From assembly GCA_041664165.1 (NCBI GenBank), contig JBAYLH010000002.1, positions 9,665 to 73,664 on the forward strand: a stretch of 64,000 nt of DNA. The letters run 5' to 3'. Positions 1 through 64,000 of the stretch are shown piece by piece (the first letter of the stretch is position 1; the number at the start of each line of letters is the position of its first letter). The stretch is from Candidatus Buchananbacteria bacterium (lineage in GTDB: Bacteria > Patescibacteriota > Patescibacteriia > Buchananbacterales > UBA6539). The notes beneath the pieces were generated by a model. That model ran no database searches. It had not been told where the DNA came from and saw nothing but the letters and a program-made list of their open reading frames with translations. The position numbers and the translations under genes are program-made.

Positions 1-357
1 CAATATTCGGCCGCCCTGGAGTACAAAAATTTGATTTTTGATCCCAACCAGGACAATTCTTTGCTTTTGGTCTCCAAATACGGTTTGATTAAAACCAATG
101 ACGGCGGAAAAAATTGGGAAGCGATTAAATTAATTACGCCGCCGTCGACTACCGATATTTATTCAGTGGCGATAAATCCTAAAAATAACTTGGAAATTTA
201 TTATGCGACCGCCTCGACTTTTTATAAAACCGTTGACGGCGGAAAAAATTGGGTAACCAAAAGATTGCCGACCGCGGCGGTGGCAACTTATTTGATTATT
301 GACCCCAATGACCAAAATATAATTTATCTGGGATTAGCTAACTTAAATAGAAAATAA
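1..357 (+). CDS. C-terminal fragment (gene starts upstream of window) of BNR/Asp-box repeat beta-propeller protein
   Basis: Frame is open from nt 1; repeated DGGKNW Asp-box motifs typical of BNR/Ycf48-like propellers. Confidence 0.5.
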   Translation, partial: QYSAALEYKNLIFDPNQDNSLLLVSKYGLIKTNDGGKNWEAIKLITPPSTTDIYSVAINPKNNLEIYYATASTFYKTVDGGKNWVTKRLPTAAVATYLIIDPNDQNIIYLGLANLNRK

Positions 358-362
358 AAAAT

Positions 363-917
363 ATGGCAACCCTACTTGATAATTACAAATCAGACTTTGA
401 TAAATCTTTGGAAAATCTCAAGGCCGACTTGGCGACTTTGCGGGTCGGCCGGGCCAATCCGATGATTGTCGAAAATATTTTTGTCGAGGCTTATGGCGTT
501 AAAACCCCGCTGAAACAGCTGGCCTCAATCGCGGTGCCGGAAGCCAGAACGATTTTGATCCAGCCCTGGGACAAGGCAATTGCCAAGGATATCGAAAAAG
601 CGATTATAATTGCCGATATCGGGATTAATCCGGTTAATGAAGGCCAGCAGATTCGTTTAACCGTACCTCAGCTGACCGAGGAAAGCCGGAAAGAATTGAC
701 CAGGTCGGTCGGCGAAAAAATGGAAAAAACCAGAATTATTATCAGGCAATTGCGGGATAAAGCCAGAGAAGAGGCAGTTAAACAGGAAAAAAATAAAGAA
801 ATCACGGAAGACGATAAATATGATTTTCAGAAGAAGTTAGACGAAATTATTAAAGATTACAACGATCAGATTAAAGAAATCGGCGCGAAAAAAGAGCAGG
901 AGATAATGACTTTATAA
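363..917 (+). CDS. frr: ribosome recycling factor
   Basis: 184 aa; full-length similarity pattern of RRF (LRVGRANP, IIRQLRDKAREE); typical size. Confidence 0.9.
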   Translation: MATLLDNYKSDFDKSLENLKADLATLRVGRANPMIVENIFVEAYGVKTPLKQLASIAVPEARTILIQPWDKAIAKDIEKAIIIADIGINPVNEGQQIRLTVPQLTEESRKELTRSVGEKMEKTRIIIRQLRDKAREEAVKQEKNKEITEDDKYDFQKKLDEIIKDYNDQIKEIGAKKEQEIMTL

Positions 918-1029
918 TTGCTAGTGAGGGATAAATGAACACTTGTGTCCACTTGAATTCAACGACGCAATTGCATGGATAGGTTTACTCGGGTTTTAAT
1001 CAATTTAAATTAATAACTGACTATAAATT

Positions 1030-2340
1030 ATGTTTTTGACAGTGATCACCTTTTTTGCGGTTTTAGGGGTTTTAGTCATTGCCCACGAGCTGGGTCATTT
1101 TTTTGCCGCCCGCCGAGGTGGAGTTAGAGTGGATGAATTTGGCTTCGGCCTGCCGCCCAGAGTTTTTGGCGTTAAAGTCTTGGCCGGCGAAAAACTGGAA
1201 AAAATCGCCCAAACCGAAGACATTAGTATCGATATTGAAAAAAGCGATTCTGTCATCAAAGAAGTCATTACTGACAAAGTTACGGAAATCGATCGAGTTA
1301 AAAAAATAAAAAAGTGGCAATTTGTCTGGGGTAATCAAGCGGAGCCGAAAAATGACAGCGATTTGAAACCGGGAACGATTTATTCTTTAAACTGGATTCC
1401 GCTCGGCGGGTTTGTCAAAATCAAAGGCGAAGAAGGCCAATCGGCCACTGACGAAGACAGCTTTGCCCATAAAGGCGTTTGGCGCCGGATTTGGATCGTT
1501 TCAGCCGGGGTCTTGATGAACCTGATTTTAGCGGCAGTTTTGTTAACCATTATTTTTGCCGTCGGTTCGCCGCAGTTTATCGATCAAAAGAAAATTTCCA
1601 ATTTAGCCCGAGTCAGCGACGTCAAAATCAGAGTTGTTGAAGTTTTGCCCGATTCACCGGCGGCTAAGGCCGATTTAAAAGTTAGCGATACGATTTTAAC
1701 CATTGATGGCCAGACTTTTGTAAAAATTGACGAATTGCAAAATTATATTAATGGTAAAATCAATCAGCCAATCAAATTGGAAGTCCAGCGTGAGAGCGAA
1801 TTTTTAACCAAAGAAATAACGCCCCAGGTTTTAACCGAAACTCAAAAAGGGGGAATGGGCGTGGCTTTAGTCCAGACGGCTTTTGTTTCTTATCCCTGGT
1901 ATATCGCCTGGTGGTACGGCATCACTGAAACTTTGACCATGGTCTGGGGAGTAATTTCCGGCTTTTATTTGATTATTAAAAATTTGCTGTTCAGCCATCA
2001 AATGATCGGCGATGTTTACGGGCCGATTGGCATTGCGACGCTAGTCGGGGATGCCGCCCGGATGGGCTTTTTGTACCTGGTTCAGTTTACCGCGGTTTTA
2101 TCGATTATTATCGCGGTGATTAATTTTTTGCCGTTTCCGGCTTTGGATGGCGGCCGGGTTTTGTTTTTATTAATCGAAGCGGTTCGCGGCCGGCCGGTGA
2201 ACCAGAAATTTGAAAATGCCCTGCATAATCTCGGCTTTGCCTTATTGATGATTTTATTTGTGGTGGTAACTTTCCGCGATATTGCCCGGCTGTCTTCGGG
2301 GTTTTTGACCTGGTGGCAAAATCTGACCAGATTATTTTAA
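1030..2340 (+). CDS. rseP: RIP metalloprotease RseP (site-2 protease, M50) with PDZ domain
   Basis: N-terminal HELGHF zinc motif in TM helix, central PDZ-like segment, C-terminal LDGG motif; 436 aa. Confidence 0.85.
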   Translation: MFLTVITFFAVLGVLVIAHELGHFFAARRGGVRVDEFGFGLPPRVFGVKVLAGEKLEKIAQTEDISIDIEKSDSVIKEVITDKVTEIDRVKKIKKWQFVWGNQAEPKNDSDLKPGTIYSLNWIPLGGFVKIKGEEGQSATDEDSFAHKGVWRRIWIVSAGVLMNLILAAVLLTIIFAVGSPQFIDQKKISNLARVSDVKIRVVEVLPDSPAAKADLKVSDTILTIDGQTFVKIDELQNYINGKINQPIKLEVQRESEFLTKEITPQVLTETQKGGMGVALVQTAFVSYPWYIAWWYGITETLTMVWGVISGFYLIIKNLLFSHQMIGDVYGPIGIATLVGDAARMGFLYLVQFTAVLSIIIAVINFLPFPALDGGRVLFLLIEAVRGRPVNQKFENALHNLGFALLMILFVVVTFRDIARLSSGFLTWWQNLTRLF

Positions 2341-2348
2341 CCAAACCA

Positions 2349-2729
2349 ATGAGAATATTTTTACCCTTTGATTTCAATTTGAACCTGCCGGTTTTTCTGC
2401 GCCGAGCCGGTTATGCTGAATTCAACGATCCCAATACCGGCAAGACCAGCTATACCAAAAGATTTACCCGCGATTTTTATCCTCGGTTTCATATTTATGC
2501 CGAAAGCACTGACGGCCAGACTTTTCTCAACTTGCACTTAGACCAAAAAAAAGCTTCTTACAAGGGTTATTCCGCCCACAATGCCGAATATGACGGGGCA
2601 GTGGTAGAACGCGAAGGAGCCAGGCTTTCAGGCTTAGTAAAAAATGAGATGGATAATCAGAGTCAGTCCGTAAAGCCAGTTGCCGAGGAAAAGAAAAGTT
2701 TTTGGCAAAAAATATTTAAGCAAGACTAA
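2349..2729 (+). CDS. hypothetical protein
   Basis: ORF between rseP and proS; start moved to ATG at 2349 (MRIFLPF); no recognisable motif. Confidence 0.4.
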   Translation: MRIFLPFDFNLNLPVFLRRAGYAEFNDPNTGKTSYTKRFTRDFYPRFHIYAESTDGQTFLNLHLDQKKASYKGYSAHNAEYDGAVVEREGARLSGLVKNEMDNQSQSVKPVAEEKKSFWQKIFKQD

Positions 2730-2742
2730 TTTTTTAATTTTT

Positions 2743-3987
2743 ATGTTGCAATCAAAATTATTTGGTAAAACCCTCAAAGAACCGCCGAAAGACGAAGTCA
2801 GCATTAACGCCATATTTTTGACTCGGGGCGGCTTTGTCGATAAATTAACCGCCGGCGTTTATACTTATTTGCCGCTCGGCCTGCGGGTTTTGAATAAGGT
2901 CAAGCAAATTGTTCGGGAGGAAATGGATGCGATTTCCGGCCAGGAAATTTTAATGCCGGCCATTCAGCCCAAAGAAATTTGGCAAACCACCGGCCGCTGG
3001 ACCGATCCGGGCAAAGAAGTGATGTTTCAGTTCAAAGGCCGAAGTGACAAAGAGTTCGGCTTAGGCTGGACGCACGAAGAAGTCGTCACGCCGCTGGTGA
3101 AAAAATTTGTCAGTTCCTACAAAGACTTGCCGGTGTACCTTTACCAAATCCAGGATAAATTCAGAAGCGAGCCGCGGGCCAAATCCGGGCTAATGCGCGG
3201 CATTGAATTTTCAATGAAAGATTTATACAGTTTTCATCGCGATGAAAAAGATTTGGCGGCTTATTACGAGCAGGCTCTGGCGGCTTACCAAAAAGTTTTT
3301 TCCCGCTGCGGCTTAGACGCGCTAATTACGGAAGCTTCCGGCGGCTCATTTTCAAAATATTCCCATGAATTTCAAGTCTTAACGAATTACGGCGAAGACA
3401 CGATTTTTTATTGCCCCAATTGCGGTTACGCCCAAAATAAAGAAATTACGGAAATTAAAGCCGGCCATAAATGTCCGAAATGCCAAACCGAAAAAATTAA
3501 AGAAGGCAAGGCGATTGAAGTCGGCAATATTTTCCAGCTCAAGACTAAGTATTCAGAACCGTTTAAATTGGAATATGTCGATGAAAACGGCAAAAGAAAA
3601 CCGGTGATAATGGGTTGTTACGGTATCGGGCCGAGCCGGGTGATGGGGGCAGTGGTGGAAATTTTTCACGATGACAAAGGAATTGTTTGGCCGGAAAGCA
3701 TTGCGCCGTTTAAAGTTCATTTGCTGCAAATTGGCCAAGACGAGGCTATTGAAAAAAAGGCTCAGGTGGTCTATAATGAATTACTTAAGCAAAAGATTGA
3801 AGTCTTGTTTGATGACCGGCCAGACGCGACGGCCGGCCAGAAATTCGCTGATGCCGATTTAATCGGTATTCCTAATCGACTGGTAGTTTCGGCTAAGACC
3901 GGCGATAAGATTGAATTCAAAAAACGGAGTGAAAAAGAATCAGTTTTAGTCAGTTTGGCGGAATTAGTCAGAAAAATTGAAAACTAA
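2743..3987 (+). CDS. proS: prolyl-tRNA synthetase (class II, compact type with Zn-binding CPNCGY...CPKC)
   Basis: Class II aaRS motifs, FRSEPRAKSGLMRGIEF, C-terminal anticodon-binding region; start set at MLQSKLFGKTLKEP. Confidence 0.9.
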   Translation: MLQSKLFGKTLKEPPKDEVSINAIFLTRGGFVDKLTAGVYTYLPLGLRVLNKVKQIVREEMDAISGQEILMPAIQPKEIWQTTGRWTDPGKEVMFQFKGRSDKEFGLGWTHEEVVTPLVKKFVSSYKDLPVYLYQIQDKFRSEPRAKSGLMRGIEFSMKDLYSFHRDEKDLAAYYEQALAAYQKVFSRCGLDALITEASGGSFSKYSHEFQVLTNYGEDTIFYCPNCGYAQNKEITEIKAGHKCPKCQTEKIKEGKAIEVGNIFQLKTKYSEPFKLEYVDENGKRKPVIMGCYGIGPSRVMGAVVEIFHDDKGIVWPESIAPFKVHLLQIGQDEAIEKKAQVVYNELLKQKIEVLFDDRPDATAGQKFADADLIGIPNRLVVSAKTGDKIEFKKRSEKESVLVSLAELVRKIEN

Positions 3988-4057
3988 AGTCGTATTAGAA
4001 ACTTAAGTAAATCAAGCTTACTGGCTTAATTTGCTTACTAGCTTAATTTACTTTTCT

Positions 4058-5122
4058 ATGGCCATATTTAACCGCTTATTCAAAAAATTCTCCAAAGATG
4101 TCGGGATTGACTTAGGCACCGCCAATACTTTAATTTACGTTAAAGAACGCGGGATTGTGGTCAAAGAATCTTCCATCGTGGCGTTGAATAACCGCACGGA
4201 TCAAATTTTAGCCGTGGGCGAAGAAGCCGCCCGGATGGTGGGCAAAACCCCGCCGCACATTACGATTTCCCGGCCGCTGGTTGACGGCATTATTTCGGAT
4301 TTCGAAGTAACGGAAAAAATGCTCAAATATTTCATTGATCGGATTTATCAGGAAAGTTTCGGCTTGTCGCCGCGGCCGCGGGTTGTTATCGGCGTGCCAC
4401 TCGATGTAACCGAAGTGGAAAAAAAAGCCGTTGAAGACGTCGTCTTATCCGCCGGGGCGCGGGAAGTTTATTTGGTGGAAAATGTCATTGCCACCGCCAT
4501 TGGCGCGCGGCTGCCGATTCAGGATCCGTCCGGCAATATGATTGTTGATTTGGGCGGCGGCGTAACCGAAATTGCCGTGATTTCGCTTTCCGGCGTTGTC
4601 GCTTGGAAATCTTTGCGCACGGCTGGCAACAAACTCAACCAGGACGTGATGCAGTTTGCCCGCAGCGAATTTAACCTCTTAATCGGCGAAGGCGTAGCGG
4701 AAGATATTAAAATCAAAGCGGCCAAGATTATCGAATCGGGCGAACCGATTGAATTAAAAATGCGGGGCCGAGATTTGCTGACCGGTTTGCCGAAAGAAGT
4801 GATTATTAATGCCGAACAAGTCAAAGCCGCTTTGCAGCGTTCCGTTTTGACCATTATCGAAGGGATTAAAAGCACTTTGGAAATCACGCCGCCGGAATTA
4901 GTGGCCGACATTTATCAGCGGGGCATGGTTTTGGCCGGCGGCGGCGCGCTGCTCGCCGGGTTGGATCAGGCGATCGCCAAGGCCACCAAAATTCCGATTA
5001 AAGTTATTGAAGATCCCATCACTTGCGCGGTGCGGGGCATGGGCTTGATTTTGGAAGATGAAAATCTGCTCAAAGAAGTGGCGATTCCTTCTTCGACCCA
5101 GGAAGAAAAAAATTCTCGTTAA
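4058..5122 (+). CDS. mreB: rod shape-determining protein MreB
   Basis: Actin-fold ATPase signature GIDLGTANT, DLGGGVTE; ATG at 4058 preferred over TTG 4031. Confidence 0.9.
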   Translation: MAIFNRLFKKFSKDVGIDLGTANTLIYVKERGIVVKESSIVALNNRTDQILAVGEEAARMVGKTPPHITISRPLVDGIISDFEVTEKMLKYFIDRIYQESFGLSPRPRVVIGVPLDVTEVEKKAVEDVVLSAGAREVYLVENVIATAIGARLPIQDPSGNMIVDLGGGVTEIAVISLSGVVAWKSLRTAGNKLNQDVMQFARSEFNLLIGEGVAEDIKIKAAKIIESGEPIELKMRGRDLLTGLPKEVIINAEQVKAALQRSVLTIIEGIKSTLEITPPELVADIYQRGMVLAGGGALLAGLDQAIAKATKIPIKVIEDPITCAVRGMGLILEDENLLKEVAIPSSTQEEKNSR

Positions 5123-5128
5123 AAAAAT

Positions 5129-5944
5129 ATGGTTAAATTCGTCCGATCAAGCCGTTTATCTTTGGTTTTATTAGCAGTGGCAGTTCTGCTAATTTTTTTG
5201 CATTATCTTGGAATCTTAGTACCAGTCGAGAATTTGCTGATTAGAATTTTGTCGCCGATCCAGTCGTCAGTCTATTCCGCCGGCGCCAAGATTAACAGTT
5301 TTTATACGGGTTTTTCCGCCAGTAAAGATTTGAAAACGGAAAACAAAAAATTGCAGAAAGATAATGACCGGCTGGCGGTTGAAAATTCCCAGCTAAAAAC
5401 CCAGCTAGGAGATTTTCAGCAATTGAAAATCCAAAATGATTTTTTGGTTCAGGCTAATATTTCCGCCATTACCGCCAAAGTGATTGGTAAAAATCCCGAG
5501 CCGAATTACCAGGCAATTATATTGGATAAAGGCAGTAACGACGGCGTGGCCGTTGATTTGCCGCTGATTACCGGCAATGGCTTGGTTATCGGCAAAATTT
5601 TTCGGGTTAAAAGCAACAGTTCCGAAGCCATTTTGGTCAATGATTCCCGCAGCCGAATTGCGGCGATGGTGCAAAATGAAAAAAACAGCAAAGGGGCGGT
5701 AGTCGGCGAGCACGGCTTAAGCTTGAAAATTGAAATGATTCCGCAAAATGAAGCGGTTAAAGTCGGCGATATTGTCGTTACTTCGGGTTTGGAACCGACG
5801 ATTCCCCGCGGCTTGATTATCGGCAAAATCAGCCGGCTGGTTAACGAACCAAACAGTTTTTTCCAAACGGCCTGGCTGCAGTCAATGATTAAGCTCGACG
5901 ATTTAACCGTGGTTTCAATTCTGAAAAATCAAAATTATGATTAA
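5129..5944 (+). CDS. mreC: rod shape-determining protein MreC
   Basis: N-terminal TM, coiled coil, C-terminal beta domain; position mreB-mreC-mreD. Confidence 0.8.
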   Translation: MVKFVRSSRLSLVLLAVAVLLIFLHYLGILVPVENLLIRILSPIQSSVYSAGAKINSFYTGFSASKDLKTENKKLQKDNDRLAVENSQLKTQLGDFQQLKIQNDFLVQANISAITAKVIGKNPEPNYQAIILDKGSNDGVAVDLPLITGNGLVIGKIFRVKSNSSEAILVNDSRSRIAAMVQNEKNSKGAVVGEHGLSLKIEMIPQNEAVKVGDIVVTSGLEPTIPRGLIIGKISRLVNEPNSFFQTAWLQSMIKLDDLTVVSILKNQNYD

Positions 5945-6461
5945 TATTTTGTTTGGCATAATTTCCCTGCTGATTTTAGGCATCGTTCAGATTAGTTTTT
6001 TAACGACTTGGCCGCTGCCGGTCAGCAGCTTGAATTTAGTTTTAAGCCTGGTGATTTTTTTGACGGTGATGATTAATTATCAGAAAGGCTTGTGGTGGGC
6101 GCTTGGCGCCGGACTTTTTTTGGAGCTTTATTCCGGCGCGATGTTTGGCATTACGACCTTGAGCCTGATTATGACGGTTTTGGGAGTTAATTTTTTGTTT
6201 AATAATTTTTTCACCAACCGATCGCTTTATTCTTTGGTAATTTTAGGCTTTTTCGGCAGTGTGATTTACAATTTGCTAATTTTAAGCTTAAACTTCATCG
6301 GCGTCTTGTTGAAGCAGAATGTCTATTTTTTATTCTTTGATTTTTGGTCGCAGTTTTTTTGGCAGCCGGTTTTCAACGTTTTGGTTTTGATGGTTATTTT
6401 CTTTGCTTATTATCTCTCAACCGGCCGATTAAAAAATCTATTTTTATTCCCTGCCAATTAA
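5937..6461 (+). CDS. mreD: rod shape-determining protein MreD (polytopic membrane)
   Basis: Very hydrophobic 174 aa directly after mreC and before PBP2. Confidence 0.55.
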   Translation: MINILFGIISLLILGIVQISFLTTWPLPVSSLNLVLSLVIFLTVMINYQKGLWWALGAGLFLELYSGAMFGITTLSLIMTVLGVNFLFNNFFTNRSLYSLVILGFFGSVIYNLLILSLNFIGVLLKQNVYFLFFDFWSQFFWQPVFNVLVLMVIFFAYYLSTGRLKNLFLFPAN

Positions 6462-6462
6462 T

Positions 6463-8421
6463 ATGAAACTGAAGCTGAACGCCGATCCATTTTCCCTTAC
6501 GGCCGGAAATTCCAAGCTCAACAGCTACCAAGTCAGGAGCCGGCCCAAAGGCAGATGGTTTGAGGTTGATTCTTTTACGGACCGAAAAAATCGAACCGGC
6601 AACGGATCGGTTGGTTTTTATATTGATGAAAAAATTATTAATCTATGGCTTTGGTTTGTTATTTTTTGTATTTTTATCCTAGTCGTCCGGGTTGCTTATT
6701 TGCAGCTTTACCGCAGCTCATATTTTAGCAGCGTCGCCGAAGGCAACCGGATCAGGATCGCCGACATCAAAGCCACGCGGGGAGTAATTTATGACCGGTT
6801 TAACAAATTATTGGTCGAAAATTTTCCGGTTTTTTCTTTGGCCGTGATTCCGGTTGATTTGCCGAAAACCGAAGCCGAAAAAAATAAATTAATCAAAGAG
6901 CTGGCCAAACTTTCCGGCCAGTCGGAGCCGGATATTAATAAATTAATCGGCGGTCAAAAAATTTATTCCTACCAGCCGGTAATTTTAAAAGAAAATCTGA
7001 CCCAAGACGAGGCGATTTTGGCGCGGGTTTTGAGCAGTCATTTTTCCAGCGTCGTTTTGCAGGCCAACGAAAGCCGCCATTATCTGATGGCCCAAGATAA
7101 TCCCGGTCTTTCCCACGTTTTAGGCTATGAGGGCAAAATTGAGGAAAATAAGCTCGATGCCTATTTAAATCAAGGCTATTCTTTTGATGATTATGTCGGT
7201 AAAGCCGGCGTTGAATTGACTTATGAGACGGAACTCAAGGGTGTAAACGGCAAAGAGCAGGTTGAAGTCGATGCGACCGGCCAGGCGAAAGAAATTTTAG
7301 CCCAGCAAAAGCCGGTCTCGGGAAAAAATTTAGTTTTAACCATTGATGCTGATTTGCAAAAAGTCGCGGAAACTAGCTTGGCCAAAACTCTGGCGGCTAA
7401 TCATAAGCAGAAAGGGGTTGTAATCGCCTTAGACCCCAATTCCGGGGAGGTTTTGGCTTTAGTCAGCCTGCCTTCTTTTGACAACAATTTATTCAGCAAG
7501 GCTTTAAGCCAGCAAGATTCCGATAATTTATTTAATAATCCGGACCAGCCTTTGTTTTTTCGAGCGATCAGCGGGGAATATCCGCCCGGTTCGACTTTTA
7601 AGCTGATTATCAGCGCCGCGGCTTTGCAGGAGGGGATAATCGACTCAAATACCAGTTTTCAGAGCGTCGGCGGCATTCGCGTCAACCAGTGGTTTTTTCC
7701 GGATTGGAAAGCCGGCGGCCATGGCTGGACCAATGTTACTAAAGCCTTAGCTGAATCGATTAATACCTTTTTTTATATTATCGGCGGCGGGTACAATGAT
7801 TTTAAGGGCTTAGGCGTGGAAAAAATTAAAAAATATGCGGAAATGTTCGGTTTAGGCAAGGAGTTGGGAATTGATTTGCCTAACGAGGGCACTGGCTTTT
7901 TGCCCAGCGAAGATTGGAAAGAAAAAACCAAAAATGAGCTTTGGTATATCGGCGATACTTACCATTTGGCGATCGGCCAAGGCGACGTAACGGTAACGCC
8001 GCTGCAAATTGCCGCCTGGACTTCAGTTTTTGCCAATGGCGGCATTCTATACCAGCCGCACGTCGTTAAAGCTATTTTGGATTCGGAAAATAAGCCCGTA
8101 ACCGAAGTCAAACCTAAAATTTTGAATCAAGGTTTCATCAGTCCAAAAAATATTGATATTGTCAGCCAGGGTTTAAGGCAAGCGGTTTTGAGCGGTAGTG
8201 CTAAAAGCCTGCAAAGCTTGCCCATTACTTCGGCGGCCAAAACCGGCACGGCTCAGTGGTCAACGACGAAAAGTCCCCAGGCCTGGTTTACCGCTTATGC
8301 GCCCTATGAAAGTCCTAAAATTGTCGTGACGGTTTTAGTCGAAGAGGGCGGTGAAGGCAGTACAGTTGGCTTGCCGATAGCCAAAGAGGTCTTAGATTGG
8401 TGGGCCAAAAACCGGCAATAA
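6463..8421 (+). CDS. mrdA: penicillin-binding protein 2 (elongasome transpeptidase)
   Basis: STFK active-site serine motif, SxN and KTG motifs present; follows mreBCD. Confidence 0.85.
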   Translation: MKLKLNADPFSLTAGNSKLNSYQVRSRPKGRWFEVDSFTDRKNRTGNGSVGFYIDEKIINLWLWFVIFCIFILVVRVAYLQLYRSSYFSSVAEGNRIRIADIKATRGVIYDRFNKLLVENFPVFSLAVIPVDLPKTEAEKNKLIKELAKLSGQSEPDINKLIGGQKIYSYQPVILKENLTQDEAILARVLSSHFSSVVLQANESRHYLMAQDNPGLSHVLGYEGKIEENKLDAYLNQGYSFDDYVGKAGVELTYETELKGVNGKEQVEVDATGQAKEILAQQKPVSGKNLVLTIDADLQKVAETSLAKTLAANHKQKGVVIALDPNSGEVLALVSLPSFDNNLFSKALSQQDSDNLFNNPDQPLFFRAISGEYPPGSTFKLIISAAALQEGIIDSNTSFQSVGGIRVNQWFFPDWKAGGHGWTNVTKALAESINTFFYIIGGGYNDFKGLGVEKIKKYAEMFGLGKELGIDLPNEGTGFLPSEDWKEKTKNELWYIGDTYHLAIGQGDVTVTPLQIAAWTSVFANGGILYQPHVVKAILDSENKPVTEVKPKILNQGFISPKNIDIVSQGLRQAVLSGSAKSLQSLPITSAAKTGTAQWSTTKSPQAWFTAYAPYESPKIVVTVLVEEGGEGSTVGLPIAKEVLDWWAKNRQ

Positions 8422-8444
8422 TGAGCTAATTTTTTAAATTTTAT

Positions 8445-8480
8445 TTGACATAAACTGCAATATATGCTTTACTATCTTGT
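8445..8480 (+). promoter_or_regulatory. candidate promoter (TTGACA -35) for the GC-rich RNA+ORF module
   Basis: TTGACA at 8445 followed by AT-rich -10-like hexamers; immediately after mrdA stop. Confidence 0.3.
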
Positions 8481-8525
8481 TAGTTCTTTGACAGATTTTA
8501 GAGCAATAGTTACTTGCAAAAATAG

Positions 8526-8699
8526 TAGCCATAGCCAAAAGTTACCAATAGTTTTGTCATTCTGAGGGAGTCCATAATTATCTGACAGGAAGGACGACCG
8601 AAGAATCTCTAATATCCTTTGAATCCGGTCGCAATGAACTTGTCCAGAAGCGACCTTCGTTTGGGATAACAACCTTTGGTGTTTTCTGGCTATGGCTAC
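8526..8699 (+). ncRNA. candidate structured RNA closed by 16-bp long-range helix
   Basis: TAGCCATAGCCAAAAG (8526-8541) pairs with TTTTCTGGCTATGGCTA (8683-8699); internal GC-rich hairpins CGACCG...CGGTCG and GGTCGC...GCGACC; no ORF. Confidence 0.3.
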
Positions 8700-8761
8700 G
8701 CTGTGTAGTCCGCTGGCATAAACTCGAAATTGGCGAAAAACTCTTGAAAGGAGAACACGCC

Positions 8762-9394
8762 ATGAATAAAGATGGACTGTTAGATCCGCAGACATCGGCT
8801 TTTGGAGGACGTTTACTAACATGCCTTCCTGCCATGCCCGGAGGAGTGGCGCAAGACTGGTTTGATTTTCCGGAGGGATTGCAGGAGTATCTGGCCGGGC
8901 TTGCTACGTCGCCATTTGTCGTCAGGGTTGACCGTTTGGTCAAACCTGTCTACCCGGATTGGGTGAAAGAGGTTCTCCATCCGGAATTGGAGAACACAGG
9001 TCCTGACGAATTCAATCTCAAAACGGATGTCGCGCTGTGGCTCCATGACGGACAGAAGAATGGCGATGTAGTCAACTCCAAATTTGTCTATTATCACCTG
9101 CGAGACAACGGCATGCTTCCTACGTGCCTGAATCTCCAAGACGGCGAAGCGATTCGGGGAAGAGGCATTGCCGTTTTCCGGAAGTTTTTTAGAGATAAAG
9201 AAGTCTTTCTCTGGAAGGCGGTTGTGCAGGATTGTCATGGCTTCATCCGCGTCCCGCATCTCCGTGAGGTCAGATCTCAGGTTGTGGTCGAATGGCGCAG
9301 ACTTGGTGCCGGTTGTTTCGGCGATAACTATCCGGCGGCTCGCTTCACGCTACAAGTAAATATACCCTTTAGACATAAGGGCTTGATCGCTTGA
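8762..9394 (+). CDS. orphan hypothetical protein, compositionally foreign (GC-rich, CTG/CTC/GGA codons)
   Basis: AAAGGAG SD 7 nt before ATG 8762; 210 aa; no recognised domain; codon usage unlike neighbours. Confidence 0.6.
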   Translation: MNKDGLLDPQTSAFGGRLLTCLPAMPGGVAQDWFDFPEGLQEYLAGLATSPFVVRVDRLVKPVYPDWVKEVLHPELENTGPDEFNLKTDVALWLHDGQKNGDVVNSKFVYYHLRDNGMLPTCLNLQDGEAIRGRGIAVFRKFFRDKEVFLWKAVVQDCHGFIRVPHLREVRSQVVVEWRRLGAGCFGDNYPAARFTLQVNIPFRHKGLIA

Positions 9395-9435
9395 GGCGAC
9401 CTTGGACTTGCATCTCATCGACTCGCGTTGGTTTC

Positions 9436-9462
9436 ATAGACTGGCGCGGGTCTATTTTTTTT
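9436..9462 (+). terminator. rho-independent terminator candidate
   Basis: ATAGAC-tggcgcgg-GTCTAT hairpin followed by T8. Confidence 0.5.
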
Positions 9463-9548
9463 ATGCAATTGGTTAAATTACTTTGCTTTTTAGCCAAGCC
9501 ACAATAAACCCAATTATTTGGCTTTTGTGGATAAGTTAGGCCAAATAT

Positions 9549-9577
9549 TTGACATTTTGTAAATGGTCATTTATACT
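9549..9577 (+). promoter_or_regulatory. sigma70-type promoter for greA
   Basis: TTGACA-17 nt-TATACT consensus match. Confidence 0.55.
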
Positions 9578-9680
9578 AAGTTTTAGCTTTTAGCGCCGGC
9601 CGCTATTTTTTTAATATCATTATCGGCAGCGGCAAACAAACATTTTTTTAATTTTTAAATCAAAGTATAAATCAAAACTT

Positions 9681-10139
9681 ATGGGCCGAAATTACATTAC
9701 CCAAAACGGCTTGGAAAAGCTGCGGGAAGAGCTGGAGTATCTAAAAAAGAAAAAAATGCCGGAAGTAATCGAAAGAATCGCCCGCGCCAAAGAGCTGGGT
9801 GATCTCTCGGAAAACGCCGAGTATCAAGATGCCAAAGACGAGCAGGGATTTATCGCCGGCCGGATTGTTGAATTGGAAAATTTAATCAACAAATCCGAAA
9901 TTATCAAAGAAAACGGCAGCAAGGAAATGGTAACGGTCGGTTCGACTATCAAAGTAAAATGTGAAGGTAATCATTATCAATATACGATTGTCGGTTCCAA
10001 TGAAGCGGATCCGACCAAAGGCTTGATTTCCAACGAATCGCCGCTGGGTCGGGCGTTTTTGACCAGAAAATTAGGCGACAAAATTCAAGTAATCGTGCCC
10101 AAAGGGGTAATGGAGTGTGAGATTTTGGAGATTGTCTAA
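9681..10139 (+). CDS. greA: transcription elongation factor GreA
   Basis: N-terminal coiled-coil, C-terminal FKBP-like domain; 152 aa. Confidence 0.9.
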   Translation: MGRNYITQNGLEKLREELEYLKKKKMPEVIERIARAKELGDLSENAEYQDAKDEQGFIAGRIVELENLINKSEIIKENGSKEMVTVGSTIKVKCEGNHYQYTIVGSNEADPTKGLISNESPLGRAFLTRKLGDKIQVIVPKGVMECEILEIV

Positions 10140-10396
10140 AAATCGCTAAAACGCTTCAATTTGTCATTCCGCACCGGTCTATTAATGACAGGCTGATGCG
10201 GAATCCAGAAGTCTTGCCATTAAACTTGATGACTCTCGGTTGGGACTGGGGTAGCTTTATTCGTCGTTCATGGCTATAACGCAATTAATTTTGCGTTTTT
10301 TTCATAATTATTAATTTGATGGCAACCCGACTCAGTCGGCTTAAACGTAAAGTCGGGCGACCAATTTATTGCTCCCAGACCCTGGTTGCGCATAAG

Positions 10397-10425
10397 TTGA
10401 CCAAAGCCCATAATTTTAGTAAAAT
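10397..10425 (+). promoter_or_regulatory. sigma70-type promoter for lysS
   Basis: TTGACC-17 nt-TAAAAT. Confidence 0.5.
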
Positions 10426-10463
10426 AGTGGTATGGTTTTTTAGCCAAAGTAACTATTTTTAAT

Positions 10464-11942
10464 ATGTCAGACCTCAATGACGAGTACAAAAGCCGCTTAG
10501 CCAAACTCGAAAAAATCAAAGCGGCCAAGATTATTCCTTACGCTGAAAAATTTGAAAAAACTCAGTCAGTCGCTGAGATTTTAAAGTTAGGGCTGGGGGC
10601 AAAAGTTAAAACCGCCGGCCGGCTTTTAACTTTACGCGAGATGGGAAAAATTTGTTTTTGCCATTTACTTGACGGTTCCGGCAAAATCCAGCTGGTTTTC
10701 AAACAGGATTTATTGGGTAATGATTTATTTAAGTCATTTGCCAAGCTGTTTGATCCGGCTGATTTCATCGGCGTGGAAGGGGAGCTGTTTAAAACGCAAA
10801 AAGGGGAATTGTCGATTTTAGTCAGCCGGTACGTGATGCTGAGCAAATCGTTGCGGCCGCTGCCGGAAAAATGGCACGGACTCAAAGACCAGGAATTAAA
10901 ATACCGCCAGCGTTATCTGGACTTAATTTCCAATCCTGAAACTTACCAGCGCTTTTTATTCCGCAGCGAATTTATCAAGGCTTTGCGGGAGTTTTATTGG
11001 CAGCAAGGTTTTATCGAAGTGGAAACCCCGATTTTGACCAATACCGCTTCAGGCGCGATTGCCAAACCGTTCAAGACGCATTACAACGCTTTGGATTTGG
11101 ACGTTTACTTGAGAATTGCGCCGGAGACTTATTTGAAGGAATGCCTAGTCGGCGGCTTTGAAAAAGTTTTTGAAATCGGCCGGTGTTTCCGCAACGAAGG
11201 CATGGATCCGTCGCACCTTCAGGATTTTACCATGGCGGAGCATTACGCCGCCTACTGGAATTATGCCGACAATATGAAATTTACCGAAAAGATGCTTTGC
11301 CATTTATTGAAAAAACTTTTGGGCAGTTTGCAGGTTGAAATCAAAAATCGCAGCGGTCAGCCAGTAAAAATTGATTTTACCCCGCCTTATCCGGTTATTA
11401 ATTTTAACGAACTGATAAAAAAATCTTGCGGCATTGACGTTGATAAATTTGACACGGTTGACAAGCTGAAAAAAGAAATTGTCGCCAAAAAAATAGTTAT
11501 CGAAGATATTAATAAATTACAGCTCGGCAATTTAATCGATAATTTGTTCAAAGCCGTCTGCCGCGATAAAATTATCCAGCCGACTTTTATAATTAATCAT
11601 CCGCTCGAGCTTTCGCCTTTGGCGCGGCGTAATGACAAAAATCCAGCCGTGGTTGACCGCTTTCAGCTGGTGATTAATAGCTGGGAAATTGTCAATGCTT
11701 ATTCGGAATTAATTGATCCGATTGACCAAGCTCAGCGCTTTACCCAGCAGGCCAAAGCTAAAGATTTAGGCGACGCTGAAGCCCACGGCAAAGACGATGA
11801 TTATGTTAAAGCCTTGGAACACGGCGCGCCGCCGGTTTCCGGCTTGGGTCTGGGTATCGATCGGATTATTACTTTGTTAACTCAACAAGATAATTTAAGG
11901 GACGTGGTTTTGTTTCCCTTGCTGCGTCCGGATAAAAAATAA
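10464..11942 (+). CDS. lysS: lysyl-tRNA synthetase (class II)
   Basis: OB-fold N-domain plus class II core motifs (FRNEG, GLGIDR). Confidence 0.9.
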   Translation: MSDLNDEYKSRLAKLEKIKAAKIIPYAEKFEKTQSVAEILKLGLGAKVKTAGRLLTLREMGKICFCHLLDGSGKIQLVFKQDLLGNDLFKSFAKLFDPADFIGVEGELFKTQKGELSILVSRYVMLSKSLRPLPEKWHGLKDQELKYRQRYLDLISNPETYQRFLFRSEFIKALREFYWQQGFIEVETPILTNTASGAIAKPFKTHYNALDLDVYLRIAPETYLKECLVGGFEKVFEIGRCFRNEGMDPSHLQDFTMAEHYAAYWNYADNMKFTEKMLCHLLKKLLGSLQVEIKNRSGQPVKIDFTPPYPVINFNELIKKSCGIDVDKFDTVDKLKKEIVAKKIVIEDINKLQLGNLIDNLFKAVCRDKIIQPTFIINHPLELSPLARRNDKNPAVVDRFQLVINSWEIVNAYSELIDPIDQAQRFTQQAKAKDLGDAEAHGKDDDYVKALEHGAPPVSGLGLGIDRIITLLTQQDNLRDVVLFPLLRPDKK

Positions 11943-11947
11943 AAACT

Positions 11948-12403
11948 ATGATGCTAACAACGGGTCAAATTATTTTTCGTTTACTTTTGTCTGCCGTCCT
12001 AACCGGTTTAATCGGTTTGGAGCGGGAATACCGCCATAAGCCGGCCGGTTTGCGGACTAATATTTTAGTCGGGGTCGGTTCAACTTTGGTGATGCTGATG
12101 TCAATTTACGTCGCTAGTTTAGATAACGGCGATCCGACCAGAATTGCGGCCGGGGTTTTGACCGGCATCGGTTTTTTGGGTGCCGGCGTGATTATCCGGG
12201 GCCAGGGTCAGAAAGAAGACGAAGAGATGGTTCACGGCATTACCACGGCCGCGACCATTTGGGTGATTTCCGCGATTGGCTTGGCGATTGGTTTGGGTTT
12301 TTATTTTGCCGCGATTTTTACGACCCTGATTTCTTTGTCAGTTCTATACGGTTTAAATAGCGACCGGATCAGGGATAAAATGGAAACGAAAAAAAATAAT
12401 TAA
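11948..12403 (+). CDS. MgtC/SapB family membrane protein
   Basis: LIGLEREYRHKPAGLRT motif typical of MgtC family. Confidence 0.75.
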   Translation: MMLTTGQIIFRLLLSAVLTGLIGLEREYRHKPAGLRTNILVGVGSTLVMLMSIYVASLDNGDPTRIAAGVLTGIGFLGAGVIIRGQGQKEDEEMVHGITTAATIWVISAIGLAIGLGFYFAAIFTTLISLSVLYGLNSDRIRDKMETKKNN

Positions 12404-12410
12404 TGATGAT

Positions 12411-12974
12411 ATGAAACATGATAAAGCCCTGGAACTTTTGCAGCAGCACGTGAAAAATCAGGCGAATTTGAATCACAGCCGCGAGGCCGAAGTCATTATG
12501 GCGGCTTTGGCGCGCCATTTCGGCGAAGCGGAGGAATACTGGGGAAATTTGGGGCTACTGCATGATATTGACTGGGAATACGGCGAAAGCACTCATTGCC
12601 ATAAATGCCGGGAAATTTTACAAAAATCCGGGTTTGATGATGATTTCATTGAAACAATAGTTTCTCACGGCTATGGTTTTGCGGCTTTGGGCGACTTGGC
12701 CGATAAAGCCAGGGAAAGTAAAATCCAGCATTTATTGGCGGCGGCGGAAACGATTACCGGTTTGATTTATGCCACCGCTTTGGTTCGGCCGGATAAAAAA
12801 TTAGCCGCCGTCGAAGTCAGCTCGGTTAAAAAGAAAATGAAGGATAAATCTTTTGCCGCCAATGTTAATCGGGAAATAATTAAGGAATGCGAGCTGGCCG
12901 GAATCGGTTTGGACGATTTTATCGAATTAAGCTTGAAAGCCGTCAAAGAAATCGCCGCCGAGGTTGGGATTTAG
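12411..12974 (+). CDS. HD-domain phosphohydrolase
   Basis: H..HD metal-binding motif (LLHDIDWE). Confidence 0.6.
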   Translation: MKHDKALELLQQHVKNQANLNHSREAEVIMAALARHFGEAEEYWGNLGLLHDIDWEYGESTHCHKCREILQKSGFDDDFIETIVSHGYGFAALGDLADKARESKIQHLLAAAETITGLIYATALVRPDKKLAAVEVSSVKKKMKDKSFAANVNREIIKECELAGIGLDDFIELSLKAVKEIAAEVGI

Positions 12975-12979
12975 CGAAT

Positions 12980-13396
12980 ATGAAAAAAGTCATGGTTTTT
13001 GGTACTTTCGACGGTTTGCACGCTGGGCATTTAAATTTTTTTCAGCAGGCCAAAACTCAAGGTGATTATTTAATAATTATTGTTGCCCGCAATAGCAATG
13101 TTAAGAAAATTAAAGGCCATTTGCCGAAATTGGATGAGAAAAAAAGGCTAGTTAACGTCAAGGCGGCGGGAATAGGGGATAAAGTCATTTTAGGCGAAAT
13201 TAAAAATCCTTACGCCGTGATTAAAAAATTTAAGCCGGAAATTATTTGTCTCGGCTATGACCAGAATAGCTTTTGCCAAAATTTGAAGAGTAGTTTTTCA
13301 AAAGTTAAAGTTACCAGGTTGAAATCTTATAAACCGACTATCTACAAATCATCAAAAATGAATCAGGAATTAAGAATTATGAATCATGGTCGCTGA
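12980..13396 (+). CDS. cytidylyl/adenylyltransferase-like protein (FAD synthetase RibL / CTP-transferase-like fold)
   Basis: GTFDGLHAGH nucleotidyltransferase HxGH motif. Confidence 0.65.
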   Translation: MKKVMVFGTFDGLHAGHLNFFQQAKTQGDYLIIIVARNSNVKKIKGHLPKLDEKKRLVNVKAAGIGDKVILGEIKNPYAVIKKFKPEIICLGYDQNSFCQNLKSSFSKVKVTRLKSYKPTIYKSSKMNQELRIMNHGR

Positions 13397-13406
13397 AATC
13401 AAGCTG

Positions 13407-13441
13407 CCTAATAACCTAAAACCTAACTTCCTAATTTCTAA
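13407..13441. repeat. CCTAA-period microrepeat (stop codons in all frames)
   Basis: cctaataacctaaaacctaacttcctaatttctaa between nucleotidyltransferase gene and serS. Confidence 0.6.
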
Positions 13442-13444
13442 AGT

Positions 13445-14692
13445 ATGTTAGACATCAATAAAATTAGAACCGAAAAAGAAGCCGTCAAAATGGCGCTGGC
13501 CAAAAGAATGGCCGTTGATACCATTGATTTTGAGGCGATTTTAAAACTCGACGATGAAAGAAAAAAACTACTGCAGCAGGTGGAAAATTTGAAAGCGGAA
13601 CGGAACAAATATTCCAAGACCAAACCCGACCCGGAAATTATCAGTCAAATGAAAGCGACCGGCGAAGAAATCAAAAAACTTGATGAAGAAGTCAAAACAG
13701 TTGAAAATGAGCTTAACCAAAAATTGGCCGAGCTGCCTAATCTGCCGGCCGATGACGTCGTTTCCGGCGGCAAAGAAAATAATCAGGTGATTAAGACTTT
13801 CGGTAAAAAACCGGAATTCAAATTTGAGCCCAAAGATCATGTCCAGTTGGCGACCGAACTCGGCTTGATTGATTACGAGCGGGGAGTCAAAATTGCCGGC
13901 AACGGTTTTTGGGTTTATAAAGGAGCCGGGGCATTGCTTGAATGGGCATTATTAAGTTATTTTATCGATTTTCACCAAAAAAATAATTATGTTTTTATGA
14001 TCCCGCCGTTTTTGCTGACGGAACAGTCCGCTTATACTTCCGGCCATTTGCTGAAATTCCGCGATGATTTGTTTTGGACGCAGGATAAGCTTTGTTTAAA
14101 TGCCACTTCCGAAATGATGCTGGGCAATTATCATCGCGATGAAATTTTAACGGCAGCGGAATTGCCGCTTAAATATTGCGCTTACTCGGCTTGTTTCCGC
14201 CGGGAAGCCGGCAGCTACCGCAAAGAAGAGCGGGGGATGATTCGGGGGCATCAATTCAATAAAATTGAAATGTTTCATTATACCAAGCCGGATCAGTCTT
14301 GGAATTCGTTTAAAGAGCTAGTGGCTAACGCCGAAAAATTAGTCGAGGGTTTGGGTTTGCACTATCAATCAGTCCAGCTGGCCGCCGGCGATGCTTCGGC
14401 CGCGATGGCTAAAACGATTGACATTGAAGTTTGGATTCCCAGTATGGGAATTTATAAGGAAGTCAGCAGTGTTTCCAATGCCTTAGATTACCAAGCCCGG
14501 CGCGGCAATGTCCGTTTTAAAAGCCAGGCCGGCGGTAAAAATGAATTTGTCCATACGCTGAATGCTTCGGGTTTGGCCACGAGCCGGCTGTTACCGGCAA
14601 TTTTGGAACAGTTTCAGGATAAAGCGGGCAATGTTAAAATTCCAAAAGTGTTGAAAAAATATTGCGGATTTGATGTAATAAAGAGCAAGTAG
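13445..14692 (+). CDS. serS: seryl-tRNA synthetase
   Basis: N-terminal coiled-coil arm and class II core. Confidence 0.9.
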   Translation: MLDINKIRTEKEAVKMALAKRMAVDTIDFEAILKLDDERKKLLQQVENLKAERNKYSKTKPDPEIISQMKATGEEIKKLDEEVKTVENELNQKLAELPNLPADDVVSGGKENNQVIKTFGKKPEFKFEPKDHVQLATELGLIDYERGVKIAGNGFWVYKGAGALLEWALLSYFIDFHQKNNYVFMIPPFLLTEQSAYTSGHLLKFRDDLFWTQDKLCLNATSEMMLGNYHRDEILTAAELPLKYCAYSACFRREAGSYRKEERGMIRGHQFNKIEMFHYTKPDQSWNSFKELVANAEKLVEGLGLHYQSVQLAAGDASAAMAKTIDIEVWIPSMGIYKEVSSVSNALDYQARRGNVRFKSQAGGKNEFVHTLNASGLATSRLLPAILEQFQDKAGNVKIPKVLKKYCGFDVIKSK

Positions 14693-14768
14693 AAAGGTAA
14701 AGCTGAGAGTCCATAATTGTGTCCCGCAGCTGCAAAAATTAATTAAACTAATTTATAACTTTGAAAAT

Positions 14769-15902
14769 ATGAAAAGAATAATTTCAATTTTTACTTTAGC
14801 TATTGCAGTTAGCGCGATTATTGTTTTGAGTGCCGCTGAAACAAATGCCGCGACAAAATACGCGGATGGTGTGTTTATCAGGGCTGCTAGCGGAAAAATT
14901 TATTTAATTAAAGAGCAGAAGAAATTTTATATCAGTTCGCCGGCAGAGCTAGGGTTGTATGGCAAGATCAAATTGTACAATGTAAGTGACGGAGTAATTG
15001 ATAGCTTCGCCAACTATACAAGTTCGATAGTCGGTAATAATGCCAGATCATTTTTGAAAAGTCCAGATGGCAAAATTTATTTAGTTGAGAATCAAAAAAA
15101 GCGTCACATTACCACGCTGACAGAATTAAAATCATTTGGGTTTATTAAGCTTGTCAACGCAACTTATGAAACAATAAACGCTTATCCTGATCTGACGCAA
15201 TCGGATTATACAGACGGATCCCTGCTAAGACTTGATAGTGGAAAAATTTATCTATTAGATAATGGAAATGTTCGATATATTAGTTCCATTGCTGAATTGA
15301 AACAATTAGGGCTAAAAAAAATGTATAATGTCACGTTAGATGTCTTGAATAAATATCAAGTTAGTGTTTGCGATTCCGCCACTCACCGCGAAGGTAATGT
15401 CTGTGTTGCTGATTCTAAGCCGTGTTCAGTAGGTAATGGAGCCGGTTATCAAAATTGGAGCTCAGATGGGTGGTCTAATTGCGTGGCGAGTACTTGCAAC
15501 AGCGGATATCAGGTAAAAGACGGTTTGTGTGCCGCTAGTACATGTGATTCCGATAAGCATTTAGAAAATGGAATATGTAAGGATAATTATGAGGTCTGCA
15601 TAATTAGCAATGGAACAGGACATCGGATTTGGGATTTCATAAATTGGACCGGTTGCGAAGTTGATAGTTGCAATAGCGGCTATTATGAAAAAAATTTCTC
15701 ATGTGTTCCCAATGTATGCAGTTCAGATCAACATTTAGAAAACGGAGTCTGCGTAATTGATGTTACTCCCTGTACTGTCGCGAATGGATACGGTGTTAAA
15801 TCTTGGAGTGATACCGCTAATCAATGGAGTAGCTGTAATGCTTCTAGCTGTTTTAGCGGGTATAACCAGGTTCAGCAAAACGGCGTTTGGGTTTGTAGGT
15901 AA
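14769..15902 (+). CDS. secreted protein with N-terminal ~40-aa G-K-I-Y-L repeats and Cys-rich C-terminal repeats
   Basis: Signal peptide; three SGKIYLI...G repeats; repeated C..NSGY..C modules. Confidence 0.6.
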   Translation: MKRIISIFTLAIAVSAIIVLSAAETNAATKYADGVFIRAASGKIYLIKEQKKFYISSPAELGLYGKIKLYNVSDGVIDSFANYTSSIVGNNARSFLKSPDGKIYLVENQKKRHITTLTELKSFGFIKLVNATYETINAYPDLTQSDYTDGSLLRLDSGKIYLLDNGNVRYISSIAELKQLGLKKMYNVTLDVLNKYQVSVCDSATHREGNVCVADSKPCSVGNGAGYQNWSSDGWSNCVASTCNSGYQVKDGLCAASTCDSDKHLENGICKDNYEVCIISNGTGHRIWDFINWTGCEVDSCNSGYYEKNFSCVPNVCSSDQHLENGVCVIDVTPCTVANGYGVKSWSDTANQWSSCNASSCFSGYNQVQQNGVWVCR

Positions 15903-15922
15903 AAAAGCTTAATTAAGTTTAA

Positions 15923-17038
15923 ATGTATAATTCCTGGCTAGAAATATCCAAATCAGCGATTTTGCATAACTTAGCCCAATATCAGCGGATTGTCGGTAAA
16001 ACTGTTGAGATTATGCCGATTGTCAAAAGCAACGCCTATGGCCATGGTCTAGTTGAAGTAGCCAAAATTGTCAGTCCGAAAGTAAAATGGCTTGGTGTTG
16101 TCAGCCTGGGCGAAGCCTTAAATTTGCGGCAAAATGGCATTAAAAATAAGATTTTTGTTTTAAGTTACGCTCAAAGCCGCTATTTAGAACCAGGGATAAA
16201 ACAGAATATCGAACTGCCGGTTTATGATTTGGCTTATGCAAAATTAATATCGCAAAAGGCAGCGAGGCTGAGAAAAACTGCCTTGATTCACGTTAAAATT
16301 GATACGGGAGCTTCAAGAGTCGGAGTTTTAGCCGCTGACGCAATAGAGTTTATTCTAGAATTGGCTAAATTGCCGAATTTAAAAATTAACGGCATCTACA
16401 GCCATTTTGCCGCGGCCGAAGAAAATCAAAAATATTCAAAGTTTCAGTTGGACAAGTTTAATAAGATATTAGCAGAATTGAGTCGGTTTAAAATTTGCAT
16501 TCCTTATCGGCATTTTGTTTGTAGTGCGGCGACTTTAACTGAAGACAAAGCTTATTTTAATCTAATTCGTTTAGGTTTAGGTCTTTATGGCTTATGGCCT
16601 TCAAAGCAGACCCAAAAAATCGCTCAAAAAAAGTATCCTTGGTTAAAATTAATTCCGGCGCTGGCTTGGAAAACCAAAGTAATTCAGGTTAAGGAAGTTC
16701 CGGCTGGCACTTACGTGGGATATGGTTGTACCTTTAAGACTAAAAAGAAAACTAAATTAGCCGTTTTAGCGGTTGGCTATTGGGAAGGCTATGACCGGCA
16801 TTTGTCTAATATTGGCGAAGTGATAATTAAAAATAAAAAATGCCCGGTTATCGGGCGAGTCTGTATGAACTTGACGATGGTTGATGTTAGTTTAGTTAAA
16901 GATGTCAAAGCCGACGATGAGGTAACGCTTTTAGGTGGGGGAGTAACAGCTGACGAATTGGCAGATAAAATTGGCACAATTAATTACGAAGTCGTGACCA
17001 GGGTTAATCCGCTTTTACCGAGATTTTATCTAAAATAA
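15923..17038 (+). CDS. alr: alanine racemase
   Basis: PLP-binding VKSNAYGHG motif near N-terminus. Confidence 0.85.
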   Translation: MYNSWLEISKSAILHNLAQYQRIVGKTVEIMPIVKSNAYGHGLVEVAKIVSPKVKWLGVVSLGEALNLRQNGIKNKIFVLSYAQSRYLEPGIKQNIELPVYDLAYAKLISQKAARLRKTALIHVKIDTGASRVGVLAADAIEFILELAKLPNLKINGIYSHFAAAEENQKYSKFQLDKFNKILAELSRFKICIPYRHFVCSAATLTEDKAYFNLIRLGLGLYGLWPSKQTQKIAQKKYPWLKLIPALAWKTKVIQVKEVPAGTYVGYGCTFKTKKKTKLAVLAVGYWEGYDRHLSNIGEVIIKNKKCPVIGRVCMNLTMVDVSLVKDVKADDEVTLLGGGVTADELADKIGTINYEVVTRVNPLLPRFYLK

Positions 17039-17041
17039 TAT

Positions 17042-18187
17042 ATGGCGAAAAAGAAACTAAAAATTGGCGTAATTTTCGGCGGCCGGTCGGGCGAGCACGA
17101 AGTTTCAATCGTTTCGGCTCAGTCAGTGATTAAGGCTTTGGATAAGGCTAAATACGAAGTTATCCCGATCGGCATTACCAAGGAAGGCAGCTGGGTAGCC
17201 GGATCCGAAGCCGTAAAGTTTCTCAAGGCCGGTATTGAAAAATTACCTTTTAAATCGGTCTTAATGCCGGATCCGACCGAAAAAGGTTTAATTTCGGTTA
17301 AAGAAAAAAAATTAGCGCCGGCAATTGGCGCCAAAAATATTGCCACTAAATTAGACGTGATTTTTCCGGTTTTGCATGGCACTTTTGGCGAAGACGGCAC
17401 GACTCAGGGTTTACTGGAGCTAGCCAATCTGCCGTATGTCGGAGCCGGTGTTTTAGGTTCGGCTTTGGGTATGGATAAAATTGTGCAAAAGCAGTTATTT
17501 GCTCAGGCCGGTTTAGGCATCGTTGATTACGATTGGTTTTCAAATAGCGAGTGGCGCTTTAACCAGCCAAAAATTTTAGCCCGGCTTAAAAAAAAGTTAA
17601 AATACCCGATGTTTACCAAGCCAGCTAATTCCGGGTCAAGCGTTGGGATTAACAAATGCCATGATCGCCGGGAATTAATTTTAGGAATTAAGGATGCGAT
17701 TTTGTATGACCGAAAAGTAATCGTTGAGCAGGGGATTGAAGACCTTTGCGAAATTGAAGTGGCAGTTTTAGGCAATGACAATCCAAAAGCTTCAGTTTGC
17801 GGCGAGATTGTCGCTTCCAACGAATTTTACGATTATGACGCTAAATACGTTGACGGCAAGTCAAAAGCGATAATTCCCGCCAGCTTGCCGGCCAAAGTGG
17901 CCAAACAAATTCAAGCCATTGCTGTTACCGCCTTTAAAACGCTGGATTTATCAGGCATGGCTCGGGTTGACTTTTTGGTCACCAAAAAACGCCACCGGAT
18001 TTATCTTAATGAAGTTAATACGATTCCCGGCTTTACCTCTTTTTCGATGTATCCCAAGCTTTGGCAGGCTTCGGGTTTGTCATATCAAGTTTTATTGGAT
18101 CGGCTGATTAATTTAGCGCTTCAACGGCACCGGGAGAAAAATAGTCTAGCCACGTCGTATCAGCCAAAACAAGATTGGTATAAATAA
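17042..18187 (+). CDS. ddl: D-alanine--D-alanine ligase
   Basis: ATP-grasp fold, GEDG, LPAKV motifs. Confidence 0.9.
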   Translation: MAKKKLKIGVIFGGRSGEHEVSIVSAQSVIKALDKAKYEVIPIGITKEGSWVAGSEAVKFLKAGIEKLPFKSVLMPDPTEKGLISVKEKKLAPAIGAKNIATKLDVIFPVLHGTFGEDGTTQGLLELANLPYVGAGVLGSALGMDKIVQKQLFAQAGLGIVDYDWFSNSEWRFNQPKILARLKKKLKYPMFTKPANSGSSVGINKCHDRRELILGIKDAILYDRKVIVEQGIEDLCEIEVAVLGNDNPKASVCGEIVASNEFYDYDAKYVDGKSKAIIPASLPAKVAKQIQAIAVTAFKTLDLSGMARVDFLVTKKRHRIYLNEVNTIPGFTSFSMYPKLWQASGLSYQVLLDRLINLALQRHREKNSLATSYQPKQDWYK

Positions 18188-18190
18188 ATT

Positions 18191-19054
18191 ATGCGTCATA
18201 AAAGAGATTATCAAAGGAACAATTTTAAAAACCCTTTTTTCCCAAAAAATAAAAATCAGAAAAAAAAATTTGGTTTTAAATCCGTTTTTTTTCTTATTTT
18301 TATTGTCGTAATCCTGTTTGCGATTGCCAGTAATGTCAGCCGGCTGCAGATAAAAGAGATTAAGGTTTTTGGCAATGAATATATCAGTCAAGTCGAAATA
18401 AAAGGAGTCATCGCCACTCAGCTGGCCAAAAAACGCTTTTTCTTTTTCAGCCAAAATAATATTTTGTTTTTCAGCCGGCGCCAGGCCGCCAAAGAGCTTC
18501 AAAAAAAATATCTTTTTGAACAGCTCAAAATTAAAAAACAATATTTTGACACCATTGTCATTACGCTCAAAGAAAAAACTTCCGGCTTGATTTGGTTAAC
18601 CGGTAGCAGCCAGTATTACTTGGATTTAACCGGCAAAGTTATTAGAAAAATTGAAAATGACAATTTAGTCGTTGCCGCCGGCGCCGGGACAACTCAAGTC
18701 ATCCGCCAGCCAGCCAGCATTGGCAATTATCCGTTAGTTGCCGATGAAAGCAACCAGCCGATTGAACCCGGCCAGCAAGTGCTTAATCAGTCATTAGTTG
18801 ATTTCGTTATTAGTTTAAACCAGAAATTAAAAGATAATGCCGGTTTTGAAGTTTTGAGTTATGGCTTAGTCAGCTCAAGTGCCAAAGAGATTAAAATGAT
18901 AACTAGGCAAGGCTGGGAAGTTTATTTCAATACGACTGAAGCCGCCCAAAAACAAGCTGATCGGCTGTCTCTGGTTTTGAATGAAAAAGTTAAAGACCGA
19001 AGCAAACTCAAGTATATTGATTTGAGATACGGCGATAAAGTTTTTTTGAATTAG
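18191..19054 (+). CDS. ftsQ: cell division protein FtsQ/DivIB-like (POTRA)
   Basis: Single TM followed by POTRA-like segment; follows ddl as in dcw clusters. Confidence 0.6.
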   Translation: MRHKRDYQRNNFKNPFFPKNKNQKKKFGFKSVFFLIFIVVILFAIASNVSRLQIKEIKVFGNEYISQVEIKGVIATQLAKKRFFFFSQNNILFFSRRQAAKELQKKYLFEQLKIKKQYFDTIVITLKEKTSGLIWLTGSSQYYLDLTGKVIRKIENDNLVVAAGAGTTQVIRQPASIGNYPLVADESNQPIEPGQQVLNQSLVDFVISLNQKLKDNAGFEVLSYGLVSSSAKEIKMITRQGWEVYFNTTEAAQKQADRLSLVLNEKVKDRSKLKYIDLRYGDKVFLN

Positions 19055-19187
19055 TTTTTTTGTTTTCAGCATCAAAACAAATATGATGCGTCGCAAAATA
19101 TTTAGAGTAGGCGATAGGGGCAGCTTAAAGTAGAGGAGAGCAAAATTTAATCTCAACCAGGGTTTGGTGAGATTAAGAAATAATATC

Positions 19188-19212
19188 AAGTGCCTCAAAA
19201 GGGCACTTTTTG
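19188..19212 (+). terminator. rho-independent terminator candidate
   Basis: GTGCC-tcaaaag-GGCAC hairpin followed by T-run. Confidence 0.5.
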
Positions 19213-19592
19213 CGATATTAGTGCTAGGTTCGGATTCTAATCAATTGGGTAAATTTATTTCAAAATTTGTCTATTTTGGTATGACGATATTCTACGGGAT
19301 AATTATTTGTAAATTTTAGTTTCAGTTAGCTTAATTTTTTTAATCCGCCAAGGTTGCTAAGGTCTAAATTAGGTAGTTTTATCAGCCAGTATGCCAAATT
19401 GGTCAACTTAGAGCTTTACTATAGCTTTAGTTAAATCATGGGTCCTATGTGTCGTTTAAGGTATATTGTGCGACTCTAGATTACTCAGTTTGTTAATACT
19501 ATTGTGCTATCCCCCTTGATTTGGTGAAGTTATGAATCCGGGATTTTTTTAGTGGTTATGTAATATATTTAATCAAAACTCGTCTTAATTAT

Positions 19593-19620
19593 TGACAGAA
19601 TTATTTTTAAATTATAAAAT
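19593..19620 (+). promoter_or_regulatory. sigma70-type promoter
   Basis: TTGACA-16 nt-TAAAAT. Confidence 0.45.
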
Positions 19621-19654
19621 ATTAAGCCGTCCTTTGAAATCGTTGTTAATTGCC

Positions 19655-19695
19655 CTTCCCTACCTGCCGGTATAACCTGTTTTACCTGCAGCTAA
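19655..19695 (+). promoter_or_regulatory. 5' UTR hairpin sequestering the Shine-Dalgarno
   Basis: AATTGCCCTTCC pairs with GGAGGGCAATT, which contains the AGGAGG SD. Confidence 0.35.
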
Positions 19696-19783
19696 AGGAG
19701 GGCAATTTGCGAGAAATAACTTGCATGAGCCAGAATCGTCACCTGGTTTGTTAGCCTCTCCGCTAATTATTAAGCTCAAACGT

Positions 19784-19945
19784 ATGTTGAAGGCTTTGTC
19801 GGGAGCGCTAACTCTGGCGCTGACTCTAATTGTGCTTAAGTTATTTCTCCCCGAGGTTGCCGCCGGACTGATTGAATTGACTGTAAAAGTCATTCACGTG
19901 CTGAATGTTTCAGTCGATCAGGCTTCGGCCAACCTTCCCCAATAG
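19784..19945 (+). CDS. small helical/hydrophobic peptide (53 aa)
   Basis: ATG after SD region; strong terminator directly downstream; alternative TTG start at 19721. Confidence 0.35.
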   Translation: MLKALSGALTLALTLIVLKLFLPEVAAGLIELTVKVIHVLNVSVDQASANLPQ

Positions 19946-19950
19946 CAATA

Positions 19951-19988
19951 AAGGCTCGGCGGTTTTTTCCTCCGAGCCTTTTCTTTTT
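19951..19988 (+). terminator. rho-independent terminator
   Basis: AAGGCTCGG...CCGAGCCTT 9-bp stem followed by TTCTTTTT. Confidence 0.6.
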
Positions 19989-20008
19989 ATCTATAGTTAT
20001 GAAGAATT

Positions 20009-20668
20009 TTATTTATTGATTTTTTTGTATAAAAGGTATGAGTAAATCATTGGGAATAACGAGACAATGGTAATTCCAGCAATGAAAGAATACCAAAATA
20101 ATTCAGCGGGCAGAAATGAGCCGAAAATCATAAATAAACCCATCAGCATGAATAATTTTCCGCCCAAGCGGTGGGTTTTATTCCAGACTTGTTCATTAGA
20201 CAAAGTCCAGGGGGTCCGAATGCCCATAAACCAATTAGACTTAATCTTACCCATGTAGTTGCCCAGAATTAAAAATAACAGGCCAACAATTGTCGGGACA
20301 ACAACGTTAACTGGCAGCTCGTAGCCCAACCCGGCTAAACCGGTATAAAAATAAATTGCGACCATAAAACCAATAAAAAAGTTTTTAAAAATATGGTAGA
20401 CTTTGGCAAATTCAAGATAATGCTCTTTTTTAGGATCAAGATAAGGTAAACCTAAAAATAAGAGATAAAGGCCGAAAATTAAGCCGGGGAAAAAGAAAGC
20501 GGCAAATCCCTTGCCTGACCAGCCATCGATTTGACCCCGGTAATTCCAGTGAGTCGGAACTTTTTCGGGAAAATTAGCATAAAAATAAAAGCTGGCAAAC
20601 ACACTTAGAATAATTAAAATCACTGGGATAAATTCGGTTTTTAAAGTTGGTTTTATCGGACTGCTCAT
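20009..20668 (-). CDS. sdpI: SdpI/YhfL-family membrane immunity/signalling protein
   Basis: Polytopic 219 aa with family-typical N-terminal HWN..G..DGW motif; cotranscribed with ArsR regulator. Confidence 0.7.
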   Translation of the reverse strand: MSSPIKPTLKTEFIPVILIILSVFASFYFYANFPEKVPTHWNYRGQIDGWSGKGFAAFFFPGLIFGLYLLFLGLPYLDPKKEHYLEFAKVYHIFKNFFIGFMVAIYFYTGLAGLGYELPVNVVVPTIVGLLFLILGNYMGKIKSNWFMGIRTPWTLSNEQVWNKTHRLGGKLFMLMGLFMIFGSFLPAELFWYSFIAGITIVSLFPMIYSYLLYKKINK

Positions 20669-20946
20669 AATTTTTTAGCTTTATTTTTATTAAAAAAATT
20701 ATATAATTCTTCGGCGATTTCTTCAAAAACGCTCAAATTCAGCGAATAAATTATCTGCTGCCCCATCCTCTGAGTTGAGACTAAATTGGCATTTTTTAAC
20801 GTGGTTAAATGATGTGAGAGTGAGGGCAAAGTAATCTCAAAATTAACGGCGATTTCATTGACTGGCAAATCCTTTTTTTTAAGCAATTGCAGGATTTTTC
20901 TCCGGGTCGGATCAGATAAGGCGGTAAAAGTGTTATTAAGAGTCAT
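20665..20946 (-). CDS. sdpR: ArsR-family HTH transcriptional regulator (SdpR-like)
   Basis: LSDPTRRKIL...HLTTL ArsR signature; overlaps sdpI start by 4 nt. Confidence 0.75.
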   Translation of the reverse strand: MTLNNTFTALSDPTRRKILQLLKKKDLPVNEIAVNFEITLPSLSHHLTTLKNANLVSTQRMGQQIIYSLNLSVFEEIAEELYNFFNKNKAKKL

Positions 20947-21056
20947 AGCTTCCCTTTCTTGGATAAATTAGGCGATTTTTATTTAGATATTTAGACAAGT
21001 ATCTAAATAGTATAACAAAAAAATAAGGCCGTCAAATTAATTTATCCACAATCGGT

Positions 21057-21356
21057 TTATTTCCAATAAATCATTTTTAAATAATTGATGGCCAAATAAA
21101 TCGTGGCAGCTTGAAAAAAGTCATTAATCGTCGGTTTATGGCCGGAAACAAAAGGCAAGGCCAAAATTATTACCGGCGCTAAATACATCGTAATCGTATG
21201 CCTTAAACCTTTGGTCCAATTTAATTCAATCGGTAAAGCGCTGTTTCCCCCGGCGGCTAGAGCGCGTCTAATTCTGATTTTATTTTTGACAAAAATTATC
21301 GTTCCGGCGGCAATTAGGATAATGGTGGTAGCGGTTGTCAGGATTACGATCCACAT
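21057..21356 (-). CDS. small membrane protein (paralog A)
   Basis: 99 aa, 2 TM; C-terminal 50 aa similar to neighbour (…NDFF..A..YLAINYLKMIYW). Confidence 0.5.
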   Translation of the reverse strand: MWIVILTTATTIILIAAGTIIFVKNKIRIRRALAAGGNSALPIELNWTKGLRHTITMYLAPVIILALPFVSGHKPTINDFFQAATIYLAINYLKMIYWK

Positions 21357-21360
21357 AAAA

Positions 21361-21786
21361 TTAAAATATTTTTCCCCAGTAAATAATCTTTAGGTAAGCT
21401 AAGGCGAGAAAAGCGACAATGACCTGCAAAATGTCATTAAAAACTATTTTTTCACCGCCGGCTAGCGGAATAAACAAAACGATAATCGGCATTGAATATA
21501 ACAATAAGTCATGTTTCAAGGCTTGGTTTTGGGAAAGATTAACCATTTGAATACCGCCAAGGCGCAACGATTCTTTGCTGTCAGTTTCCGATTTTCTTGA
21601 ATTTAAAAATAGAATCAAAGCAAAGATTAAAAGAACCATCAGCATGAACATAAAAAAGATGAAACTGACGGCGCTTTTGGTCTGGCTTATCGCTTTTTGA
21701 TCGTTGTAGGCTAAAAGCGAAACTACGGCAATTAGCGAAACTGCCATTAAATCACTAAAATCGTCTGATTTGTATTTTTTTGCCAT
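21361..21786 (-). CDS. small membrane protein (paralog B)
   Basis: 141 aa; shares C-terminal …NDIL..I.AFLALAYLKIIYW module with 21057-21356. Confidence 0.5.
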   Translation of the reverse strand: MAKKYKSDDFSDLMAVSLIAVVSLLAYNDQKAISQTKSAVSFIFFMFMLMVLLIFALILFLNSRKSETDSKESLRLGGIQMVNLSQNQALKHDLLLYSMPIIVLFIPLAGGEKIVFNDILQVIVAFLALAYLKIIYWGKIF

Positions 21787-21799
21787 TTTAGTTGGTTAG

Positions 21800-23092
21800 T
21801 TACAAGGCCGGCAAATATTCCAAGGGATTAACCGGAATGCCGTTTAATCGGACTTCAAAATGAAGATGAGGCCCGGTTGTTAACGGTCCGGCGCCCGGAC
21901 TGCCGGGTAAACCGCCTGATAAGCCGATTACCTGGCCTTTGGTTACGTAAGCATCTCCTTTAACGTAAACTGCCGAGACATGGCCAAAAACAGTGGAAAG
22001 GCCGTCGTTATGGATTAACATAATATAAGCATAGCTTTTGTCGCCTTTAAATTGAATTCGCGCGACGTAGCCGTTTTCCGGGGCTTTAATCGGCGTGCCT
22101 TGGCCGGCCCGGATGTCAATGGCCGGATGTTCAAAAATATAGCGAAAGGGGTAATCGGGGTCATGGAAATAAGCGGAAATTCCCCGGCCTGGTGAAACCG
22201 GCCAGCCTAGCCGGGCCGGACCGAAATCCTGGAATCTTTGGTTTTGTTCCTGTTCTTCCAATTTTTTCCGAACGGTTTTTTCGAGCGTGGCAATATCAGC
22301 ATTGATTTGCTGCTGTTCTAGCTGTAATTGGTAGGTATATTTTTGGTATTGTCTTTCAGTCAGTTTAGCTTGGGAAAAAAGGATTTGTTTGGCATTATTT
22401 TTTTCGGTTAATTCTGATTTTTGTTCCTGGAGCTGGGTTTTTAAATCTTCTTCAAGTTTTGCTTTGATTTCCCAGCTGGCTTTTTCGGTTTGTAAATCTT
22501 TTTGGTTGCCTTTCAATTTATCAACGGTATTTTTCAAGTTGGTATGAATTTCTTGGGTGTATTTTATTTGGTCAAAAAAATCAGAGAAAGAGTCGTTGAC
22601 CAAAAGTATTTTTAAATAGCCGACTTGGTCGTTACGGTTGATTAAGCGGATATAGCCGGCGATTTTTTGCTTGTTGTCGGCAATTTTATCTTCAATCTCT
22701 TTAATCTGCAAATTCAATTTTTGGATTTCTAAATTAGTTTGTTCGATTTTCATCTCGGTTGTCTCAATATCCAAATTAACTTTAGCCACTTCATTTTCTA
22801 AAATCGCAATTTGATTTTGCAGGCCTTTGGCTTCCTGCTGTTTGCTTTTAATCTGGTCGGCGTAAGCGTCAACTTCTTTTTGTAAAATATCAATTTGTTT
22901 GCGCCGGTCTTCGATTTTGTTGTTTAGTTCGGCGATGTCATCAGGTTTATTTTCTACCGTAGCCGAACCATCAATTGCCGCGGCGGAAATAATTTTTGGC
23001 AAAACCGAAAAACCAGCGATTATAAAGCTGAGGATTAGGCTGGTTACTAATATTTTCGCCCGGTTTATTTTTGGTTTTTTATTTTGGGTCAT
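21800..23092 (-). CDS. M23/LytM-family peptidase with N-terminal coiled coil (EnvC-like)
   Basis: Signal/TM, long coiled coil, C-terminal M23 motifs (HxxxD ... HLHFEV). Confidence 0.8.
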   Translation of the reverse strand: MTQNKKPKINRAKILVTSLILSFIIAGFSVLPKIISAAAIDGSATVENKPDDIAELNNKIEDRRKQIDILQKEVDAYADQIKSKQQEAKGLQNQIAILENEVAKVNLDIETTEMKIEQTNLEIQKLNLQIKEIEDKIADNKQKIAGYIRLINRNDQVGYLKILLVNDSFSDFFDQIKYTQEIHTNLKNTVDKLKGNQKDLQTEKASWEIKAKLEEDLKTQLQEQKSELTEKNNAKQILFSQAKLTERQYQKYTYQLQLEQQQINADIATLEKTVRKKLEEQEQNQRFQDFGPARLGWPVSPGRGISAYFHDPDYPFRYIFEHPAIDIRAGQGTPIKAPENGYVARIQFKGDKSYAYIMLIHNDGLSTVFGHVSAVYVKGDAYVTKGQVIGLSGGLPGSPGAGPLTTGPHLHFEVRLNGIPVNPLEYLPAL

Positions 23093-23117
23093 TATTACCT
23101 ATTATACAAAAATTGCC

Positions 23118-24551
23118 TTAATTTTGTAAGAGGTTAATCGCCTTTTTAAGCCGGGCAATGGATTTTTCCCGGCCTAAAATGGCGGCAATCGCAAACGGTC
23201 CCGGGGAAGCTTTCCGGCCGGATAAAGCGACCCGCATTGGCCAAAGTAAATCCCCTACTCCCAGATTTTTTTCCTTGATAAAATCAGTTACGCTTTTTTC
23301 CAAGTCAGCTTCGGTCCATTTTCCCGTTTTTATTTTTTCCAGTTCATCGATTAAAGTTTGAAGGTTTTCGGCAGTTTTTTCTTTAGTCAGTTTTTTCCAG
23401 AGTAAAAGCCCGTTGTCATAAGTCGGCTCCTTAAAGAAAAATTCAGTCGCCGCGACAATTTCGCTTAACTTTTTAATCCTTTCCTGCTCGGTTGAAATGA
23501 CTTTTTCTAAATATTTTTGGTCAGGCTTAATTCCGGCTGCCTCAAAAAATGGTTGACAAAGCTTAGCTAATTCGGCTGTATTTTTTTGCCGGATATACTG
23601 GCCGTTAAGCCAATCCAGTTTTTGGGTGTCAAAAATTGCGCCGGCTTTATTGACTTTAGCCAAATCAAAAATTTTGATCATTGCCTTCAGATCAAAAATT
23701 TCTTCAGCCGTTCCCGGGTTCCAGCCCAAAAGTAAAACAAAATTTAACAAGGCTTCCGGTAAGTAGCCGTTTTTTAGATAATCTTCAACGGCGACATCGC
23801 CTTGCCGTTTGGAAAGTTTTGAGCGGTCGGGATTCAGCAAAAGCGGCAGATGGGCAAATTCCGGCGCTTGCCAGCCGAAAGCCTGGTAAAGCAAAACGTG
23901 TTTTGGCGTTGAGGAAAGCCACTCTTCGCCTCTAATGACGTGAGTTATTTCCATTTCACGGTCATCAACGACGGAAGCTAAATGGTAAGTGGGAAAACCG
24001 TCGGATTTTAAAATTATTTGGTCATCAAGAGTTTGGTTGCTGAAACTGACTTTGCCTCGGATTAAATCGTTAAATTCAGTAACGCCGGTTTTAGGCATTT
24101 TAAAGCGGATGACGCGAGATTTTCCGGCCTTAAGCGAGTCATCAATTTCCGTTTGGCTTAAGCGGCAGCAGCAGCCGTCATACATCGGCGGCAGTTTTTT
24201 TTGCTGCTGGGTTTGCCTGACTTGCTCCAGTCTTTCCGGGGTGCAAAAGCAGTAGTAAGCTTTGTCATTTTTGACTAAATCTTGGGCAAATTTTTGATAA
24301 ATTGCCAGCCGCTCCGACTGGACCATCACCTTTTTATTATCCCAATTTAAGCCGAAAAATTTTAGCATTTTTTTGAGATTTTCGACCGCTCCCTCGACTT
24401 TTCTGGTCTGATCGGTATCTTCAATTCTTAATAAAAAATCACCACCAAAGTGTTTGGCAAAAAGATAAACGTATAAAGACGTCCGCAAACTGCCGACGTG
24501 AAAAAAGCCAGTCGGGCTGGGAGCAAAACGGGTTTTGACGGTTTTTGGCAT
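23118..24551 (-). CDS. gltX: glutamyl-tRNA synthetase
   Basis: HVGSLRT (HIGH) and KLSKR (KMSKS) class I motifs. Confidence 0.9.
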   Translation of the reverse strand: MPKTVKTRFAPSPTGFFHVGSLRTSLYVYLFAKHFGGDFLLRIEDTDQTRKVEGAVENLKKMLKFFGLNWDNKKVMVQSERLAIYQKFAQDLVKNDKAYYCFCTPERLEQVRQTQQQKKLPPMYDGCCCRLSQTEIDDSLKAGKSRVIRFKMPKTGVTEFNDLIRGKVSFSNQTLDDQIILKSDGFPTYHLASVVDDREMEITHVIRGEEWLSSTPKHVLLYQAFGWQAPEFAHLPLLLNPDRSKLSKRQGDVAVEDYLKNGYLPEALLNFVLLLGWNPGTAEEIFDLKAMIKIFDLAKVNKAGAIFDTQKLDWLNGQYIRQKNTAELAKLCQPFFEAAGIKPDQKYLEKVISTEQERIKKLSEIVAATEFFFKEPTYDNGLLLWKKLTKEKTAENLQTLIDELEKIKTGKWTEADLEKSVTDFIKEKNLGVGDLLWPMRVALSGRKASPGPFAIAAILGREKSIARLKKAINLLQN

Positions 24552-24552
24552 A

Positions 24553-25296
24553 TTAGTTTTTTACCAGATATTTATTCTTAATAACTAAATAAGGAAAGAC
24601 AATAACGGCTTTAACGATCCTTTGCCAGCGCTGCGGTTGTAAAATTAAGCGGTACAACCATTCTAAGCCAAGGCGCTGAAGCCAAACCGGCGCCCGTTTG
24701 ACCGCGCCGGAGATATAATCAAAAGCGCCGCCGACGCCGATGGCGACTTTGACCGAAGGCATTTTATCAAGATGGTAAAAAATCCATTTTTCTTGTTTGA
24801 CCTGGCCGAAAGCAATAAAAATAATTTTCGGTTCAGCGGCATTAATTTCAGCAATTAAATCCAAATTGGCAGCTTGGGGGTTAGTAACCTCTCCCCCGCT
24901 TTTTGATCCGGCAATTTTTAAATTAGGAAAGTATTGTTTTATTACTTCCGCCGCCGCCCCGGCAATATTTTGCCCGGCGCCGAGAAAATAGACTGAACAC
25001 TCTTTTTGTTCAGCCAGTTCGCTCACCGACCAGACTAGATCAACGCCGGTAACCCGCTGCAGTCTTTGGCCTAAAAATTTAGCCGCTTTGGTCAAGCCGA
25101 TGCCGTCAGCCACGGCAATATCGGCATAGTTTAAAATTTCTTTGAAGCTTTTGTCTTTTTGGGCAGCGACTAAAAATTCCGGATTGGGGGTAACAAGATA
25201 ATGCTGATTTTTTGAATCTAAAAATTGGCTGATTTTTTCCAAAACTTCCTGCAGTGACAAATTATCAATTTTTACTCCCAAAATTTCGACTTTCAT
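24553..25296 (-). CDS. WecB/TagA/CpsF-family glycosyltransferase (GT26)
   Basis: Typical 247-aa size and conserved C-terminal WLYRL motif. Confidence 0.8.
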   Translation of the reverse strand: MKVEILGVKIDNLSLQEVLEKISQFLDSKNQHYLVTPNPEFLVAAQKDKSFKEILNYADIAVADGIGLTKAAKFLGQRLQRVTGVDLVWSVSELAEQKECSVYFLGAGQNIAGAAAEVIKQYFPNLKIAGSKSGGEVTNPQAANLDLIAEINAAEPKIIFIAFGQVKQEKWIFYHLDKMPSVKVAIGVGGAFDYISGAVKRAPVWLQRLGLEWLYRLILQPQRWQRIVKAVIVFPYLVIKNKYLVKN

Positions 25297-25445
25297 AGAG
25301 TTTATAAAAATTTCTTCGGTCGGGGCAGCGGCTGGCTGAATCTGAACCGCTCGACTTCTTGCGGCCCGTCAGCTCGGTAGCGGCTCTTGGTCCGGTAGCG
25401 GGTAACTTTGCTCTTGTTGTAATTTCTCGATGAATGGTCTCTCAT

Positions 25446-25480
25446 AGGTTAGGTGCTAGGGATTAGGTGTTAGGAGCTAA
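25446..25480. repeat. TTAGG/CCTAA microrepeat overlapping stop of thpR
   Basis: ggttaggtgctagggattaggtgttaggagctaa; the thpR TAA stop lies inside the repeat. Confidence 0.6.
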
Positions 25481-26026
25481 AGTGTAGCTGGCTAATATTT
25501 TGTATTCCGCGCCGCTGCCTAAAAGCTGGCTTTCCATCAATTCAATGCTTTTGACTGGAATTTCAATTTTTGGCACGATTAAATTTTTAGTTTTAAATTG
25601 GCAAGGACTGACAATTCTGGCTAATGTTAAATGGGCGTGCCAGAGCCGGTGGTCAAGTTCGAGGCCGATTTTTTCAATGGCTCGGCCCAAATTAAGCTGC
25701 AAGTTCGCCAAATTTTCTCCCCGGGTTTGCCTGGCGGCCAAAAAAATGATCCTGGGTTTTTCTAAGTTTGGGAAAGCATCAATCTTTTCAGTAATTAAAC
25801 CGGTTTGGGCAAAATTTTTAGCTTGATTTTTTATAATTTCTTTAACTTGACTGATTTGCTCTTCGGTCAGATAGCCTAAAAAATGTAAGGTTAAGTGGAG
25901 CCCTTTGGTTTTAACGTAACGGATGACCGGATTGGAATTAATTTTTTTGGTTAAAGACAAAAATTCAGCTAGCTGGGTTTTTACTTCTTCTGACAAATTA
26001 ATCGCGATAAAAACTCGCTTTTTCAT
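25463..26026 (-). CDS. thpR: RNA 2',3'-cyclic phosphodiesterase / 2'-5' RNA ligase (2H family)
   Basis: Two H-x-T-x motifs (HLTLHFLG, HAHLTLAR). Confidence 0.75.
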   Translation of the reverse strand: MKKRVFIAINLSEEVKTQLAEFLSLTKKINSNPVIRYVKTKGLHLTLHFLGYLTEEQISQVKEIIKNQAKNFAQTGLITEKIDAFPNLEKPRIIFLAARQTRGENLANLQLNLGRAIEKIGLELDHRLWHAHLTLARIVSPCQFKTKNLIVPKIEIPVKSIELMESQLLGSGAEYKILASYTLAPNT

Positions 26027-26064
26027 AATTGAATTATATCATCTAATAATGGTATAATCAAGCT

Positions 26065-26952
26065 ATGACCGAGGCATTATTTTATAAAAAATCGGCAGAA
26101 AATCAGGTGAAGTGCGAATTATGCCATCAGTTTTGCCAAATTGCCGCCGGCCAGCGCGGTTTATGCGGCGTAAGGGAAAATCAAAACGGAATTTTGCAGA
26201 CTTTGGTTTACGGCAAAGTCATTGCCGCTCATATTGACCCGATCGAAAAAAAACCGCTTTACCATTTTTTGCCCAAAACCCAAACTTATTCTTTGGCGAC
26301 AGTGGGTTGTAATTTCCGCTGTGCTCACTGCCAAAATGCCGATATTTCCCAGGCTTCTAAAGAGGGCTATTTTTTTGAAAAAAAAGAAATCCCGGGAACA
26401 GATATGACTCCCCGGCAAGTCGTTGAGCAAGCCAAAAAATTTAGTTGTCCCAGTATTTCTTATACCTACACCGAGCCGACGATTTTTTTTGAATTCGCCC
26501 TTGACTGCATGAAATTGGCGGCAGAAAATAAGCTAAAAAATATCTGGGTTTCCAATGGTTACACTGGCTCCCCGGCCCTGGAAATGGCGAAGCCCTATTT
26601 GGACGCGGTTAATATTGATTTGAAATTTTTTAAAGAAGCTACCTACCAAAAAATTTGCGGGGCGAAACTGCAGCCGGTTTTGGACAATTTAGTCTGGTAT
26701 AAGAAAAATAACATCTGGCTGGAAGTAACCACTTTGATTATTCCGACTTTGAATGACAGCGACGAGGAGCTGGGCTTGATTGCAAAGTTTATAAAAGATA
26801 AACTAGGTTGTAATACTCCCTGGCACGTTACTGCTTTTTTTCCGACTTACCGGCTGGACAATTTGCCGCCTATGAATCGGGAAACTATTTTTAAGGCGAA
26901 GGCGATCGGTGAAAAAGCCGGGCTTTTGCACGTTTATATTGGAAATATCTAG
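26065..26952 (+). CDS. AmmeMemoRadiSam-system radical SAM enzyme
   Basis: CNFRCAHCQN CxxxCxxC cluster and family-typical N-terminal Cys pair. Confidence 0.75.
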   Translation: MTEALFYKKSAENQVKCELCHQFCQIAAGQRGLCGVRENQNGILQTLVYGKVIAAHIDPIEKKPLYHFLPKTQTYSLATVGCNFRCAHCQNADISQASKEGYFFEKKEIPGTDMTPRQVVEQAKKFSCPSISYTYTEPTIFFEFALDCMKLAAENKLKNIWVSNGYTGSPALEMAKPYLDAVNIDLKFFKEATYQKICGAKLQPVLDNLVWYKKNNIWLEVTTLIIPTLNDSDEELGLIAKFIKDKLGCNTPWHVTAFFPTYRLDNLPPMNRETIFKAKAIGEKAGLLHVYIGNI

Positions 26953-26954
26953 CC

Positions 26955-28301
26955 ATGAAAAAAATTTTAAAAAAAATTATCGTTTTCAGCGCTTTAGCCG
27001 CCATTGCCATGCCGCAATTGGCGCAAGCGGATTTTTATTTTAATCCCCATTATATTATCAGCGACGAGGAAATCAGCGATTATCAATGTCTGTCTTTGGG
27101 CGGGATTCAGCAATTTTTGGAAAGCCAGGGCAGCGCTTTGGCCAGCCGGTATTTTTTGGATTATCAGGGAGTCAACAAACGGGCATCAGAAATAATCTGG
27201 CAGGCGGCTTTGGAAAGCAAAATTAGCCCTAAGCTTTTATTGGCGACTTTGCAAAAAGAGCAAAGTTTGATTGGAGATCCTTCGCCCAGCCAAAATCAGC
27301 TCGATAAAGCCATGGGCTACCGCTGTCCGGATAGCGGTGGCTGCAACCCCAAAGCGGCGGGGTTTGGCAAACAGGTTGATGGCGCGGCCTGGCAGTTTCG
27401 GCAGTATCTTGATAACCCTTTTAACTGGACTTTTCAAGCCGGCCAACTTTTTGATATCGATGGCTATCTGATCACCCCGGTCAATCAAGCGACCGCGGCT
27501 TTGTATAATTATACGCCTCATTATTCCGGCAACCGGCACTTCTGGCAGATTTGGCAAGACTACTGGGGCCGGGATTTTCCCGACGGCTCGCTGCTTAAAG
27601 CCGACGGCAGCCCGGCAGTTTGGCTTTTGCAATACGGAACCAAAAGACTGATTACGTCATACGGCATTTTGCTTTCCCGTTTTGACCCGAAAAAGATTTT
27701 GATAGTTTCCAAAACTGACTTGGAAAAATACGAAACCGGGCCGTCGATGAAGTTTTATAATTACTCTTTGCTTGGCTTGCCCGATGGTAGCATTTATCTT
27801 TTGGTTGATGATGTTTTGCATCACATTGCGACGCCGGAAGTTTTCAAAACCATCGGCTTTAACTGGGAGGAAGTCATGCCGGCCGATGTCAAAGATTTAG
27901 CGGGTTACAGCTATGGTTCGGAAATTACGGTCAGCAGCGTTTATCCCACCGGCGCGCTTTTGCAAAATAAAAAAACCGGCGGCGTGTATTATATTGAAAA
28001 TGGCATCAAAATGCCGATTATCGCCAAAGAAATTTTAGCGGCTAATTTTAAACAGAAAGTTTTAACGCCGGTTAGCCAAGAAGAGCTTGATAAGTATCAA
28101 ACTGGCGATCCGGTCAAATTCCGAGACGGTGAATTAATCCGTTCTGCGACCGACTCCCGAGTTTACGTAATTTCCGGCGGTTATCGGCGCTGGGTTAAAA
28201 GCGAAAAAGCATTTGCTAAATTTGGCTATAAATGGGATAATATAATTACGACGACTCAAGCCGCGGTTGAACTTCAGCCGCTGGGAGCCGATATTGAATA
28301 A
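26955..28301 (+). CDS. secreted protein with C-terminal G-x-IY-L repeats
   Basis: Signal peptide; repeats DGSIYLL../GGVYYIENG../DSRVYVISGG similar to those of 14769-15902. Confidence 0.55.
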   Translation: MKKILKKIIVFSALAAIAMPQLAQADFYFNPHYIISDEEISDYQCLSLGGIQQFLESQGSALASRYFLDYQGVNKRASEIIWQAALESKISPKLLLATLQKEQSLIGDPSPSQNQLDKAMGYRCPDSGGCNPKAAGFGKQVDGAAWQFRQYLDNPFNWTFQAGQLFDIDGYLITPVNQATAALYNYTPHYSGNRHFWQIWQDYWGRDFPDGSLLKADGSPAVWLLQYGTKRLITSYGILLSRFDPKKILIVSKTDLEKYETGPSMKFYNYSLLGLPDGSIYLLVDDVLHHIATPEVFKTIGFNWEEVMPADVKDLAGYSYGSEITVSSVYPTGALLQNKKTGGVYYIENGIKMPIIAKEILAANFKQKVLTPVSQEELDKYQTGDPVKFRDGELIRSATDSRVYVISGGYRRWVKSEKAFAKFGYKWDNIITTTQAAVELQPLGADIE

Positions 28302-28309
28302 ATAAATTT

Positions 28310-29107
28310 ATGCCTATAGTTTTTGCGGCGATTACGCCCCATCCGCCGGTTTTAATTCCGGAAATCGGCAAGGATAACGTAAAAAAAATCGATAAAACCC
28401 TGCAGGCGTTCAAGAAACTGGAGCAGGATTTTTACGCCTCAAAACCGGAAAGCGTGGTGATAATTTCGCCCCACGGAAAAATTTTGCCTGATTCTTTCAG
28501 CATCAACTTGAATTCCGATTACGCGGCGAACTTTAAGGAATTCGGCGATTTCGGCCTGGAATTAAAATTCAAAAGCGATTACATGTCGATTCAGGAAATT
28601 CGAGCCGCCGATGAAACCAACCAGGCCGTGCCGATAGTTTTAACCAGCGAAAAAGAAATTGATCACGGTTTTTCCATCCCCCTTTATTTTTTGACGAGCC
28701 ATTTGAAAAATATTCCGATCATTCCGCTGACTTATTCCGGCTTGAATTATCAGCAGCATTTCGCTTTCGGCCAGTTTTTGCATCGGCAGCTGGCGAAAAT
28801 CAACAAACGTTTCGCCATTATCGCTTCGGGCGACTTGTCTCATCGGCTGACCAAAGACGCTCCGGGCGGATTTTCGGCCGAGGGCAAAAAATTTGATAAA
28901 AAGCTGGTTGATTTGATAAAAAAGAAAGATACGCAAGGTATTTTGAATCTCGATCAGGAATTAGTAAAACAAGCCGGCGAATGCGGCTTGCGGTCAGTGG
29001 TTACTTTGCTGGGAATTTTGGATGATTTGAACGTCAAGCCGGAGGTGCTGTCTTACGAAGGGCCGTTTGGCGTCGGTTATTTAGTCTGCAATTTTAAGTT
29101 AGTGTAG
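28310..29107 (+). CDS. LigB/MEMO1-superfamily protein (AmmeMemoRadiSam protein B-like / class III extradiol dioxygenase fold)
   Basis: N-terminal AAITPHPP, ISPHG and GDLSHRL His motifs of the LigB/Memo fold. Confidence 0.6.
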   Translation: MPIVFAAITPHPPVLIPEIGKDNVKKIDKTLQAFKKLEQDFYASKPESVVIISPHGKILPDSFSINLNSDYAANFKEFGDFGLELKFKSDYMSIQEIRAADETNQAVPIVLTSEKEIDHGFSIPLYFLTSHLKNIPIIPLTYSGLNYQQHFAFGQFLHRQLAKINKRFAIIASGDLSHRLTKDAPGGFSAEGKKFDKKLVDLIKKKDTQGILNLDQELVKQAGECGLRSVVTLLGILDDLNVKPEVLSYEGPFGVGYLVCNFKLV

Positions 29108-29190
29108 GTGAGTTGGTAAGTTTGTAAGTTTTTAAGTTGGTAAGTTACTAAGTTTATAAGTTTGTAAGTTGGTAAGTTTTTTAGGCGGCG
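29104..29190. repeat. 8-nt period tandem repeat NNTAAGTT x ~10
   Basis: ttggtaagtt tgtaagtt tttaagtt ggtaagtt actaagtt tataagtt ...; TAA every 8 nt closes all three frames. Confidence 0.7.
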
Positions 29191-29207
29191 GCTGGCTTGG
29201 GTGCCAG

Positions 29208-29471
29208 CTATTTTTTAGTTATCAATTTGAAAAAGTATTTCCATTTTTCGCCGGTTTGGCAAAGCTCTTTAGTCTCATTGAGGCATTTTTCGACAAAATC
29301 TTTGGTGTTTTCTTTGCAGATTTTGAAAACGGAGTTTCTTTTAAAAGTCGGAATAGCCAAATCATCGATTATTTTCAAAGCAAAATCCTGCCAGGGATAA
29401 GCCGGCGGTTTGATGGTCTTTTTTTTCGCCATAATGTCTTTGAAATTTTGCGGACCCAAGTCAATTGTCAT
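29208..29471 (-). CDS. hypothetical small soluble protein (87 aa, 3 Cys)
   Basis: Start moved to ATG (MTIDLGPQNF); last gene of minus-strand small-protein operon. Confidence 0.4.
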   Translation of the reverse strand: MTIDLGPQNFKDIMAKKKTIKPPAYPWQDFALKIIDDLAIPTFKRNSVFKICKENTKDFVEKCLNETKELCQTGEKWKYFFKLITKK

Positions 29472-29523
29472 AATATTTAGACTATAGCAGATTAAAGCAA
29501 TAAAAAAAAGCCAGCCAAAACTC

Positions 29524-29733
29524 TTAGCCAAGGGCGTCGTCAATCTGCTGACAAATAAACACGATGACGCCAAAGAGTAAAGTAATGACTAGCTGCAAGC
29601 CAGTTGGGCTTTTGATTCTTTTTGCGGCATGCCTTTTGATTTCTTCAGCGACCAGGTAGGCATTGGTACTGAAATAGGCCGCCAGGAAAATCGAGCCAAC
29701 AATTGATGCTGCCAGCCAGACCCAGCTAACCAT
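29524..29733 (-). CDS. small membrane protein (69 aa, 2 TM)
   Basis: GGAGG SD 6 nt upstream; hydrophobic. Confidence 0.5.
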   Translation of the reverse strand: MVSWVWLAASIVGSIFLAAYFSTNAYLVAEEIKRHAAKRIKSPTGLQLVITLLFGVIVFICQQIDDALG

Positions 29734-29755
29734 AGTTAGCCTCCTTTCTTTCTGG

Positions 29756-29917
29756 TTATAGTTCGTAGTGACCAGGGAATTGCTTCTGGCGTTTAGCAGG
29801 TACTTCTTCGTCCGCTCGAATGTCGGTTAAGACTTGGACGAAGCGTAAGCCGATAGCTACCACAACTACCAGCGCGGCCATAATCGCAATAACTACCGCT
29901 ATGGTTTCAAGGATCAT
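29756..29917 (-). CDS. small membrane peptide (53 aa, 1 TM) not in ORF track
   Basis: GGAGGAAAAACC SD then ATG (MILETIAVVIAIMAALVVVV...); below 60-aa ORF cutoff; coordinates +/-1. Confidence 0.45.
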   Translation of the reverse strand: MILETIAVVIAIMAALVVVVAIGLRFVQVLTDIRADEEVPAKRQKQFPGHYEL

Positions 29918-29960
29918 TGGTTTTTCCTCCAAAGTTGGATGCTCCTTTCAGACTAGTTAA

Positions 29961-29989
29961 ATTTTAGTCAATTGAGGTTTGAAAGTCAA
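29961..29989 (-). promoter_or_regulatory. sigma70-type promoter for minus-strand small-peptide operon
   Basis: On minus strand: TTGACT-17 nt-TAAAAT. Confidence 0.45.
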
Positions 29990-30011
29990 TTTTTTTCAAA
30001 AAATAATAATT

Positions 30012-30075
30012 TATCCCCACAAATCCCTTGACACTATCTTTTTGAAAGGTTAGAATATATTTTTCCCCACAAAAC
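30012..30075 (+). promoter_or_regulatory. sigma70 promoter flanked by two CCCCACAAA boxes
   Basis: TTGACA(30027)-17 nt-TAGAAT(30050); ATCCCCACAAA at 30012 and TTCCCCACAAAA at 30063; downstream hairpin TCCCCA...TGGGGA. Confidence 0.55.
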
Positions 30076-30137
30076 TTTTTCAATTTTTTGGGGATTTTAA
30101 TTTCTTCAATAATATTAACAAATTAAAACAAAAATTA

Positions 30138-30275
30138 ATGAAACAAAATTTTGACTCAATCGTCAGCGAACTGAGATTTTATCTGACCCGGCAGTTGGAA
30201 GCTTACCAAAAAAGCGATAATGTGACTTACTCGCAGCTGGAAGAAAAGATTTTGGAACTGGAAAAGAAATTATAA
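30138..30275 (+). CDS. possible small coiled-coil protein (45 aa)
   Basis: ATG ORF downstream of promoter, no clear SD. Confidence 0.25.
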   Translation: MKQNFDSIVSELRFYLTRQLEAYQKSDNVTYSQLEEKILELEKKL

Positions 30276-30321
30276 ACTTAATCAATATTATGTTATAATA
30301 TCGATAGGTCATCTTTAAATT

Positions 30322-30819
30322 ATGCCTAAAATATTGCCAATCAAAATTTATCCTTGTCCGGGTTTGCGCCAAAAATCACAGGTTTTAAAAACCGAGGAGC
30401 TGGGGAATAAAGAAATTAAGCAGCTGATTTCAGATATGGAAAAGACGATGGTTGAAAAAGACGGCATCGGCCTGGCCGCGCCGCAAGTCGGCAAAAATCT
30501 CCGAATCGTGGTGATTAGCACGGCTGACGGTTCTTTGGTTTTAATTAATCCGAAGATTTTAAGGAAATCCTGGCGAACGGAAATTCAAGAAGAAGGCTGC
30601 TTGAGCTTTCCGGAAATTTTTGGTTTGGTGAAGCGTTCGCTCAAAATTAAATTAGTTGCTTTAGACCGAACTGGCAAAAAAATAAAGTTCAAAGCTAGCG
30701 GCTTATTTGCCCGCGTCATCCAGCACGAAGTCGATCATTTGGACGGAATTTTATTTATTGACAAGGCGAAAGAAATTGTTAAGGGTAAAGACAAATTAGC
30801 CGGTCTGGAAAAAAAATAA
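30322..30819 (+). CDS. def: peptide deformylase
   Basis: GLAAPQVG, EGCLS, HEVDHLDG motifs. Confidence 0.9.
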   Translation: MPKILPIKIYPCPGLRQKSQVLKTEELGNKEIKQLISDMEKTMVEKDGIGLAAPQVGKNLRIVVISTADGSLVLINPKILRKSWRTEIQEEGCLSFPEIFGLVKRSLKIKLVALDRTGKKIKFKASGLFARVIQHEVDHLDGILFIDKAKEIVKGKDKLAGLEKK

Positions 30820-30828
30820 TTTTTCTTT

Positions 30829-31773
30829 ATGCAAGAGCTTAAACCAAAAATAATTTTTTTGGGCACGCCGGAGTTTGCCGTCCCCAGTCTTTTGGCTTTA
30901 ATCGCCAATGGTTTTAAACCGGTTTTAGCCATCACTCAACCGGATAAACCCGCCGGCCGAAAACAAGAATTGACTCCCCCGCCGATTAAGCAAGCGGCTT
31001 TACAAAACGAGATTTTAGTTTTGCAGCCACCGGCTAAAAATGATTTGGCGGAAATTTTTTTACAGTATCGGCCGGATCTCTGCGTTTTGGTCGCTTATGG
31101 TTCAATTATCCCTAAAGACTGCTTAAACCAGCCGCGCGGCGGTTTTTTAAATATCCATCCGTCGCTTTTGCCGAAATATCGCGGGTCATCGCCGATTCAG
31201 ACAGCGATTTTAAACGGCGAAAAAGAAACCGGCGTTTCCATTATCCAATTGGTTTCCCAAGTTGACGCCGGGCCAATTATTGCCCAAAAAACCATGGCGA
31301 TAGCGGAGACTGATAACGCCGAAACTTTAAGTAAAAAGTTAGCCGAACTCGGCGCTGAGCTGTTAATAGAAATTTTAGCGAACTATTTGGCCGGAAGAAT
31401 TTTGCCCAAACCCCAGGACGAATCCAAGGCGACCTTTACGGCCATGATCAGTCGGGAAGACGGCCAAATCAATTGGCAAAAAACCGCCGCGGAAATCCAG
31501 CGGCAATTTCGGGCTTTTTATCCTTGGCCAGGGGTATTTACCCAAATCTCTGGCCAGCGCCTTAAAATCGCAAATTTGAGCGTTTTAGAGGGCAATTTTA
31601 GCGCTAAATTGGTACCGGGGGCGATATTTTTCGGGCCTCAAGGCGAGCTGGCAGTCAGCTGCGGCCAAGGGGCAGTTGAGCTAAAAACCGTGCAGCCGGC
31701 CGGTAAAAAAGAAATGCCCGGCATTGAATTTTTACGCGGGCAAAAAGATTTAATAAGTAAGGTTTTAAAATAA
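30829..31773 (+). CDS. fmt: methionyl-tRNA formyltransferase
   Basis: Formyltransferase N-domain (HPSLLPKYRG) plus C-terminal domain; def-fmt synteny. Confidence 0.9.
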   Translation: MQELKPKIIFLGTPEFAVPSLLALIANGFKPVLAITQPDKPAGRKQELTPPPIKQAALQNEILVLQPPAKNDLAEIFLQYRPDLCVLVAYGSIIPKDCLNQPRGGFLNIHPSLLPKYRGSSPIQTAILNGEKETGVSIIQLVSQVDAGPIIAQKTMAIAETDNAETLSKKLAELGAELLIEILANYLAGRILPKPQDESKATFTAMISREDGQINWQKTAAEIQRQFRAFYPWPGVFTQISGQRLKIANLSVLEGNFSAKLVPGAIFFGPQGELAVSCGQGAVELKTVQPAGKKEMPGIEFLRGQKDLISKVLK

Positions 31774-31796
31774 ATTAGAAATTATTAATTATAAAT

Positions 31797-32336
31797 TTAT
31801 TTTATAATGTATTTCCAGCCTGGTTGCCAGGCTTTTTGGTTGCGCCAATCTTCGTCAATCGCCTGTTCCCAGGTTTTTTTGTTAAGCAAGACTTCAAGGG
31901 CCAGCTGCGGTGCTTGATGAGCAACGATGGCAATATGCTTGCCGCCATAATTGGTTTTTAAAAATTCTACAAAGTCAGCCAGCCGGTTTTCAACCTCAGA
32001 AAAACTTTCGCCGCCAGGAAAAGGGGTTTTGATAAATTGTTTCAGATTAGTTTTGAATGAATCGGGCTGGCCGTTGAAGCCGCCATAGTTTATCTCGCGC
32101 AATCTTTGATCGGGAATAATTTCATATTTATCGCCAAAAGCTAATTTCGCCGAATCAACGGCGCGTTTGAGGTCGGAACAAAAAATTACATCAAACTTTT
32201 GGTCAGCGACTTGGCCGGCCAATTCTTTTGACTGCTGGATTCCGAGTTTCGATAATTCCCCGGCCAGCCAGCCGGTGGCCAATCCCTTTTCGTTGTCAGT
32301 CGTGGTGCCGTGAACAAAATAAGTGATTTTAATCAT
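31797..32336 (-). CDS. histidine phosphatase (phosphoglycerate mutase-like) family protein
   Basis: N-terminal VHGTT (RHG-type) catalytic motif. Confidence 0.75.
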   Translation of the reverse strand: MIKITYFVHGTTTDNEKGLATGWLAGELSKLGIQQSKELAGQVADQKFDVIFCSDLKRAVDSAKLAFGDKYEIIPDQRLREINYGGFNGQPDSFKTNLKQFIKTPFPGGESFSEVENRLADFVEFLKTNYGGKHIAIVAHQAPQLALEVLLNKKTWEQAIDEDWRNQKAWQPGWKYIIK

Positions 32337-33834
32337 AGTTATTACAAATTACCGATACCAATATAATGTAAGTAATTCCCAGCGGATGATTAAGATAAGG
32401 CGAAAAGATGTTAGTCACACAAAGCGCGGCTAGGCCGAGGAGTAAACCAGCTTGTAGCTTATAGCTTGTAGGTTGTAGGTTGCTTTGTTTTCTGCTTTCT
32501 GCTCTCTGATTTCTGAGCCGTTTGATTCCTTGATAAAATATTTGGCCGATTAATCCGAGATAAATAGCTAAACCCGCTAAGCCGAGCTTGAGCATAATAT
32601 CCAAATAGCCCCATTCAAAAGCAGCGGTGGTGTAAATCCCGCCGGGATAAGCTTTTAAAATCCGCGGGTCATTGCTTTGGTAAGTTAACTCTTTGCCGAA
32701 ACCGGAGCCGAAAATTAAATGCTGAAAAATTGCCTGGCTTAACGGCTGAAGCTCATTGAGCCGGCTGATACCGGCAGCTTCGCCGGGCAGGTTTTTGAAG
32801 CGGTCGGCAATGACGTTGCCGGAAAAATTGCCGCTGATTAGTTGAACCAGATACAGCTGGGAAGTGAAAATAACAACCAAGGCCAGCAGCAGCCAGGCAG
32901 TTTTTTTGAACCGGAAGCCGAAATAAAGCCAGCTCAAAACGATCAGCCCAAAAATCGCGGCCACTCCCCCGACCCAATAGCTGCGCGACTGGCTGATGAT
33001 GACAGCTAAGCCGGTTAAATATAAATAAATCGCCGGTACCAAATAATTTTTCCAAGCCTTGAGCCGAAATTGGGAGATTAAAATCGTCAAAATAATCAAA
33101 AAGCCGATTAAGCAATAAAGCTGCGATTGCAAAAAAACCCGAAAAAGAGTGCCGGAAATATAAGTGATTTCGCCAACACCGGTATCGCGCAGCCATTTGT
33201 AAAAAACGCCGCCCAGGCCGGTAAAATTATGGGAGAATAAAAGCAAAATGCCCACGGTTTTTAAGGCCAAATAAGCCGTGGCGCCGGTTAGAATTTGTAA
33301 AATATTTTCAATAACTTTTTCTGCTTTAATGGCTTCCCAAAAAACAAAAATCAGAATAAACCAAGCCCAGGCATTGGCGTCAAAAAAGACTTTGGAGAAT
33401 TCGTTATGCCAAAGGCCGTTGATCAAGCCAATGGCAATGGCTGAGGCTAGGAGGAGGTAAGGAAGTAGGTGGTAAGTATTAGGTATTAGGTAATAGGTAT
33501 TAGGTAAAAGTAATTTCTGGCGGCGGGTGATTTTTTTGGCCAGCCAGACGGCCAAAACGACTAAAAAGATGCCAAGGCGAATTGATAGCGAGAAACCGCC
33601 AAGATTCAAGCTAAATAGCTGGCCGAAACCGCCGGTAAAAATTTCCGCCAGCAAAAGGTAAAGGCCATACTCAAGCTTAACCAGCGAAGCCGCCAAAACG
33701 GCGAGTAAAACTACAAAAAAAGCCGCTTGACCCGCCGGCGGTATCAAGTAGCCGGCAAAAGAAACTGAATCGGCAATGATTAAAAATAAAATTGTCCAGA
33801 AAAATAATTTGCCGAAAATTTTAGCTAAAGTCAT
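32329..33834 (-). CDS. O-antigen ligase/polymerase-like (Wzy_C) polytopic membrane protein
   Basis: ~12 TM helices with periplasmic loop; contains in-frame TTAGG-type repeat coding NTYYLIPNTYHLLP. Confidence 0.7.
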   Translation of the reverse strand: MTLAKIFGKLFFWTILFLIIADSVSFAGYLIPPAGQAAFFVVLLAVLAASLVKLEYGLYLLLAEIFTGGFGQLFSLNLGGFSLSIRLGIFLVVLAVWLAKKITRRQKLLLPNTYYLIPNTYHLLPYLLLASAIAIGLINGLWHNEFSKVFFDANAWAWFILIFVFWEAIKAEKVIENILQILTGATAYLALKTVGILLLFSHNFTGLGGVFYKWLRDTGVGEITYISGTLFRVFLQSQLYCLIGFLIILTILISQFRLKAWKNYLVPAIYLYLTGLAVIISQSRSYWVGGVAAIFGLIVLSWLYFGFRFKKTAWLLLALVVIFTSQLYLVQLISGNFSGNVIADRFKNLPGEAAGISRLNELQPLSQAIFQHLIFGSGFGKELTYQSNDPRILKAYPGGIYTTAAFEWGYLDIMLKLGLAGLAIYLGLIGQIFYQGIKRLRNQRAESRKQSNLQPTSYKLQAGLLLGLAALCVTNIFSPYLNHPLGITYIILVSVICNNYD

Positions 33835-33909
33835 TTTGTTACGGGGTAAATTGAAAGTTTTGCTATTACTAACTTAGCTCATTTTAGGTTAAAAATCAAT
33901 ATTTTTTTC

Positions 33910-33962
33910 AAAAAAAAGACCTTGGCCGCCGGTCTTCTCGTTTGAGAGCCAGTGGCCAAGGT
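33910..33962 (-). terminator. rho-independent terminator (minus strand) after GC-rich gene
   Basis: On minus strand AGACCGGCGGCCAAGGTCT hairpin then T8. Confidence 0.5.
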
Positions 33963-34019
33963 TTTGGGGTTGGGAACTCGGCTTTGCCGTGATTCGTCGA
34001 ACGAATTGTCTTCGCTGTT

Positions 34020-34481
34020 CTAGACGATCAGGACATGAGCCGAGCCGACGGGAATTCCGGCGCGGAAGTTGCAGTTTCCGGCCGATGGTACGGCGCCGCC
34101 CGCGAGGGTCATCGTCAGCCCGTTTACGCCGTCGAAGTCAGCGGCCAACGTGTAACCGGGCGCCACTGCGCTTAGCTTCGCCAAATTGGCGTCCTTATAG
34201 GTCAGCGTCGGCTTGTCCGCCATCGCCTTTGCCACCAGTACGTCCGCTTCCTTCGTTCCCATCGCCGTGACGATCAGCGCGTCGCTGAATGCCAGGCTCG
34301 TGCCGCCTTCGATGTTGCTATCCTGTGTGCTCTTCAGCATGAACGCCGCCGGGGTCGGGGTGGCGAGTGCCAAAGCTTCATTCGCATCGGCCGCGTACAT
34401 TTTGGCCGGACTCGTCATCAGTGTCAGCGCGATCGCCGTAATCGAGATGACGATAATCAGTGGTGCCAGAGTCTTTCGCAT
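34020..34481 (-). CDS. secreted hypothetical protein, GC-rich foreign composition
   Basis: Signal peptide MRKTLAPLIIVISITAIALTLM; Ala/Thr-rich; codon usage unlike host. Confidence 0.55.
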   Translation of the reverse strand: MRKTLAPLIIVISITAIALTLMTSPAKMYAADANEALALATPTPAAFMLKSTQDSNIEGGTSLAFSDALIVTAMGTKEADVLVAKAMADKPTLTYKDANLAKLSAVAPGYTLAADFDGVNGLTMTLAGGAVPSAGNCNFRAGIPVGSAHVLIV

Positions 34482-35057
34482 AACAGTGTTCTCCTTTTTG
34501 CACCCTTGTTATGGGTGCGGTTTGTGTTGCACGTCATTGCCCCAACCTAATTGGCAAGCAGAGTTAGCCTCCTTTCTTTTCTTTTCACTCTACTTGTTTA
34601 CAGAAAAAAGCGTACCAAATTGTTAGTACTCTTCCTCTGAGCTGCTTGTATTATAAACCATTTATTCAAAAAATCAAGGGGGGGCTGTGGGTATTTTTTT
34701 TGAGTTTATAAAAAGAGCCCTTGTTCATTGTCAGCGAGACTTTGATTGGGGGCTCCAGACTCTAACTCCATCACCTCGCTTTCTGGCCGTAAAAACGGCT
34801 CAAAACCCGTATTGCTACGGGAGATAATGGATCACCTCCCTTCCGGCGGTCAAAACTCTGAATCTTTTCATGACTCTACCCTCCTGCCTGAAAGTAGCAG
34901 GCCGCGTTAGAAGCTGTATTTATTGTAAAACGAAAAAAACGATAAATCAATATTTTTTTGTCATTTTGCACTGGTTTTTATTGACGACGGACTTGATGCA
35001 AAATCCAGGAGTCATTTTTGCCGCCAATGGCGACGTATAGCCATATTAAATTTCAAA

Positions 35058-35846
35058 TCAATTTTTGTTCAAACCGTGCTTTTGAAAATAGTATAGAGCG
35101 CTTTGGAAAAAGACTTTTTGTTTTTTGACGCCTAGCTGTTGGACGAAACTTTGGCCGCCATAATGAATAATTTCGCCGTCGGGCGTAAACCAAACCTGCC
35201 AGCCACTGGCAACGGCGCGGCGGCAAAGATCGACTTCCTCAAACCAGGTAAAAAAATTTTCATCGAACAAGCCGATTTCGTCCAGGGTTTTTTTCCGCAG
35301 CAGAAAAAACGAACCGGCGACCTGGTCAACCGGCTGGGCGATTTTGTAATTAAAATCTTTGGCGAGATAAGAAGATAAAGCCGGGAGATTGGGAAAAATT
35401 TTGGCGATTTTAGTGATGATTAAAAATATCGGCCAAAAGCTGGGAAACCGCCGAACTGAAAACTGAAGCGTCCAGTCCGGGTTTAGATGTTTGCAGCCGG
35501 CAATGCCGACTTGGTAATTGCTTTTCATAAAATCAACCATTCTAGGCAGGCAGTCTTTAAGGATGACGGTGTCGGGGTTTAAAACCAAAATAAAATCGCC
35601 CCGGCTTTTTAAAATTCCCTGGTTATTGGCCGTGCCGAAACCGAGGTTAGTCGTATTGGGAATTAAAACCACCCGGGGGAATTCTTTTTTAATCATTTCC
35701 ACCGTGCCGTCGCCGGAAGCGTTGTCAACGACAATAATTTCGAAGGTTAAATCGCCCCGATATTTGATGATTGATTCCAGGCATTTTTTCAGCAGATCCT
35801 TGACGTTCCAGGAAACGATGATGATTGATAGTTCCGGACTTGGCAT
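35058..35846 (-). CDS. glycosyltransferase family 2
   Basis: SIIIVSWN...DNASGDGT and DxD-type motifs. Confidence 0.8.
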   Translation of the reverse strand: MPSPELSIIIVSWNVKDLLKKCLESIIKYRGDLTFEIIVVDNASGDGTVEMIKKEFPRVVLIPNTTNLGFGTANNQGILKSRGDFILVLNPDTVILKDCLPRMVDFMKSNYQVGIAGCKHLNPDWTLQFSVRRFPSFWPIFLIITKIAKIFPNLPALSSYLAKDFNYKIAQPVDQVAGSFFLLRKKTLDEIGLFDENFFTWFEEVDLCRRAVASGWQVWFTPDGEIIHYGGQSFVQQLGVKKQKVFFQSALYYFQKHGLNKN

Positions 35847-35905
35847 TTTATTTTAGTAATTAGGTTTTAGGTTCTAGGACTAACTTTTTAATACCTAGTA
35901 CCGAT

Positions 35906-36583
35906 TTAGATGACGTCTTGTTTTTTAATTTTTTTCCAGCTGCCTTCCTTCAAATCGCCCAGCTCCAGCTTGTCGATTCGGATTCTTTTTAATTTTACCA
36001 CGGTGTAGCCCAGTTTTCCCAGCATTCTCCGGATTTGCCGGTTAATGCCCTCTTTGATTTCCAGCCGGACGGATTTGTTTTTGACGGCGATAATTTTGGC
36101 CGGTTTCAGTCTTTTGCCGTCAATTACCATTCCTTTGGCCAGTTTTTTCGCGTCTTCGGCTTTTAAATCCGTATCCAAAACCACGAAGTATTCTTTTTGG
36201 CCGCCATAGCGGGGATGAGTCAGCTGATTGGCAAATTCGCCGTCGTTAGTCAAAAGCAAAAGTCCGCTGGAATCTTTGTCCAGCCGGCCGACCGGGTAAA
36301 CCCGCTCTTTGGTTTTAACCAGTTTTAAAACGGATTGGCCCTGGCTTTCGGTCGTGGTGCTGATATAACCGATCGGCTTATTCAAAGCCAGGTAAATTTT
36401 ATGATTTTCAGTTTTGACGATTCTGCCGTTATATTCAACCTCGTCAGCGGTTTCATCGATAGTAGTGCCAAGCTGAGTTACAACTTCGCCGTTGATTTTT
36501 ATTTTGCCGCTAGTAATTAGTTCTTCGGCTTTGCGGCGGGAAGTTATTCCGGCGGCAGCGAGAAATTTTTGGAGTCGCATCAT
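35906..36583 (-). CDS. rluB: pseudouridine synthase (RsuA/RluB family) with N-terminal S4 domain
   Basis: S4 domain then conserved GRLD catalytic Asp motif. Confidence 0.85.
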   Translation of the reverse strand: MMRLQKFLAAAGITSRRKAEELITSGKIKINGEVVTQLGTTIDETADEVEYNGRIVKTENHKIYLALNKPIGYISTTTESQGQSVLKLVKTKERVYPVGRLDKDSSGLLLLTNDGEFANQLTHPRYGGQKEYFVVLDTDLKAEDAKKLAKGMVIDGKRLKPAKIIAVKNKSVRLEIKEGINRQIRRMLGKLGYTVVKLKRIRIDKLELGDLKEGSWKKIKKQDVI

Positions 36584-36665
36584 GGGTTAGGGATTAGGGG
36601 TTAGGTAGTTAGGTATTAGGTAATAGGTGCTAGGTATTAGGGGTTAGGAGGTTAGAGGTTGTTCC
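36584..36665. repeat. TTAGG-type degenerate tandem repeat (~11 units)
   Basis: gggttagggattaggggttaggtagttaggtattaggtaataggtgctaggtattaggggttaggaggttagagg; TAG on + and TAA on - in all frames. Confidence 0.7.
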
Positions 36666-37095
36666 AGGAAAAATAATTTTTTATTAACTCGGCTAGTTTT
36701 GGGTGAAATATTTTTTTAACATTTTGTAGGCTAATTTTTTGCCATTTATAGGAAGCATGCTCTTCTGATATTTTAATCTCGCCACCTAAATATTTGGCTT
36801 CAAAGAGGATATATAAAATACAGCGGCCATCTTTAAAGCGGTATTTATTTAAAGCCACCGGATCTTGGCGCAGTTTATATTTAATTTTAGCGCCGGCTTC
36901 TTCCTTGATCTCTCGATCCACTAGTTGGTGAAACGGCATTTCTACTTCATTATCATTAATTTGGCCGCCGGGCAGAACATATTTTTGCTTAAAACGCGAA
37001 GCAAAATCGGGCGATTCCATTATCAAACACTCATTTTTTTTATTTTTTAATAAAATTTTTAAGGAAATCATGAATTGTTGGGGCTTTTGGTACAT
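36652..37095 (-). CDS. NUDIX hydrolase
   Basis: NUDIX box GGx5Ex7REIKEEAG. Confidence 0.7.
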   Translation of the reverse strand: MYQKPQQFMISLKILLKNKKNECLIMESPDFASRFKQKYVLPGGQINDNEVEMPFHQLVDREIKEEAGAKIKYKLRQDPVALNKYRFKDGRCILYILFEAKYLGGEIKISEEHASYKWQKISLQNVKKIFHPKLAELIKNYFSWNNL

Positions 37096-37097
37096 AA

Positions 37098-37553
37098 TTA
37101 CAATTTTAGATTATTCCATTTCACGTAATTTTTGATTAATTGCTTCAATGAAGGCTGAAAGTTAAGCTTAAAAATTTTTCGGTCAAGCGGCACCCAACTA
37201 TAGTCACTATGCTCTTCGGAAATTTTTATTTTACCCGATTGGAATCTTGCTTCGAATAAAATGTATAATCTTTCATGCTCGTTATTAAATCGGTATTTCG
37301 ACAAAGCCACCGGATCAAGCCGCAAACGGTATTTCAGCGAACCGCACTCTTCGGTTATTTCGCGCCGGATTATTTTATGAAAATCAGTATTAATTTCATC
37401 ATTGTTGATTGAGCCGCCGGGCAAATCCAGCGTGTCGTGAAAGCGCGGGTTGGCTGAAATTGTTTTTAAGACCAAAAGCTGATTTTGTTGGTTTCGAATT
37501 ATCGCTTTCAAAGATACATTAAATCGGCTTTGAATAATTTTATGATAAGTCAT
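37098..37553 (-). CDS. NUDIX hydrolase (tandem paralog)
   Basis: NUDIX box RREITEECG; start set at MTYHKI to avoid overlap with upstream GT. Confidence 0.65.
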   Translation of the reverse strand: MTYHKIIQSRFNVSLKAIIRNQQNQLLVLKTISANPRFHDTLDLPGGSINNDEINTDFHKIIRREITEECGSLKYRLRLDPVALSKYRFNNEHERLYILFEARFQSGKIKISEEHSDYSWVPLDRKIFKLNFQPSLKQLIKNYVKWNNLKL

Positions 37554-38220
37554 GTTTTTGTTTAATAATTTTTTCAGCCGCTTGGTAGGCTTTGACTTTT
37601 TTCGACCAGGGAAAACGATAAAAGAATTTTGGCAGCCAGCTCGACATCGTGCCGCCGGCTTTAGCCGTGAATAAAAGTTCAGGAATAAAAACGCCGGTGT
37701 CTCCCCTTTCAAGCATTGTTAGCCATAAATCCCAATCCTGAAACCGCTTTAATTTTTCGTCAAAACCCGGGAAGCGTTCTTGGCGAATTAATGACGTGGT
37801 ATGGATATAAGGCATTTTTTTTAGTTTAGCGGCCGAAAAAGGGAAAAGTTTAAAAATTTTAGCGCCGAATCTAAATGATGAATAAGCGTACATCGCGCCG
37901 GGATTTTTTTTCAAAGCGTCAAACATTGTTGCCAGCATTTTCGGCTTCATGGTAATATCGGCATCGCAGAAAATGAGAAACGGCGATTTGGCGATTTTAG
38001 CGCCGTGGTTGCGAGCCGCGGCGGCGCCGAGGTTGGGTTGGTTAATAACGGTAATTTTATCCTGGTAATTTTTTAAAATTTCCAAGCTGGAGTCGGTTGA
38101 ACCGTCGTTGACGGCGATAATTTCAAAATTTTTCCAGGTTTGGTTAAAAATACTCTCCAGGCATTTTTCGAGAGTTTTTTTGGCGTTATAAATCGGAATG
38201 ACGATGCTGATTTCGGGCAC
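37540..38220 (-). CDS. glycosyltransferase family 2
   Basis: N-terminal GT-A motif ISIVIPIYNA...VNDGSTD. Confidence 0.75.
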   Translation of the reverse strand: MPEISIVIPIYNAKKTLEKCLESIFNQTWKNFEIIAVNDGSTDSSLEILKNYQDKITVINQPNLGAAAARNHGAKIAKSPFLIFCDADITMKPKMLATMFDALKKNPGAMYAYSSFRFGAKIFKLFPFSAAKLKKMPYIHTTSLIRQERFPGFDEKLKRFQDWDLWLTMLERGDTGVFIPELLFTAKAGGTMSSWLPKFFYRFPWSKKVKAYQAAEKIIKQKHDLS

Positions 38221-38241
38221 AAAATAAATTAAGAATTTTTA

Positions 38242-39429
38242 TTATTTTAAAACTTGTTTAATTTTTTCCACTTGGGTCGGCCAGTCGAATTGGCTGGTAA
38301 CTCTTTCTAGGCCTTGGAGTCCCAATCTTTCAGCGTAGGAACGGTCAGACAAAATTTTGATTGCCGCTTGGGCCATTTCATCGATGCTGGCCGGGTCAAT
38401 TAAAATACCGGTTTGGCCATCCAAGACCGCTTCTGGTACTCCCCCGCTTTTGCCGCCGATCACCGGTTTGCCGAATGAATTGGCTTCCAAAAAAACAATG
38501 CCAAAGCCTTCAACGTCGCCGTTAGGCAGCTGTCTTGAAGGCATGGCGAAAACATCGCAATTTTGGTAGAAAGCGGCGGTTTCTTCTTTCTTTTTGGCGC
38601 CTAAAAAAGTCATATAATCGCGCAACTGGTATTGATTGACTAAATTTTCCAAAGTTTGCCGGTATGGTCCATCGCCGATAATGACGTACATTACCGCTGG
38701 CAGCTGTTTAATTATCTGGGGTAAAGCTTTAATCACCAAGTCGTGGCCTTTTCTTTCGACCAGCCGGCCGACGCTTAAAATAATTTTTTTGCCATCAAAA
38801 TGGTAGCGGTGAAAAATTTCATCGGCTTTCCAACTGGAGCTGGCTGCCGGCGTAATTTCCGGACCCGGATAAACCACGGTAATTTTTTTGGCATCGGCGC
38901 CAAGCCTGACTAATTCGTCGTTAGTCCAGTGGCTATTGGCGATAATGGCGCTGGCACCAGCAATGATTTTTTTCAACAAAGTTTTTTTCCGTAAAAATTT
39001 TTGGGGTAAAGTAAGATCAAGGCCGTGGGCATAAAAAAGATAAGGGATTTTTTTTCTTTTTTGGTAGGCCAAGGCGACGGTGCCAATCGGCAGAACCTGG
39101 CCGACTTGGATTATTTCGATGTTGTGGGTCTTGGCGATTTTAGCCATATACCGGATAATCGACAGCCACTTGATGCTGGCGGCTAATTTAAAAATGCCAA
39201 ATAAACTAGCCGGCCAGACTTGGGGAAAATTGGTAATTAGTTTTTTGCGGATAATGGGAAAATTTTGCTGGCGGTCAAAAGCCTCGGCGCCGGGCTGGTT
39301 TGGCGCCAAAACCACGATTTTATCGGCTGGGAGGTTTTTGCAGACATTGTAATAATAGCTCGCCACGCCGCCGAATCGGGGCGGAAAGTCCAAGGTGATT
39401 AATAAGCTTTTTTTGATTTCTGAAGCCAT
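38242..39429 (-). CDS. glycosyltransferase family 1 (GT4-type)
   Basis: C-terminal GT-B motif EGFGIVFLEA (E-x7-E). Confidence 0.85.
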   Translation of the reverse strand: MASEIKKSLLITLDFPPRFGGVASYYYNVCKNLPADKIVVLAPNQPGAEAFDRQQNFPIIRKKLITNFPQVWPASLFGIFKLAASIKWLSIIRYMAKIAKTHNIEIIQVGQVLPIGTVALAYQKRKKIPYLFYAHGLDLTLPQKFLRKKTLLKKIIAGASAIIANSHWTNDELVRLGADAKKITVVYPGPEITPAASSSWKADEIFHRYHFDGKKIILSVGRLVERKGHDLVIKALPQIIKQLPAVMYVIIGDGPYRQTLENLVNQYQLRDYMTFLGAKKKEETAAFYQNCDVFAMPSRQLPNGDVEGFGIVFLEANSFGKPVIGGKSGGVPEAVLDGQTGILIDPASIDEMAQAAIKILSDRSYAERLGLQGLERVTSQFDWPTQVEKIKQVLK

Positions 39430-39430
39430 A

Positions 39431-40867
39431 TTATTTTTTCAGGCCTTTTTTGGCTAACTCGGTAAATTCTTCCCAGGTAAAACCTTTGAATAAATAAAGG
39501 CTGGCGAAATAGACAATCGCGCCGAAAGGCACGGAAATTAGCAGATTAAAATAGGGTTTGATTGCCAAGATGGCGGCGATCATAACCAGGCACGCCAGCG
39601 TTGATTTAAAAACTATCTTGGACAAATGCCAGTCATTTAGCGGAATAACTTTTCTCACCCACCATAAGTCCATAAAAAGCAAAATGAAATTAGTGATAAA
39701 AAAAGTAATCCCCGCGCCGAGGTAGCTTAAAACCGGAATTAAAATAATATTTAAAACTACGGCCAAGGTGGTAATAATTCCGCGGTTAATCGTCGTAACT
39801 TTCTGCCGGTCGCAGGCATTGAGCAGATAGCCGGTGGGAAAAGCCAAGAAAATAAAAGGAATCGCCAGGCTCATGGCAAAAAAAGTCGGAATGACATCGT
39901 GGTAGCTGGGCCAAATGGTGTCAATAATATCTGGAGCCAAAGCGATAATACCGGCGGCCAGCGGCAAGCTGGCAATGGTTAAATAGCTGAAAGCCTTGTT
40001 AAAAGTTTTGGCCAGCAGTTCTTTGGAATTAACGTAGTAAAAACTGAACGCCGGAAAAATTACCGCGGCAAAAGCCGCCGGAATTACCTGCTGCAGGGCG
40101 TAAACCACTTTGGCCGGTACGGCATAAAATCCGACCGCTTCTTCCGAACTCAGGTAGCCGAGCAAAACCGAATCGGAAGCGTTATAAATTTTGATAAAAA
40201 TGCCGGCCAAGGCAAAAGCCGGGATGATTTTTAAAAAATGCTTAACGACTTTTTTGTCATACCTGGGAGCCAGGGAGAATTTGAGTTTGATTTTCAATAA
40301 ACTTAGAGAAAGCAAAAAATTAAATGAGCTGGCCGCGAGCAAAGCCATTATCAGATAGCGGACTTGGCCGGTGGTTTTTAAAGCGATTAAACCTAAGGTA
40401 AAAATTATCAGCTGAACTAAAATCGTGGCGATACTCTCGTACTTCATGATTTGCCGCGCGCGGAAAATTACCCAAAAAGTCAGGGAAAACGAATCTAAAA
40501 CCATGATGAAGCTGGCTAAAAAAACCAAAACTATGCTTTCGGCTGATTTGGCGGTGAGACTGATGGTAATCAAGGCCGCGCTGAAAGCCAAAACCGCCAA
40601 AGGAATTTTTAAACCGATGATGTTTTTTAAATAAAGATTGGCTTCGGCTTGGCTTTTTGACGCTTCTCGGGTCAAAACCGGCGATAAGCCCAAATCGACA
40701 AAAATTGAAAAAATCGTGGTGAAAGACAAGGCAAAAACATATTGACCCAGCTGGCCGGGAAAAAGACTATTGGAAATAAACCAAAAATAAATAAAAGCCA
40801 GAATTTTCTGGAAGGTTAAGGCGGCGGTGTAATAAGTGGTATTTTTGGTTAAGCTGGCTTTTGGCAT
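39431..40867 (-). CDS. Wzx-like polysaccharide flippase (MOP superfamily)
   Basis: 14-TM 478-aa protein of polysaccharide biosynthesis protein type, in GT cluster. Confidence 0.8.
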   Translation of the reverse strand: MPKASLTKNTTYYTAALTFQKILAFIYFWFISNSLFPGQLGQYVFALSFTTIFSIFVDLGLSPVLTREASKSQAEANLYLKNIIGLKIPLAVLAFSAALITISLTAKSAESIVLVFLASFIMVLDSFSLTFWVIFRARQIMKYESIATILVQLIIFTLGLIALKTTGQVRYLIMALLAASSFNFLLSLSLLKIKLKFSLAPRYDKKVVKHFLKIIPAFALAGIFIKIYNASDSVLLGYLSSEEAVGFYAVPAKVVYALQQVIPAAFAAVIFPAFSFYYVNSKELLAKTFNKAFSYLTIASLPLAAGIIALAPDIIDTIWPSYHDVIPTFFAMSLAIPFIFLAFPTGYLLNACDRQKVTTINRGIITTLAVVLNIILIPVLSYLGAGITFFITNFILLFMDLWWVRKVIPLNDWHLSKIVFKSTLACLVMIAAILAIKPYFNLLISVPFGAIVYFASLYLFKGFTWEEFTELAKKGLKK

Positions 40868-41007
40868 ACCCCGTAGTATAATTTTGACATTAAAATTGCA
40901 TCTTTATTATTTTTTATCAATATTTCCCGTATGGACTTTATTACTGGAGATAAATTAGTCAAAATTTCACTACGGGGCATGGTTTAATTATACTGAATTT
41001 TGGCGAT

Positions 41008-41056
41008 AAAAAAAAGCCCTTTCGCCAGACTTCCGGTTAGAAATCTTTTGAAAGGG
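41008..41056 (-). terminator. rho-independent terminator (minus strand)
   Basis: On minus strand: CCCTTTC...GAAAGGG hairpin then T9. Confidence 0.5.
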
Positions 41057-41068
41057 TTAAGCTCGGTC

Positions 41069-41224
41069 TAACCCGCGATGGGCCAAAACCAAGCATTCAC
41101 GAAGGCACCATGCAGCCACTGGGTGAAGTTGCCGGCGCTGACAAACATTGACAGTCCTCCGTCCAGAATACCCCACCAGAGGTTTTGGAAAAAGCCGAGG
41201 AAAAAGTATGTCAATATGTCCATG
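41069..41224 (-). CDS. small Trp-rich hydrophobic peptide (51 aa) not in ORF track
   Basis: AAAGGAGGTGA SD 7 nt before ATG; MDILTYFFLGFFQNLWWGILDGG...; co-oriented immediately after propeller gene. Confidence 0.45.
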
Positions 41225-41261
41225 ATTAATTCACCTCCTTTGAAGGAACGTTATTTCAGTA

Positions 41262-42677
41262 TTACCGCCGAATAAGCCAGGCTGGATCAAAACGGCAGTA
41301 AACAACTTGGTAGTTGTCGGTTTGACTGCGGACATAGGCGATGTGGGCATTACCGGAGACATCCGTAGTGATGGCGGGCGGAAAAGTGCCTAACTCGCCG
41401 ATTGCGTCGCCTTCCCAGGAATCCAGTTTTACAGCCTGCCATTCGCCGTTCAAGTTGGTGGCATAGTAGAGGTAGTAGTCATAGCCGCCGTCGTTTTTGT
41501 CAACGCAGATTTCAAAGGCGAGATGCAGGTAGCCGGCGGCGTCAAGGACAATTCCGTCGCGGTCAAAGCGCGGCGTGAAAGTAATCCCTTCCAACATGGC
41601 GGCAAAGATCTTGTCGTCGATCCAGATACCGCCAATCCGCGAGGCCAGTCCTCCGTCGTGGAGGATGTAAAGCTGGTCTTGCGAACCCATGACGGCAGCA
41701 GTTTTGGAATAGCTGGTAATCGCGTCAATCGTCTGGATATCCCAGGTATCGGGTTTTTCTGTCGCCAGTCGGACGTAGCCGTTGCCGGAATAAACGATGT
41801 TTGTTTTTCCGGCGGAGTCAATCATGATTGACGTCCCGACCCAATAGACGCTGCCGCCATCGACTTCTTCCGAGAGCCAACTACCGGAGGCATTGGTGGC
41901 ATAGCGCAGGTTATCGCCGCTCCACTGCCAATAAGACAGATGAGGCTTATTAGCCGCATCAATGGCAATATCGCATTCCAGTCCGGAGCTGGGGCTTCGG
42001 TCAATGTCTTGGTCGGTCCAGTGGCCGGTAACATTTGTGGCATAGACGACGTTTTCGCCCGCGCCGTTGCCGCCGGTGGCGCAGATGTGGACTTTGTCGT
42101 TATTGTCTATCGCGATGGCGCTATAAGTGCCGAAGGCGTAGTTGACCCAATCCTTTTTCATCTGCCATTTGCCGGAAGCGTTGGTGGCGTAGGCCAGGTG
42201 GCGGAGATAAGAACCGTCGTTATCCGATAGCCGGTAAACCAGATGAACCTTGCCTTGACTATCCGTGGCAATGGCCGTGTCTTCGCGGAAGTTACCGGCC
42301 TCGTCGATTAAGACTGCCGTCAGGCCGCAAGGCAAGGTGATTTCCTGGACGGCCAAGTCGGTCAGTTCTTGCGAAACAAAGACGGCGATAACATTTTGGT
42401 TTTTGGTCATCGCGACGGTGGTCGGGTTGGCGTAGTTATCACTAATTTCGCCCTCCCAATGGTCAAAAACCCAATCAGTTGCCGCTTGCGCCGTCGCCGT
42501 CAAAGTAACAACGGTGCCGGCAGCGTAGAAGCTTTGGTTAGGACTAGCCTGAGCCGTACCACTGTCGGCCGGATTGACGCTCAAAGTGAGCATGTAGGTT
42601 TTGGGCGGTGGACAGCCCAGGTTCATCAGTGCTGCCAGGATGACGATTAACGCGGAACTTAACAGATTTTTATTCAT
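41262..42677 (-). CDS. lipoprotein with Listeria-Bacteroides (Flg_new-like) repeat and YATN beta-propeller repeats, GC-rich
   Basis: Lipobox LMNLGC; GTVVTLTA...WVFDHWEGE module; four YATNxxGxW blades; GGGAGAGG SD before MNKN start. Confidence 0.65.
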   Translation of the reverse strand: MNKNLLSSALIVILAALMNLGCPPPKTYMLTLSVNPADSGTAQASPNQSFYAAGTVVTLTATAQAATDWVFDHWEGEISDNYANPTTVAMTKNQNVIAVFVSQELTDLAVQEITLPCGLTAVLIDEAGNFREDTAIATDSQGKVHLVYRLSDNDGSYLRHLAYATNASGKWQMKKDWVNYAFGTYSAIAIDNNDKVHICATGGNGAGENVVYATNVTGHWTDQDIDRSPSSGLECDIAIDAANKPHLSYWQWSGDNLRYATNASGSWLSEEVDGGSVYWVGTSIMIDSAGKTNIVYSGNGYVRLATEKPDTWDIQTIDAITSYSKTAAVMGSQDQLYILHDGGLASRIGGIWIDDKIFAAMLEGITFTPRFDRDGIVLDAAGYLHLAFEICVDKNDGGYDYYLYYATNLNGEWQAVKLDSWEGDAIGELGTFPPAITTDVSGNAHIAYVRSQTDNYQVVYCRFDPAWLIRR

Positions 42678-42954
42678 TTCTGCCTCTCCCATGTTTAGCC
42701 GTTATGGCTTATCGAAGTCAAAGAGCGCCAGTAATTCTGGTCTTTTAGGCTTAGCACCGAAAGGTAATTTTGTCAATCTGGTTCTAGATCCTGGTTTTAG
42801 TCACGAAATTGGATCTGAATCAGGAAATTATTTCATAGGTTATTTTAGGTAATAATTTGTTGCTTGCTGCGCCGGATCTGAGCCGCCGGACTAAAGTCCG
42901 GCTTGCGGTGGCTTGGCTGTTGAATGGTTGAAAAGGAAAAAATCTCGGCCACGG

Positions 42955-42995
42955 AGAGCAGTGGCAAATTGGATTTCTGAAATCTGAAAGGAGTA
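42955..42995 (+). promoter_or_regulatory. operator-like palindrome GATTTCtGAAATC adjacent to SD of 43000 gene
   Basis: Perfect 6-bp inverted repeat with 1-nt spacer directly upstream of AAAGGAG. Confidence 0.35.
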
Positions 42996-42999
42996 ACGC

Positions 43000-43665
43000 A
43001 TGGACGGAGGAGGTATTGCTTCTTGGTTCCTTGAACAAGGTCGTAGGCATCCCTACGGAGCGGTTGCTGACAAGCAGATTGCGCGTCTGCGCGAGCGGCT
43101 CGGCGAACTCGTCGCAAGGGGCAAGGTCGCCCAAGAGCAGGTTGATGCGATTATCGCCTGCTTGAAATCCAAGCGCGAGGCGGCAGTTGACGCGGTTATG
43201 GCTGCGTCAATTCCTGATGGCCACTTGCCGCTACTGGCTGTTGTCAGTAAGGAATCCTTGGCTGTCAGCATCCAGATGCCGATGGTCAAGCATGGCGATG
43301 AGATCGGTGTCAGTCATCTGACCGACGACAATTTCACCGACGGGATTGGCTCACGCAAAGATATTGCCTGGTGGGCCATCGATGTCGAAAACGGCAAGCA
43401 GTTTTGCGATGGCAAAACCTCGTCGAAAGACGATGAAGCCATCATTACACAACAAGGCCGCATTTGTTGCGTGGTAGCCGAAGCTATTGCGTTGGGCATT
43501 CACGACAACGTATTGGAACACCATAACGTGTTAGCACCCGGATCGCGGTACAATAACGAGGTGCCCGACCTGTGTCTAGACGACGTCAGGCCAGCGATTA
43601 GCTGCTACCTTTTCGGATATGCCATTGTCAAGTGGGGCACGGCGTCGTTGAGAAAGCGGGTCTAA
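43000..43665 (+). CDS. orphan hypothetical protein (221 aa), GC-rich foreign composition
   Basis: AAAGGAG SD; no recognised motif; terminator directly downstream. Confidence 0.55.
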   Translation: MDGGGIASWFLEQGRRHPYGAVADKQIARLRERLGELVARGKVAQEQVDAIIACLKSKREAAVDAVMAASIPDGHLPLLAVVSKESLAVSIQMPMVKHGDEIGVSHLTDDNFTDGIGSRKDIAWWAIDVENGKQFCDGKTSSKDDEAIITQQGRICCVVAEAIALGIHDNVLEHHNVLAPGSRYNNEVPDLCLDDVRPAISCYLFGYAIVKWGTASLRKRV

Positions 43666-43686
43666 CATCGTTCTTTCTGTTTTCTC

Positions 43687-43732
43687 GAGGGGTGGATCGC
43701 TATCATGTGCGAAATACCCCTCTTCTTTTTTT
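43687..43732 (+). terminator. rho-independent terminator
   Basis: GAGGGG...CCCCTC stem followed by T10. Confidence 0.6.
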
Positions 43733-43857
43733 ATGAAAATATTGATTTACAATCGAAATTGCAGTTTTTTTGGCTATCAGGCTAATACAAAAAAACCGCC
43801 AGTAAGTCGGCTCGGCGGTCAACACAAGTGTTGGTCTCCAGCTTGGTTGGCGGAGAA

Positions 43858-43923
43858 CCCGCTTCGACTCACGTTAAGCGGGCGGTTGAATCGAGGCGAG
43901 CCCGCTTCGACTCACGTTAAGCG
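43858..43923. repeat. two 23-nt perfect direct repeats CCCGCTTCGACTCACGTTAAGCG separated by 20 nt
   Basis: Units at 43858-43880 and 43901-43923; each can fold as CCCGCTT/AAGCGGG hairpin. Confidence 0.6.
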
Positions 43924-43998
43924 AGGTGAACAAAACTTGTTTTTGTAATATTAGCCTTGGCGCTAGCGCAAATGTTGGTTTCCGCCAGACGGTGTATT

Positions 43999-44463
43999 TT
44001 AGCGGTTCAGGTTCCAAATTGTATAGGTTAGATAAGCGGCAAAGCTGACCCAGCCGGCATAAGGTAAAAGCAAAATGGCGGCGGCGAGCGAAAACGGCCA
44101 GATTAAAATAACCAAAGCGATGACGGATAGTCCCAAAAGTCCGGCTTCAAAAGCAGCCGGGCCGAGCAGGTGTAAGCCGAAAAATAAATAACTCCAGAAA
44201 ATATTTAGGCCGCCGTTAATAGCGAACAAAATAATTATCAGCCAGAAATTTTTTTGGTCGAAATGCCGGTTCCAGACGATTAAAACGGAAATCATGGTCA
44301 AGATAAAAATGACGGTCCAAACCGTGCCAATGACTGATCCGGCCGGCGTGTAGCTGGGGAGCTTGATTTTGCTATACCATCCCAGGCCGCCATTAGTGAT
44401 AAAACTGCCCCAGGCGCCAACGGCAAAAACCGCCAAGGGAATGAGCAGGTAGTTTAGTTTCAT
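43999..44463 (-). CDS. tspO: TspO/MBR tryptophan-rich sensory protein
   Basis: 5-TM, Trp-rich, family-typical size 154 aa. Confidence 0.8.
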   Translation of the reverse strand: MKLNYLLIPLAVFAVGAWGSFITNGGLGWYSKIKLPSYTPAGSVIGTVWTVIFILTMISVLIVWNRHFDQKNFWLIIILFAINGGLNIFWSYLFFGLHLLGPAAFEAGLLGLSVIALVILIWPFSLAAAILLLPYAGWVSFAAYLTYTIWNLNR

Positions 44464-44467
44464 ATTT

Positions 44468-44698
44468 TTAAAAATAAAGCGAGAGGCCTAAAATCGCGTG
44501 AGCCAACCCGACGATAATGGAAATCCGCGCCAGCCAAATATGAGCTTTAAGCGGAATTTTTTTGCCTTTTAAAATCAGCATTCCCAGTATCGCCACGGTG
44601 ATAAAAAGTAAAAGAGTAACGAAACCGCCATACATAATCAGCGGTTTGCCTAAAATCGGATAGAAAGCGATTTGTCTGAGCATAGGGTTATTTGACAA
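44468..44698 (-). CDS. small membrane protein
   Basis: 76 aa, 2 TM. Confidence 0.4.
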   Translation of the reverse strand: MSNNPMLRQIAFYPILGKPLIMYGGFVTLLLFITVAILGMLILKGKKIPLKAHIWLARISIIVGLAHAILGLSLYF

Positions 44699-45098
44699 TT
44701 ACGGTGCCAGTCATTGAAGGATGAAGTCGGCAGTGATAGTTAATCGTTTCTTTGTCGTTGAATTTAATCTTGGCGGTTTTGCCGGGATCAATATCGCCGG
44801 TATCAATCCGGTTATCAATCGTAACCGCATGGGCAGTCTGGTCGGAATTAGTCCATTGAACCGTATCGCCGGCGTTGATTTCAATTGTTTGCGGCTGAAA
44901 GGAAAAATTAGTGATATTAACTTCAACTTGCTTCGGCGCGATATTGGTATTGGCGTTTGCATTTCCTGCCGGCGTATTGGTATTGGCTGCGGGCGGCGTT
45001 GCGACTGAGCCGCAGCCGGCCAGCAGCAATGGGATAGACGCGACGGTGAGCAAGATTTTGATTTTTTTCATAAGTTTATAATTGTTATTTACAGACAT
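44688..45098 (-). CDS. cupredoxin (plastocyanin/amicyanin-like blue copper) lipoprotein
   Basis: Lipobox LLAGC; type-1 Cu ligands H...C-x2-H-x4-M (HAV...HCRLHPSM). Confidence 0.75.
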   Translation of the reverse strand: MSVNNNYKLMKKIKILLTVASIPLLLAGCGSVATPPAANTNTPAGNANANTNIAPKQVEVNITNFSFQPQTIEINAGDTVQWTNSDQTAHAVTIDNRIDTGDIDPGKTAKIKFNDKETINYHCRLHPSMTGTVIVK

Positions 45099-45651
45099 GA
45101 TAATTTACCCCGGCATCGCCGCTAAAGCAATTGACCGCCTGGCAGGTTTTACCCGCTGAGCAATCGCTATCAGCCGTGCAGGTTTGGTAAGTAACGGTTG
45201 ACGGCGGGTTGGTACCGCAGGAGTTGCCGCCTTCCGGAGTCGGACCGCAAGGCGTTTCGACGCAGGTAACTTCAGTTTTTGCCCTTTGGCTTTTTTGGCA
45301 TTCGCCGCGAAAATAGGCCCATTCGTCGCATTTACTACCATCGGCAAAAACGCAGACTCCGGATTGGCTGCCATCATCAGCAGTCACGATCTGCGAATTG
45401 CCGCCATGATCTTTGCAGTAAACTGAGGCGGGATTAGCCAAGCCAGCGTTAGTATTAGTATCAATATTAGTGTTTTGGTCGGCTGTTGCCCCCGGGCAAG
45501 GCGTAGTCGGTTGACTGGCATCAGGGTGGCCATGTTTAACCCACTCGCCGCTAACGCAAATCCAGGTGTCCTCGCTGCCACGGATAAATAATAAAGCGCC
45601 GGCTAAAACCAGTAAAACAACAATCGCGATTAAAATATAGCTTTTTTTCAT
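45085..45651 (-). CDS. secreted Cys-rich protein with DUF333-like module
   Basis: NPASVYC..GG....DGS..GVCVF.DGSKCDEWAYFRGEC pattern. Confidence 0.55.
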   Translation of the reverse strand: MKKSYILIAIVVLLVLAGALLFIRGSEDTWICVSGEWVKHGHPDASQPTTPCPGATADQNTNIDTNTNAGLANPASVYCKDHGGNSQIVTADDGSQSGVCVFADGSKCDEWAYFRGECQKSQRAKTEVTCVETPCGPTPEGGNSCGTNPPSTVTYQTCTADSDCSAGKTCQAVNCFSGDAGVNYHVCK

Positions 45652-45692
45652 AAAATTACTAAATTAAATATTAAACGGTGTCTATATAGGTG

Positions 45693-46706
45693 TTATTTAT
45701 TTTCCCTTAATTCTCCGGCTAATTGCCCGCAAGCGCCTTTAATATCGCTGCCGAATTTGTACCGCTGAAAAACCGTCACTCCGGCTTTCTCTAAAGTCAT
45801 TTTAAACTCTTTTATCGTTTTCGGCAAAGAGCCTTGAAACCTTTCAGTTTGGTTATAAGCAATCAAATTGACAAAATAAAGATGAGGCAGATATTTTTTT
45901 AAAATCAAAGCCAGTTCTTTGGCCTGTGCCGGTGAATCGTTGATGCCTTTTAACATCACGTATTCAATCATTAATTTGCGCTTGGTTTTTTTAAGGTATT
46001 CACCGGCCGCGGTTAAAACTTCGCTTAGCGGATATTTTTGGTTAATCGGCATTAAGCGCGAACGCAAAGTGTCGCTTGGCGAATGAATTGAAATGGCTAA
46101 GTTAATCTGCAAGGGGAAATCCGCTAATTTTTTTATCCCCTCGGTAATGCCGACGGTGGAAACCGAAATATGCCTGGCGCCGATACTGAATTTAGTCTGG
46201 TCATTAATAATTTTTATCGCTTTAGCTACCTCGTCAAAGTTTAAAAGCGGTTCGCCCATGCCCATAAAGACAATATTAGAAACTTTTTGGTTTTCCGGCT
46301 TCAAAAGCCTTTCAAAAACAAGCACCTGTTCGCAAATTTCATCAGCCGTTAAATTGCGCTTAAAGCCCAGCTGGCCGGTGGCGCAAAAATCGCAAGCCAA
46401 AGCGCAGCCAACTTGGCAAGAAACGCAAACCGTGTTGCGCGTGCCATGGCGCATTAAAACCGTTTCCGTGATTTCGCCGTCAGCTAAAGTGATCGCCGCT
46501 TTAATCGTGCTATTATCTGCCGATTTAAAAATTTTAGTTTTAATTTCCAAAGAACATTCTTTTTTTAAAAGATCGCGCAAGTCTTTGGGCAGGCTGCTGG
46601 CTTCATCCCAGGTCTCAATGAACTGGCTAAAAATCGCCTCGTTGATTTGTTTAAGGCGAAATTTCGGCTGCCGCTTTAAAATGTCTTCTAACTTTGTCAG
46701 GTTCAT
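45693..46706 (-). CDS. rlmN: 23S rRNA/tRNA m2A methyltransferase (radical SAM)
   Basis: CALACDFCATG radical-SAM cluster; family-typical length. Confidence 0.85.
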   Translation of the reverse strand: MNLTKLEDILKRQPKFRLKQINEAIFSQFIETWDEASSLPKDLRDLLKKECSLEIKTKIFKSADNSTIKAAITLADGEITETVLMRHGTRNTVCVSCQVGCALACDFCATGQLGFKRNLTADEICEQVLVFERLLKPENQKVSNIVFMGMGEPLLNFDEVAKAIKIINDQTKFSIGARHISVSTVGITEGIKKLADFPLQINLAISIHSPSDTLRSRLMPINQKYPLSEVLTAAGEYLKKTKRKLMIEYVMLKGINDSPAQAKELALILKKYLPHLYFVNLIAYNQTERFQGSLPKTIKEFKMTLEKAGVTVFQRYKFGSDIKGACGQLAGELRENK

Positions 46707-46717
46707 TTTAAAGAATT

Positions 46718-47197
46718 CTAATTTATAATTTTATGAAGCCACTCCCCTGTTTTTCGCCTGCTTTCTTCCGGGGTCTTCAGCGGCTCATTAAACAAAATTT
46801 CGCCGATAATTTCATTGCCAGCCAATTCTTTTTCTAAATTGGCCGCGGCTTTCCCCGGCGTGCCGCCATGGCATAAAAACAAAGCAATTTTTTTATCTTT
46901 GATTTTATTTTCGGCCAAAAAACTGCGAACCGCCGGCGCGAAAGTAAACGCCCAAACCGGCGTGCCTAAAAAGATCAAGTCATAGTCAGCCGGGTTTTTC
47001 GTTAATGGCAGCAGTTTCGGTTTGACTTTAGTCATCGACTGCCGGCCGCCCCAAAGGATTGTAACTAAATTATGGCCGGCCTTGAAGTCTTTTTCCGGCT
47101 TTAATGCTAAAATTTCCGCCCCGGATTTTTGAGCGATTTGTTCGGCAATAAATTTAGTATTACCCGTTAATGAGTAATAAATTACAATGGCCTTCAT
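46718..47197 (-). CDS. flavodoxin-like fold protein
   Basis: MKAIVIYYSLTGNTKF flavodoxin FMN-binding start. Confidence 0.7.
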   Translation of the reverse strand: MKAIVIYYSLTGNTKFIAEQIAQKSGAEILALKPEKDFKAGHNLVTILWGGRQSMTKVKPKLLPLTKNPADYDLIFLGTPVWAFTFAPAVRSFLAENKIKDKKIALFLCHGGTPGKAAANLEKELAGNEIIGEILFNEPLKTPEESRRKTGEWLHKIIN

Positions 47198-47288
47198 AGT
47201 TTAATTCTAATTACGTTTTGAGATTGTCTCAACTGCCTTTTTATGGTAAAATTTAGTCTTAGATATAACACTTTTAATCTTAGCGTGC

Positions 47289-47990
47289 ATGAGTAAAAAT
47301 TGCAAAAAAATTAAATTATTTCAGTCAATCTGCCTGATTTTTTCGCTTTTGATTTTTTCGTTTCCAATCGCTATAAGTGCTGAGTCGCCGACGTCAACTC
47401 CGACATCAACTCCGGCGCTGCCGACTTTAGCGGAAACTGAAACCGCGGTGCGTTCTTATTTTGCCGATATCCCGGCTATGATTGAAATTGCCAAATGCGA
47501 ATCCGGCTTTCGCCAATTTACGGATAGCGGCGCGCCTTTACGCGGCCATAATTTGTATATCGGTGTTTTTCAAATTGATGAAAAAATTCACGCCAAAGCC
47601 GCTTTAAGTTTAGGTTTTGATATCTACACGCTTGATGGCAACATGGCCTATGCCAAATATTTATCCAGCCAGGCCGGTACTAAGCCCTGGGTCGGCTGTG
47701 TTAAAAATAACGTTTCTGCCAGTTTTAAATTAACGCTCAATTTAAAATTAGGCATGACGAATAAGGAAGTTATCACGCTGCAGCAAATGCTCAACCGCGC
47801 CGGTTTCATCATTACCAAATCCGGTCCCGGCTCACCCGGCAGCGAAACTAATTATTTTGGCAGTCTGACCCGGGCGGCTCTTCGGCGCTTCCAATGCGAT
47901 CGAGGCATTGTTTGCAAGGGTACGGAAGCTACCACCGGCTACGGCTTCGTCGGCCCGCGCACCCGGGCGGCATTGTTGCCAGCCTCTTAA
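47289..47990 (+). CDS. secreted protein with C-terminal peptidoglycan-binding (PG_binding_1) domain
   Basis: Signal peptide; C-terminal LQQMLN..G......G.FG..T..AL..FQ. Confidence 0.6.
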   Translation: MSKNCKKIKLFQSICLIFSLLIFSFPIAISAESPTSTPTSTPALPTLAETETAVRSYFADIPAMIEIAKCESGFRQFTDSGAPLRGHNLYIGVFQIDEKIHAKAALSLGFDIYTLDGNMAYAKYLSSQAGTKPWVGCVKNNVSASFKLTLNLKLGMTNKEVITLQQMLNRAGFIITKSGPGSPGSETNYFGSLTRAALRRFQCDRGIVCKGTEATTGYGFVGPRTRAALLPAS

Positions 47991-48042
47991 TTGAATTGAA
48001 TAATTGAATCAAAGGGAAAACCTCGGCGCTAAAGCCGGTTTT

Positions 48043-49173
48043 TTATTGCAGCTCCGTCAGGCTGGTATAATCCAGACAAGCTTTTTTTTCGGTTTGATCG
48101 GTTAAATTGGCGCAGACATTTTTGTCGCGGGCGGTAACGGCGACATTATGAATGCATTTATCGCGAGTGCCGGTCTTTTCCGATTTTTCGCAGACGGCGG
48201 CATCGCGAGTAACGTTGGCAACGCTATAAAGGCAGGAGTAATTATTTTCCGCCTCTTTGAGATAGGCGCAAGGTTCGGCGCTTTTTTTGGCCGTCGCAAT
48301 TGAAGTAAAGCAATAAGTTTTTTGGCCTTGGTCGGCAATTGACTGGCAAAGTCCGGTGTCTTGCTTGGCCATCGCCACTGATTGATAGCAGCTGTCCTTT
48401 TGGCCCTGGTTTTCTATTTGGGTGCAGCTATTTTCGTCATTGTGCTTAGTTCCGACTAAATAATAGCATTGCTGCCTTTGGCTTGAGTCCTGGATTTTGC
48501 CGCAAAGCAAATTGCCGCCGATTTCCGAGGCCACGTTGGAAAGGCAGACATCTTTTATTTTTTGGTCAGTAATCTGATCGCAGAGCTTTTCATCTTTTCG
48601 GCTGGTGGCTAGCGAAGTATAACAATTTTGCTGCATTTCTATTTTGTCGATTTGCCCGCAAAGAGCCGGGTCGTTTTTTTTGATGATTATATTGTTATAG
48701 CAATCGGTTTGATAATAAGTTTCCGTAATCTGATCGCAAAGCTTGATGTCGCCTTTGGCCTGGGCAATTTGCGAAACGCATTGGCCGGCCGTGGTTTTAT
48801 TGCTAATGCCGACGCAAAGCGATGCGTCCTGTTTTTTGACGGCTAAGCCGCTGAAACAAAGGTCTTTGTATTGGTCTTGATTAATCCGGTCGCATAAAGC
48901 CTGATTATCGCTGGCCACGGCCACTTTTGAAAAGCAATTATTTTTGGTTGATTCGTCTTTAATTTCATCGCAGAGTTTTTCATTTTTTGCCGCTTCGGTG
49001 ACGCCGGCTAAGCAGCGTTCCCGGCGGCCGACTTCATCCATTTTCCGGCAGATTTTTGGATTCTTTTTGGCGATGGCGGTATTCATTTCCGAATCTAAAA
49101 AATCAAAAATTCCGCAGCCGGTTAAAATCACGGCGAGGCCGAATATCAGAGTGACCAATGAAATTTTTTTCAT
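48043..49173 (-). CDS. lipoprotein with ~12 Cys-containing ~28-aa repeats
   Basis: Lipobox ILTGC; repeated ..C..I.D......CY..VA.......C modules. Confidence 0.5.
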   Translation of the reverse strand: MKKISLVTLIFGLAVILTGCGIFDFLDSEMNTAIAKKNPKICRKMDEVGRRERCLAGVTEAAKNEKLCDEIKDESTKNNCFSKVAVASDNQALCDRINQDQYKDLCFSGLAVKKQDASLCVGISNKTTAGQCVSQIAQAKGDIKLCDQITETYYQTDCYNNIIIKKNDPALCGQIDKIEMQQNCYTSLATSRKDEKLCDQITDQKIKDVCLSNVASEIGGNLLCGKIQDSSQRQQCYYLVGTKHNDENSCTQIENQGQKDSCYQSVAMAKQDTGLCQSIADQGQKTYCFTSIATAKKSAEPCAYLKEAENNYSCLYSVANVTRDAAVCEKSEKTGTRDKCIHNVAVTARDKNVCANLTDQTEKKACLDYTSLTELQ

Positions 49174-49208
49174 AAACTTGCGAAAAATTATTAATTAAAA
49201 ATTTTAAA

Positions 49209-49643
49209 TTAAGTCGGGGTAATTGACTCAAGCCACTTTGTCGCTTTTTCTTTAGTTCCGGTTGGATTTTTTAACGGTTCGCTGAATAAAGTTTTGCCGA
49301 TAATTTGATTGCCCGCCAGGGCGTTTTCCAGGCTGGCCAAAGTTTTTGCCGGTAAGTCTTCGTGGCAGACAAATAAAGCCAGCTTTTTATTTTCCAATTT
49401 GGCTTGGTTTAAAAAGGTTCTGATCGCCGGGGCAAAATTAAATCCCCAAACCGGCGTGCCTAAAATTATTAAATCATAGTCGGCCAGGTCTTTGGTCAGA
49501 GGTAAAGGCTTCGGCCGACTTTTTGAGCCCTGTCCCCTTTCCGGCTTTAATTCTAAAATATCCGCTCCGGATTTTTGAGCGATTTGCTCGGCAATAAATC
49601 TCGTGTTGCCGGTTAAAGAATAATATATAACAAGGGTTTTCAT
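49209..49643 (-). CDS. flavodoxin-like fold protein (paralog of 46718-47197)
   Basis: MKTLVIYYSLTGNTRF; longer upstream starts are possible. Confidence 0.65.
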   Translation of the reverse strand: MKTLVIYYSLTGNTRFIAEQIAQKSGADILELKPERGQGSKSRPKPLPLTKDLADYDLIILGTPVWGFNFAPAIRTFLNQAKLENKKLALFVCHEDLPAKTLASLENALAGNQIIGKTLFSEPLKNPTGTKEKATKWLESITPT

Positions 49644-49656
49644 ATAGTTTTTCATC

Positions 49657-49819
49657 GTCATTTCGACCGAAGTGAGAAATCCCTTATACATCGATTGACC
49701 CTTTGTCATTCCGAACGAAGTGAATAATCCCTTATACTCGGATTAACCGTCTAACATTTTAAAAGGGATTTCTCACCCCGCCTCTCGGATACGCCTGAAG
49801 CGGGGTTCAAAATGACAAA
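49657..49819. mobile_element. MITE-like repeat copy 1 (TIR TTGTCATTTCGA-type)
   Basis: ~150 nt nearly identical to 50470-50618; internal 33-nt subrepeats GTCATTYCGAMCGAAGTGARAAATCCCTTATAC; ends ...GTTCAAAATGACAAA. Confidence 0.55.
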
Positions 49820-49820
49820 A

Positions 49821-50105
49821 TCAGTTTGGTTTAAACCTCTCAACGTAAACTAGCCGCCACCAAACTCGACCCAAAAGAAAGCCGCCGATAGCGCCAAATA
49901 GCCAAAGCCCGATTTGGATTATCGGTAAAAGCGCACAGCCATGATAAAAAGTAACGGCTATCCCTTGTTTTTCTGTCCAGCCCAAATAGTTGATTTCAAT
50001 TAAAGCGTGGATAATAAAGCTTAGCAGGATGCCTAAAATTGTAGCAGCAATAAGATAAACCGCATGTTTAAATTTGGTTGGATTTTTTGGTGATCCAAAA
50101 AACAT
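49821..50105 (-). CDS. small membrane protein
   Basis: 94 aa, 2-3 TM; between MITE copies. Confidence 0.4.
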   Translation of the reverse strand: MFFGSPKNPTKFKHAVYLIAATILGILLSFIIHALIEINYLGWTEKQGIAVTFYHGCALLPIIQIGLWLFGAIGGFLLGRVWWRLVYVERFKPN

Positions 50106-50119
50106 ATTATTGCTAAAAT

Positions 50120-50416
50120 TTAAAATAATTCTTCATAGAGGTCTTTCCAGTGAGGATTGATTGTTTTAATTAAGTTTTGTTTTTTCTCTCGCCGCCACTT
50201 CTTTATTTCCTTTTCCCTTTCGATGGCGTCATAGACATAATCATAATTTTCGTAATAAACCAATTTGTTGCAGGAGTATTTTTTGGTGAAACCTTTGATT
50301 TCCCCTTGTTTATGTTCATTAACTCGGCGCAACAAATCATTAGTCATGCCAATATACAAAGTGCCGCTTGGGCTAGCCATGATGTAAATATAAAAATTGT
50401 ATTCTCTTTTTGGCAT
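50120..50416 (-). CDS. GIY-YIG nuclease family protein
   Basis: YIYIMASPSGTLYIGMTNDLLRRVNEH GIY-YIG core. Confidence 0.85.
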   Translation of the reverse strand: MPKREYNFYIYIMASPSGTLYIGMTNDLLRRVNEHKQGEIKGFTKKYSCNKLVYYENYDYVYDAIEREKEIKKWRREKKQNLIKTINPHWKDLYEELF

Positions 50417-50434
50417 AGACTTTCTTTTTTTAGT

Positions 50435-50618
50435 TTGTCATTTCGACCGACCTGTCTATTAGAGGAAAGGAGGGAGAAATCCCTTATACATCGACTGACC
50501 TTTTGTCATTCCGAACAGAGTGAAAAATCCCTTATACTCGGATTAACCGTCTAACATTTTAAAAGGGATTTCTCACCCCGCCTCTCGGATACGCCTGAAG
50601 CGGGGTTCGAAATGACAA
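50435..50618. mobile_element. MITE-like repeat copy 2 with 12-bp terminal inverted repeats
   Basis: TTGTCATTTCGAcc ... ggTTCGAAATGACAA; a third partial GTCATTCCGACC...AATCCCTTATACTC copy lies at ~50646-50690. Confidence 0.55.
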
Positions 50619-50691
50619 AGATAGACCCCTCGTTATTTTTCGTCATTCCGACCGCCGGGAGGAATCCCTTATACTCTGATTGATGAAAGCA

Positions 50692-51177
50692 CTAATCAAT
50701 CTGGGCAAACAAGACCACGTAATTTTTGCCGTACGCTTTGGCGCATTTGGGGCAAGTGGTATAAGAAAAATACAATTTTTTTATTTCCTTATCTCGGCTT
50801 TTGACGTATTCTTTCATCTCCCCTGCCCATTTGCCGACATCTTTATAAGGCCCTTCAAAAACTTTAGTCAAAAATGTGCCGGAAAGTTTTGCCATCCGCG
50901 CCCCCGCGACATCTTTAGCCACGTCAATATAAATATCCGCGCCCCAAAGGGATTTCTCGTCGGTTAACAAAAGTTGATAAGGCGCTTTGGCGTTTGCTTT
51001 TTCAATCAGCTTCATATTTTTTACCACCTTCTGCCCAAAATTAAGCGGAATATGCAAAAAGCTGGTTACATGGTCTTTGACAAAAATTTTGTCTTGCCAC
51101 GTGATTTCTTTGTCCTGCCACGGTTCCGGGTTAAACGGCTCGCAGCAGCCGGTTGGTTTGATTGGTTGGTCGGGCAT
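50692..51177 (-). CDS. hypothetical protein with C-terminal CPKC
   Basis: 161 aa, no secure family assignment. Confidence 0.45.
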   Translation of the reverse strand: MPDQPIKPTGCCEPFNPEPWQDKEITWQDKIFVKDHVTSFLHIPLNFGQKVVKNMKLIEKANAKAPYQLLLTDEKSLWGADIYIDVAKDVAGARMAKLSGTFLTKVFEGPYKDVGKWAGEMKEYVKSRDKEIKKLYFSYTTCPKCAKAYGKNYVVLFAQID

Positions 51178-51330
51178 AATATTGTAATTAATTTTGTTTA
51201 GAGAGAGCGAATCTTATAAAGCGTGTTAGGTGATGTAATAATAATTTTTTTCATATTTTTTTAAAAATAAATTTTAAATTTTTTAGATTGCGAATCAGAT
51301 AGACCGTGTTGTAAGAAATTTTATAACCTG

Positions 51331-51933
51331 CTATTCTAGTAGTTTGTTTCTCAGAATCTCTTCTCTTTTTTCTAATTCATCATAAAAAGGCTTAACATTT
51401 TCTTCTGAGTGGCCAATTTTGTGTGCTATTTCACCGGTAATACCTTTTTTTTCAACTCTATTCCAAACCTCAACAAATTCTACGAGCTTGGCGTAGTGTT
51501 CTCTAGTCTCAGGTTCAGCAAGCCAATAATTATTTCGAAAAATTTTTAGCATTTGATTATAAAGTGGTAGGAATTCTTCTATTAATTGTTTATTATTGTA
51601 GTCAATCTCGTAATCAACAGATTTAATGTCTGGGAATTGACCTGCGTCGCATTTTTTTTCCCATATCTTAGTACCAACTCTTTCAATTTTTACTCTTACT
51701 TCACTTTTTGTACGGATTTCTTTTCGGATACCCAGAAGTGGTGAGTAGAATTTGTTGAGTTGTTCCTCAGTTACATTGTGTTTCTTTTGTGCTTTGTATA
51801 ATTTAATACCATAAGTTACGCCTAAGTAGCCAAATAATGCTGGTGCAATAATGGCAACTATATCTTTTATGAAGGATAAGGTAGTAAAATTTGGTATTTG
51901 AGACGGGTTATGCATAGGGTTATAAAATTTCAC
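51331..51933 (-). CDS. membrane-anchored hypothetical protein in AT-rich R-M island
   Basis: One N-terminal TM, charged helical cytoplasmic domain; AT-rich codon usage matching R-M genes. Confidence 0.45.
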   Translation of the reverse strand: MKFYNPMHNPSQIPNFTTLSFIKDIVAIIAPALFGYLGVTYGIKLYKAQKKHNVTEEQLNKFYSPLLGIRKEIRTKSEVRVKIERVGTKIWEKKCDAGQFPDIKSVDYEIDYNNKQLIEEFLPLYNQMLKIFRNNYWLAEPETREHYAKLVEFVEVWNRVEKKGITGEIAHKIGHSEENVKPFYDELEKREEILRNKLLE

Positions 51934-51989
51934 ACAACTTATTTTATCCGAACCAGCTAATTATCTATTCTAAATTCTCGCAATATTAT

Positions 51990-53240
51990 TTATGTCGCGA
52001 ACGCAAATAGCTGTTGTTGCAGGCGTGTAGACTCTTCAATTTCTTCCTTAGCTTCGCCATTTAGCATTTTAATTACCATATCACCAATATAATATCCAAG
52101 ATTTACAGGCACGGCATTTCCTATTTGCTTGTATTGTTGGGAAACGGATCCTGAAAATTTCCAATTATCTGGGAATGTCTGAATTCGTGCATATTCGCGT
52201 ACTGTTAAGGGGCGCGTTTCTTCCGGATGACAACGCTCAGTCTGTTTTTGGGCTGGGCTGCAAGTTAATGTTAAAGATGGTTCGTCCCATGATAATCGTC
52301 TTGCCATGCCAGTCTTGCCGCCACCCATAAAATAGCTAGCCCCCATGTACTCTTTTTGAAGATTTTCTGGGAGATCTCTCCAATATCCACCCGGAGGAAT
52401 TAAGTCCAATATTTCTTTCTTTTTTTCCGGGTATTGCTGCCCTTCTGATTTTGGGCATTTTAAAAGTGCTTCGCGTATGGGGATTATGTAGTCTTTTTCT
52501 TTGGGGAATGAAATAGGGATATCTAGGTCTTTTCTAACGCCGATAATTATTAAGCGTTCTCTTTTTTGCGGGATATCTAAATATTGGGATCGTAAAATTT
52601 TGTATTTGACCCTATATCCGAGTTCCTCTAATACGCTAATCATCGTTTTAATCGTTTTTCCGTTATTATGATTCAACAAGCCCTTAACATTTTCTCCGAT
52701 TGCAATTTTTGGCTTAACTTCCTTGACACATCTCGCAAATTCAAAAAATAAAGTTCCCCTTATATCTTCAAACCCCATTTTATTCCCAGCATAAGAAAAA
52801 GCTTGACAAGGAAAACCACCTTGTACTATATCTGCTTGTCCCTTAAAGAATTTAAGTTTCCCAACATCACCTTCAACCACGTTCCAGTCTGGTTTATTCG
52901 TTCGAAGCGTTTCGCAGGCATGCTTATCATATTCATTCAGTAGAATATGTTTAATTCCCGCATTTTCCATTCCAAGGGCAGTACCACCAGCGCCGGCAAA
53001 TAGCTCAATCGCCGTATACGGAGACATTTTATTATTTTTTAGAATTTTGAATTTGTTTTTTTTATCGCCGCTTGTTCTGCTTTGAATCCTTTCGATTTCA
53101 TCTAGGCAAAACATACGATCATTTCTTTCGTTTCGAAAAGCTTTTATCAATCCTTTTTTATCCCATCTCCTAATAGTATCTATAGAAGTGCCTAATTTTA
53201 TAGCCACTTCGCCAGCGGTAAAAAATTTGTCATTTTTCAT
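51990..53240 (-). CDS. dcm: DNA (cytosine-5)-methyltransferase with N-terminal MerR-like HTH
   Basis: Motif I ELFAGAGG, motif IV GFPCQAFS, ENV, motif X QIGNAVPV; N-terminal HTH (FTAGEVAIKLGTSIDTIRRWDKKG). Confidence 0.9.
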   Translation of the reverse strand: MKNDKFFTAGEVAIKLGTSIDTIRRWDKKGLIKAFRNERNDRMFCLDEIERIQSRTSGDKKNKFKILKNNKMSPYTAIELFAGAGGTALGMENAGIKHILLNEYDKHACETLRTNKPDWNVVEGDVGKLKFFKGQADIVQGGFPCQAFSYAGNKMGFEDIRGTLFFEFARCVKEVKPKIAIGENVKGLLNHNNGKTIKTMISVLEELGYRVKYKILRSQYLDIPQKRERLIIIGVRKDLDIPISFPKEKDYIIPIREALLKCPKSEGQQYPEKKKEILDLIPPGGYWRDLPENLQKEYMGASYFMGGGKTGMARRLSWDEPSLTLTCSPAQKQTERCHPEETRPLTVREYARIQTFPDNWKFSGSVSQQYKQIGNAVPVNLGYYIGDMVIKMLNGEAKEEIEESTRLQQQLFAFAT

Positions 53241-53301
53241 AAAAAATGATAGGTAATTAATCTATCATAATTATATCATATAACCATTGCCTAGGCAAAG
53301 G

Positions 53302-54009
53302 TTATTTTGTGGCAAAAGCCAATTTAAATAGCTCAAAATACTTTTGAGCTTCTTTTTTGCTTAATTTAAACTTATATTTATCTACCAGAATATGGGATAG
53401 TGCCTCGAATAGCTCTTGCAGGGCGTGCTTTCGACCAGTAGCTAGAGCATAAAAGCTGATGCCGTCAACCACCCGGATATTTTTAACATTCGGCCGTCGT
53501 TTTTTAGTTTTATTATCCGGTGGCGTAAAAGGTTTATCATACATATTCTTTCCCTGTGGTATGATTTCCACATAGTATCCGATAAAATCATTATATTTTT
53601 CGGTTTTAAGCTTAGATTTTATGGCATCATAGATTTCAACCTTATGATTGCCCTTTGTCGTATTAAATTTATTTTTTACTTCAGCAATAATTTTCATACT
53701 ATCGCTTGCAACATCCAACCCTCCGCCCGCGCCAAGGTTTTTCCAGCCAGGAATAGCCCCTAAAATTTCTTGATGAAAATCGCCGATAGCATTTTGCATT
53801 GTTTTTTGCGATTGCCTGGCTTTTTCTTGTTCAATCCATTCTTTGTAGGTTATAGCATGTGTTACGCCATGAAATAAGGCAGAAAAAGGGTCAATAACAT
53901 TTTTATGCAGATTATTGCCTGCTTCATGCTCCGCTGTTTCTATTATTTTAACCACCCTGCCAACGGCAAAAATTAGATTTTTATCGGATATAAATTTTAA
54001 GTAAGACAT
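53302..54009 (-). CDS. candidate Type II restriction endonuclease (PD-(D/E)xK)
   Basis: Adjacent to and co-oriented with m5C MTase; GLDVAS...IAEVKNK resembles PD-(D/E)xK core. Confidence 0.5.
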   Translation of the reverse strand: MSYLKFISDKNLIFAVGRVVKIIETAEHEAGNNLHKNVIDPFSALFHGVTHAITYKEWIEQEKARQSQKTMQNAIGDFHQEILGAIPGWKNLGAGGGLDVASDSMKIIAEVKNKFNTTKGNHKVEIYDAIKSKLKTEKYNDFIGYYVEIIPQGKNMYDKPFTPPDNKTKKRRPNVKNIRVVDGISFYALATGRKHALQELFEALSHILVDKYKFKLSKKEAQKYFELFKLAFATK

Positions 54010-54190
54010 AAATTGTCATTAAAATTAATTAAATTGTTTTCTGAGCGACAAGATGGTTGAGGTTACCTCTTAATTTTCTCTCTTTTTCGCTAATTTGTCA
54101 AAAAATATTTATTTTAATTAATAAAAAAAGGACTCACTGCAAAGCAGCAAGTCCCGAGATGTAAAAACGTAAAACCGCCGCGGATATCCG

Positions 54191-55417
54191 CTATGCCCCG
54201 CCTGCCTCCAATTTCTGGCGAAAGCTTTTGAATAACTGCGGCCCAATGTTCAGTTGAAGCGGAATGAACCCAACTTCGGTATGAATGGTGTGCATCGAGG
54301 CCACAATTCCGCCCGAATCGCTTTTGCCGCGAAGCACTGAGGTCATCTCGGTGGGTTCGACCGGAGATTTCCCGGCCGCTTGGGGCTTCATATCGGATTC
54401 TGCCGTATCCAGGTCTCGGACGATCAGGGAGATAAAACCGCGGCAATCGCGGCAGGCCTGGTTGCTTGGGTCAAGCTCCAGCCCTTTGTTCAGGTCGCTG
54501 ATGCTTTTGCCCCAGTTGCCAAGCGCGGCATTGAGCACACCGCTGGTCATCCATGAAGCGGCTGAACGGTCAGGTTTGGCTTCAACCTTTTGCAGTTCTT
54601 CTTTGAGGAGTTTGCGGTTGAATACATAACTCATCATCTCCACATCCTGGTAGCAGTGCGGCCACCAGTGCTGGTTTTCCGAGCGGCCAACGAGGGCTTC
54701 GATGCTTTTTTCGTCAAAGCCACCGGACCATTCCTTGGGCGCAGCCGTGGCACCGGATAAAGGCTCGCCTTTGACCCGATCGCCGGTCAAGCGATAAATC
54801 TCGCCAGTCTGCGCGTCCACCGCCGGCGTGTATTCCGGATTAGCCATGATCCAGCTGCCACCCGCCCAGACCGGACGGATCCCGCGACCCGTAACGTTGA
54901 TGGTCATCAGCCAACCGCCTTGGTTGCGAATCAAGCTTTCGCCGCCCTGATCCAAGACGATTTTGTGAGCCTCGAGGTTGTCCACGACGAACTCTTCGAG
55001 CTTAATCGGTCCGGGGTACATCTTGCTCATGTCGTCGGTTTTTTTGGTGAGTTTGATTTCGCCCCAGCAGTTGATTCGGGCTTCGTACGTGGCGCCGGAC
55101 GTATTCTGGAAGTAAAACACCCAGCCGCCCACGACCCAGCTCAACTCCTGAGTCTCTCGGTTTTGGTACACCGCGGATCGCTCGGGTATGGCGTTCCAGA
55201 GTTTGGCGATTGGGGCTTGATCCTGGCGCTTGAGTTGGATTTCCAGCCGGCCGAGCGCCTGCTTGGCAGTGTACTGTGTCAGTTCGCGGGTTTCTTCCTT
55301 TTCTTGGACGGTCGGCTTGGGGGTAGCCGCAGCAGGACTTGGTGTATTCGAAGTGCTTTGATTACACCCGGCTGCGGTCAGAAGTAGCACAATGGCAAGC
55401 GCAATAATCTTTTTCAT
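54191..55417 (-). CDS. lipoprotein, hypothetical, GC-rich foreign composition
   Basis: Lipobox LLTAAGC; 408 aa; CTG/GAG/CGG-rich codon usage. Confidence 0.55.
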   Translation of the reverse strand: MKKIIALAIVLLLTAAGCNQSTSNTPSPAAATPKPTVQEKEETRELTQYTAKQALGRLEIQLKRQDQAPIAKLWNAIPERSAVYQNRETQELSWVVGGWVFYFQNTSGATYEARINCWGEIKLTKKTDDMSKMYPGPIKLEEFVVDNLEAHKIVLDQGGESLIRNQGGWLMTINVTGRGIRPVWAGGSWIMANPEYTPAVDAQTGEIYRLTGDRVKGEPLSGATAAPKEWSGGFDEKSIEALVGRSENQHWWPHCYQDVEMMSYVFNRKLLKEELQKVEAKPDRSAASWMTSGVLNAALGNWGKSISDLNKGLELDPSNQACRDCRGFISLIVRDLDTAESDMKPQAAGKSPVEPTEMTSVLRGKSDSGGIVASMHTIHTEVGFIPLQLNIGPQLFKSFRQKLEAGGA

Positions 55418-55558
55418 CTTCGATCTCCTCGGGTTTTGAGCGGCTGCTTGAGCACGCTCAGACTAACTACTTGTGTTGTCCAAAAAACACGGTTTTTGTA
55501 TTTAGAAACTAGCATAATTACCTATTTATGTCAAAGCTACGCTACCTAATTTGTCAAA

Positions 55559-55583
55559 CCAAAAAAACCGGCTTGGAGCCGGC
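55559..55583 (-). terminator. rho-independent terminator (minus strand) after NUDIX gene
   Basis: On minus strand CCGGCTCCAAGCCGG hairpin then T7. Confidence 0.55.
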
Positions 55584-55606
55584 AGTAGTAACTCATTTTT
55601 GATTTC

Positions 55607-55996
55607 TCACGGATTATCTTGAAAAAACGGTTTGAAATATGGTTCAATCGGCAAAGCGAGGATTTCCGCCTTGGTTGCCCATCTTTGCTCCAAATGTTCT
55701 GGACTTAATTTCGGCTCGCCGGAAATAACTTCAGTTGAATAAATGATAAAGCGATGGCTGTTTTTTCCGAGCTTATCTAAATCAAATTCGTAAGCTCCTA
55801 AAACCTTTAGTGGTTTTACTTCTAAACCAGTTTCTTCTTTTATTTCCCTTACTATTCCTAAAAAAGGATCTTCGTTTGGCTCCAGTTTGCCGCCGGGCAA
55901 ATCCCAATGCAAAGGATAATAAGCGGCGCTTTGCGACCGCAAGCCAATCAGATATTTATTCCCTTTTTTGATTATGGCTTTTTGGATTAGCTTCAT
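55607..55996 (-). CDS. NUDIX hydrolase (MutT-like)
   Basis: GGKLEPNEDPFLGIVREIKEETG NUDIX box. Confidence 0.75.
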   Translation of the reverse strand: MKLIQKAIIKKGNKYLIGLRSQSAAYYPLHWDLPGGKLEPNEDPFLGIVREIKEETGLEVKPLKVLGAYEFDLDKLGKNSHRFIIYSTEVISGEPKLSPEHLEQRWATKAEILALPIEPYFKPFFQDNP

Positions 55997-56001
55997 AATG
56001 C

Positions 56002-56574
56002 TTAGGCTGATAAAATTTCGCTATCTTTTTTAAGGCTTTTTCTCAGCTCTAAATAGTCAGGTATTATTTGTTCGACCAGCCGCCAGAATTTTTTTGAATG
56101 GTTTAATTCTTTCAAATGGCAAAGTTCGTGGACAATAACGTAGTCCGCCAGTTTCTCGGGCAGCTTGGCGATTTTGTAGTTGAAATTTAAATTGCCTTTT
56201 TTCGAGCAGCTGCCCCAGCAGGTCTTTTGGTTTTTGATGGTAATTCTTCTGGTTTTGAAACCGTAAATTTCTTTGTAATGCGCAATCCGGCTTCGCGCCA
56301 GCATTAGGGCTTGGAATCGGTACTCGGCGTAATCTTTTTTAACGTTTTTGGGTTCAACATTACCGGTAAACTTTTTAAAGTGTTCCAGCTTTTCAATTAT
56401 CCATTGCGACTTTTGAAAAATGAACTGCTCAATAAAGTTTTCACTAAGATGGTGCGGCGCCGTAACGACAAAATTGCCATCGCCATAAATAGCCAGTCTC
56501 AAGTGTCGGGCTCGCTGGCTTACTTTTAAAGTGTATTCAATTTTTTTTTGCTGCAATTCGATTAGTTTTTTCAT
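56002..56574 (-). CDS. DUF45/YgjP-like (M48-related) metal-dependent hydrolase
   Basis: C-terminal VIVHELCHLKELNHSKKFW HExxH motif. Confidence 0.7.
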   Translation of the reverse strand: MKKLIELQQKKIEYTLKVSQRARHLRLAIYGDGNFVVTAPHHLSENFIEQFIFQKSQWIIEKLEHFKKFTGNVEPKNVKKDYAEYRFQALMLARSRIAHYKEIYGFKTRRITIKNQKTCWGSCSKKGNLNFNYKIAKLPEKLADYVIVHELCHLKELNHSKKFWRLVEQIIPDYLELRKSLKKDSEILSA

Positions 56575-56603
56575 GACTAAATCGTTTCAATCACGCCGCC
56601 GGC

Positions 56604-57212
56604 TTATTTCTTTTTTGTTTTAGCCTTTTTTGCCGGCTTAGCGATCGTTTTTTTCTTAGCCGTAACTTTAACCGGCTTAGCTTCTTTTGGTGCCGAGACG
56701 GCAGCGGCCGGGACTAAGACTTTGAGGATTTTATCTAATTTGGAGTTCAAAATTTCAAGCTGCTGCCTGACTGAATCGGCCGCTTTTTCCGCCGGCTTGC
56801 TGTCTTTGCCAAAGCACTGGCTGCAGTAAACCGGTTTATCGCCGGTTGGCCGGAAAGGCACTTCGCATTTTTGGCCGCATTTGTCGCAAACAGCGCTAAA
56901 CATCCGTTTTTTTTCAAAGCTCGGCTTTTGGAAATCCCGGCCTTGGGGTCGGCTTGAAGCGGAACTTGAACTGCTGTGTTTACCAAAACACTGGCTGCAA
57001 TAAACCGGCCGGTCGCCGGTGGGTCGAAATGGCACTTCGCATTTTTGGCCGCAGTCGCTGCAGACAGTTTGGTGCATTCCTGGCCGGGAGCCGGCATTAT
57101 CATTAAAATCCCGCTTTTTGCCCCATTTGTCTCCTCTTGATCCGCCATGATTGCTTCTATCAAAATTTTTCATAAGGTTTTTAGTTAATAATTTACTTCT
57201 TAAGTCTCTCAC
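56604..57212 (-). CDS. tandem CxxC zinc-ribbon protein with Lys-rich C-terminal tail
   Basis: Duplicated C..CGQKCEVPFRPTGD.PVYCSQCFGK module; tail KVTAKKKTIAKPAKKAKTKKK. Confidence 0.55.
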   Translation of the reverse strand: MRDLRSKLLTKNLMKNFDRSNHGGSRGDKWGKKRDFNDNAGSRPGMHQTVCSDCGQKCEVPFRPTGDRPVYCSQCFGKHSSSSSASSRPQGRDFQKPSFEKKRMFSAVCDKCGQKCEVPFRPTGDKPVYCSQCFGKDSKPAEKAADSVRQQLEILNSKLDKILKVLVPAAAVSAPKEAKPVKVTAKKKTIAKPAKKAKTKKK

Positions 57213-57317
57213 TTTTTGGCCTAAAAGTCAAAGCCAGAAACTTGCTTTGGCAAAACAAAATTTCCATCGGTAACAAAACAAACTCCCGGCTATACCAATT
57301 TTTTTATAATAATTATT

Positions 57318-59243
57318 TTACCAGCCACCTCCGCCGCCGCCTCCCCCGCCCCCGCCGGAACCGCCACCGCCAAAGCCGGAACTTGAACCGGGAGCATTGG
57401 CGGAAGAACTGACGGCACTAGCAAAAGCGCCGCCCAAAGACCCGGCAAAAGTACCAATATTAGCCGGGTTAAAGCCGGTGCCGCTATACCAGACCGGTAC
57501 ATAAGCCTGACCTTTTTCAGCGAGTTTGGCAAAAATTTCGTTAAACTGCTCGGCCCATTGGTTTTCCACGTCTAAGGCCAAAGCATAAGGTAGATATTTT
57601 TCGAAAAGCTCGGGAGTTTTCTGTGGCGGATTATGAAAATTCAGCCGGTCTTTTTCCGTTACCGTTAAAAACCATTTGAAGCCGGCAATCTGGCCCAGGA
57701 GTTTTTGGCCAGCCACTGTCGGCGCTTTGATTAAACGATAGAAGATATAATTTATCGCAATTAATAAAAGAATAATAATGACGCTGGCTCGGGGGGCAAT
57801 TTCTAAAAGCATCATAATGGCGATTATTTCAAAAAAGAAAAATAAGCCAAAGGCAAAAGTTGAACCGATTGCCCGAAAGACTGCTATGATGCCGTTTGAG
57901 GCTTGCTTCCAATTTTGAATAGCTTGAACTAACAGAGATAATATGCCTAAAGTCCAGCCGGTCAACCAGACTACTAAAAAGATAACCGGCGTTTCGGTGT
58001 TTGAAAGCGAGCTGGTCGCCAATATAATAATACCGATTGTTAGCAGCAGGCCAATTAAGAAAAAACGGATGTTAGTGACAAAATATACTTTTTGATATTT
58101 GTCTTTAAGCAGCTTGTTTAGCAATTTGGTCGCGTCGCCAATTTTTTTATAATTGGTGTTTTTCAGTTCGATTTCGTGGAGGGTCGGAAAAAGGCTTTTA
58201 ATTATCATGGCTGCTTCGTCATCAGGTTTGGTTTTATCGGCTTGATTATAAATGAGAGTGTAGTTGCCGTTTTTTTTAATTTGTATAACGCCTTTAACTG
58301 CCAAATTAATAATATTAGCGGTTAGGCCTTTTTTGTCATAGCCCATTTTTTTTATATAGCGCAAAGCCGCTGGCGAAAAACCGGCCGGCGGTTCGTATTC
58401 GGGAATGATCGTGCCGGCTTTGGGGTCTTTGCCGACGGCGATCCAGGCAATCAGGTAATATAAAAAAACGACAATTAGGCCGATTAAGCCGATAATGGTA
58501 ATGGCATTATCCTGCCAAAAATATTGCCGCTTTTGTTCGGCGGTTGGCGGCGCGATGAAACCTTTCGGCCAGCCGACGACAATAGTTAAACCTTCGTTAG
58601 CCTTAAGGGACTGAGTGGTAGTAAAAGTGACTAGGTTATTATTAATTTGGGCGGTGAAGTTTTTATCCTTGGCGCCCTGAAGGCCGGTATAGCCGTCAGT
58701 TTTGATTTGGTCGGCTGTGATGGCATCAGGCAAAATTACGGTGGCTGAAGCTTTTAGAATTGGAAAGACCCAGCCGTTACCCGTGACATTCCAGTATAAT
58801 TCGTCATGATCATTGAAAAATCCTAGTTCGCGGTTGACCCGGTAAGTTAACTGGTAAGTGTAAGTTCCCGGCGGTAATTCGTAATCGCTTTTTCCGAGGT
58901 AGATGCGGATGCCGTTTTTGAGGCTGCCGTAATGATAGCTTTCCGGTTGGCCATCGCGCGTGACGGAAATTAGGTCAAAACCAATTTTGGTTTTAGCCAG
59001 GCCGTTATCGTAAATTGTTGGAAAATCGCGGTAAATACCGCGCTTAATTTCGATGCCAAGACTGTCAACGACAATGGTTTCAGTAACTAGTAAAGTCGAA
59101 TCTGGATTAACTTTAATCTGACTGTCAAGGCTATCGATTTTTTCTTGAGTTGCCGTCGCGGCCAAAGCGGGCGTTAGCAAAAATAAAAAAGCTAAAATAC
59201 AAAAAAAAGATATCTTAGCCAAGCGGCTGGGTTTAATTTTCAT
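57318..59243 (-). CDS. DUF2207-family membrane protein with poly-Gly C-terminus
   Basis: Signal peptide, large extracytoplasmic domain, TM cluster, C-terminal [21 protein letters not shown]. Confidence 0.7.
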
Positions 59244-59293
59244 ATCATTAGAAATCTACCCGTTACCCTGCTCTTTTTAGAGCGGGATTAGAT

Positions 59294-59599
59294 TTATTTT
59301 TTCTTTAAACCGAAGAAACCGAAAAAACCATAAAAGCCGTAAAAGCCGGGAGTAATTAGCCCCAGCAGTCCGAAAAGGCCGAGCCAGCCGAGCTGCCAAA
59401 TATCTCTAGGCTGGCCTTTGAAAAAATAAGTAAAGACATTGTAAATGACGGCTAAAATAAAGCTTAAAAACATCAGAATTGTCAGGGTGAAAAAAACCGG
59501 TTCTTCCACGTCAAAAATAACGGAAAAAATATTGTGCAGTATGGCTGAAAAAATAGCCAAACCCATGAGCCAAAATGGCAATCGCATTTGGTATTGCAT
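59294..59599 (-). CDS. small membrane protein
   Basis: 101 aa, 3 TM, upstream of DUF2207 gene. Confidence 0.45.
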   Translation of the reverse strand: MQYQMRLPFWLMGLAIFSAILHNIFSVIFDVEEPVFFTLTILMFLSFILAVIYNVFTYFFKGQPRDIWQLGWLGLFGLLGLITPGFYGFYGFFGFFGLKKK

Positions 59600-59635
59600 A
59601 AAAAAACCTCCGGCTAAATTTTTAAATATAATAAA

Positions 59636-59953
59636 TTATTTTTTTTCCCAAAATTTTTCGCCGGCTTCTTCCATTGCCTCGAGCCGGGTATAATAGTCCG
59701 GTAATTCGTTGAGATGAGCTAAGGCAATTTTGCCCGTGGCCAGCGGATCGTCATCGGTAACGTTGGTATCGGGGTTAACCGTGCCATGTTCAAGCTCGAC
59801 ATCCAATCCCATTCGGAATTGTTCAACGTCGAATTTAGACCAGTTGATGCCGATTTTTTCGCCGACTGCCTTGGCTTGTTCCGGAGTAAAATGTTTTTCG
59901 GTTGACATAGGTTTTATTAGTTTAATTATCTCATTTTTAGTTCTTAGTGTCAA
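59636..59953 (-). CDS. hypothetical protein with ELEHG motif
   Basis: 105 aa; LDVELEHG motif; no secure assignment. Confidence 0.4.
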   Translation of the reverse strand: MTLRTKNEIIKLIKPMSTEKHFTPEQAKAVGEKIGINWSKFDVEQFRMGLDVELEHGTVNPDTNVTDDDPLATGKIALAHLNELPDYYTRLEAMEEAGEKFWEKK

Positions 59954-60018
59954 AAAAAAGACTCCTTGGTTCGGCTATTGCCAAATCAAGGAGTGTGATT
60001 TTTTTGGTTTTCGACTCT

Positions 60019-60744
60019 TTATTCCTGGATGGTGATGCCAACTGTTTGAGTGACAACCAAATTTTCTGAGTCGGAAAGAACGAGAGTAATCGCGGTCTGG
60101 CCGACATTGCCGGCAGCTTTGATTGTCATGACATCGCCGTCAAAGCTGATGTCAGCGATCAGGGAACTGTCAATATTTTCGGCCGACCAAATGAGCCGGT
60201 CGCCGCTGTCAAAGTCGTCGGTTTTGTTGCCGGATAAATCAACCGAAGTTCCGGCCAAATCCATGATAAGATCAGTCACCGTCGACTTCGTTTCTGGCGG
60301 CCAGTTAATATATCCCGGTCCCCTGGTAACTTGATAGAAGGCCACGGCTTCCGGAATTTGGGGCAGATTGGCCGCGTTATTGCAGATCGGCGCCTTAACG
60401 CCGTTGGGCAACAGAAAGGCGGCAAACGCGGTGGCGTTTTGATCGGTGCCGCCGGTTACGATGTTGCAGATCCAATTGCCACCCGGGCCAATGAAGGTTA
60501 ACGGTTTGTCCCAAGTTGGCTTATTGAACCAGCCAGCTCCGGGACCAATGCGCAGATAAACTGCGACTTTGTATCCAAACGGGTTAACCCCGCTTACCGA
60601 GCCAGTCAGGTTGGTATCCAGCAGCGCACCGTACGGCGGCACGTGACTGAACCAAATCTTTGGCGGGCCTTCAGTGGCTGGCGGACAGCCGAAAAGGCCA
60701 ATAACGATTAGCAGAAACAGCAATGATTTCCAAGTGTTTCTCAT
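60019..60744 (-). CDS. lipoprotein, hypothetical, GC-rich composition
   Basis: Lipobox LFGC; 241 aa. Confidence 0.5.
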   Translation of the reverse strand: MRNTWKSLLFLLIVIGLFGCPPATEGPPKIWFSHVPPYGALLDTNLTGSVSGVNPFGYKVAVYLRIGPGAGWFNKPTWDKPLTFIGPGGNWICNIVTGGTDQNATAFAAFLLPNGVKAPICNNAANLPQIPEAVAFYQVTRGPGYINWPPETKSTVTDLIMDLAGTSVDLSGNKTDDFDSGDRLIWSAENIDSSLIADISFDGDVMTIKAAGNVGQTAITLVLSDSENLVVTQTVGITIQE

Positions 60745-60784
60745 GACCGATACTCCTTTGTTGCGTTGTTGTGTTTTTTAGTTT

Positions 60785-61426
60785 TCAAAGGGAACTTCCC
60801 TTTTTTGAATCGTCGGGACCAACTAACCACTGTTGGGGTTCATTTGTCCTTTTTGGATCCCAGCTGGTCCAATACCAGCCCTGGCCAGGTTCATTCAAAG
60901 GATCGGTTGCCACTACTTTCCATCCGCTGGCTAGGCGATTGGTTAAGGTTCCCCAACCGGGGATGTTACTAGTAGCATCTTCGGCTTCGACGCAAAAAGC
61001 GCCAGTGCCGCAAGCGGCTTTCATTGCGTGTATTAGTCTGCAGCCCTTGGTAATCGCTGCCAAAAATCCGGCAATCGTCGTATCGCCTGCCCCGGTTGTG
61101 CCTTTGACTTCAGCTTGCAGGCACGGCATGATGATTTCCCGGTTGGCCCAGTCATCACGTAAGTTTGGAGCAATGAAACTTAGTTGCTCTTTTGGACCGG
61201 TGCGGACATACAAACCGTCCGTGCCGCATTTGATGGCGACAATTCCTGGCCCCATTGCCAGCAGACTTTTGGCTATCAGACTAAGGAGTTCACCCATTGT
61301 TGGTGGTCCGACTTGCAGTAATTTGCCGGGCTGAATTAGATCGCCTGATCTAATTTCCTGGATAATATCGAGGCAAAGGTGCCCCGCCACCACAACTTCA
61401 GTTCTATCTGCGATTTCTTCGTCCAT
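60785..61426 (-). pseudogene. PfkB-family sugar kinase remnant (N- and C-terminal motifs only ~100 aa apart)
   Basis: VVVAGHLCLDII and TTGAGDTTIAGF motifs present but lid/central region missing; GC-rich. Confidence 0.4.
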
Positions 61427-61549
61427 TGTGCTTCTTCCTTTATGCGTTGAATTCCACGGGTTGCTCTCTTTTTCTTACTCTAAATCATGTTTTTTCTCAA
61501 TTAAAATAAGCCCGCTTTTCGAGCTGGCTTGAGGTAAAATGGCTTATGA

Positions 61550-62503
61550 TTATTCAATTTTGCAGGCGTTTTTTAGGGCCGCTAAATCAGTATCAGTCAG
61601 TTTTTCATTGGTTCCCTGGTTCAGTCGGTACATAATGTCGCTTGGATTATCGGTATGCTCCAAACCCAAAGCATGGCCTAATTCATGAGCCAATAATCTG
61701 ATTAAGCGCTGCTGGTTGTCAAATTCATAAATATTAATCGCTTGGCCGCTTTCATCTTGTTGATAAACTCCTTCGTTGAATTCTCCGCCAAGTGTGGAAT
61801 TGACGCCGTTATATTTATCGGCCGTCAAATTCAATTCGGTGATTAGCTTATTCAAAATCGTCGCTTCGGCATTGAGATTATCTACCAAGTCATTAACTTT
61901 TGCCGCCTGGCTGTTGATTTTTGCCGCCAGGTCGTTTAAGGATTTTTTTTCTTGGTTTAGCTGTTCGTAAACTGCCGCCGGGGCGCCGCCGCGGTCATTC
62001 CAAGATTTCACCCGGGCGTTATAGGCCGCTTGCTTTTGTTCATACGAGCTAATCAAGGTTTCAAGAGCGGCTTTTTGGTTATTATATTGGCTGACCGAAG
62101 CGTCGTATTTTAATTTCAAAGAGTCATAAGAATTTTTATCGTCTTTGACTTCAATACCCAATTTTTTCAGCTTGTCGGTCGCCTCTTGGCGGTAATCGTA
62201 AATCAAATTGATTTTTATTTCTCCGGTGGTCGAATAATTAAAAAGCGGCCGGTTAATCGGTTCTGACCAAATATCAGCCGCTTGCTTGGCGGCCGCAAGC
62301 AGATCTTTTTCGGTCAGATTGAATCTTTGGTCAATCGCGCCGAGGCGGTAGCTAATCGGTTTTTGGCAGGGAGGAGTAAAATAATCCGCTATTAATTTCC
62401 AGTCTTGAAGCAGCGGGGTTTGGAAATAATAAATCAGGCTCAAAAAAATAGTAATCGCCAGTAGATTCGGCAAGATTTTTTTTCGCAGTTTTTGGTCAGC
62501 CAT
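61550..62503 (-). CDS. membrane-anchored matrixin-like zinc metalloprotease (M10) with coiled coil
   Basis: HELGHALGLEH zinc motif plus Met-turn DIMY. Confidence 0.7.
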   Translation of the reverse strand: MADQKLRKKILPNLLAITIFLSLIYYFQTPLLQDWKLIADYFTPPCQKPISYRLGAIDQRFNLTEKDLLAAAKQAADIWSEPINRPLFNYSTTGEIKINLIYDYRQEATDKLKKLGIEVKDDKNSYDSLKLKYDASVSQYNNQKAALETLISSYEQKQAAYNARVKSWNDRGGAPAAVYEQLNQEKKSLNDLAAKINSQAAKVNDLVDNLNAEATILNKLITELNLTADKYNGVNSTLGGEFNEGVYQQDESGQAINIYEFDNQQRLIRLLAHELGHALGLEHTDNPSDIMYRLNQGTNEKLTDTDLAALKNACKIE

Positions 62504-62588
62504 ATAATAATTTTCAGCCTTTTCGGGGTAAAAGTCAACAAAAAAAGAGCCCGGATTTTGAAATCCGGACTCTTGTATCTGAAGGGAA

Positions 62589-63041
62589 TTAACGTTTTGA
62601 GAATTGCGGGGCGCGGCGGGCGCGGCGGAGACCCGGTTTTTTTCTTTCTTTGCGTCTTGGGTCGCGCTTGAGATAGCCCAGCGGTTTGAGGGTTTTTCTT
62701 AAATCTTTTTCAAAAACTAACAAAGCCCGGGAAATGCCGTGTCGCGCGGCAATGGCTTGGCCTTTAAGGCCGCCGCCGGCGACTTTGATGGAAAAATCAA
62801 ATTCTTTCAGTTTGCCGATGGCCTGCAATGGCTGTATAATCAGCTGCTGCATTTCAAAAGTCGGGAAATATTTATCGTATTCTCTTTCATTAACCGTGAT
62901 TTTGCCGTCACCTTTTTTGAACAAGCGGACGCGGGCAATCGCCTTTTTCCGCCGGCCGACGGCATAAAGATAAGTATGTCTGACTCTTTTTTTCTTGGCA
63001 TCCGATTCTTTTGGTTCTTCGGTTTTCTTGATTTTAGGCAT
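62589..63041 (-). CDS. rpsI: 30S ribosomal protein S9
   Basis: GRRKKAIARV ... C-terminal RRARRAPQFSKR. Confidence 0.9.
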   Translation of the reverse strand: MPKIKKTEEPKESDAKKKRVRHTYLYAVGRRKKAIARVRLFKKGDGKITVNEREYDKYFPTFEMQQLIIQPLQAIGKLKEFDFSIKVAGGGLKGQAIAARHGISRALLVFEKDLRKTLKPLGYLKRDPRRKERKKPGLRRARRAPQFSKR

Positions 63042-63048
63042 AATAAAA

Positions 63049-63462
63049 TTAATTAGAAATCTTTAGTCTTTTAATCATTCTGTCTCGTAACTTATTTTTT
63101 GGCAGCATATTCCAAATAGCGCGCTTTAAAACATCGGCCGGATTTTTAACCATCACATCATTCATCTTTCTTTTTTTCATGCCGCCGGGATAGCCGGAGT
63201 AATGGTAATAGATTTTTTGATCCAGTTTTTTGCCGGTAATTTTAAGTTTGGCGGCATTAGTAACTAAAACGACGTCGCCGCAGTCGGTATGATATTGAAA
63301 AGTCGGCTTGTTTTTGCCGCGGAGCAGCATCGCAATTCGGCTGGCCAGCCGGCCTAAAACTTCGTCCGAAGCATCAATTTTATGAGTCTGCTGGGGATTA
63401 ACCGGTTTTTTAGTTATCTTTTTTTTCTTTTCCATAGTAAGTATCGTTTTAAACGAATTCAA
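63049..63462 (-). CDS. rplM: 50S ribosomal protein L13
   Basis: IDASDEVLGRLAS...GKNKPTF...YYHYSGYPGG. Confidence 0.9.
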   Translation of the reverse strand: MNSFKTILTMEKKKKITKKPVNPQQTHKIDASDEVLGRLASRIAMLLRGKNKPTFQYHTDCGDVVLVTNAAKLKITGKKLDQKIYYHYSGYPGGMKKRKMNDVMVKNPADVLKRAIWNMLPKNKLRDRMIKRLKISN

Positions 63463-63799
63463 TTTGCACGATGTCAGCGCCGTCCCCTAGCCTTTTACCT
63501 AAATTGATAATGCGGAGATAGCCGCCTTTGCGGTCTTGGTAGCGCGGGCCTAAAACTTCCAAAGCTTTTTTAACGGCATTTTTATGGTATAAAACTTTGG
63601 TTAATTTTCGGCGGTTAGTTAAATTATTAACCTTGGCAATAGTGATTAATTTTTCAACCATCGGTTTGACGGTTTTAGCCTTGGCTTTGGTCGTTTTAAT
63701 TTTTTCGTAAATAATAATACTAGTGGCTAAACCTCTGAGTAAAGCCGTTCTGGGCGCTTTTTTGCGGTCTAAAATTTTTCCTTTTTTACGGTGTCTCAT
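63449..63799 (-). CDS. rplQ: 50S ribosomal protein L17
   Basis: MRHRKKG...GGYLRIINLGKRLGDGADIVQIEFV. Confidence 0.9.
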   Translation of the reverse strand: MRHRKKGKILDRKKAPRTALLRGLATSIIIYEKIKTTKAKAKTVKPMVEKLITIAKVNNLTNRRKLTKVLYHKNAVKKALEVLGPRYQDRKGGYLRIINLGKRLGDGADIVQIEFV

Positions 63800-63801
63800 A
63801 A

Positions 63802-64000
63802 TTATTTTTCAGTTTTTTCCGCCTTTTTCCGGCCGCGTTTTGGCTTAACTTCTTTGGCGGTTTCTTCGGTTGCTTCTTCAGCGGCTTCGGCCGTTTCGGC
63901 TTTTTTAGCTTTTTTGGATTTTTTCTCCGAGACTTCGGGTAAAACATTGCCGGCAATAAACTGGAAATGATCGATTAAAATCGTATCGGCGGCGGCCAAA
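63802..64000 (-). CDS. C-terminal fragment of a gene continuing beyond window (position suggests rpoA)
   Basis: ORF open to window edge; Lys/Glu-rich tail; sits immediately upstream of rplQ (rpoA-rplQ synteny is common). Confidence 0.3.
   Translation of the reverse strand, partial: LAAADTILIDHFQFIAGNVLPEVSEKKSKKAKKAETAEAAEEATEETAKEVKPKRGRKKAEKTEK

Follow-up and report, generated by a model that had tools for sequence, protein, structure and literature searches.

A conserved 5′-leader hairpin on a probable orphan variable-protein cassette of the DGR type in Candidatus Buchananbacteria

The 64-kb stretch of Candidatus Buchananbacteria DNA analysed here (hereafter the window) carries, between mrdA and greA, a compact cassette with the following features, given with their positions in the window and their strand:

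8445-9462, plus strand: whole cassette, one transcription unit (promoter, structured leader, SD, ORF, terminator)
8445-8473, plus strand: sigma-70-type promoter (-35 TTGACA 8445-8450, 17-nt spacer, -10 TTTACT 8468-8473)
8483-8517, plus strand: 5′-proximal leader motifs, GTTCTTT (8483-8489) and TTACTTGC (8510-8517)
8525-8699, plus strand: conserved leader hairpin, 5′ arm 8525-8548, 3′ arm 8676-8699
8549-8675, plus strand: apical expansion inside the helix, 127 nt, about 123 nt above the usual 4-5-nt loop
8732-8761, plus strand: SD-sequestering hairpin GGCG-AAAAA-CUCUU-GAA-AGGAG-AACA-CGCC, immediately 5′ of the AUG and present in the MFE structure
8747-8753, plus strand: SD AAAGGAG, inside the SD-sequestering hairpin
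8762-9394, plus strand: ORF of 210 aa, ATG at 8762, starting 62 nt past the leader stem
9224-9346, plus strand: VR-like segment, aligning with the VR and TR of the related loci L001 and L006 and ending in CCGGCGGCTCGCTTC
9347-9359, plus strand: indel at the VR 3′ boundary, ACGCTA (9347-9352) for the single G of the relatives L001, L165 and L166, net +5 nt
9420-9462, plus strand: intrinsic terminator found by the terminator scan (stem-loop 9420-9452, T8 9455-9462)

The first-pass annotation had described a self-contained module with a TTGACA promoter, an AAAGGAG SD, a 210-aa ORF and a hairpin+T8 terminator, and all of these elements are indeed there, at or near the places where it had put them. 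The promoter aligns with the TTGACA-17-TATACT of the closest relative, L001, and was missing from a consensus scan because its -10 element is weak; another TTGACA is found at 8488-8493. Transcription is predicted from the sequence to start at about 8480-8482, and the predicted 5′ UTR is about 280 nt long rather than the ~170-nt non-coding stretch that had been proposed. The SD-sequestering hairpin is the same in L001 and L166, and in L165 it reads GACG...CGTC, a compensatory change. The terminator is also kept in L001, L165 and L166 with compensatory changes (GACTCGCG/CGCGGGTC versus GACCCACGC/GCGTGGGTC). It is at this terminator that the homology to relatives stops, and the homology between the window and L001 is limited to the stretch from promoter to terminator. 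The surroundings are unrelated from genome to genome: the window cassette lies between mrdA and greA, that of L001 follows sigma-70 and a tRNA-like region, and that of L006 follows glyS. In no fetched locus is mrdA adjacent to greA. From promoter to terminator the unit is self-contained, as first described. Its richer GC content was also borne out, if moderately so (0.512 for the ORF versus 0.431 for the window and 0.43-0.45 for the neighbouring genes).

The 210-aa protein is identical to P0001 ('WC768_01040'), and the earlier impression that it holds no recognised motif was correct, since Pfam, NCBIfam, PHROGs and PADLOC gave no family match; Foldseek against the PDB and a PDB sequence-profile search also returned nothing. 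A family profile search led to 1335 clusters, again with no Pfam match. The protein begins with a helical module, which is common to several target families, and the rest may be a C-type-lectin-like domain, since the structure model has weak but consistent matches to that fold. The hypervariable columns of the family correspond to the VR-like segment of the window.

The hallmarks of a DGR are found at the homologous loci. Demonstrable DGR targets are the homologues P0002 (58% identity, E = 3e-65) and P0009 (54%), both of which have adjacent adenine-specific TRs and adjoin bAvd and RVT_1. In L006, the VR (5452-5580) and the TR (5935-6063) are 91% identical and each mismatch corresponds to an A in the TR, a pattern of adenine-only mismatches that is repeated in L001. 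The full order is seen in L028, where the target is followed by the TR, by Avd on the minus strand and then by a 358-aa RT; at least 8000 homologues of this RT were found, the best 120 of which share 64-100% identity and include no WC768-tagged protein. Adenine-specific TR/VR pairs occur in 44 of the 165 fetched loci, and L001, L006, L010, L012, L013, L017, L022, L023, L028 and L039 all carry them. Related genomes have the same cassette, followed about 360 nt later by a TR with its own promoter, an antisense bAvd and a DGR RT, and the final ~125 nt of the relatives' ORFs are rewritten at template adenines. In such cis-DGR loci an extended -10 promoter lies directly past the terminator, together with a conserved region 5′ of the TR. 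Protein comparison gave the same picture, with all differences within the 90% clusters of relatives falling at interspersed C-terminal positions, and with the P0016 and P0009 clusters, which served as positive controls, varying at C-terminal positions only.

DGR variable proteins with a C-type-lectin fold include Mtd of a Bordetella phage, TvpA of Treponema, TaqVP of Thermus and the archaeal AvpA. Like these, the window family has interspersed hypervariable positions, encoded by the VR, in its C-terminal ~40 residues, and like known DGR targets its members elsewhere have a TR that differs from the VR only at adenines, with bAvd and RT adjacent. Unlike the solved variable proteins, to which it has no sequence similarity, it falls in no Pfam family, and the window protein differs from Mtd and the others in being small (~200 aa), in its N-terminal helical module and in having no evident signal peptide. 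CPR bacteria are among the richest DGR hosts, and DGRs of Patescibacteria/CPR were reportedly the subject of work by Paul and colleagues (2017) in Nat Microbiol. They form DGR clade 2 of Roux et al. 2021 (PMC8144416). The DGRs of the window's relatives resemble them in belonging to the same phylum, in being cellular and chromosomal and in their highly conserved RT, whereas the window itself holds a target-only cassette. We consider that the cassette very probably belongs to a DGR-target family of CPR variable proteins, and that 8445-9462 would be a transcription unit for such a variable (target) protein, DGRs being common in Patescibacteria. The status of the window gene as an actual DGR target is a matter of homology only, since no TR was found for its VR.

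The mismatch rate of the VR-like segment of the window against the relatives' TRs is 0.58-0.75 at TR adenines and 0.22-0.40 elsewhere, a 2-2.6-fold excess of divergence at these adenines that is an indirect sign of a DGR target. Its terminal CCGGCGGCTCGCTTC (9332-9346) is identical to that of L001, the indel at 9347-9352 lies exactly at the VR 3′ boundary, and the conserved stem-loop 9420-9452 follows downstream. The segment also has a 3-nt insertion compared with all TRs and VRs of the relatives. Because of the +5 indel, the ancestral stop TAA (9357-9359) is no longer read in frame and the protein gains 13 residues at its end, with pLDDT below 50, whereas all other family members end at RFxx.

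Unlike known DGR targets, the window copy is not accompanied by a TR, an RT or an Avd. The 64-kb window contains no TR-like repeat of 8422-9480, and a Pfam scan (candidate ORFs at 57-62 kb) found no RT, RVT_1 or bAvd in it, in agreement with the earlier statement that RT and repeat array are absent; downstream of the terminator there is no remnant of a DGR template region. A 38-nt weak match of the VR region to 59828-59865 was dismissed as chance, as it leads to DUF5661 and other unrelated genes. A degenerate VR-to-TR pattern had 0 matches in the species-representative genomes and did not match the window's own VR either, so the window genome is absent from that collection. Positions 8301-9700 are 100% identical in contigs of three other samples (L168-L170), and P0001 is alone in its 90% cluster. 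Such orphan cassettes are common, a cis TR being missing in 31 of the 51 elements with enough downstream sequence. The orphan L118 was considered as a current trans target of the DGR L117 in the same genome and rejected, as the match is 72% identical and 18 of the 38 mismatches fall at non-A sites. Since the 64 kb contain no TR, Avd or RT, the end of the VR carries a frameshifting indel and the locus is 100% identical in three other samples, we infer that the window copy is an orphan whose diversification belongs to the past and which is probably static today, or at most trans-targeted from elsewhere in the genome.

A static copy could also be a decaying, pseudogene-like relic in which both the protein and the enlarged hairpin are functionless. 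The frameshifting +5 indel at the VR/IMH boundary with its unstructured 13-aa tail, the 3-nt VR insertion, the 125-nt insertion that disrupts the hairpin apex and the lack of a cis DGR would all fit this reading. Against it, no break interrupts the 197 family-homologous residues of the ORF, which retains all nearly invariant residues of the family, and promoter, SD hairpin, terminator and the two arms of the leader hairpin have all been preserved. Apex insertions of up to ~50 nt are tolerated in L058, L094 and L106, and the identity of the locus in several samples fits purifying selection or recent spread. We regard a functionless relic as unlikely, and favour an orphan copy that is probably static.

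The long-range helix claimed in the first-pass annotation is real (8525-8548/8676-8699): the leader folds at -81.5 kcal/mol with z = -3.67, none of 200 shuffles being as good, and this stability is driven by the long-range helix, whose 29-nt arms are 79% complementary. The hairpin lies ~45 nt into the 5′ UTR, and the covariance model R1 scores it at 71.9 bits (E = 5e-17) as the sole significant copy in the window. The inner part behaves differently. The strings of the mutually exclusive GC hairpins that had been proposed do exist, within 8549-8675, but this apical expansion alone has z = -0.54, no better than shuffles. It is missing in L001, L165, L166 and all other relatives examined, which have short loops, and nothing similar to it occurs in the fetched loci or in the rest of the window. 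At homologous loci the outer helix is therefore conserved and the inner hairpins are not. What had been taken for a ~170-nt RNA thus comes down to a conserved 5′-UTR hairpin of ~50 nt, the remaining ~125 nt inside the helix being, to judge from the sequence comparison, a lineage-specific apical insertion. The long-range helix is the local version of a conserved 5′-UTR hairpin whose apex gained the insertion in the window lineage.

Across loci, the leader hairpin was defined by an ATAGCCA...TGGCTAT core in a ~24-bp stem, with GTTCTTT and TACTTGC motifs on its 5′ side and a ~200-aa ORF with a VR-like C-terminus within ~110 nt on its 3′ side. The window hairpin has the core, both motifs and the VR-like ORF, and differs in one respect only, its 127-nt apex versus 4-50 nt. 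An exact-pattern scan of species-representative genomes found at least 120 loci, nearly all in Patescibacteria, and the consensus of 90 unique elements reads aGtTCtTT...tAcTTgc......taGtCATAGCC. In many of these loci a TATAAT or extended -10 lies 8-14 nt 5′ of the GTTCTTT motif. An ORF follows the hairpin in 137 of 142 elements, usually 10-110 nt away, mostly 195-225 aa long and with a VR-like C-terminus. Of 127 elements found by the hairpin alone, 29 have an adenine-specific VR 430-735 nt downstream on the same strand, with the TR 290-555 nt past the VR. The hairpin is found upstream of several unrelated-looking ~200-aa variable-protein families in Saccharibacteria, Paceibacterota and other CPR, and it is also kept upstream of family members that were found by protein similarity alone. 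This answers the question of co-occurrence that was raised at the outset, in that the RNA element and a ~200-aa protein form a conserved pair across many genomes. The hairpin is missing in L006, L013 and L018, and for P0014 in L002. Viral contigs gave 0 matches to the pattern, with either a short gap or a 110-140-nt gap, so the element is not phage-borne; the 110-140-nt-gap pattern disclosed no second long apex there.

The conservation is that of a structure. Besides the invariant 7-bp core ATAGCCA/TGGCTAT, the hairpin has outer and inner stems that covary, a conserved A-C mismatch, conserved G-U pairs and a length-tolerant apex. RNAalifold with 13 sequences gave 22 pairs, 8 of which have a compensatory change. 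With 88 sequences, 96.1% of cells pair and double changes occur in 11 of the 22 pairs, figures that have to be read, like the invariance of the core, with the knowledge that the genome-scan pattern fixes the core and that alignment A6 was fitted to the model, both of which inflate the apparent invariance and pairing. Double-change cells number 208, whereas shuffles give 52.5; in slid controls the proportion of cells that pair is 33-47%. G-U pairs are far more frequent than A-C, and CM scores are higher on the plus strand (60-108 bits) than on the minus strand (36-57), which places the structure on the sense strand. The MFE folds of whole leaders have no single consistent architecture beyond the hairpin; GTTCTTT pairs with the SD in some of them (L165, L012, L066), though not consistently. 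We conclude that the hairpin is likely to be a selected RNA structure, and for the identity of module and hairpin taken together we would put the probability at roughly 0.7.

With this identity, the proposal that the locus is a two-component RNA+effector system of the retron or type III TA kind, with a ~170-nt RNA acting alongside the 210-aa protein, loses most of its ground. The element and ~200-aa genes do co-occur in >100 genomes, the unit has its own promoter and terminator, and no known domain is detected in the protein. However, the homologues carry adenine-specific TR/VR pairs, bAvd and RT, so the family is that of a DGR target protein, with a lectin-like predicted fold rather than that of a nuclease or toxin. 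The RNA forms one piece with the mRNA leader, directly 5′ of the SD, its 125-nt inner part is lineage-unique and unstructured, and the element is missing from viral contigs. An Rfam scan of 8000-10000 gave no retron or other match, Tandem Repeats Finder reported only a 1.9-copy 10-mer and no type III TA-like array, and neither an RT, an msr/msd-like structure nor a PADLOC match was found. A defence module of this kind is thus extremely improbable, and a DGR target gene with a structured leader is the reading that we retain.

The inverted repeat, whose cassette turns up in unrelated contexts, could also act as DNA. A recombinase might recognise it as a cruciform or single-strand hairpin and mobilise the cassette in an attC-like or IS200/IS605-like manner, or a dimeric repressor might use it as its operator. 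The confinement of the window-L001 homology to the stretch from promoter to terminator would suit a mobile cassette, and an imperfect palindrome with a fixed mismatch is reminiscent of attC sites. Yet there is one hairpin per locus, in no cassette array, and it lies inside the unit, 3′ of the promoter, rather than at the edge. Its orientation strongly follows that of the gene, and no recombinase accompanies it consistently. On the opposite strand, the conserved G-U pairs would turn into C-A mismatches. Moreover, the spacing of the arms varies from 8 to ~50 nt and reaches 127 nt in the window, which rules out a dsDNA operator of fixed geometry. An integron attC-type cassette was rejected on the single internal hairpin per locus, the lack of arrays and the lack of an integrase in the neighbourhoods. 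A role at the DNA level is accordingly quite improbable, and we continue to treat the hairpin as RNA.

Several described RNAs invite comparison. Rfam 15 places the window leader and its short-loop versions far below gathering thresholds, and the literature searched, including papers on Patescibacteria/CPR DGRs, mentions no conserved 5′-leader hairpin on target genes. RT-associated RNA motifs such as RT-10 and the DGR RNA spacer region were described by Weinberg et al. 2017 (PMC5737381). They resemble the leader hairpin in being structured RNAs found in DGR loci by comparative genomics; the leader hairpin differs from them in its position in the leader of the target mRNA and in having no match to an Rfam model. 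Guo et al. 2011 (PMC3240598) describe a DGR target-recognition hairpin/cruciform 3′ of the VR, within 24 bp. The window also has a GC-rich stem-loop after its VR (9420-9452), with compensatory changes in relatives, but this lies ~75 nt past the VR, with a T-run behind it, and for these reasons looks like an ordinary intrinsic terminator; the leader hairpin is found on the other side of the gene, at its 5′ end.

It may be asked whether CPR DGRs have in the leader hairpin a third cis component with a role in retrohoming. It might, for instance, tag the target transcript or locus and guide an RT-Avd-cDNA complex to its VR, which would also permit trans-diversification of remote cassettes such as that of the window. 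The hairpin is tightly and directionally linked to VR genes, at a nearly fixed distance of ~520-600 nt (about 560; 525 nt in the window), its sequence is invariant across CPR classes whose proteins have diverged beyond recognition, and orphan cassettes retain it. The near-constant distance, however, follows from the similar lengths of the ORFs. Bona fide cis-DGR targets without the hairpin exist (L006, L013), L058 has two VRs and one TR with the hairpin on the first gene only, and the window copy has a hairpin and no variation. In the prototype BPP-1 DGR, according to the same study (PMC3240598), sequences 5′ of the VR are dispensable, and a heterologous gene can be targeted with no more than the IMH and the downstream hairpin. 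We do not think that the hairpin has a part in retrohoming, and hold such a function to be improbable. The idea that it promotes read-through of the post-VR terminator for TR RNA was rejected, as cis-DGR loci have a promoter right after that terminator; with the TR under its own promoter in these loci, an antitermination role is not needed.

We prefer to regard the hairpin as a cis-acting RNA element of the variable-protein mRNA, to which a conserved protein or RNase would most likely bind. Stem-loops of 5′ UTRs that bind or are processed by proteins include ribosomal-protein leaders, RNase III sites and the antitermination RNAs put and EAR. Like such leaders, the hairpin has an invariant paired core, a fixed mismatch, fixed G-U pairs, a length-tolerant apex and a partner hairpin that sequesters the SD; unlike them, it is not homologous to any leader yet described. 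Acting with the SD-sequestering hairpin 8732-8761, it might control the stability or translation of the variable-protein mRNA, although a specific regulatory role of this kind is proposed tentatively. A bolder view, which we find improbable, is that the hairpin is a cis component of Patescibacteria DGR systems, an RNA or co-transcriptional tag bound by a conserved factor and marking an entire regulon of genes for small variable proteins, remote target-only cassettes included. Such a tag would couple expression to DGR activity or recruit the retrohoming machinery in trans; were this so, the enlarged hairpin of the window would be a natural insertion variant of the tag.

To our knowledge, prokaryotes have no other natural machine for the targeted hypermutation of proteins than the DGR, and as far as we know little has been learnt about the regulation of their target genes or the choice of remote targets. 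The window module itself represents a kind of gene already known, in what is probably a static orphan copy, and not a 'foreign module'. What is new is apparently the leader hairpin, which marks such genes across the phylum. The hairpin may serve as a simple nucleotide marker for such genes, including orphans that are missed by TR/VR-based DGR finders, and it may represent a new RNA motif, one that probably has a protein partner. The hairpin also makes the need for anything 5′ of the VR testable outside the Bordetella phage.

In this window of a Patescibacteria (CPR) metagenome-assembled genome (MAG), the cassette follows mreB, mreC, mreD and the PBP2 gene, which ends at 8421, and has the following features in window coordinates:

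8445-8450, -35 box TTGACA
8468-8473, -10 box TTTACT, after a spacer of 17 nt
8525-8548 and 8676-8699, arms of the long leader hairpin
8732-8761, hairpin GGCG...CUCUU-GAA-AGGAG...CGCC, burying the Shine-Dalgarno (SD) sequence, immediately 5' of the AUG
8747-8753, SD sequence AAAGGAG
8762-9394, ORF of 210 aa, start ATG at 8762
9420-9452, terminator stem-loop of 15 pairs, followed by T8 (terminator scan)
9681-10139, greA, followed by lysS

It is clear that the cassette is an independent transcription unit. Its promoter, leader, SD, ORF, terminator and composition had been described accurately in the first-pass annotation, the GC content being 0.512 for the ORF as compared with 0.431 for the window. 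Pairing of 8525-8548 with 8676-8699 makes the fold of the ~280-nt leader (-81.5 kcal/mol, z = -3.67) far more stable than that of shuffled controls. The same annotation likened the unit to a retron-like or type III toxin-antitoxin-like module; both readings were rejected, since their defining features fail, with no reverse transcriptase (RT) found in the window, no tandem array and no Rfam or PADLOC match. The feature is real and is re-interpreted here as a target cassette of a CPR diversity-generating retroelement (DGR) with a conserved leader hairpin.

Pfam, NCBIfam, PHROGs and PADLOC gave no match for the 210-aa protein, which is identical to 'MAG: hypothetical protein WC768_01040 [Patescibacteria group bacterium]'. 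A word-indexed search gave 22 homologues, all CPR or metagenomic, and the full profile search 1335 clusters (50% identity), 426 of them with E < 1e-30. The identity as a DGR variable protein is settled by the genomic context of these homologues. Genes for the accessory protein bAvd (PF22296) and RVT_1 adjoin two of them (P0002 and P0009). At the related locus L006, the final 129 nt of the target gene (5452-5580) are repeated at 5935-6063 with 91% identity, all mismatches being A in the second copy, and such adenine-specific repeat pairs recur in L001, one of the closest loci, and in 44 of the 165 fetched loci altogether. Locus L028 displays the full order of target (variable repeat, VR, 4302-4428), template repeat (TR, 4843-4969), Avd (minus strand) and a 358-aa RT. 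Hypervariable columns are interspersed through the C-terminal ~45 residues of the family alignment, and the 90% clusters of two relatives differ only in these columns, which is the signature of DGRs in action. Judged by these comparisons of sequence, the window protein and its cassette are a further CPR DGR target, an already known kind of gene; CPR DGR targets fall in DGR clade 2 (PMC8144416).

Several relatives carry further features. The RT ORF beside the clean TR/VR pair of L006 (6882-7526) is only 214 aa long and overlaps the gene that follows, which encodes an AI-2E transporter; the RT may be truncated, though VR-only variation persists in the 90% cluster of its target. In L001 (3881-4600, 5' of the cassette), an HNH-like ORF (3881-4174) is followed by tRNA-like 5' and 3' halves (~4205-4245 and ~4535-4575) some 300 nt apart, which might be an intron-containing tRNA; ARAGORN made no call there, and the Rfam match is limited to a 17-nt T-arm-like piece. 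In L002 (9134-9424, minus strand), a 96-aa HTH-like protein, a possible local regulator, is encoded directly 3' of a hairpin-led 154-aa family member.

In the window gene, 9224-9346 aligns to VRs and TRs of relatives and terminates in the common CCGGCGGCTCGCTTC. Against the TRs of ten relatives it differs at 58-75% of TR adenines and 22-40% of other positions, as expected of a VR that underwent diversification in the past, in a lineage since diverged. The 64-kb window yielded no TR-like repeat, Avd or RT, and ACGCTA stands right after CGCTTC where relatives have G; this indel takes the ancestral stop out of the reading frame and extends the protein by a C-terminal tail of 13 residues, modelled with low confidence. 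Contigs of three other samples are 100% identical to the window over 1.4 kb spanning the gene, and the 90% cluster of the protein has one member. These observations indicate that the copy is no longer being diversified; on the basis of the 64-kb window, it is probably an orphan and static, or it may be trans-targeted by an element elsewhere in the genome.

When the leader was BLASTed against the homologous loci, matches were confined to the two long-helix arms, which lie ~20 nt apart there. All relatives, among them the three closest (L001, L165 and L166), have a short loop capping this helix, so the window apical loop holds an insertion of ~123-125 nt (8549-8675). This insert folds no better than shuffles (z = -0.54), and no relatives of it were found in the window itself or the homologous loci. 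The alternative GC hairpins proposed earlier lie within it and are not upheld; of the proposed ~170-nt RNA, the outer helix is conserved, but the inner ~125 nt are lineage-specific and form the least supported part of the finding. Two stretches of the insert, in 8569-8593, show complementarity to parts of the coding region within its first 70 nt (8766-8778, 13 nt at 85%; 8824-8834, 11 nt at 91%), which may be chance.

From 13 diverse copies of the hairpin, a consensus of 22 pairs was obtained; compensatory changes affect eight of these, and the core, ATAGCCA/TGGCTAT, is invariant. A scan for the exact pattern, with each species represented by a single genome, yielded at least 120 hairpin loci, among the matches listed nearly all from Patescibacteria (Saccharibacteria, Paceibacterota, Parcubacteria, Nomurabacteria and others), with 0 matches in the viral contigs scanned. 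A covariance-model alignment of 88 copies has 96.1% of its cells paired and double changes in 11 of the 22 pairs, with 208 double-change cells versus 52.5 in column shuffles; this alignment is model-fitted, and the core was fixed by the fishing pattern. Sliding the partner columns lowers pairing to 33-47%. The frequent, at some positions fixed, G-U pairs and plus-strand scores far above minus-strand ones point to a sense-strand RNA structure. GTTCTTT and TACTTGC motifs are conserved upstream, just 3' of TATAAT-like -10 boxes, which puts the hairpin ~45 nt downstream of the predicted transcription start. It has no match among the families of Rfam 15, and a limited search of the DGR and RNA-motif literature did not find it described. 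A weak model match (17.8 bits, E = 0.059) at 9458-9556, right after the terminator T-run, may be fortuitous or the decayed remnant of a second leader; the matched stretch contains TTACTTTGC and interleaved repeats AGCCAA/TTGGCT and CCACAA/TTGTGG, and overlaps the region just 5' of the greA promoter (TTGACA-17-TATACT, 9549-9577). The Saccharibacteria contig L110 is the sole locus with two clear copies (573-675 and 3026-3136, same strand, 2.4 kb apart).

An ORF follows the hairpin in 137 of 142 elements, usually 10-110 nt on and mostly of 195-225 aa. Iterated profile search joined 69 of these ORFs to the window's family; the remainder are further ~200-aa families without Pfam matches, often with a common N-terminal helical module and VR-like C-termini. 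In L061, L076, L080, L083, L102, L125, L129, L140 and L141, this module (Q..KF...N.P..S...MQ.WI.NP..L), also seen at residues ~8-45 of the window protein, precedes differing C-terminal variable domains, a pattern indicative of domains having been shuffled between targets of CPR DGRs. For 29 of 127 elements fished by hairpin alone, an adenine-specific VR starts 430-735 nt downstream on the same strand (525 nt in the window), with the TR 290-555 nt past it. Where at least 2.2 kb of downstream sequence was available, a cis TR was present in 20 of 51 elements and absent in 31, meaning that target-only cassettes like the window's are common. Conversely, most protein-fished loci with sufficient upstream sequence carry the hairpin, L006 and L013 being exceptions. 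Loci labelled Gammaproteobacteria (L049, L054, L058, L060, L108), Bacteroidetes (L097) and Acidobacteriaceae (L121) have the CPR hairpin and typical CPR-type targets, some with TR/VR pairs; their MAG taxonomy is probably wrong (mis-binning or mislabelling).

A paired core of invariant sequence, a single fixed mismatch, G-U pairs that are likewise fixed and an apex tolerating 4 to 127 nt are traits that an RNA site recognised by a protein or RNase would be expected to show. We tentatively favour, at a probability of roughly one in three, that the leader hairpin would exert post-transcriptional control (stability or translation) on variable-protein mRNAs. The SD-burying hairpin is conserved in L001, L166 and, as GACG...CGTC with one compensatory change, L165, which suggests translational control in the window's subfamily. 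That the leader hairpin acts directly in retrohoming is less likely than post-transcriptional control, and indeed improbable: it is absent from some active targets, the second of the tandem targets of L058 lacks it, and the prototype DGR of Bordetella phage can do without sequences 5' of its VR (PMC3240598). Nor is it necessary for read-through into the template, because cis-DGR loci have, beyond the terminator of the target, a separate extended -10 promoter and then a conserved region that runs into the TR. This region of ~300 nt (L028:4520-4850, L001:5690-5995, L010:4715-5010, L141:1930-2190) reads ...AGATACTTGGTA...GGCATT..GATGCCGAATACGATACAGC..GAGAGTA.TCAAGGGGCGGTGGCA, has no Rfam match and is a candidate for a structured 5' segment of the template RNA of CPR DGRs. 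A role at the DNA level, as an operator or attC-like site, is hard to reconcile with arm spacing that varies, with strand asymmetry, with one copy per locus and with a position internal to the unit.

The moderate interest of these results stems from the conserved hairpin and not from the window locus. What appears to be new is that a leader hairpin accompanies DGR variable-protein genes across the phylum, and this hairpin is a practical marker for target-only copies that are invisible to TR/VR-based tools.

Follow-up and report, generated by a model that had tools for sequence, protein, structure and literature searches.

GC-rich genes, mostly for secreted proteins, in a Candidatus Buchananbacteria genome and their counterparts in related species

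GC-rich genes in the window

The window, the whole 64,000-nucleotide stretch of DNA that we analyzed, comes from a MAG of Candidatus Buchananbacteria (Patescibacteria) with a GC content of 0.43; the GC content of the window itself is 0.431. Its genes have a median GC3 of 0.474, with a MAD-based standard deviation of 0.052, and against this baseline five genes are GC3 outliers (Table 1; genes are named by their first coordinate). They are spread over four of the five GC-rich patches that an initial annotation had described as compositionally foreign. The fifth patch, 8762-9394, and the PfkB piece beside 60019 are not outliers, and in both the dinucleotide signature is atypical. We also corrected GC3 for the amino-acid sequence that each gene encodes and for the effect of the next codon, which is strong in the window genome. 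After this correction, the excess was robust for 34020, 54191, and 41262 and marginal for 43000 and 60019.

Table 1. Features of the window and their composition
Position	Strand	Feature	GC	GC3	z	Corrected z
8762-9394	+	ORFan, 210 aa, no signal peptide, between the PBP2 and GreA genes	0.512	0.526	1.0	-0.7
about 33910-33962	-	Intrinsic-terminator-like hairpin (ACCTTGGCC...GGCCAAGGT) then T8, 3' of 34020, read from sequence
34020-34481	-	Secreted Ala/Thr-rich protein, 153 aa, N-terminal signal sequence	0.61	0.766	5.7	4.8
34482-35057	-	Long upstream region of 34020, with putative regulatory features
41262-42692	-	Lipoprotein, 471-476 aa, lipobox ...NLGC-PPP	0.541	0.644	3.3	4.4
43000-43665	+	DUF5701-like small-family protein, 221 aa, cytoplasmic; divergent from lipoprotein gene	0.547	0.617	2.8	2.4
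51331-54009	-	Restriction-modification module, AT-rich, directly downstream of 54191		0.26-0.32
54191-55417	-	Lipoprotein, 408 aa, lipobox LLTAAGC	0.562	0.670	3.8	5.1
60019-60744	-	Lipoprotein, 241 aa, lipobox LFGC-PP	0.526	0.603	2.5	2.0
60785-61426	-	PfkB-family sugar kinase remnant, 213 aa, only C-terminal third of domain recognizable		0.481	0.1

The codon usage of the islands had been described as being of the CTG/GAG/CGG type. CTG is indeed raised, supplying 0.40 of the leucine codons compared with 0.17, and NNC codons are up as well, but codon counts showed no rise in CGG and a rise in CGC instead. The same counts confirmed that the surrounding genome prefers AAA (0.83), TTT (0.76), and TTA. 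The proposed tie between GC-richness and secretion also held: of the five outlier genes, four encode a signal peptide or lipobox, compared with 9 of the 67 others by a crude rule based on hydrophobicity (Fisher p = 0.003). Where several islands were thought to carry their own hairpin and T-run terminators, such sites are clear in only two places, after 54191 (54155-54129, 12-bp stem) and after 34020, the latter being unlisted by the consensus scan because its loop exceeds 8 nt.

The strongest outlier, 34020, is flanked by a GT2 glycosyltransferase gene (35058-35846) and by a gene of the Wzy_C/O-antigen-ligase family (32329-33834), the latter on a weak Wzy_C match (27.9 bits against a 31.7-bit cutoff). 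Its product has no match in Pfam, NCBIfam, PHROGs, or PDB sequences. In the leader, promoter-like sites lie at 34950-34922 and 34677-34650, and there are also a GGAGGTGATCC motif and, immediately 5' of the Shine-Dalgarno site, a hairpin; the leaders of the corresponding slots in the related contigs L007 and L091 carry a similar GGTGATCC motif. No family in Rfam matched.

According to Pfam, the 41262 lipoprotein, which likely starts at the Met codon at 42677, consists of an InlB B-repeat (PF18998) followed by a BNR-like region (PF15892) that is probably a beta-propeller. The neighboring gene 43000 is 5' truncated and lacks the first ~47 residues of its family; its structure model is poor (pLDDT 36). 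The 54191 lipoprotein combines N-terminal beta-rich domains with three TPR repeats, and solved structures match only the TPR part of its AlphaFold model (pLDDT 82.7). It forms a monocistronic unit between its terminator and a second terminator-like site at 55583-55567. The adjoining restriction-modification module comprises an Eco47II-type endonuclease gene, a MerR-fused C5 methyltransferase gene, and one gene of unassigned family (Pfam); with a four-fold-site GC of 0.37 to 0.42 for methyltransferase and endonuclease, against ~0.66 in the backbone, it is foreign-looking.

The 60019 lipoprotein carries a ~115-aa module that recurs in other Buchananbacteria surface lipoproteins, including those at L007:11299-13566 and L174:2-1300. 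The adjacent PfkB gene had been called decayed, a fair description because the match is limited to positions 212 to 300 of the 302-position Pfam model; all NCBIfam matches are far below their cutoffs, and the GC content of this piece stems from codon positions 1 and 2. The related contig L095 carries a full-length 390-aa PfkB-like gene after the S9 gene (GC3 of 0.614 versus 0.414 for S9). At 8762-9394 it is mainly codon position 1 that is raised (GC1 of 0.627). This ORF was called as a gene in two assemblies, and it had no family (Pfam, NCBIfam, or PHROGs), structure, or viral match.

Counterparts in related Buchananbacteria

The relatives used for comparison are metagenome contigs whose taxonomy was taken from synteny and one source name. 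The closest comparison is with L007, in which eight flanking genes are collinear with those of the window at 60 to 75% protein identity. L007 has GC-rich genes at the same two positions as the window, with GC3 values of 0.768 and 0.52 to 0.57, compared with ~0.31 to 0.52 in its flanking genes. In three species the slot between the GT2 and Wzy-like genes holds a GC-rich (0.59 to 0.61), Ala/Thr-rich secreted ORF of ~153 aa where complete (34020, L007:19442-19906, and an ORF that begins at 20128 in L091). The mature sequences of the three slot proteins are unalignable, with no detectable similarity, and their orthology is a matter of position, length, orientation, signal peptide, and composition. 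By a rough two-state estimate, the GC3 excess of this slot is too large for a passive relic.

Homologues of 41262, 43000, and 60019 in Buchananbacteria lie mostly at syntenic positions, and all but the 60019 orthologue stand out as GC-rich from backbones that are richer still in AT than that of the window. For 41262, the best homologues (44 to 47% identity) adjoin the flippase gene in L007 (47%) and L009 (44%), where they are syntenic and likewise GC-rich. In the tree that follows from flippase and GT4 identities, (window,(L007,(L009,(L091,L102)))), the window, L007, and L009 carry the flippase-adjoining lipoprotein, whereas L091 and L102 lack it; it was therefore ancestral and lost once. A foreign origin of this beta-propeller lipoprotein family is plausible in a much older sense. 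The DUF5701-like protein encoded by 43000 has only four homologues among 5.8 billion proteins (46 to 55% identity), one of them named Ca. Buchananbacteria. The gene has a GC3 of 0.62 to 0.76 in three different AT-rich contigs (0.756 in L174 and 0.695 in L176), one of which shares a sample with the window genome (ERZ27249449). Orthologues of 60019 follow rpsI (S9) directly in L106, L108, and L096 at 51 to 52% identity; those in L106 and L108 (51%) have a native GC3 of 0.416.

A different picture emerged for 54191. Its homologues are at most 43% identical, and all five homologue contigs that we read have a GC content of 0.53 to 0.60 (L177, L171, L172/L173, and L090) and look non-CPR by composition and gene content. 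The L090 homologue is itself an AT-rich island, and thus the family moves between genomes. Among the outlier genes, 54191 looks like the sole candidate for a cross-phylum import.

Codon usage relates the GC-rich genes of the window and its relatives more closely to each other (distance of 54) than to the window backbone (107), with intermediate distances (73 to 83) to contigs of 0.56 to 0.60 GC (L171, L172, and L090). Synonymous sites of the backbone are saturated between the window and L007 (NG86 dS of about 1.5 to 4). The island proteins diverge much faster than their neighbors (dN of 0.35 to 0.53 versus 0.16 to 0.29).

Origin of the GC-rich genes

Because backbone dS is saturated, genes acquired once and long ago should by now have taken on the host composition. 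Persistent GC-richness therefore requires that the genes be exchanged within the clade or that an active force favor GC; vertical inheritance by itself does not account for the composition of the islands. On balance, we favor, with modest confidence, the view that the GC-rich patches are genuine genes of a clade-shared, mostly cell-surface accessory pool that were resident before the species diverged or are swapped among them. In the window, this pool would comprise three lipoproteins, the small secreted Ala/Thr-rich protein, and the DUF5701-like protein, located next to the gene cluster for cell-envelope glycans and downstream of the ribosomal-protein cluster that contains rpsI. Their GC-richness and positions would predate the divergence of the sampled species, or the genes would be exchanged by recombination in conserved flanks. 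Either history means that the island genes are not recent host captures. The TPR lipoprotein 54191 would have arrived separately, from another phylum, in a variable region that it shares with the foreign restriction-modification module. The ultimate origin of the pool is probably foreign.

Islands and single transferred genes are known from other Patescibacteria, and most transfers detected there come from other Patescibacteria (PMC12455944). The window genes resemble them in being accessory, compositionally atypical, and part of a streamlined CPR genome, with closest relatives mostly in other Patescibacteria and mostly not recent. Unlike those islands, the genes described here lack mobility genes, tRNA targets, and flanking repeats, are mostly single genes in fixed syntenic slots, and keep their deviant GC-rich codon usage across species without drift.

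A clearly less probable history is that the slots are old and the resident copies young, having been refilled repeatedly through recombination in conserved flanks from a hidden GC-rich reservoir, which could be GC-richer Patescibacteria, an unrecognized mobile element, or the host. The slot proteins fit such turnover in being unalignable yet of the same size and composition. Likewise, dS is 0.7 to 1.1 for DUF5701-like pairs and for the L007-L009 lipoprotein pair, below the 1.5 to 5 of the backbone, with dN higher or equal, but NG86 underestimates dS where codon usage is skewed. The common codon usage of the GC-rich genes, intermediate between CPR backbones and contigs of 0.56 to 0.60 GC, also points this way; the GC-rich contig L171 holds homologues of two island families within about 1.2 kb, and GC-richer relatives exist (e.g., L100, GC3 of 0.57). 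Against a reservoir, a search of the window found no integrase, tRNA, or flanking repeats at any island, no relatives of island genes were found in 2.9 million viral contigs, all candidate sources are at most 55% identical, and the L106 orthologue of 60019 has native AT-rich composition.

Slightly less probable again is an explanation without transfer, in which the composition would follow from the amino acids of secreted proteins (Ala, Thr, Gly, and Pro), a tendency of G/C to stand next to G/C, and an active GC-favoring force; the force might be selection acting on mRNA or synonymous sites, or else gene conversion biased toward GC in often-recombining surface genes. The codons of the islands at four-fold sites are precisely those that the backbone prefers (GCC, GGC, CCG, and ACC), and backbone GC3 climbs from 0.33 to 0.66 with the nature of the following codon. 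Amino acids of four-fold families make up 0.47 to 0.61 of island codons versus 0.36 to 0.49 in the sampled backbone, ranges that overlap, and the islands stay GC-rich from species to species although dS is saturated. The proposal that gene conversion in bacteria is GC-biased (PMC4450053) counts for this explanation, and such a process would similarly raise GC3 in some genes of a genome that otherwise leans toward AT. The effect in the window is much larger, however (a GC3 excess of +0.13 to +0.29), concerns a handful of genes, and comes without a recombination signal: the islands contain no SNPs between the two sampled strains and thus give no sign of unusually frequent recombination. Moreover, amino acids and context predict a GC3 of 0.55 to 0.59 for the three strongest genes, which have 0.64 to 0.76, and the 54191 and beta-propeller families otherwise occur in non-CPR or GC-rich genomes. 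The bias is absent from the backbone lipoproteins 44688-45098 and 48043-49173 and from ribosomal-protein genes; its absence from the latter also leaves the suggestion that island genes are merely highly expressed unsupported.

The initial annotation had proposed that the genes were acquired repeatedly from a donor richer in GC, possibly the host of an episymbiont. Several recent, independent acquisitions of this kind would account for the deviating composition, codon usage, and dinucleotide signature, and for 54191, with homologues only in GC-rich contigs and a place in a variable region beside the restriction-modification module, foreign origin is plausible. For the set as a whole, we consider them improbable. 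Four of the five outlier genes have counterparts in relatives at 60 to 75% backbone identity, and three of these four are GC-rich; syntenic relatives thus contradict recent arrival of 34020, 41262, 43000, and 60019. The best homologues of 41262, 43000, and 60019 belong to related Buchananbacteria, and the 34020 slot is equally GC-rich in L007 and L091. No recent donor is visible among 1.8 to 5.8 billion proteins, since the best nonrelative matches reach at most 43% identity.

A chimeric assembly or binning error, in which GC-rich DNA of another organism was joined to a CPR contig, has nothing beyond the compositional contrast in its favor and was rejected, as independent assemblies and related species share the junctions. 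These are 100% identical in the Logan assemblies of SRR18595301 and SRR6484324 and 99.8 to 99.9% identical in JGI 3300037810. Both borders of 34020, and likewise those of 54191, are bridged by contigs assembled from separate runs (L002, L003, and L005 at 100%; L006 at 99.94%), and JGI contigs span the remaining islands.

Surface loci and possible functions

O-antigen and capsule loci and mycoplasma surface lipoproteins are variable surface loci that are swapped via recombination in conserved flanks. The window genes similarly lie in or beside an envelope polysaccharide cluster (flippase, GT4, GT2, and Wzy-like genes), diverge fast, and encode lipoproteins of modular architecture. They differ in lacking phase-variation repeats, multigene arrays, and variation between the two strains; their hallmark is composition, not repeat-driven switching. 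Judging by their domains, the B-repeat/propeller, TPR, and repeat-module lipoproteins may be surface-displayed binding or adhesion proteins.

Oligosaccharyltransferases of the PglL/PilO type contain a Wzy_C domain, and their targets are Ser/Thr residues of low-complexity segments rich in Ala, Pro, and Ser. In the window, the Wzy_C match falls below the cutoff and pilin features are lacking. By analogy with these systems, the 34020 product may be a glycosylated surface protein: it is Ala/Thr-rich and secreted, its gene lies directly upstream of the Wzy_C-family gene in a glycosyltransferase cluster, and it is conserved in composition only, not in sequence.

Codon usage of the GC-rich genes

The window has an overall GC content of 0.431. 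Against a baseline of 72 working gene calls (median GC content at third codon positions [GC3], 0.474; robust standard deviation, 0.052), five genes, named by their start coordinates and referred to as the island genes, were GC3 outliers (see the table). The initial annotation had listed five GC-rich patches, and this observation could be confirmed only in part, because neither the patch at 8762 nor the PfkB kinase remnant is a codon outlier; in these two, codon positions 1 and 2 carry the GC excess. The dinucleotide signature of both is unusual. Signature distances of the five outlier genes exceeded those of at least ~96% of size-matched segments of the backbone (the remaining genes) and, for all but one of these genes, at least ~99%.

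When GC3 was predicted from each gene's own amino acid sequence and next-codon context, 54191, 34020, and 41262 were still clear outliers (corrected z, 5.1, 4.8, and 4.4, respectively), and 43000 and 60019 became marginal (2.4 and 2.0). These two factors account for the patch at 8762 and the PfkB remnant, and largely for 43000 and 60019, and fail to explain the other three genes. In the backbone, codons mostly end in G or C in four-fold families (GCC, 0.46; GGC, 0.60; CCG, 0.52; ACC, 0.42; four-fold-site GC, ~0.66) and in A or T in two-fold ones (AAA, 0.83; GAA, 0.80; TTT, 0.76), and GC3 tracks the next codon, from 0.33 before two A/T bases to 0.66 before two G/C bases. AA/TT and GC dinucleotides are over-represented in the backbone ~1.5-fold. 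Four-fold codons are identical in the island genes and the backbone; the difference resides at two-fold sites, with NNC fractions of 0.53 to 0.72 in the islands versus 0.26 to 0.48 and CTG in place of TTA. Translational selection on the codons of highly expressed genes is an insufficient explanation, since the genes for S9, L13, L17, S4, and RpoA lack the islands' bias (CTG/Leu, 0 to 0.33 versus 0.24 to 0.65; NNC, a backbone-like 0.26 to 0.48). Pooled GC-rich genes from the window and its relatives had nearly the same codon usage (distance, 54), compared with distances of 107 to the window backbone and 73 to 83 to three contigs with a GC content of 0.56 to 0.60.

Compositionally atypical genes and other features of the window (z, GC3 deviation from the gene-call baseline)
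Feature	Position	Strand	GC3	z	Remarks
34020	34020-34481		0.766	5.7	
54191	54191-55417		0.670	3.8	
41262	41262-42692		0.644	3.3	
43000	43000-43665		0.617	2.8	
60019	60019-60744		0.603	2.5	
Patch at 8762	8762-9394			1.0	
PfkB remnant	60785-61426			0.1	213 aa
Restriction-modification module	51331-54009	(-)	0.26-0.32		AT-rich, foreign-looking; directly adjoins GC-rich 54191
MerR-fused C5 DNA methyltransferase	51990-53240	(-)			Part of module
Eco47II-type endonuclease	53302-54009	(-)			Part of module
200-aa gene, no assigned function	within 51331-54009	(-)			Third member of module
Secreted 377-aa ORFan and adjacent alanine racemase gene	14769-17038	(+)	0.33 and 0.37		Four-fold GC of ORFan, 0.38
Possible mobile or homing element	49647-50683				
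149-nt direct repeats	49671-49819 and 50471-50619				95% identical
GIY-YIG nuclease gene	50120-50416				Between the 149-nt repeats
LigB/Memo-like gene	28310-29107				
8-nt tandem repeat	29104-29183				~10 copies
DUF2207 membrane-protein gene	57318-59243	(-)			Native composition
Treble-clef zinc-finger gene	56604-57212	(-)			PF23477 twice
96-nt direct repeat	56798-57067				82% identity; internal to zinc-finger gene

Encoded proteins and counterparts in related contigs

Signal peptides or lipoboxes, which had been ascribed to four of the five patches, are carried by four of the five outlier genes versus 9 of the 67 others (Fisher p = 0.003). 41262 encodes a lipoprotein (lipobox ...AALMNLGC) that combines an InlB B-repeat domain with a BNR-like region, 54191 a lipoprotein (...LLLTAAGC) in which beta-rich domains occur together with three TPR repeats, and 60019 a further lipoprotein (...VIGLFGC). 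In all three translations the signal peptide ends in a lipobox that has the invariant Cys, and a "GC-P" pattern at this site recurs among orthologues. A structure model of 54191 (pLDDT 82.7) matched solved structures through its TPR part only, and beyond it the fold search yielded a single weak similarity, to the putative lipoprotein 4exr (Z, 8.9). 34020 encodes an Ala/Thr-rich protein of 153 aa that carries a signal sequence. The product of 43000 is cytoplasmic, has lost ~47 residues from the N terminus typical of its family, and is labelled only DUF5701-like because it had no Pfam match at E ≤ 0.01, including DUF5701 (PF18959); its homologues P0286 and P0288 have precomputed PF18959 matches, that of P0288 being faint. 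A structure model of the DUF5701-like protein was discarded (pLDDT 36). The description of a decayed PfkB kinase held up: the remnant matches only the last third of the kinase domain (PF00294, positions 212 to 300 of 302; 45.6 bits), and all its matches to NCBIfam equivalogs were far below cut-off. Of the terminators (hairpin plus T-run) attributed to several patches, clear sites were found after two genes, 54191 and 34020. The predicted surface proteins of the islands may have binding roles, and the 34020 protein could possibly be glycosylated by the neighboring Wzy_C-family protein, whose Wzy_C match is weak (27.9 bits).

Two origins had been put forward for the patches. A chimeric assembly can be discounted: independently assembled contigs from SRR18595301 and SRR6484324 extend across each border of 34020 and 54191 (identity, 100% for three of these four contigs and 99.94% for the other), and contigs of JGI 3300037810 cover all islands at 99.8 to 99.97% identity. 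Repeated acquisition from a GC-richer donor, perhaps the host, did not stand for most islands either, as the best homologues of 41262, 43000, and 60019 are in related Buchananbacteria and the position of 34020 is also filled in the related contigs L007 and L091. Among 41262, 43000, 60019, and 54191, the closest homologues point to an apparently distant taxon for 54191 alone. Deviant composition and codon usage, a trait of genomic islands, was seen in the five outlier genes and not, at the codon level, in the patch at 8762 or the PfkB remnant; absence from the corresponding locus of relatives, another such trait, was not seen for the 34020 slot, 41262, and 60019, which have counterparts there. 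A phage origin found no support in viral-contig scans with the DUF5701-like family, the 54191 family, the patch at 8762, and 34020, which returned no relatives, or in PHROGs, which gave no match, and targets of a diversity-generating retroelement were rejected because no island gene contains a repeat and the island genes are identical between two strains.

The relatives are metagenome contigs with inferred taxonomy. The two best homologues of 41262 are in L007 (GCA_041643025.1; 47% identity) and L009 (44%), where they adjoin a window-like series of genes: flippase, GT4, GT2, NUDIX, pseudouridine synthase, GT2, a small open reading frame (ORF), and Wzy. Flanking proteins are 60 to 75% identical between the window and these contigs. 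The backbone of L007 is AT-richer still (GC, 0.40), and the lipoprotein genes beside its flippase gene have a GC3 of 0.52 to 0.57. In the window, the slot between the GT2 and Wzy-like genes holds 34020; in L007 it holds a 154-aa ORF that essentially matches 34020 in composition (GC, 0.60; GC3, 0.768), and in L091 the start of a GC-rich (0.59; GC3, 0.70), Ala/Thr-rich secreted ORF. The three slot proteins resemble each other in composition and orientation and in having a Shine-Dalgarno site and a signal peptide; those that are complete also agree in length. The similarity of their mature parts is no better than that of shuffled sequences. Ordered by flippase and GT4 identity, the loci follow (window,(L007,(L009,(L091,L102)))). 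The window, L007, and L009 have the lipoprotein next to the flippase gene and L091 and L102 do not, a distribution best read as that of an ancestral gene with one loss.

The slot genes have long leaders (window, 34482-35057 [-]; L007:19106-19441; L091:19703-20127), which align poorly to each other. The window leader has a possible 18-aa upstream ORF and a GGAGGTGATCC motif (a similar GGTGATCC in the relatives) that is complementary to the 3' end of 16S rRNA. A hairpin directly 5' of the Shine-Dalgarno site differs in bases between the window and L091 yet appears to remain paired. No Rfam family was detected in the window or in this leader, and the window has no tRNA or tmRNA genes.

The other families likewise have members in relatives. 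Among 5.8 billion clustered proteins, the DUF5701-like family has four homologues, one labelled Ca. Buchananbacteria, and its gene is GC-rich in both AT-rich contigs examined (GC3, 0.756 in L174 and 0.695 in L176). Upstream of this gene, L174 carries three further GC-rich secreted-protein genes; the same locus is found in L175, from a sample shared with the genome of the window. Orthologues of 60019 lie immediately 3' of rpsI (S9) in three contigs (L106, L108, and L096), lipoproteins of L007 and L174 also contain its ~115-aa module, and a full-length 390-aa GC-rich PfkB-like gene follows rpsI in L095. The relatives have GC-rich small genes of their own (L091:2746-6014, L102:2502-5836, and L104:5881-6114; GC3, 0.53 to 0.68). 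In L091 and L102, three of these are conserved before infA at matching positions, two of them between alaS and infA, where L104 has a different GC-rich small gene. Two of the three common to L091 and L102 lack signal peptides, so the GC-rich class extends beyond secreted proteins.

54191 and the persistence of high GC3

A search through all 1.8 billion representative proteins returned 15 with homology to 54191 (E < 1e-30), the closest of which shares 43% identity. All five readable contigs that carry one have a GC content of 0.53 to 0.60 and are non-CPR in appearance. In L171, L172/L173, and L177, the homologue has about the native GC content or somewhat less. In L090, the homologue and two upstream genes (L090:8935-11212) form an AT-rich island (GC3, 0.36 to 0.44) within a contig of GC 0.56 and GC3 ~0.70, a mirror image of the window; with the GC-rich contigs of the other homologues, this indicates that the 54191 family moves between distant genomes. 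L171 (region L171:4702-7845), with a GC content of 0.60 and a homologue of 39% identity, is a lead to a possible donor-type lineage. About 1.2 kb from this homologue, L171 has a match (35%, 279 aa) to a domain of the GC-rich lipoprotein L007:11299-13566, and an integrase fragment lies nearby. In the window, 54191 lies between terminators, and its neighbors are the foreign-looking restriction-modification module and the GIY-YIG gene that is bracketed by repeats. In 80 related loci, no homologue was found less than 10 kb from S9; this is consistent with the absence of 54191 from the locus in relatives, although gene order there is poorly conserved. 54191 is the sole island best explained by an import of its own from another phylum.

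Synonymous and nonsynonymous divergence (dS and dN) were estimated by the Nei-Gojobori method (NG86). Backbone dS among the window, L007, and L009 is saturated at ~1.5 to 4 (dN, 0.16 to 0.29), and dN of the island lipoprotein is 0.51 to 0.53. DUF5701-like pairs and the L007-L009 lipoprotein pair have a dS of 0.7 to 1.1, below that of the backbone, with equal or higher dN. This fits within-clade exchange after speciation or constraint on synonymous sites and is indicative only, because NG86 is biased under skewed codon usage. According to the amelioration idea of Lawrence and Ochman, acquired genes reportedly drift toward host composition. After a single pre-divergence acquisition, this drift should be largely complete by now, an expectation also obtained from a rough two-state estimate, by which the leftover GC excess of the 34020 slot exceeds that of a passive relic.

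A second, nearly identical MAG is on record. The two strains differ by 34 clustered single-nucleotide polymorphisms (SNPs) in 31 kb, with none in the five outlier genes, which thus give no indication of short-timescale hypervariability, and one in the PfkB remnant. The clusters (e.g., 46518-46695 and 31800-31914) suggest recombination tracts. The second strain has an extra 163-aa NUDIX gene (L004:12687-13190) between histidine-phosphatase and formyltransferase genes, missing at ~31796-31807 of the window.

With moderate confidence, we favor the reading that the island genes are resident accessory genes for cell-surface proteins common to the clade, neither recent captures from a host nor an artefact. 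Their GC-richness would predate the split of the sampled species, or the genes would circulate among those species; their ultimate source would probably be foreign, and 54191 would have been imported separately. We advance more tentatively, and regard as possible rather than probable, the proposal that a GC-rich surface-gene set (GC3, 0.6 to 0.77 versus 0.31 to 0.47 in the backbones) has outlasted synonymous saturation, including an Ala/Thr-rich secreted protein (~153 aa where complete) that has a fixed slot in the glycan cluster and whose mature sequence cannot be aligned between species. If true, this would call either for a force that favors GC in specific genes (through biased gene conversion or selection on mRNA or synonymous sites) or for a hidden reservoir of high GC content (for instance, a mobile element or the host) from which the same slots are repeatedly refilled. 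The rival explanations differ mainly in the reason why GC-richness persists. We consider it unlikely that slots were repeatedly refilled from such a reservoir; at the island borders, no flanking repeats were found at any island and no integrase among the neighboring genes. An internal force without transfer, whether selection or biased gene conversion (PMC4450053), seems slightly less likely again.

Surveys of Patescibacteria have already reported islands and mostly intra-phylum transfers (PMC12455944). Island genes in this group are therefore already known, and what is unusual here is the conserved deviant composition, which appears to be a stable property common to a class of the clade's surface-protein genes. 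Composition-based island calling would mark these genes as recent horizontal transfers, in an episymbiont a tempting form of host evidence; the comparison with relatives makes that reading unsafe here. If real, the stability would offer a concrete case for asking what keeps base composition off genomic equilibrium in tiny streamlined genomes. Surface lipoproteins, together with one secreted protein that is possibly glycosylated, also emerge as a short list of candidate cell-cell contact proteins for this uncultured lineage.

Low-GC3 genes and other features of the window

The window also contains low-GC3 outliers that the initial annotation had not listed: the restriction-modification module and the pair formed by the secreted ORFan and the alanine racemase gene. 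The methyltransferase and endonuclease genes have a four-fold-site GC of 0.37 to 0.42 versus ~0.66 in the backbone, as expected of truly foreign AT-rich DNA. The D-Ala-D-Ala ligase gene behind the ORFan-racemase pair is compositionally normal.

The two 149-nt repeats enclose a 94-aa ORF in addition to the GIY-YIG gene, and four copies of a 52-nt element (GTCATTCCGA...AATCCCTTATAC) lie within the same region, possibly a small element of the mobile or homing type. The 8-nt tandem repeat (GTTNGTAA) directly follows the LigB/Memo-like gene. The best matches of the DUF2207 protein in species-representative genomes are non-CPR (Desulfobacteraceae, Pseudomonadota, and Bacteroidetes; 41 to 45% identity), with Patescibacteria copies at 26 to 34%, and as a query over the genome collection it returned no Buchananbacteria loci; the gene could stem from an older transfer and have since taken on the host composition. 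The PF23477 domain of the zinc-finger protein is tandemly duplicated.

Follow-up and report, generated by a model that had tools for sequence, protein, structure and literature searches.

Degenerate heptamer arrays at gene junctions of a Candidatus Buchananbacteria genome: candidate unstructured, stop-rich leader spacers

Degenerate tandem repeats with a 7-8-nt unit were found at gene junctions in a 64,000-nt stretch of DNA (the window) from a Candidatus Buchananbacteria bacterium, an uncultivated member of the CPR/Patescibacteria. The explanation that we prefer, and to which we give about an even chance, is that these repeats were born by slippage and retained where a spacer is unstructured, free of start codons and rich in stops. 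Heptamer repeats of this class are already known from cyanobacteria, sulfur bacteria and Xanthomonas, and the Buchananbacteria arrays are a further example, not a new kind. The 7/8-mer arrays listed at five sites in an earlier note were all present as described, as checked on the sequence, with TRF and against shuffles.

Four of these sites are intergenic arrays with a CCTAA core. Site 1 (13407..13442, plus strand; CCTAATAA-CCTAAAA-CCTAACTT-CCTAATTT-CTAAA) contains 0% G and lies 2 nt upstream of the serS ATG (13445). Site 2 (25446..25480; CCTAAC-ACCTAAT-CCCTAGC-ACCTAAC) has the minus strand as its sense strand. The thpR/LigT stop codon (25463-25465) lies inside it, as had been noted for thpR, and is the TAA of one unit. 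An uncalled 47-codon ORF has its ATG (25445) right beside site 2, and a WecG-type glycosyltransferase gene is found 150 nt downstream of the array. Site 4 (35847..35885, sense strand minus; CCTAGAA-CCTAAAA-CCTAATT-ACTAAAATAAA) is followed directly by a GT2 glycosyltransferase gene, whose ATG is at 35846. Site 5 (36584..36665, minus strand) is 82 nt long and made up of ~11 CCTAAnn units, of composition 41% C and 4% G, the remaining CCTAA arrays being 35-39 nt long. It adjoins the rluB ATG (36583), immediately 5' of which stands CCTAATCCCTAACCC, and the stop codon of the upstream NUDIX gene (36652-36654) falls within it. At serS, the GT2 gene and rluB, the arrays stop 0-3 nt short of the ATG. 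CCTAA was on the sense strand in 4/4 intergenic arrays and in a copy within a gene (see below), and the sense strand of the neighbouring gene was the G-free or G-poor strand at every CCTAA array. No start-like codon (ATG/GTG/TTG) occurs within sites 1, 2, 4 and 5, and neither a sigma-70-like promoter on the sense strand nor a terminator-like site was predicted inside arrays 2, 4 and 5. The claim that stops occupy every frame held for the three sense frames of sites 2-5; at site 1, two of three are closed.

Site 3 (29104..29185, plus strand; (GGTAAGTT)x8.6) is G/T-rich on the sense strand. The gene that ends here is LigB/Memo-like and not thpR; its stop codon (29105-29107) is where the array begins, so that site 3 is presumed to lie in a 3' UTR. 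Immediately 3' of it is a terminator-like hairpin (29190..29216, plus strand; GGCTGGC-TTGGGT-GCCAGCT then ATTTTTT), the second-best terminator-like site. The Wzy_C (O-antigen-ligase-like) gene (32329..33834) carries, in a variable loop, an in-frame CCTAATA-type array (33452..33510, minus strand) that encodes the peptide LLLPNTYYLIPNTYHLLPYLL, which confirms the earlier description. Units 2 and 5 of this array, where TAA would be in frame, are TAT and TAC; read from the sequence, this choice at exactly these in-frame units points to long-standing selection to keep the frame open. The C-terminal loop of the same gene holds two adjoining in-frame arrays, (GCAGAAA)x3.9 then (ACCTACA/AGCTACA)x4.9 (32449..32515, minus strand). 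Their position is occupied by other heptamers in the relatives L003 and L085 and by none in L089. Elsewhere, a GCTTACT/GCTTAAT 8/17-nt array (4015..4068, plus strand; z -2.95), of the same class as the CCTAA arrays with another unit, lies 8 nt upstream of the likely mreB ATG (4069). The convergent genes fmt and His_Phos are separated by an (ATAAATT)x4 array (31770..31797), and strain L001 carries an extra NUDIX gene at this point. The unrelated units GGTAAGTT, GCTTACT, ATAAATT and GCAGAAA coexist with CCTAA in the window.

With TRF, period 7 was recovered at 13407-13426, 25448-25474, 35860-35878 and 36584-36660 (the last with 10.7 copies and 76% matches), period 8/24 at 29111-29181 (8.6 copies) and in-gene period 7 at 33476-33506, 32449-32482 and 32489-32515. 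Unit identity was low (70-92% matches), i.e. the arrays are degenerate. CCTA/TAGG clusters (≥3 within 12 nt) numbered 5 in the window versus 0.17 expected from 100 dinucleotide shuffles, and the pattern CCTAA-N2-3-CCTAA-N2-3-CCTAA gave 5 matches versus 0.00 in 100 shuffles. One TAAGT cluster of 8 was present (0.02 expected from dinucleotide shuffles). The enrichment at gene ends suspected earlier proved strong: 32 of the 49 period-7/8 arrays in 239 kb of Buchananbacteria DNA are intergenic, intergenic DNA being 10% of bases (p = 2e-20). Fifteen of the 49 overlap the 30 nt preceding a start, a zone that represents 3.6% of bases. The ends of 11/19 start-proximal arrays fall at -2 to +5 nt relative to the start, and sense-strand G is 0-3% in most. 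Per 100 kb, the window and L003 hold 14-29 period-7 arrays, compared with 7 for the other Buchananbacteria and 1.6 for non-CPR loci.

An SD-like 4-mer was found upstream of 6/59 ATG-start genes in the window. The rluB start is indeed preceded by repeat without an SD, but this lack is not special to rluB and is thus the genomic norm. G makes up 15% of the 40 nt upstream of starts versus 23% genome-wide. The initiation regions of array-led genes were predicted to be the 2nd, 6th and 10th least structured among 59, and the predicted fold of site 5 is -1.1 kcal/mol over 102 nt. No predicted fold exceeded shuffles for sites 1, 2 and 5 or for the 33452 in-gene copy (z -0.6, -0.24, +0.7 and +0.9); site 4 keeps a weak one (z -2.65). 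Most window genes have a G-poor unstructured leader made of plain A/T-rich DNA without repeats, so repeats are not needed to obtain one.

In the proposed mechanism, arrays would form in situ at gene junctions, through tandem duplication or slippage, and would survive hardly anywhere but in spacers between cistrons and in protein loops that tolerate them. Upstream of starts, the orientation retained would be the one in which the mRNA carries the G-free CCUAA strand, the arrays probably being transcribed within operons. Such a leader would make AUG, GUG, UUG and SD-like motifs impossible, as well as folding, and would supply UAA/UAG stops, with each of the three frames closed at sites 2-5. Because it would be start-free, SD-free, unfolded and stop-rich, upstream translation would be ended and the next start would be the first and fully exposed. 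This would suit a genome in which ~90% of genes start without Shine-Dalgarno. The arrays may thus help, and not merely spare, initiation or re-initiation at the next start codon. The suggestion that they act as translational insulators is compatible with their intercistronic position, G-free sense strand, absence of start codons, stops and predicted unfolded state. Several observations count against this explanation: most window genes have such a leader without repeats, site 2 adjoins no called gene, and in-place slippage from local seeds alone leaves the recurrence of CCTAA at five loci unexplained.

Site 5 could alternatively be a Rho-loading (rut-like) tract, in which case transcription of rluB and the genes after it would depend on the speed of ribosome occupancy. 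Its composition and 82-nt length, its untranslated state and its lack of predicted structure fit such a tract, and the upstream stop codon lies inside it, as it does in the tna rut site. However, length suffices at site 5 only and the class-wide strand rule places the G-rich strand in 3' UTRs, contrary to Rho loading; this is a very improbable reading.

Comparison with relatives bears on the origin of the arrays. Site 5 is a 66-nt insertion with respect to four relatives, in which rluB overlaps the NUDIX gene or directly adjoins it and the junction reads ...TAAAATT-ATGATG. From these sequences, site 5 is an array that grew in place out of the junction itself. Before rluB, TTAATTTC is found in L004 and nothing in L003. 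Elsewhere in the Buchananbacteria these junctions hold other heptamers, close relatives use CCTAATT, and same-junction arrays have been gained and lost among relatives. The rluB-GT2 spacer, ortholog of site 4, is in relatives a two-array hairpin of complementary heptamers (L003, L084 and L085: -20, -33 and -17 kcal/mol; z -5.2, -6.5 and -5.0). Further folds are those of L006 (z -4.2), L009 (z -4.3) and the in-gene pair of L003 (z -3.7). The 3' arm of the relatives' rluB-GT2 hairpin reaches the start codon; as modelled, it would occlude initiation and not expose the start, which counts against an exposing leader.

These folds would fit another origin, from palindromic REP-/RPE-like intercistronic elements whose decayed arms the arrays would represent. 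An intact element would combine a purine-rich array behind the stop with a CCTAATT array ahead of the next start. Paired arrays would form an RNA or DNA hairpin stabilising the upstream message or gating downstream translation. The weak fold at site 4 could then be what is left of the hairpin spacer. Both arm types exist at site 1: the C-terminal tail of a cytidylyltransferase-like ORF (12887..13396) is encoded by a purine-rich heptamer tract (13355..13389, plus strand; GAATCAG GAATTAA GAATTAT GAATCAT) that is the degenerate complement of site 1 and has GAATCAGGAATTA in common with the head of the hairpin spacer of L084. Their fold is not significant (z -0.6). The presence of in-frame insertions within a gene for a membrane protein is reminiscent of Rickettsia palindromic elements. 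Like REP/BIME, MITEs and Rickettsia palindromic elements, the window arrays are short, dispersed and intercistronic, with in-frame copies in protein loops, and the strong hairpins of paired arrays in relatives are a REP/BIME-like trait. We nevertheless consider this origin unlikely. Sites 1, 2 and 5 and the 33452 copy fold no better than shuffles, site 5 has no partner array and arose from its junction, and neither terminal inverted repeats, target duplications nor an associated transposase were seen at the arrays. Unlike REP/BIME and MITEs, the window copies are direct repeats without a significant hairpin, and the arms, where present, are heptamer arrays. What survives of the genome-specific REP-like family proposed earlier is the CCTAA core at five loci; relatives carry other heptamers, CCTAATT occurs in metagenomes and viruses, and the window arrays are not palindromic.

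Stability was assessed on five contigs, drawn from three further samples: L001 and L212 come from a single JGI sample, L083 and L213 from SRR6484324, and L002 from another. Together they span sites 2-5 and the in-gene arrays, site 1 being outside coverage. Neither indels nor SNPs were present inside the covered arrays, although one of the strains differs by 29 SNPs over 14 kb (0.2% diverged). Phase variation is therefore not supported. Under that hypothesis, already raised in the earlier note as slippage-prone tracts varying in length, changes in the number of 7-nt units would turn the glycosyltransferase and O-antigen-ligase genes on and off or adjust their output. A unit length that is not a multiple of 3 and neighbours that in part make surface glycans agree with it, as do the perfect tracts of L003, one of (CCTAATT)x4.7 that precedes the GT2 gene and one of (AAGAATC)x4.9 within the ligase gene. 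A 7-bp 5' UTR repeat drives phase variation of the Haemophilus influenzae hmw genes (PMC12721329; PMC2651432), and in both organisms 7-nt units stand between a promoter or upstream gene and a start, or in surface-structure genes. In contrast to those of H. influenzae, the window arrays are imperfect and were invariant in all five contigs. The stop-avoiding substitutions in the in-gene units and the housekeeping genes serS and rluB among the neighbours also oppose it, and for the window arrays phase variation is close to refuted.

Outside the host, (CCTAATT)n was found in at least 120 metagenome and at least 70 viral stretches, and arbitrary heptamers of the same composition gave 27, 74 and 30 stretches in viral contigs. 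Just after stops, the G-rich strand of (CCTAATT)n is more often sense (38 versus 14 in metagenomes, 55 versus 17 in viruses). Upstream of starts, viral copies prefer the opposite orientation (24 versus 7); both observations count against our preferred reading. The arrays may instead be neutral by-products of a lineage-wide tendency to 7-8-nt tandem duplication, with selection purging harmful arrays (in genes or G-rich in leaders) and the survivors idle. We hold this to be possible though doubtful. It is in line with the near-equal frequency of CCTAATT and arbitrary heptamers in viral contigs, with the many unrelated units in period-7 arrays across Buchananbacteria, with gain and loss at junctions and with the arrays in tolerant protein loops. 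It sits less well with the precise ends at start codons and with a single CCTAA core at five loci in 64 kb. The absence of SNPs from the covered arrays of the 0.2% diverged strain is a weak argument against it, as the arrays span few bases.

The constant CCTAA core with varying filler bases, the evenly spaced units of site 5 beside a start codon and the envelope-glycan genes at three of the five CCTAA loci (WecG-type GT, GT2, Wzy_C) would also fit landing pads for a lineage-specific nucleic-acid-binding protein (S1, cold-shock or a TRAP/HutP-like ring) controlling a post-transcriptional regulon with cell-envelope glycan genes among its members. Relatives have other heptamers or none at the same junctions, arrays with unrelated units stand alongside CCTAA in the window and no candidate protein was identified; this possibility is quite unlikely.

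Among the closest known systems are the TAACTGA heptamers of marine Beggiatoaceae, cyanobacteria and a few Bacteroidetes, which are arrayed in forward orientation a few nt from starts without an RBS, some over the upstream stop, and for which a binding partner is the favoured hypothesis (MacGregor, 2015, PMC4679880). They and the window arrays alike are tandem 7-nt units mixed with variants, almost all intergenic, some overlapping the end of the upstream ORF and few inside ORFs. A single heptamer is reused at many loci in either case, in forward orientation a few nt upstream of starts and with stop codons in forward frames, and repeat-led genes lack an SD in a low-SD genome. The window unit differs in being G-free (CCTAAnn) and more degenerate, with periods 7 and 8 mixed, in a small-genome CPR host. 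Its origin was traced to in-place insertion at a formerly overlapping junction, whereas horizontal transfer was inferred for TAACTGA. For the GGGNATC/GGGGA(C/T)T heptamers of Xanthomonas and Nostoc, the G-rich strand is antisense ≤50 bp upstream of ORFs and sense ≤50 bp after stops, stop overlap included (Rehm et al., 2015, PMC4692102, where cyanobacterial STRR heptamers are cited). The window arrays, site 3 included, obey this rule. Both sets are over-represented in non-coding DNA between co-oriented genes, with stable flanks and no tie to surface genes or mobile elements. Quadruplex-capable G-runs occur only in part of site 5 (GGGTTAGGGATTAGGGGTTAGG, non-coding strand), other window arrays having GG at most, and the four-unit preference of the Xanthomonas/Nostoc repeats is absent.

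That heptamer arrays can matter follows from Nostoc PCC 7120, in which contiguous heptamers (TTTTGAA/TTCAAAA and others) lie near start codons or promoters, deletion constructs altered reporter output and a binding partner was postulated (bioRxiv 10.1101/2022.06.06.494920). There, as in the window, arrays stand beside or overlap the starts of genes with a weak or distant SD. The Nostoc arrays are in promoters of monocistronic genes, with interplay with NtcA/LexA binding, whereas those of the window are intercistronic with no promoter predicted. The (ATTCAAA)n array that adjoins a start codon in L003 is the same heptamer as the Nostoc TTTTGAA/TTCAAAA type.

The five intergenic repeat sites listed in the earlier note were re-read in the sequence and all were found as it had described them. 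TRF reported period-7 arrays at site 1 (13407-13426), site 2 (25448-25474), site 4 (35860-35878) and site 5 (36584-36660; 10.7 copies, 76% matches), a period-8/24 array of 8.6 copies at site 3 (29111-29181) and period-7 arrays inside the Wzy_C (O-antigen-ligase-like) gene (33476-33506, 32449-32482 and 32489-32515). All CCTAA sites consisted of head-to-tail units of period 7 (7/8 mixed), in 2.6-10.7 copies. Because the period alternates between 7 and 8, strict period-7/8 autocorrelation missed most arrays, and TRF and motif clustering were used in its place. The CCTAA core was present at five loci within 64 kb. Five clusters of CCTA/TAGG (at least three within 12 nt) were counted, against 0.17 expected from 100 dinucleotide shuffles. 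The pattern CCTAA-N2-3-CCTAA-N2-3-CCTAA gave five matches in the window and zero in 100 shuffles, and a cluster of eight TAAGT was seen once, with 0.02 expected from dinucleotide shuffles. The repeats are real, non-random and biologically patterned.

Gene positions were taken from a simple gene map and Pfam scans. Site 1 (13407-13442, plus strand) separates serS from a cytidylyltransferase-like gene. Two of the minus-strand arrays stand directly before an ATG: site 4 (35847-35885) before that of a GT2 glycosyltransferase gene, and site 5 (36584-36665), which also holds the stop codon of the upstream NUDIX gene, before that of rluB. Sites 1, 4 and 5 end 2, 0 and 0 nt before the ATG, with no SD. 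Site 2 (25446-25480, minus strand) contains, as had been claimed, the thpR/LigT stop codon on the gene map; the ATG of an uncalled 47-codon ORF directly adjoins it, and a WecG-type glycosyltransferase gene follows 150 nt downstream. Eight nt separate the end of a further array of this class, with GCTTACT/GCTTAAT units, from the likely start of mreB. In every CCTAA array, the in-gene copy included, the CCTAA strand coincides with the coding strand of the neighbouring gene, and TTAGG is the antisense strand of all four upstream arrays. This rule holds despite the location of site 1 on the plus strand and of the other CCTAA arrays on the minus strand. Site 3 (29104-29185) is the opposite case: it begins at the stop codon of a LigB/Memo-like gene, and its sense strand is G/T-rich and carries GGTAAGTT. 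A good terminator-like hairpin with a T-run (29190-29216) stands directly 3' of it, the only terminator-like site found near the arrays. The proposed saturation with stop codons applies to sites 2-5, where all three sense frames are closed, but at site 1 to two of the three only. The sense strand of the G-free arrays has no start-like codons.

For annotators, the arrays matter in that they give upstream genes their stop codons and membrane proteins repeat-encoded loops, and generate spurious small ORFs. The very basic 47-codon ORF (25302-25445, minus strand; MRDHSSRNYNKSKVTRYRTKSRYRADGPQEVERFRFSQPLPRPKKFL) that begins right after the site 2 array was uncalled by the gene callers in two public contigs and matched nothing in Pfam; it could encode a genuine small protein, or the stop-rich array could have produced it as an artefact. 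Two overlapping minus-strand ORFs (29208-29733) were seen just past the site 3 terminator, 29208..29573 with a TTG start and 29524..29733 with AAAGGAGG as a strong SD. Neither had a Pfam match, and they may be one frameshifted or mis-called gene.

The nearest genomic relatives of the rluB protein were found in Candidatus Buchananbacteria and other Patescibacteria MAGs (54-70% identity). An SD-like 4-mer lay upstream of 6 of the 59 ATG-start genes of the window. The absence of an SD before rluB, which the earlier note had singled out, was confirmed, but with so few SD-like motifs it is the rule here and not an exception. The G content was 15% in the 40 nt upstream of starts versus 23% genome-wide, and T occupied position -1 in 71% of the window genes. 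SD-bearing starts, e.g. 29733(-), 34481(-), 43000(+), 55417(-), 60744(-) and 61426(-), carry AAGGAGG, AAAGGAG and similar motifs; their genes tend toward GC-richer stretches (42-44 kb, 54-56 kb and 60-62 kb), and window genes without an SD have A/T-rich, G-poor leaders. With regard to a pairing of CCUAA with the 3' end of 16S rRNA, the window holds no rRNA, and the canonical AGGAG motifs before some genes argue for a normal anti-SD. The initiation regions of the array-led genes ranked 2nd, 6th and 10th least structured among the 59.

Most likely, the arrays are slippage-born repeats kept only in a spacer context that suits SD-independent initiation. They would originate by slippage and would be retained only as G-free, unfoldable, start-codon-free and stop-rich intercistronic spacers, a make-up that would suit initiation of this kind. 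How the arrays are built, how they originated, that they are stable and that they are predicted to lack structure has been shown; the arrays are probably transcribed, and may benefit translation. Sigma-70-like promoter prediction gave no sense-strand site within arrays 2, 4 or 5. When the window was scanned with Rfam (gathering thresholds) and ARAGORN, no known RNA was matched; the arrays thus belong to no curated RNA family.

Two lesser rivals concern factors that bind the transcript. A Rho utilisation (rut) site is a C-rich, G-poor, unstructured and untranslated RNA of about 70-80 nt. Site 5, at 82 nt, with 41% C, 4% G and a predicted MFE of -1.1 kcal/mol over 102 nt, resembles such a Rho-loading tract; the other arrays are 35-39 nt long, and no rho gene was among the genes annotated in the window. 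Alternatively, the arrays could form a protein-binding regulon. In the TRAP/HutP systems, a ring-shaped RNA-binding protein on regularly spaced (G/U)AG or UAG triplets occludes the start region, and about 11 UAA/UAG triplets, one every 7-8 nt, adjoin the ATG at site 5. On the non-coding strand of this site, beside the rluB start, GGGTTAGGGATTAGGGGTTAGG (36584-36605, plus strand) has nearly the four G-runs of a G-quadruplex and resembles a vertebrate telomere repeat. A quadruplex reading was rejected, GGG runs being confined to part of site 5 and lacking in the other arrays. A telomere (TTAGGG)n was rejected as well, all arrays being internal and lying within syntenic operons, in or between their genes, and so was a CRISPR, the arrays having no spacers.

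A further lesser rival, that the arrays are decayed hairpin elements, bears on the REP-like family that the earlier note had considered. No stable fold was predicted at sites 1, 2 and 5 (z = -0.6, -0.24 and +0.7) or in the in-gene copy (+0.9), so that a palindromic family was not borne out there; site 4 reached -2.65. Palindrome-like hairpins (z -3.7 to -6.5) are present in the relatives L003 (the closest), L084, L085, L006 and L009. The rluB-GT2 spacer, only 4-18 nt long in distant relatives, consists in L003, L084 and L085 of a purine-rich AATTAKG-like array followed by (CCTAATT)n, and the paired arrays form hairpins with z of -5.2, -6.5 and -5.0, respectively. Site 4 is the decayed ortholog of this hairpin spacer. 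Comparable paired arrays were found in L006, in L009 and within the L003 ligase gene. In L009 (1019-1105), (AGTTGAA)n and (TAACTTTA)n arrays pair as a hairpin of the 25-bp class (z -4.3), whose end lies 5 nt ahead of a start codon. The second of these arrays contains TTAACTTTA, identical to the 'epsilon' translational enhancer of phage T7 gene 10; given the A/T-rich sequence, this identity may well be a coincidence.

Origin could be followed best at site 5. When the NUDIX-rluB junction was aligned with four relatives, in which the two genes overlap (ATGA) or abut, site 5 proved to be 66 nt inserted precisely where ...TAAAATT meets ATGATG. At this insertion junction, no terminal inverted repeats, target-site duplication or transposase were noticed. 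In the window the junction is flanked by CAACCTCTAACC, which resembles a seed of the repeat and thereby favours growth of site 5 in place. At the same junction, the ATG in L004 (another relative) directly follows (TTAATTTC)x6.6, and L003 has no array. The Wzy_C gene of the window and its counterparts in L003 and L085 have heptamer arrays in two matching variable loops, with units that differ among the three; the Wzy_C gene of the relative L089 has no C-terminal loop array. In the N-terminal in-gene copy of the window, only units 2 and 5 would put TAA in frame, and these read TAT and TAC, which points to selection for an open frame.

Phase variation, which the earlier note had suggested for slippage-prone tracts, would require repeat number to change between strains. 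The window was compared with five contigs from three other samples: L001 and L212 (JGI sample), L002 (SRR18595301), and L083 and L213 (SRR6484324). In these consensus assemblies, zero gaps relative to the window were found at sites 2-5 and in the in-gene arrays, site 1 lying outside the coverage. Over 14.2 kb, 29 SNPs set L001 apart from the window, zero of them within arrays. Gap-free arrays across five contigs argue against hypermutable tracts. The window arrays are also degenerate (70-92% matches), and so fall short of a perfect or near-perfect tract; perfect tracts were found only in the relatives L003 and L084. The suggestion was dropped to a lesser rival. Differences in Wzy_C between strains were rejected as an array effect: in L088 a run of N, and no repeat frameshift, breaks up the gene, and the L085 and L086 proteins (492 versus 494 aa) align without an indel at the arrays. 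Between His_Phos and fmt, L001 (14184-14660; 99.8% identical) has an extra 163-aa NUDIX gene, located exactly at the (ATAAATT)x4 array of the window (31770-31810). SNPs relative to L001 crowd beside this point (31800-31806 and 32205-32210).

Heptamer repeats beside start and stop codons have been reported for decades in cyanobacteria, giant sulfur bacteria, Bacteroidetes and Xanthomonas, and their role is still unsettled. MacGregor (2015, PMC4679880) described 169 TAACTGA repeat sets, mostly forward, a few nt upstream of start codons and usually without an RBS; some overlap the end of the upstream ORF and a few lie inside ORFs. The window arrays are likewise forward, a few nt from starts and without a ribosome-binding site. 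In Xanthomonas and Nostoc, the G-rich strand of heptamer SSRs is the antisense one ahead of an ORF and the sense one immediately after a stop, and the SSRs were not linked to phase variation (Rehm et al., 2015, PMC4692102). The window arrays obey this strand rule, site 3 included. Nostoc heptamer arrays lie near start codons genome-wide, and deletion affects a reporter (bioRxiv 10.1101/2022.06.06.494920). The TTCAAAA heptamer of Nostoc PCC 7120 was found in L003 as (ATTCAAA)n (8850-8880 and 15336-15363), one array abutting a start codon. The window arrays share the defining tandem units, intergenic excess, forward placement near starts and strand rule of the TAACTGA / GGGNATC / STRR heptamer class, and lack the defining features of contingency loci and of palindromic elements. 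A literal search of the literature on CCTAATT arrays gave no match. The known anatomy is hereby extended to a small-genome CPR bacterium, a very different lineage. The interest of the CPR arrays is modest, mainly as a test case of a decades-old question: an almost SD-free host, with one array datable as an insertion at a formerly overlapping junction, offers a compact and clean system in which arrays serving SD-independent translation can be set against tolerated slippage products.

We consider unlikely a more specific version in which, in SD-poor CPR bacteria, lineage-specific heptamer arrays are functional re-initiation tracks. Each array would provide a G-free, start-codon-free, stop-saturated and unfoldable spacer; a ribosome terminating inside it, or a subunit landing there, would move to the first AUG downstream. 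The arrays would replace the ATGA overlap coupling of relatives, and a co-evolving factor that binds RNA, e.g. S1 or a cold-shock protein, would determine which heptamer each genome prefers.

The main rival to arrays kept for SD-independent initiation is that they are merely tolerated. Period-7 arrays occurred at 14 per 100 kb in the window, 29 in L003, 7 in other Buchananbacteria and 1.6 in non-CPR loci (959 kb). Of the 49 period-7/8 arrays in 239 kb of Buchananbacteria sequence, 32 were intergenic, versus 10% of bases (p = 2e-20), and 15 overlapped the 30 nt preceding a start. Eleven of 19 start-proximal arrays ended -2 to +5 nt from the start, mostly with 0-3% G on the sense strand. Stretches of (CCTAATT)n were found in metagenomes (at least 120) and viruses (70), on contigs of 24% to 70% GC, and none of about 170 such arrays was located inside a called ORF. 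Permuted control heptamers gave 27, 74 and 30 viral stretches versus 70 for CCTAATT, and TAACTGA exceeded it with at least 120. CCTAATT was rejected as a specially widespread heptamer, since the permuted controls were about equally frequent; heptamer arrays are therefore common in general. After stops, the sense strand was the G-rich one in 38 versus 14 cases (metagenome) and 55 versus 17 (viral). Before starts, the C-rich strand was sense in 21 versus 11 metagenome cases, and the bias was reversed in viral sequences (7 versus 24). Comparison of array orientation with SD use of the host contig, by a crude SD measure, gave p = 0.25 (Mann-Whitney). In each of the phage-like contigs IMGVR_UViG_3300038696_000410 (L253, L282) and IMGVR_UViG_3300026159_000618 (L311, L346), a single heptamer, (CCTAATT)n or (CTCAATT)n, recurs in 8-9 separate arrays, mostly co-oriented and some directly before an ATG; phages, too, thus show one favourite heptamer per genome.
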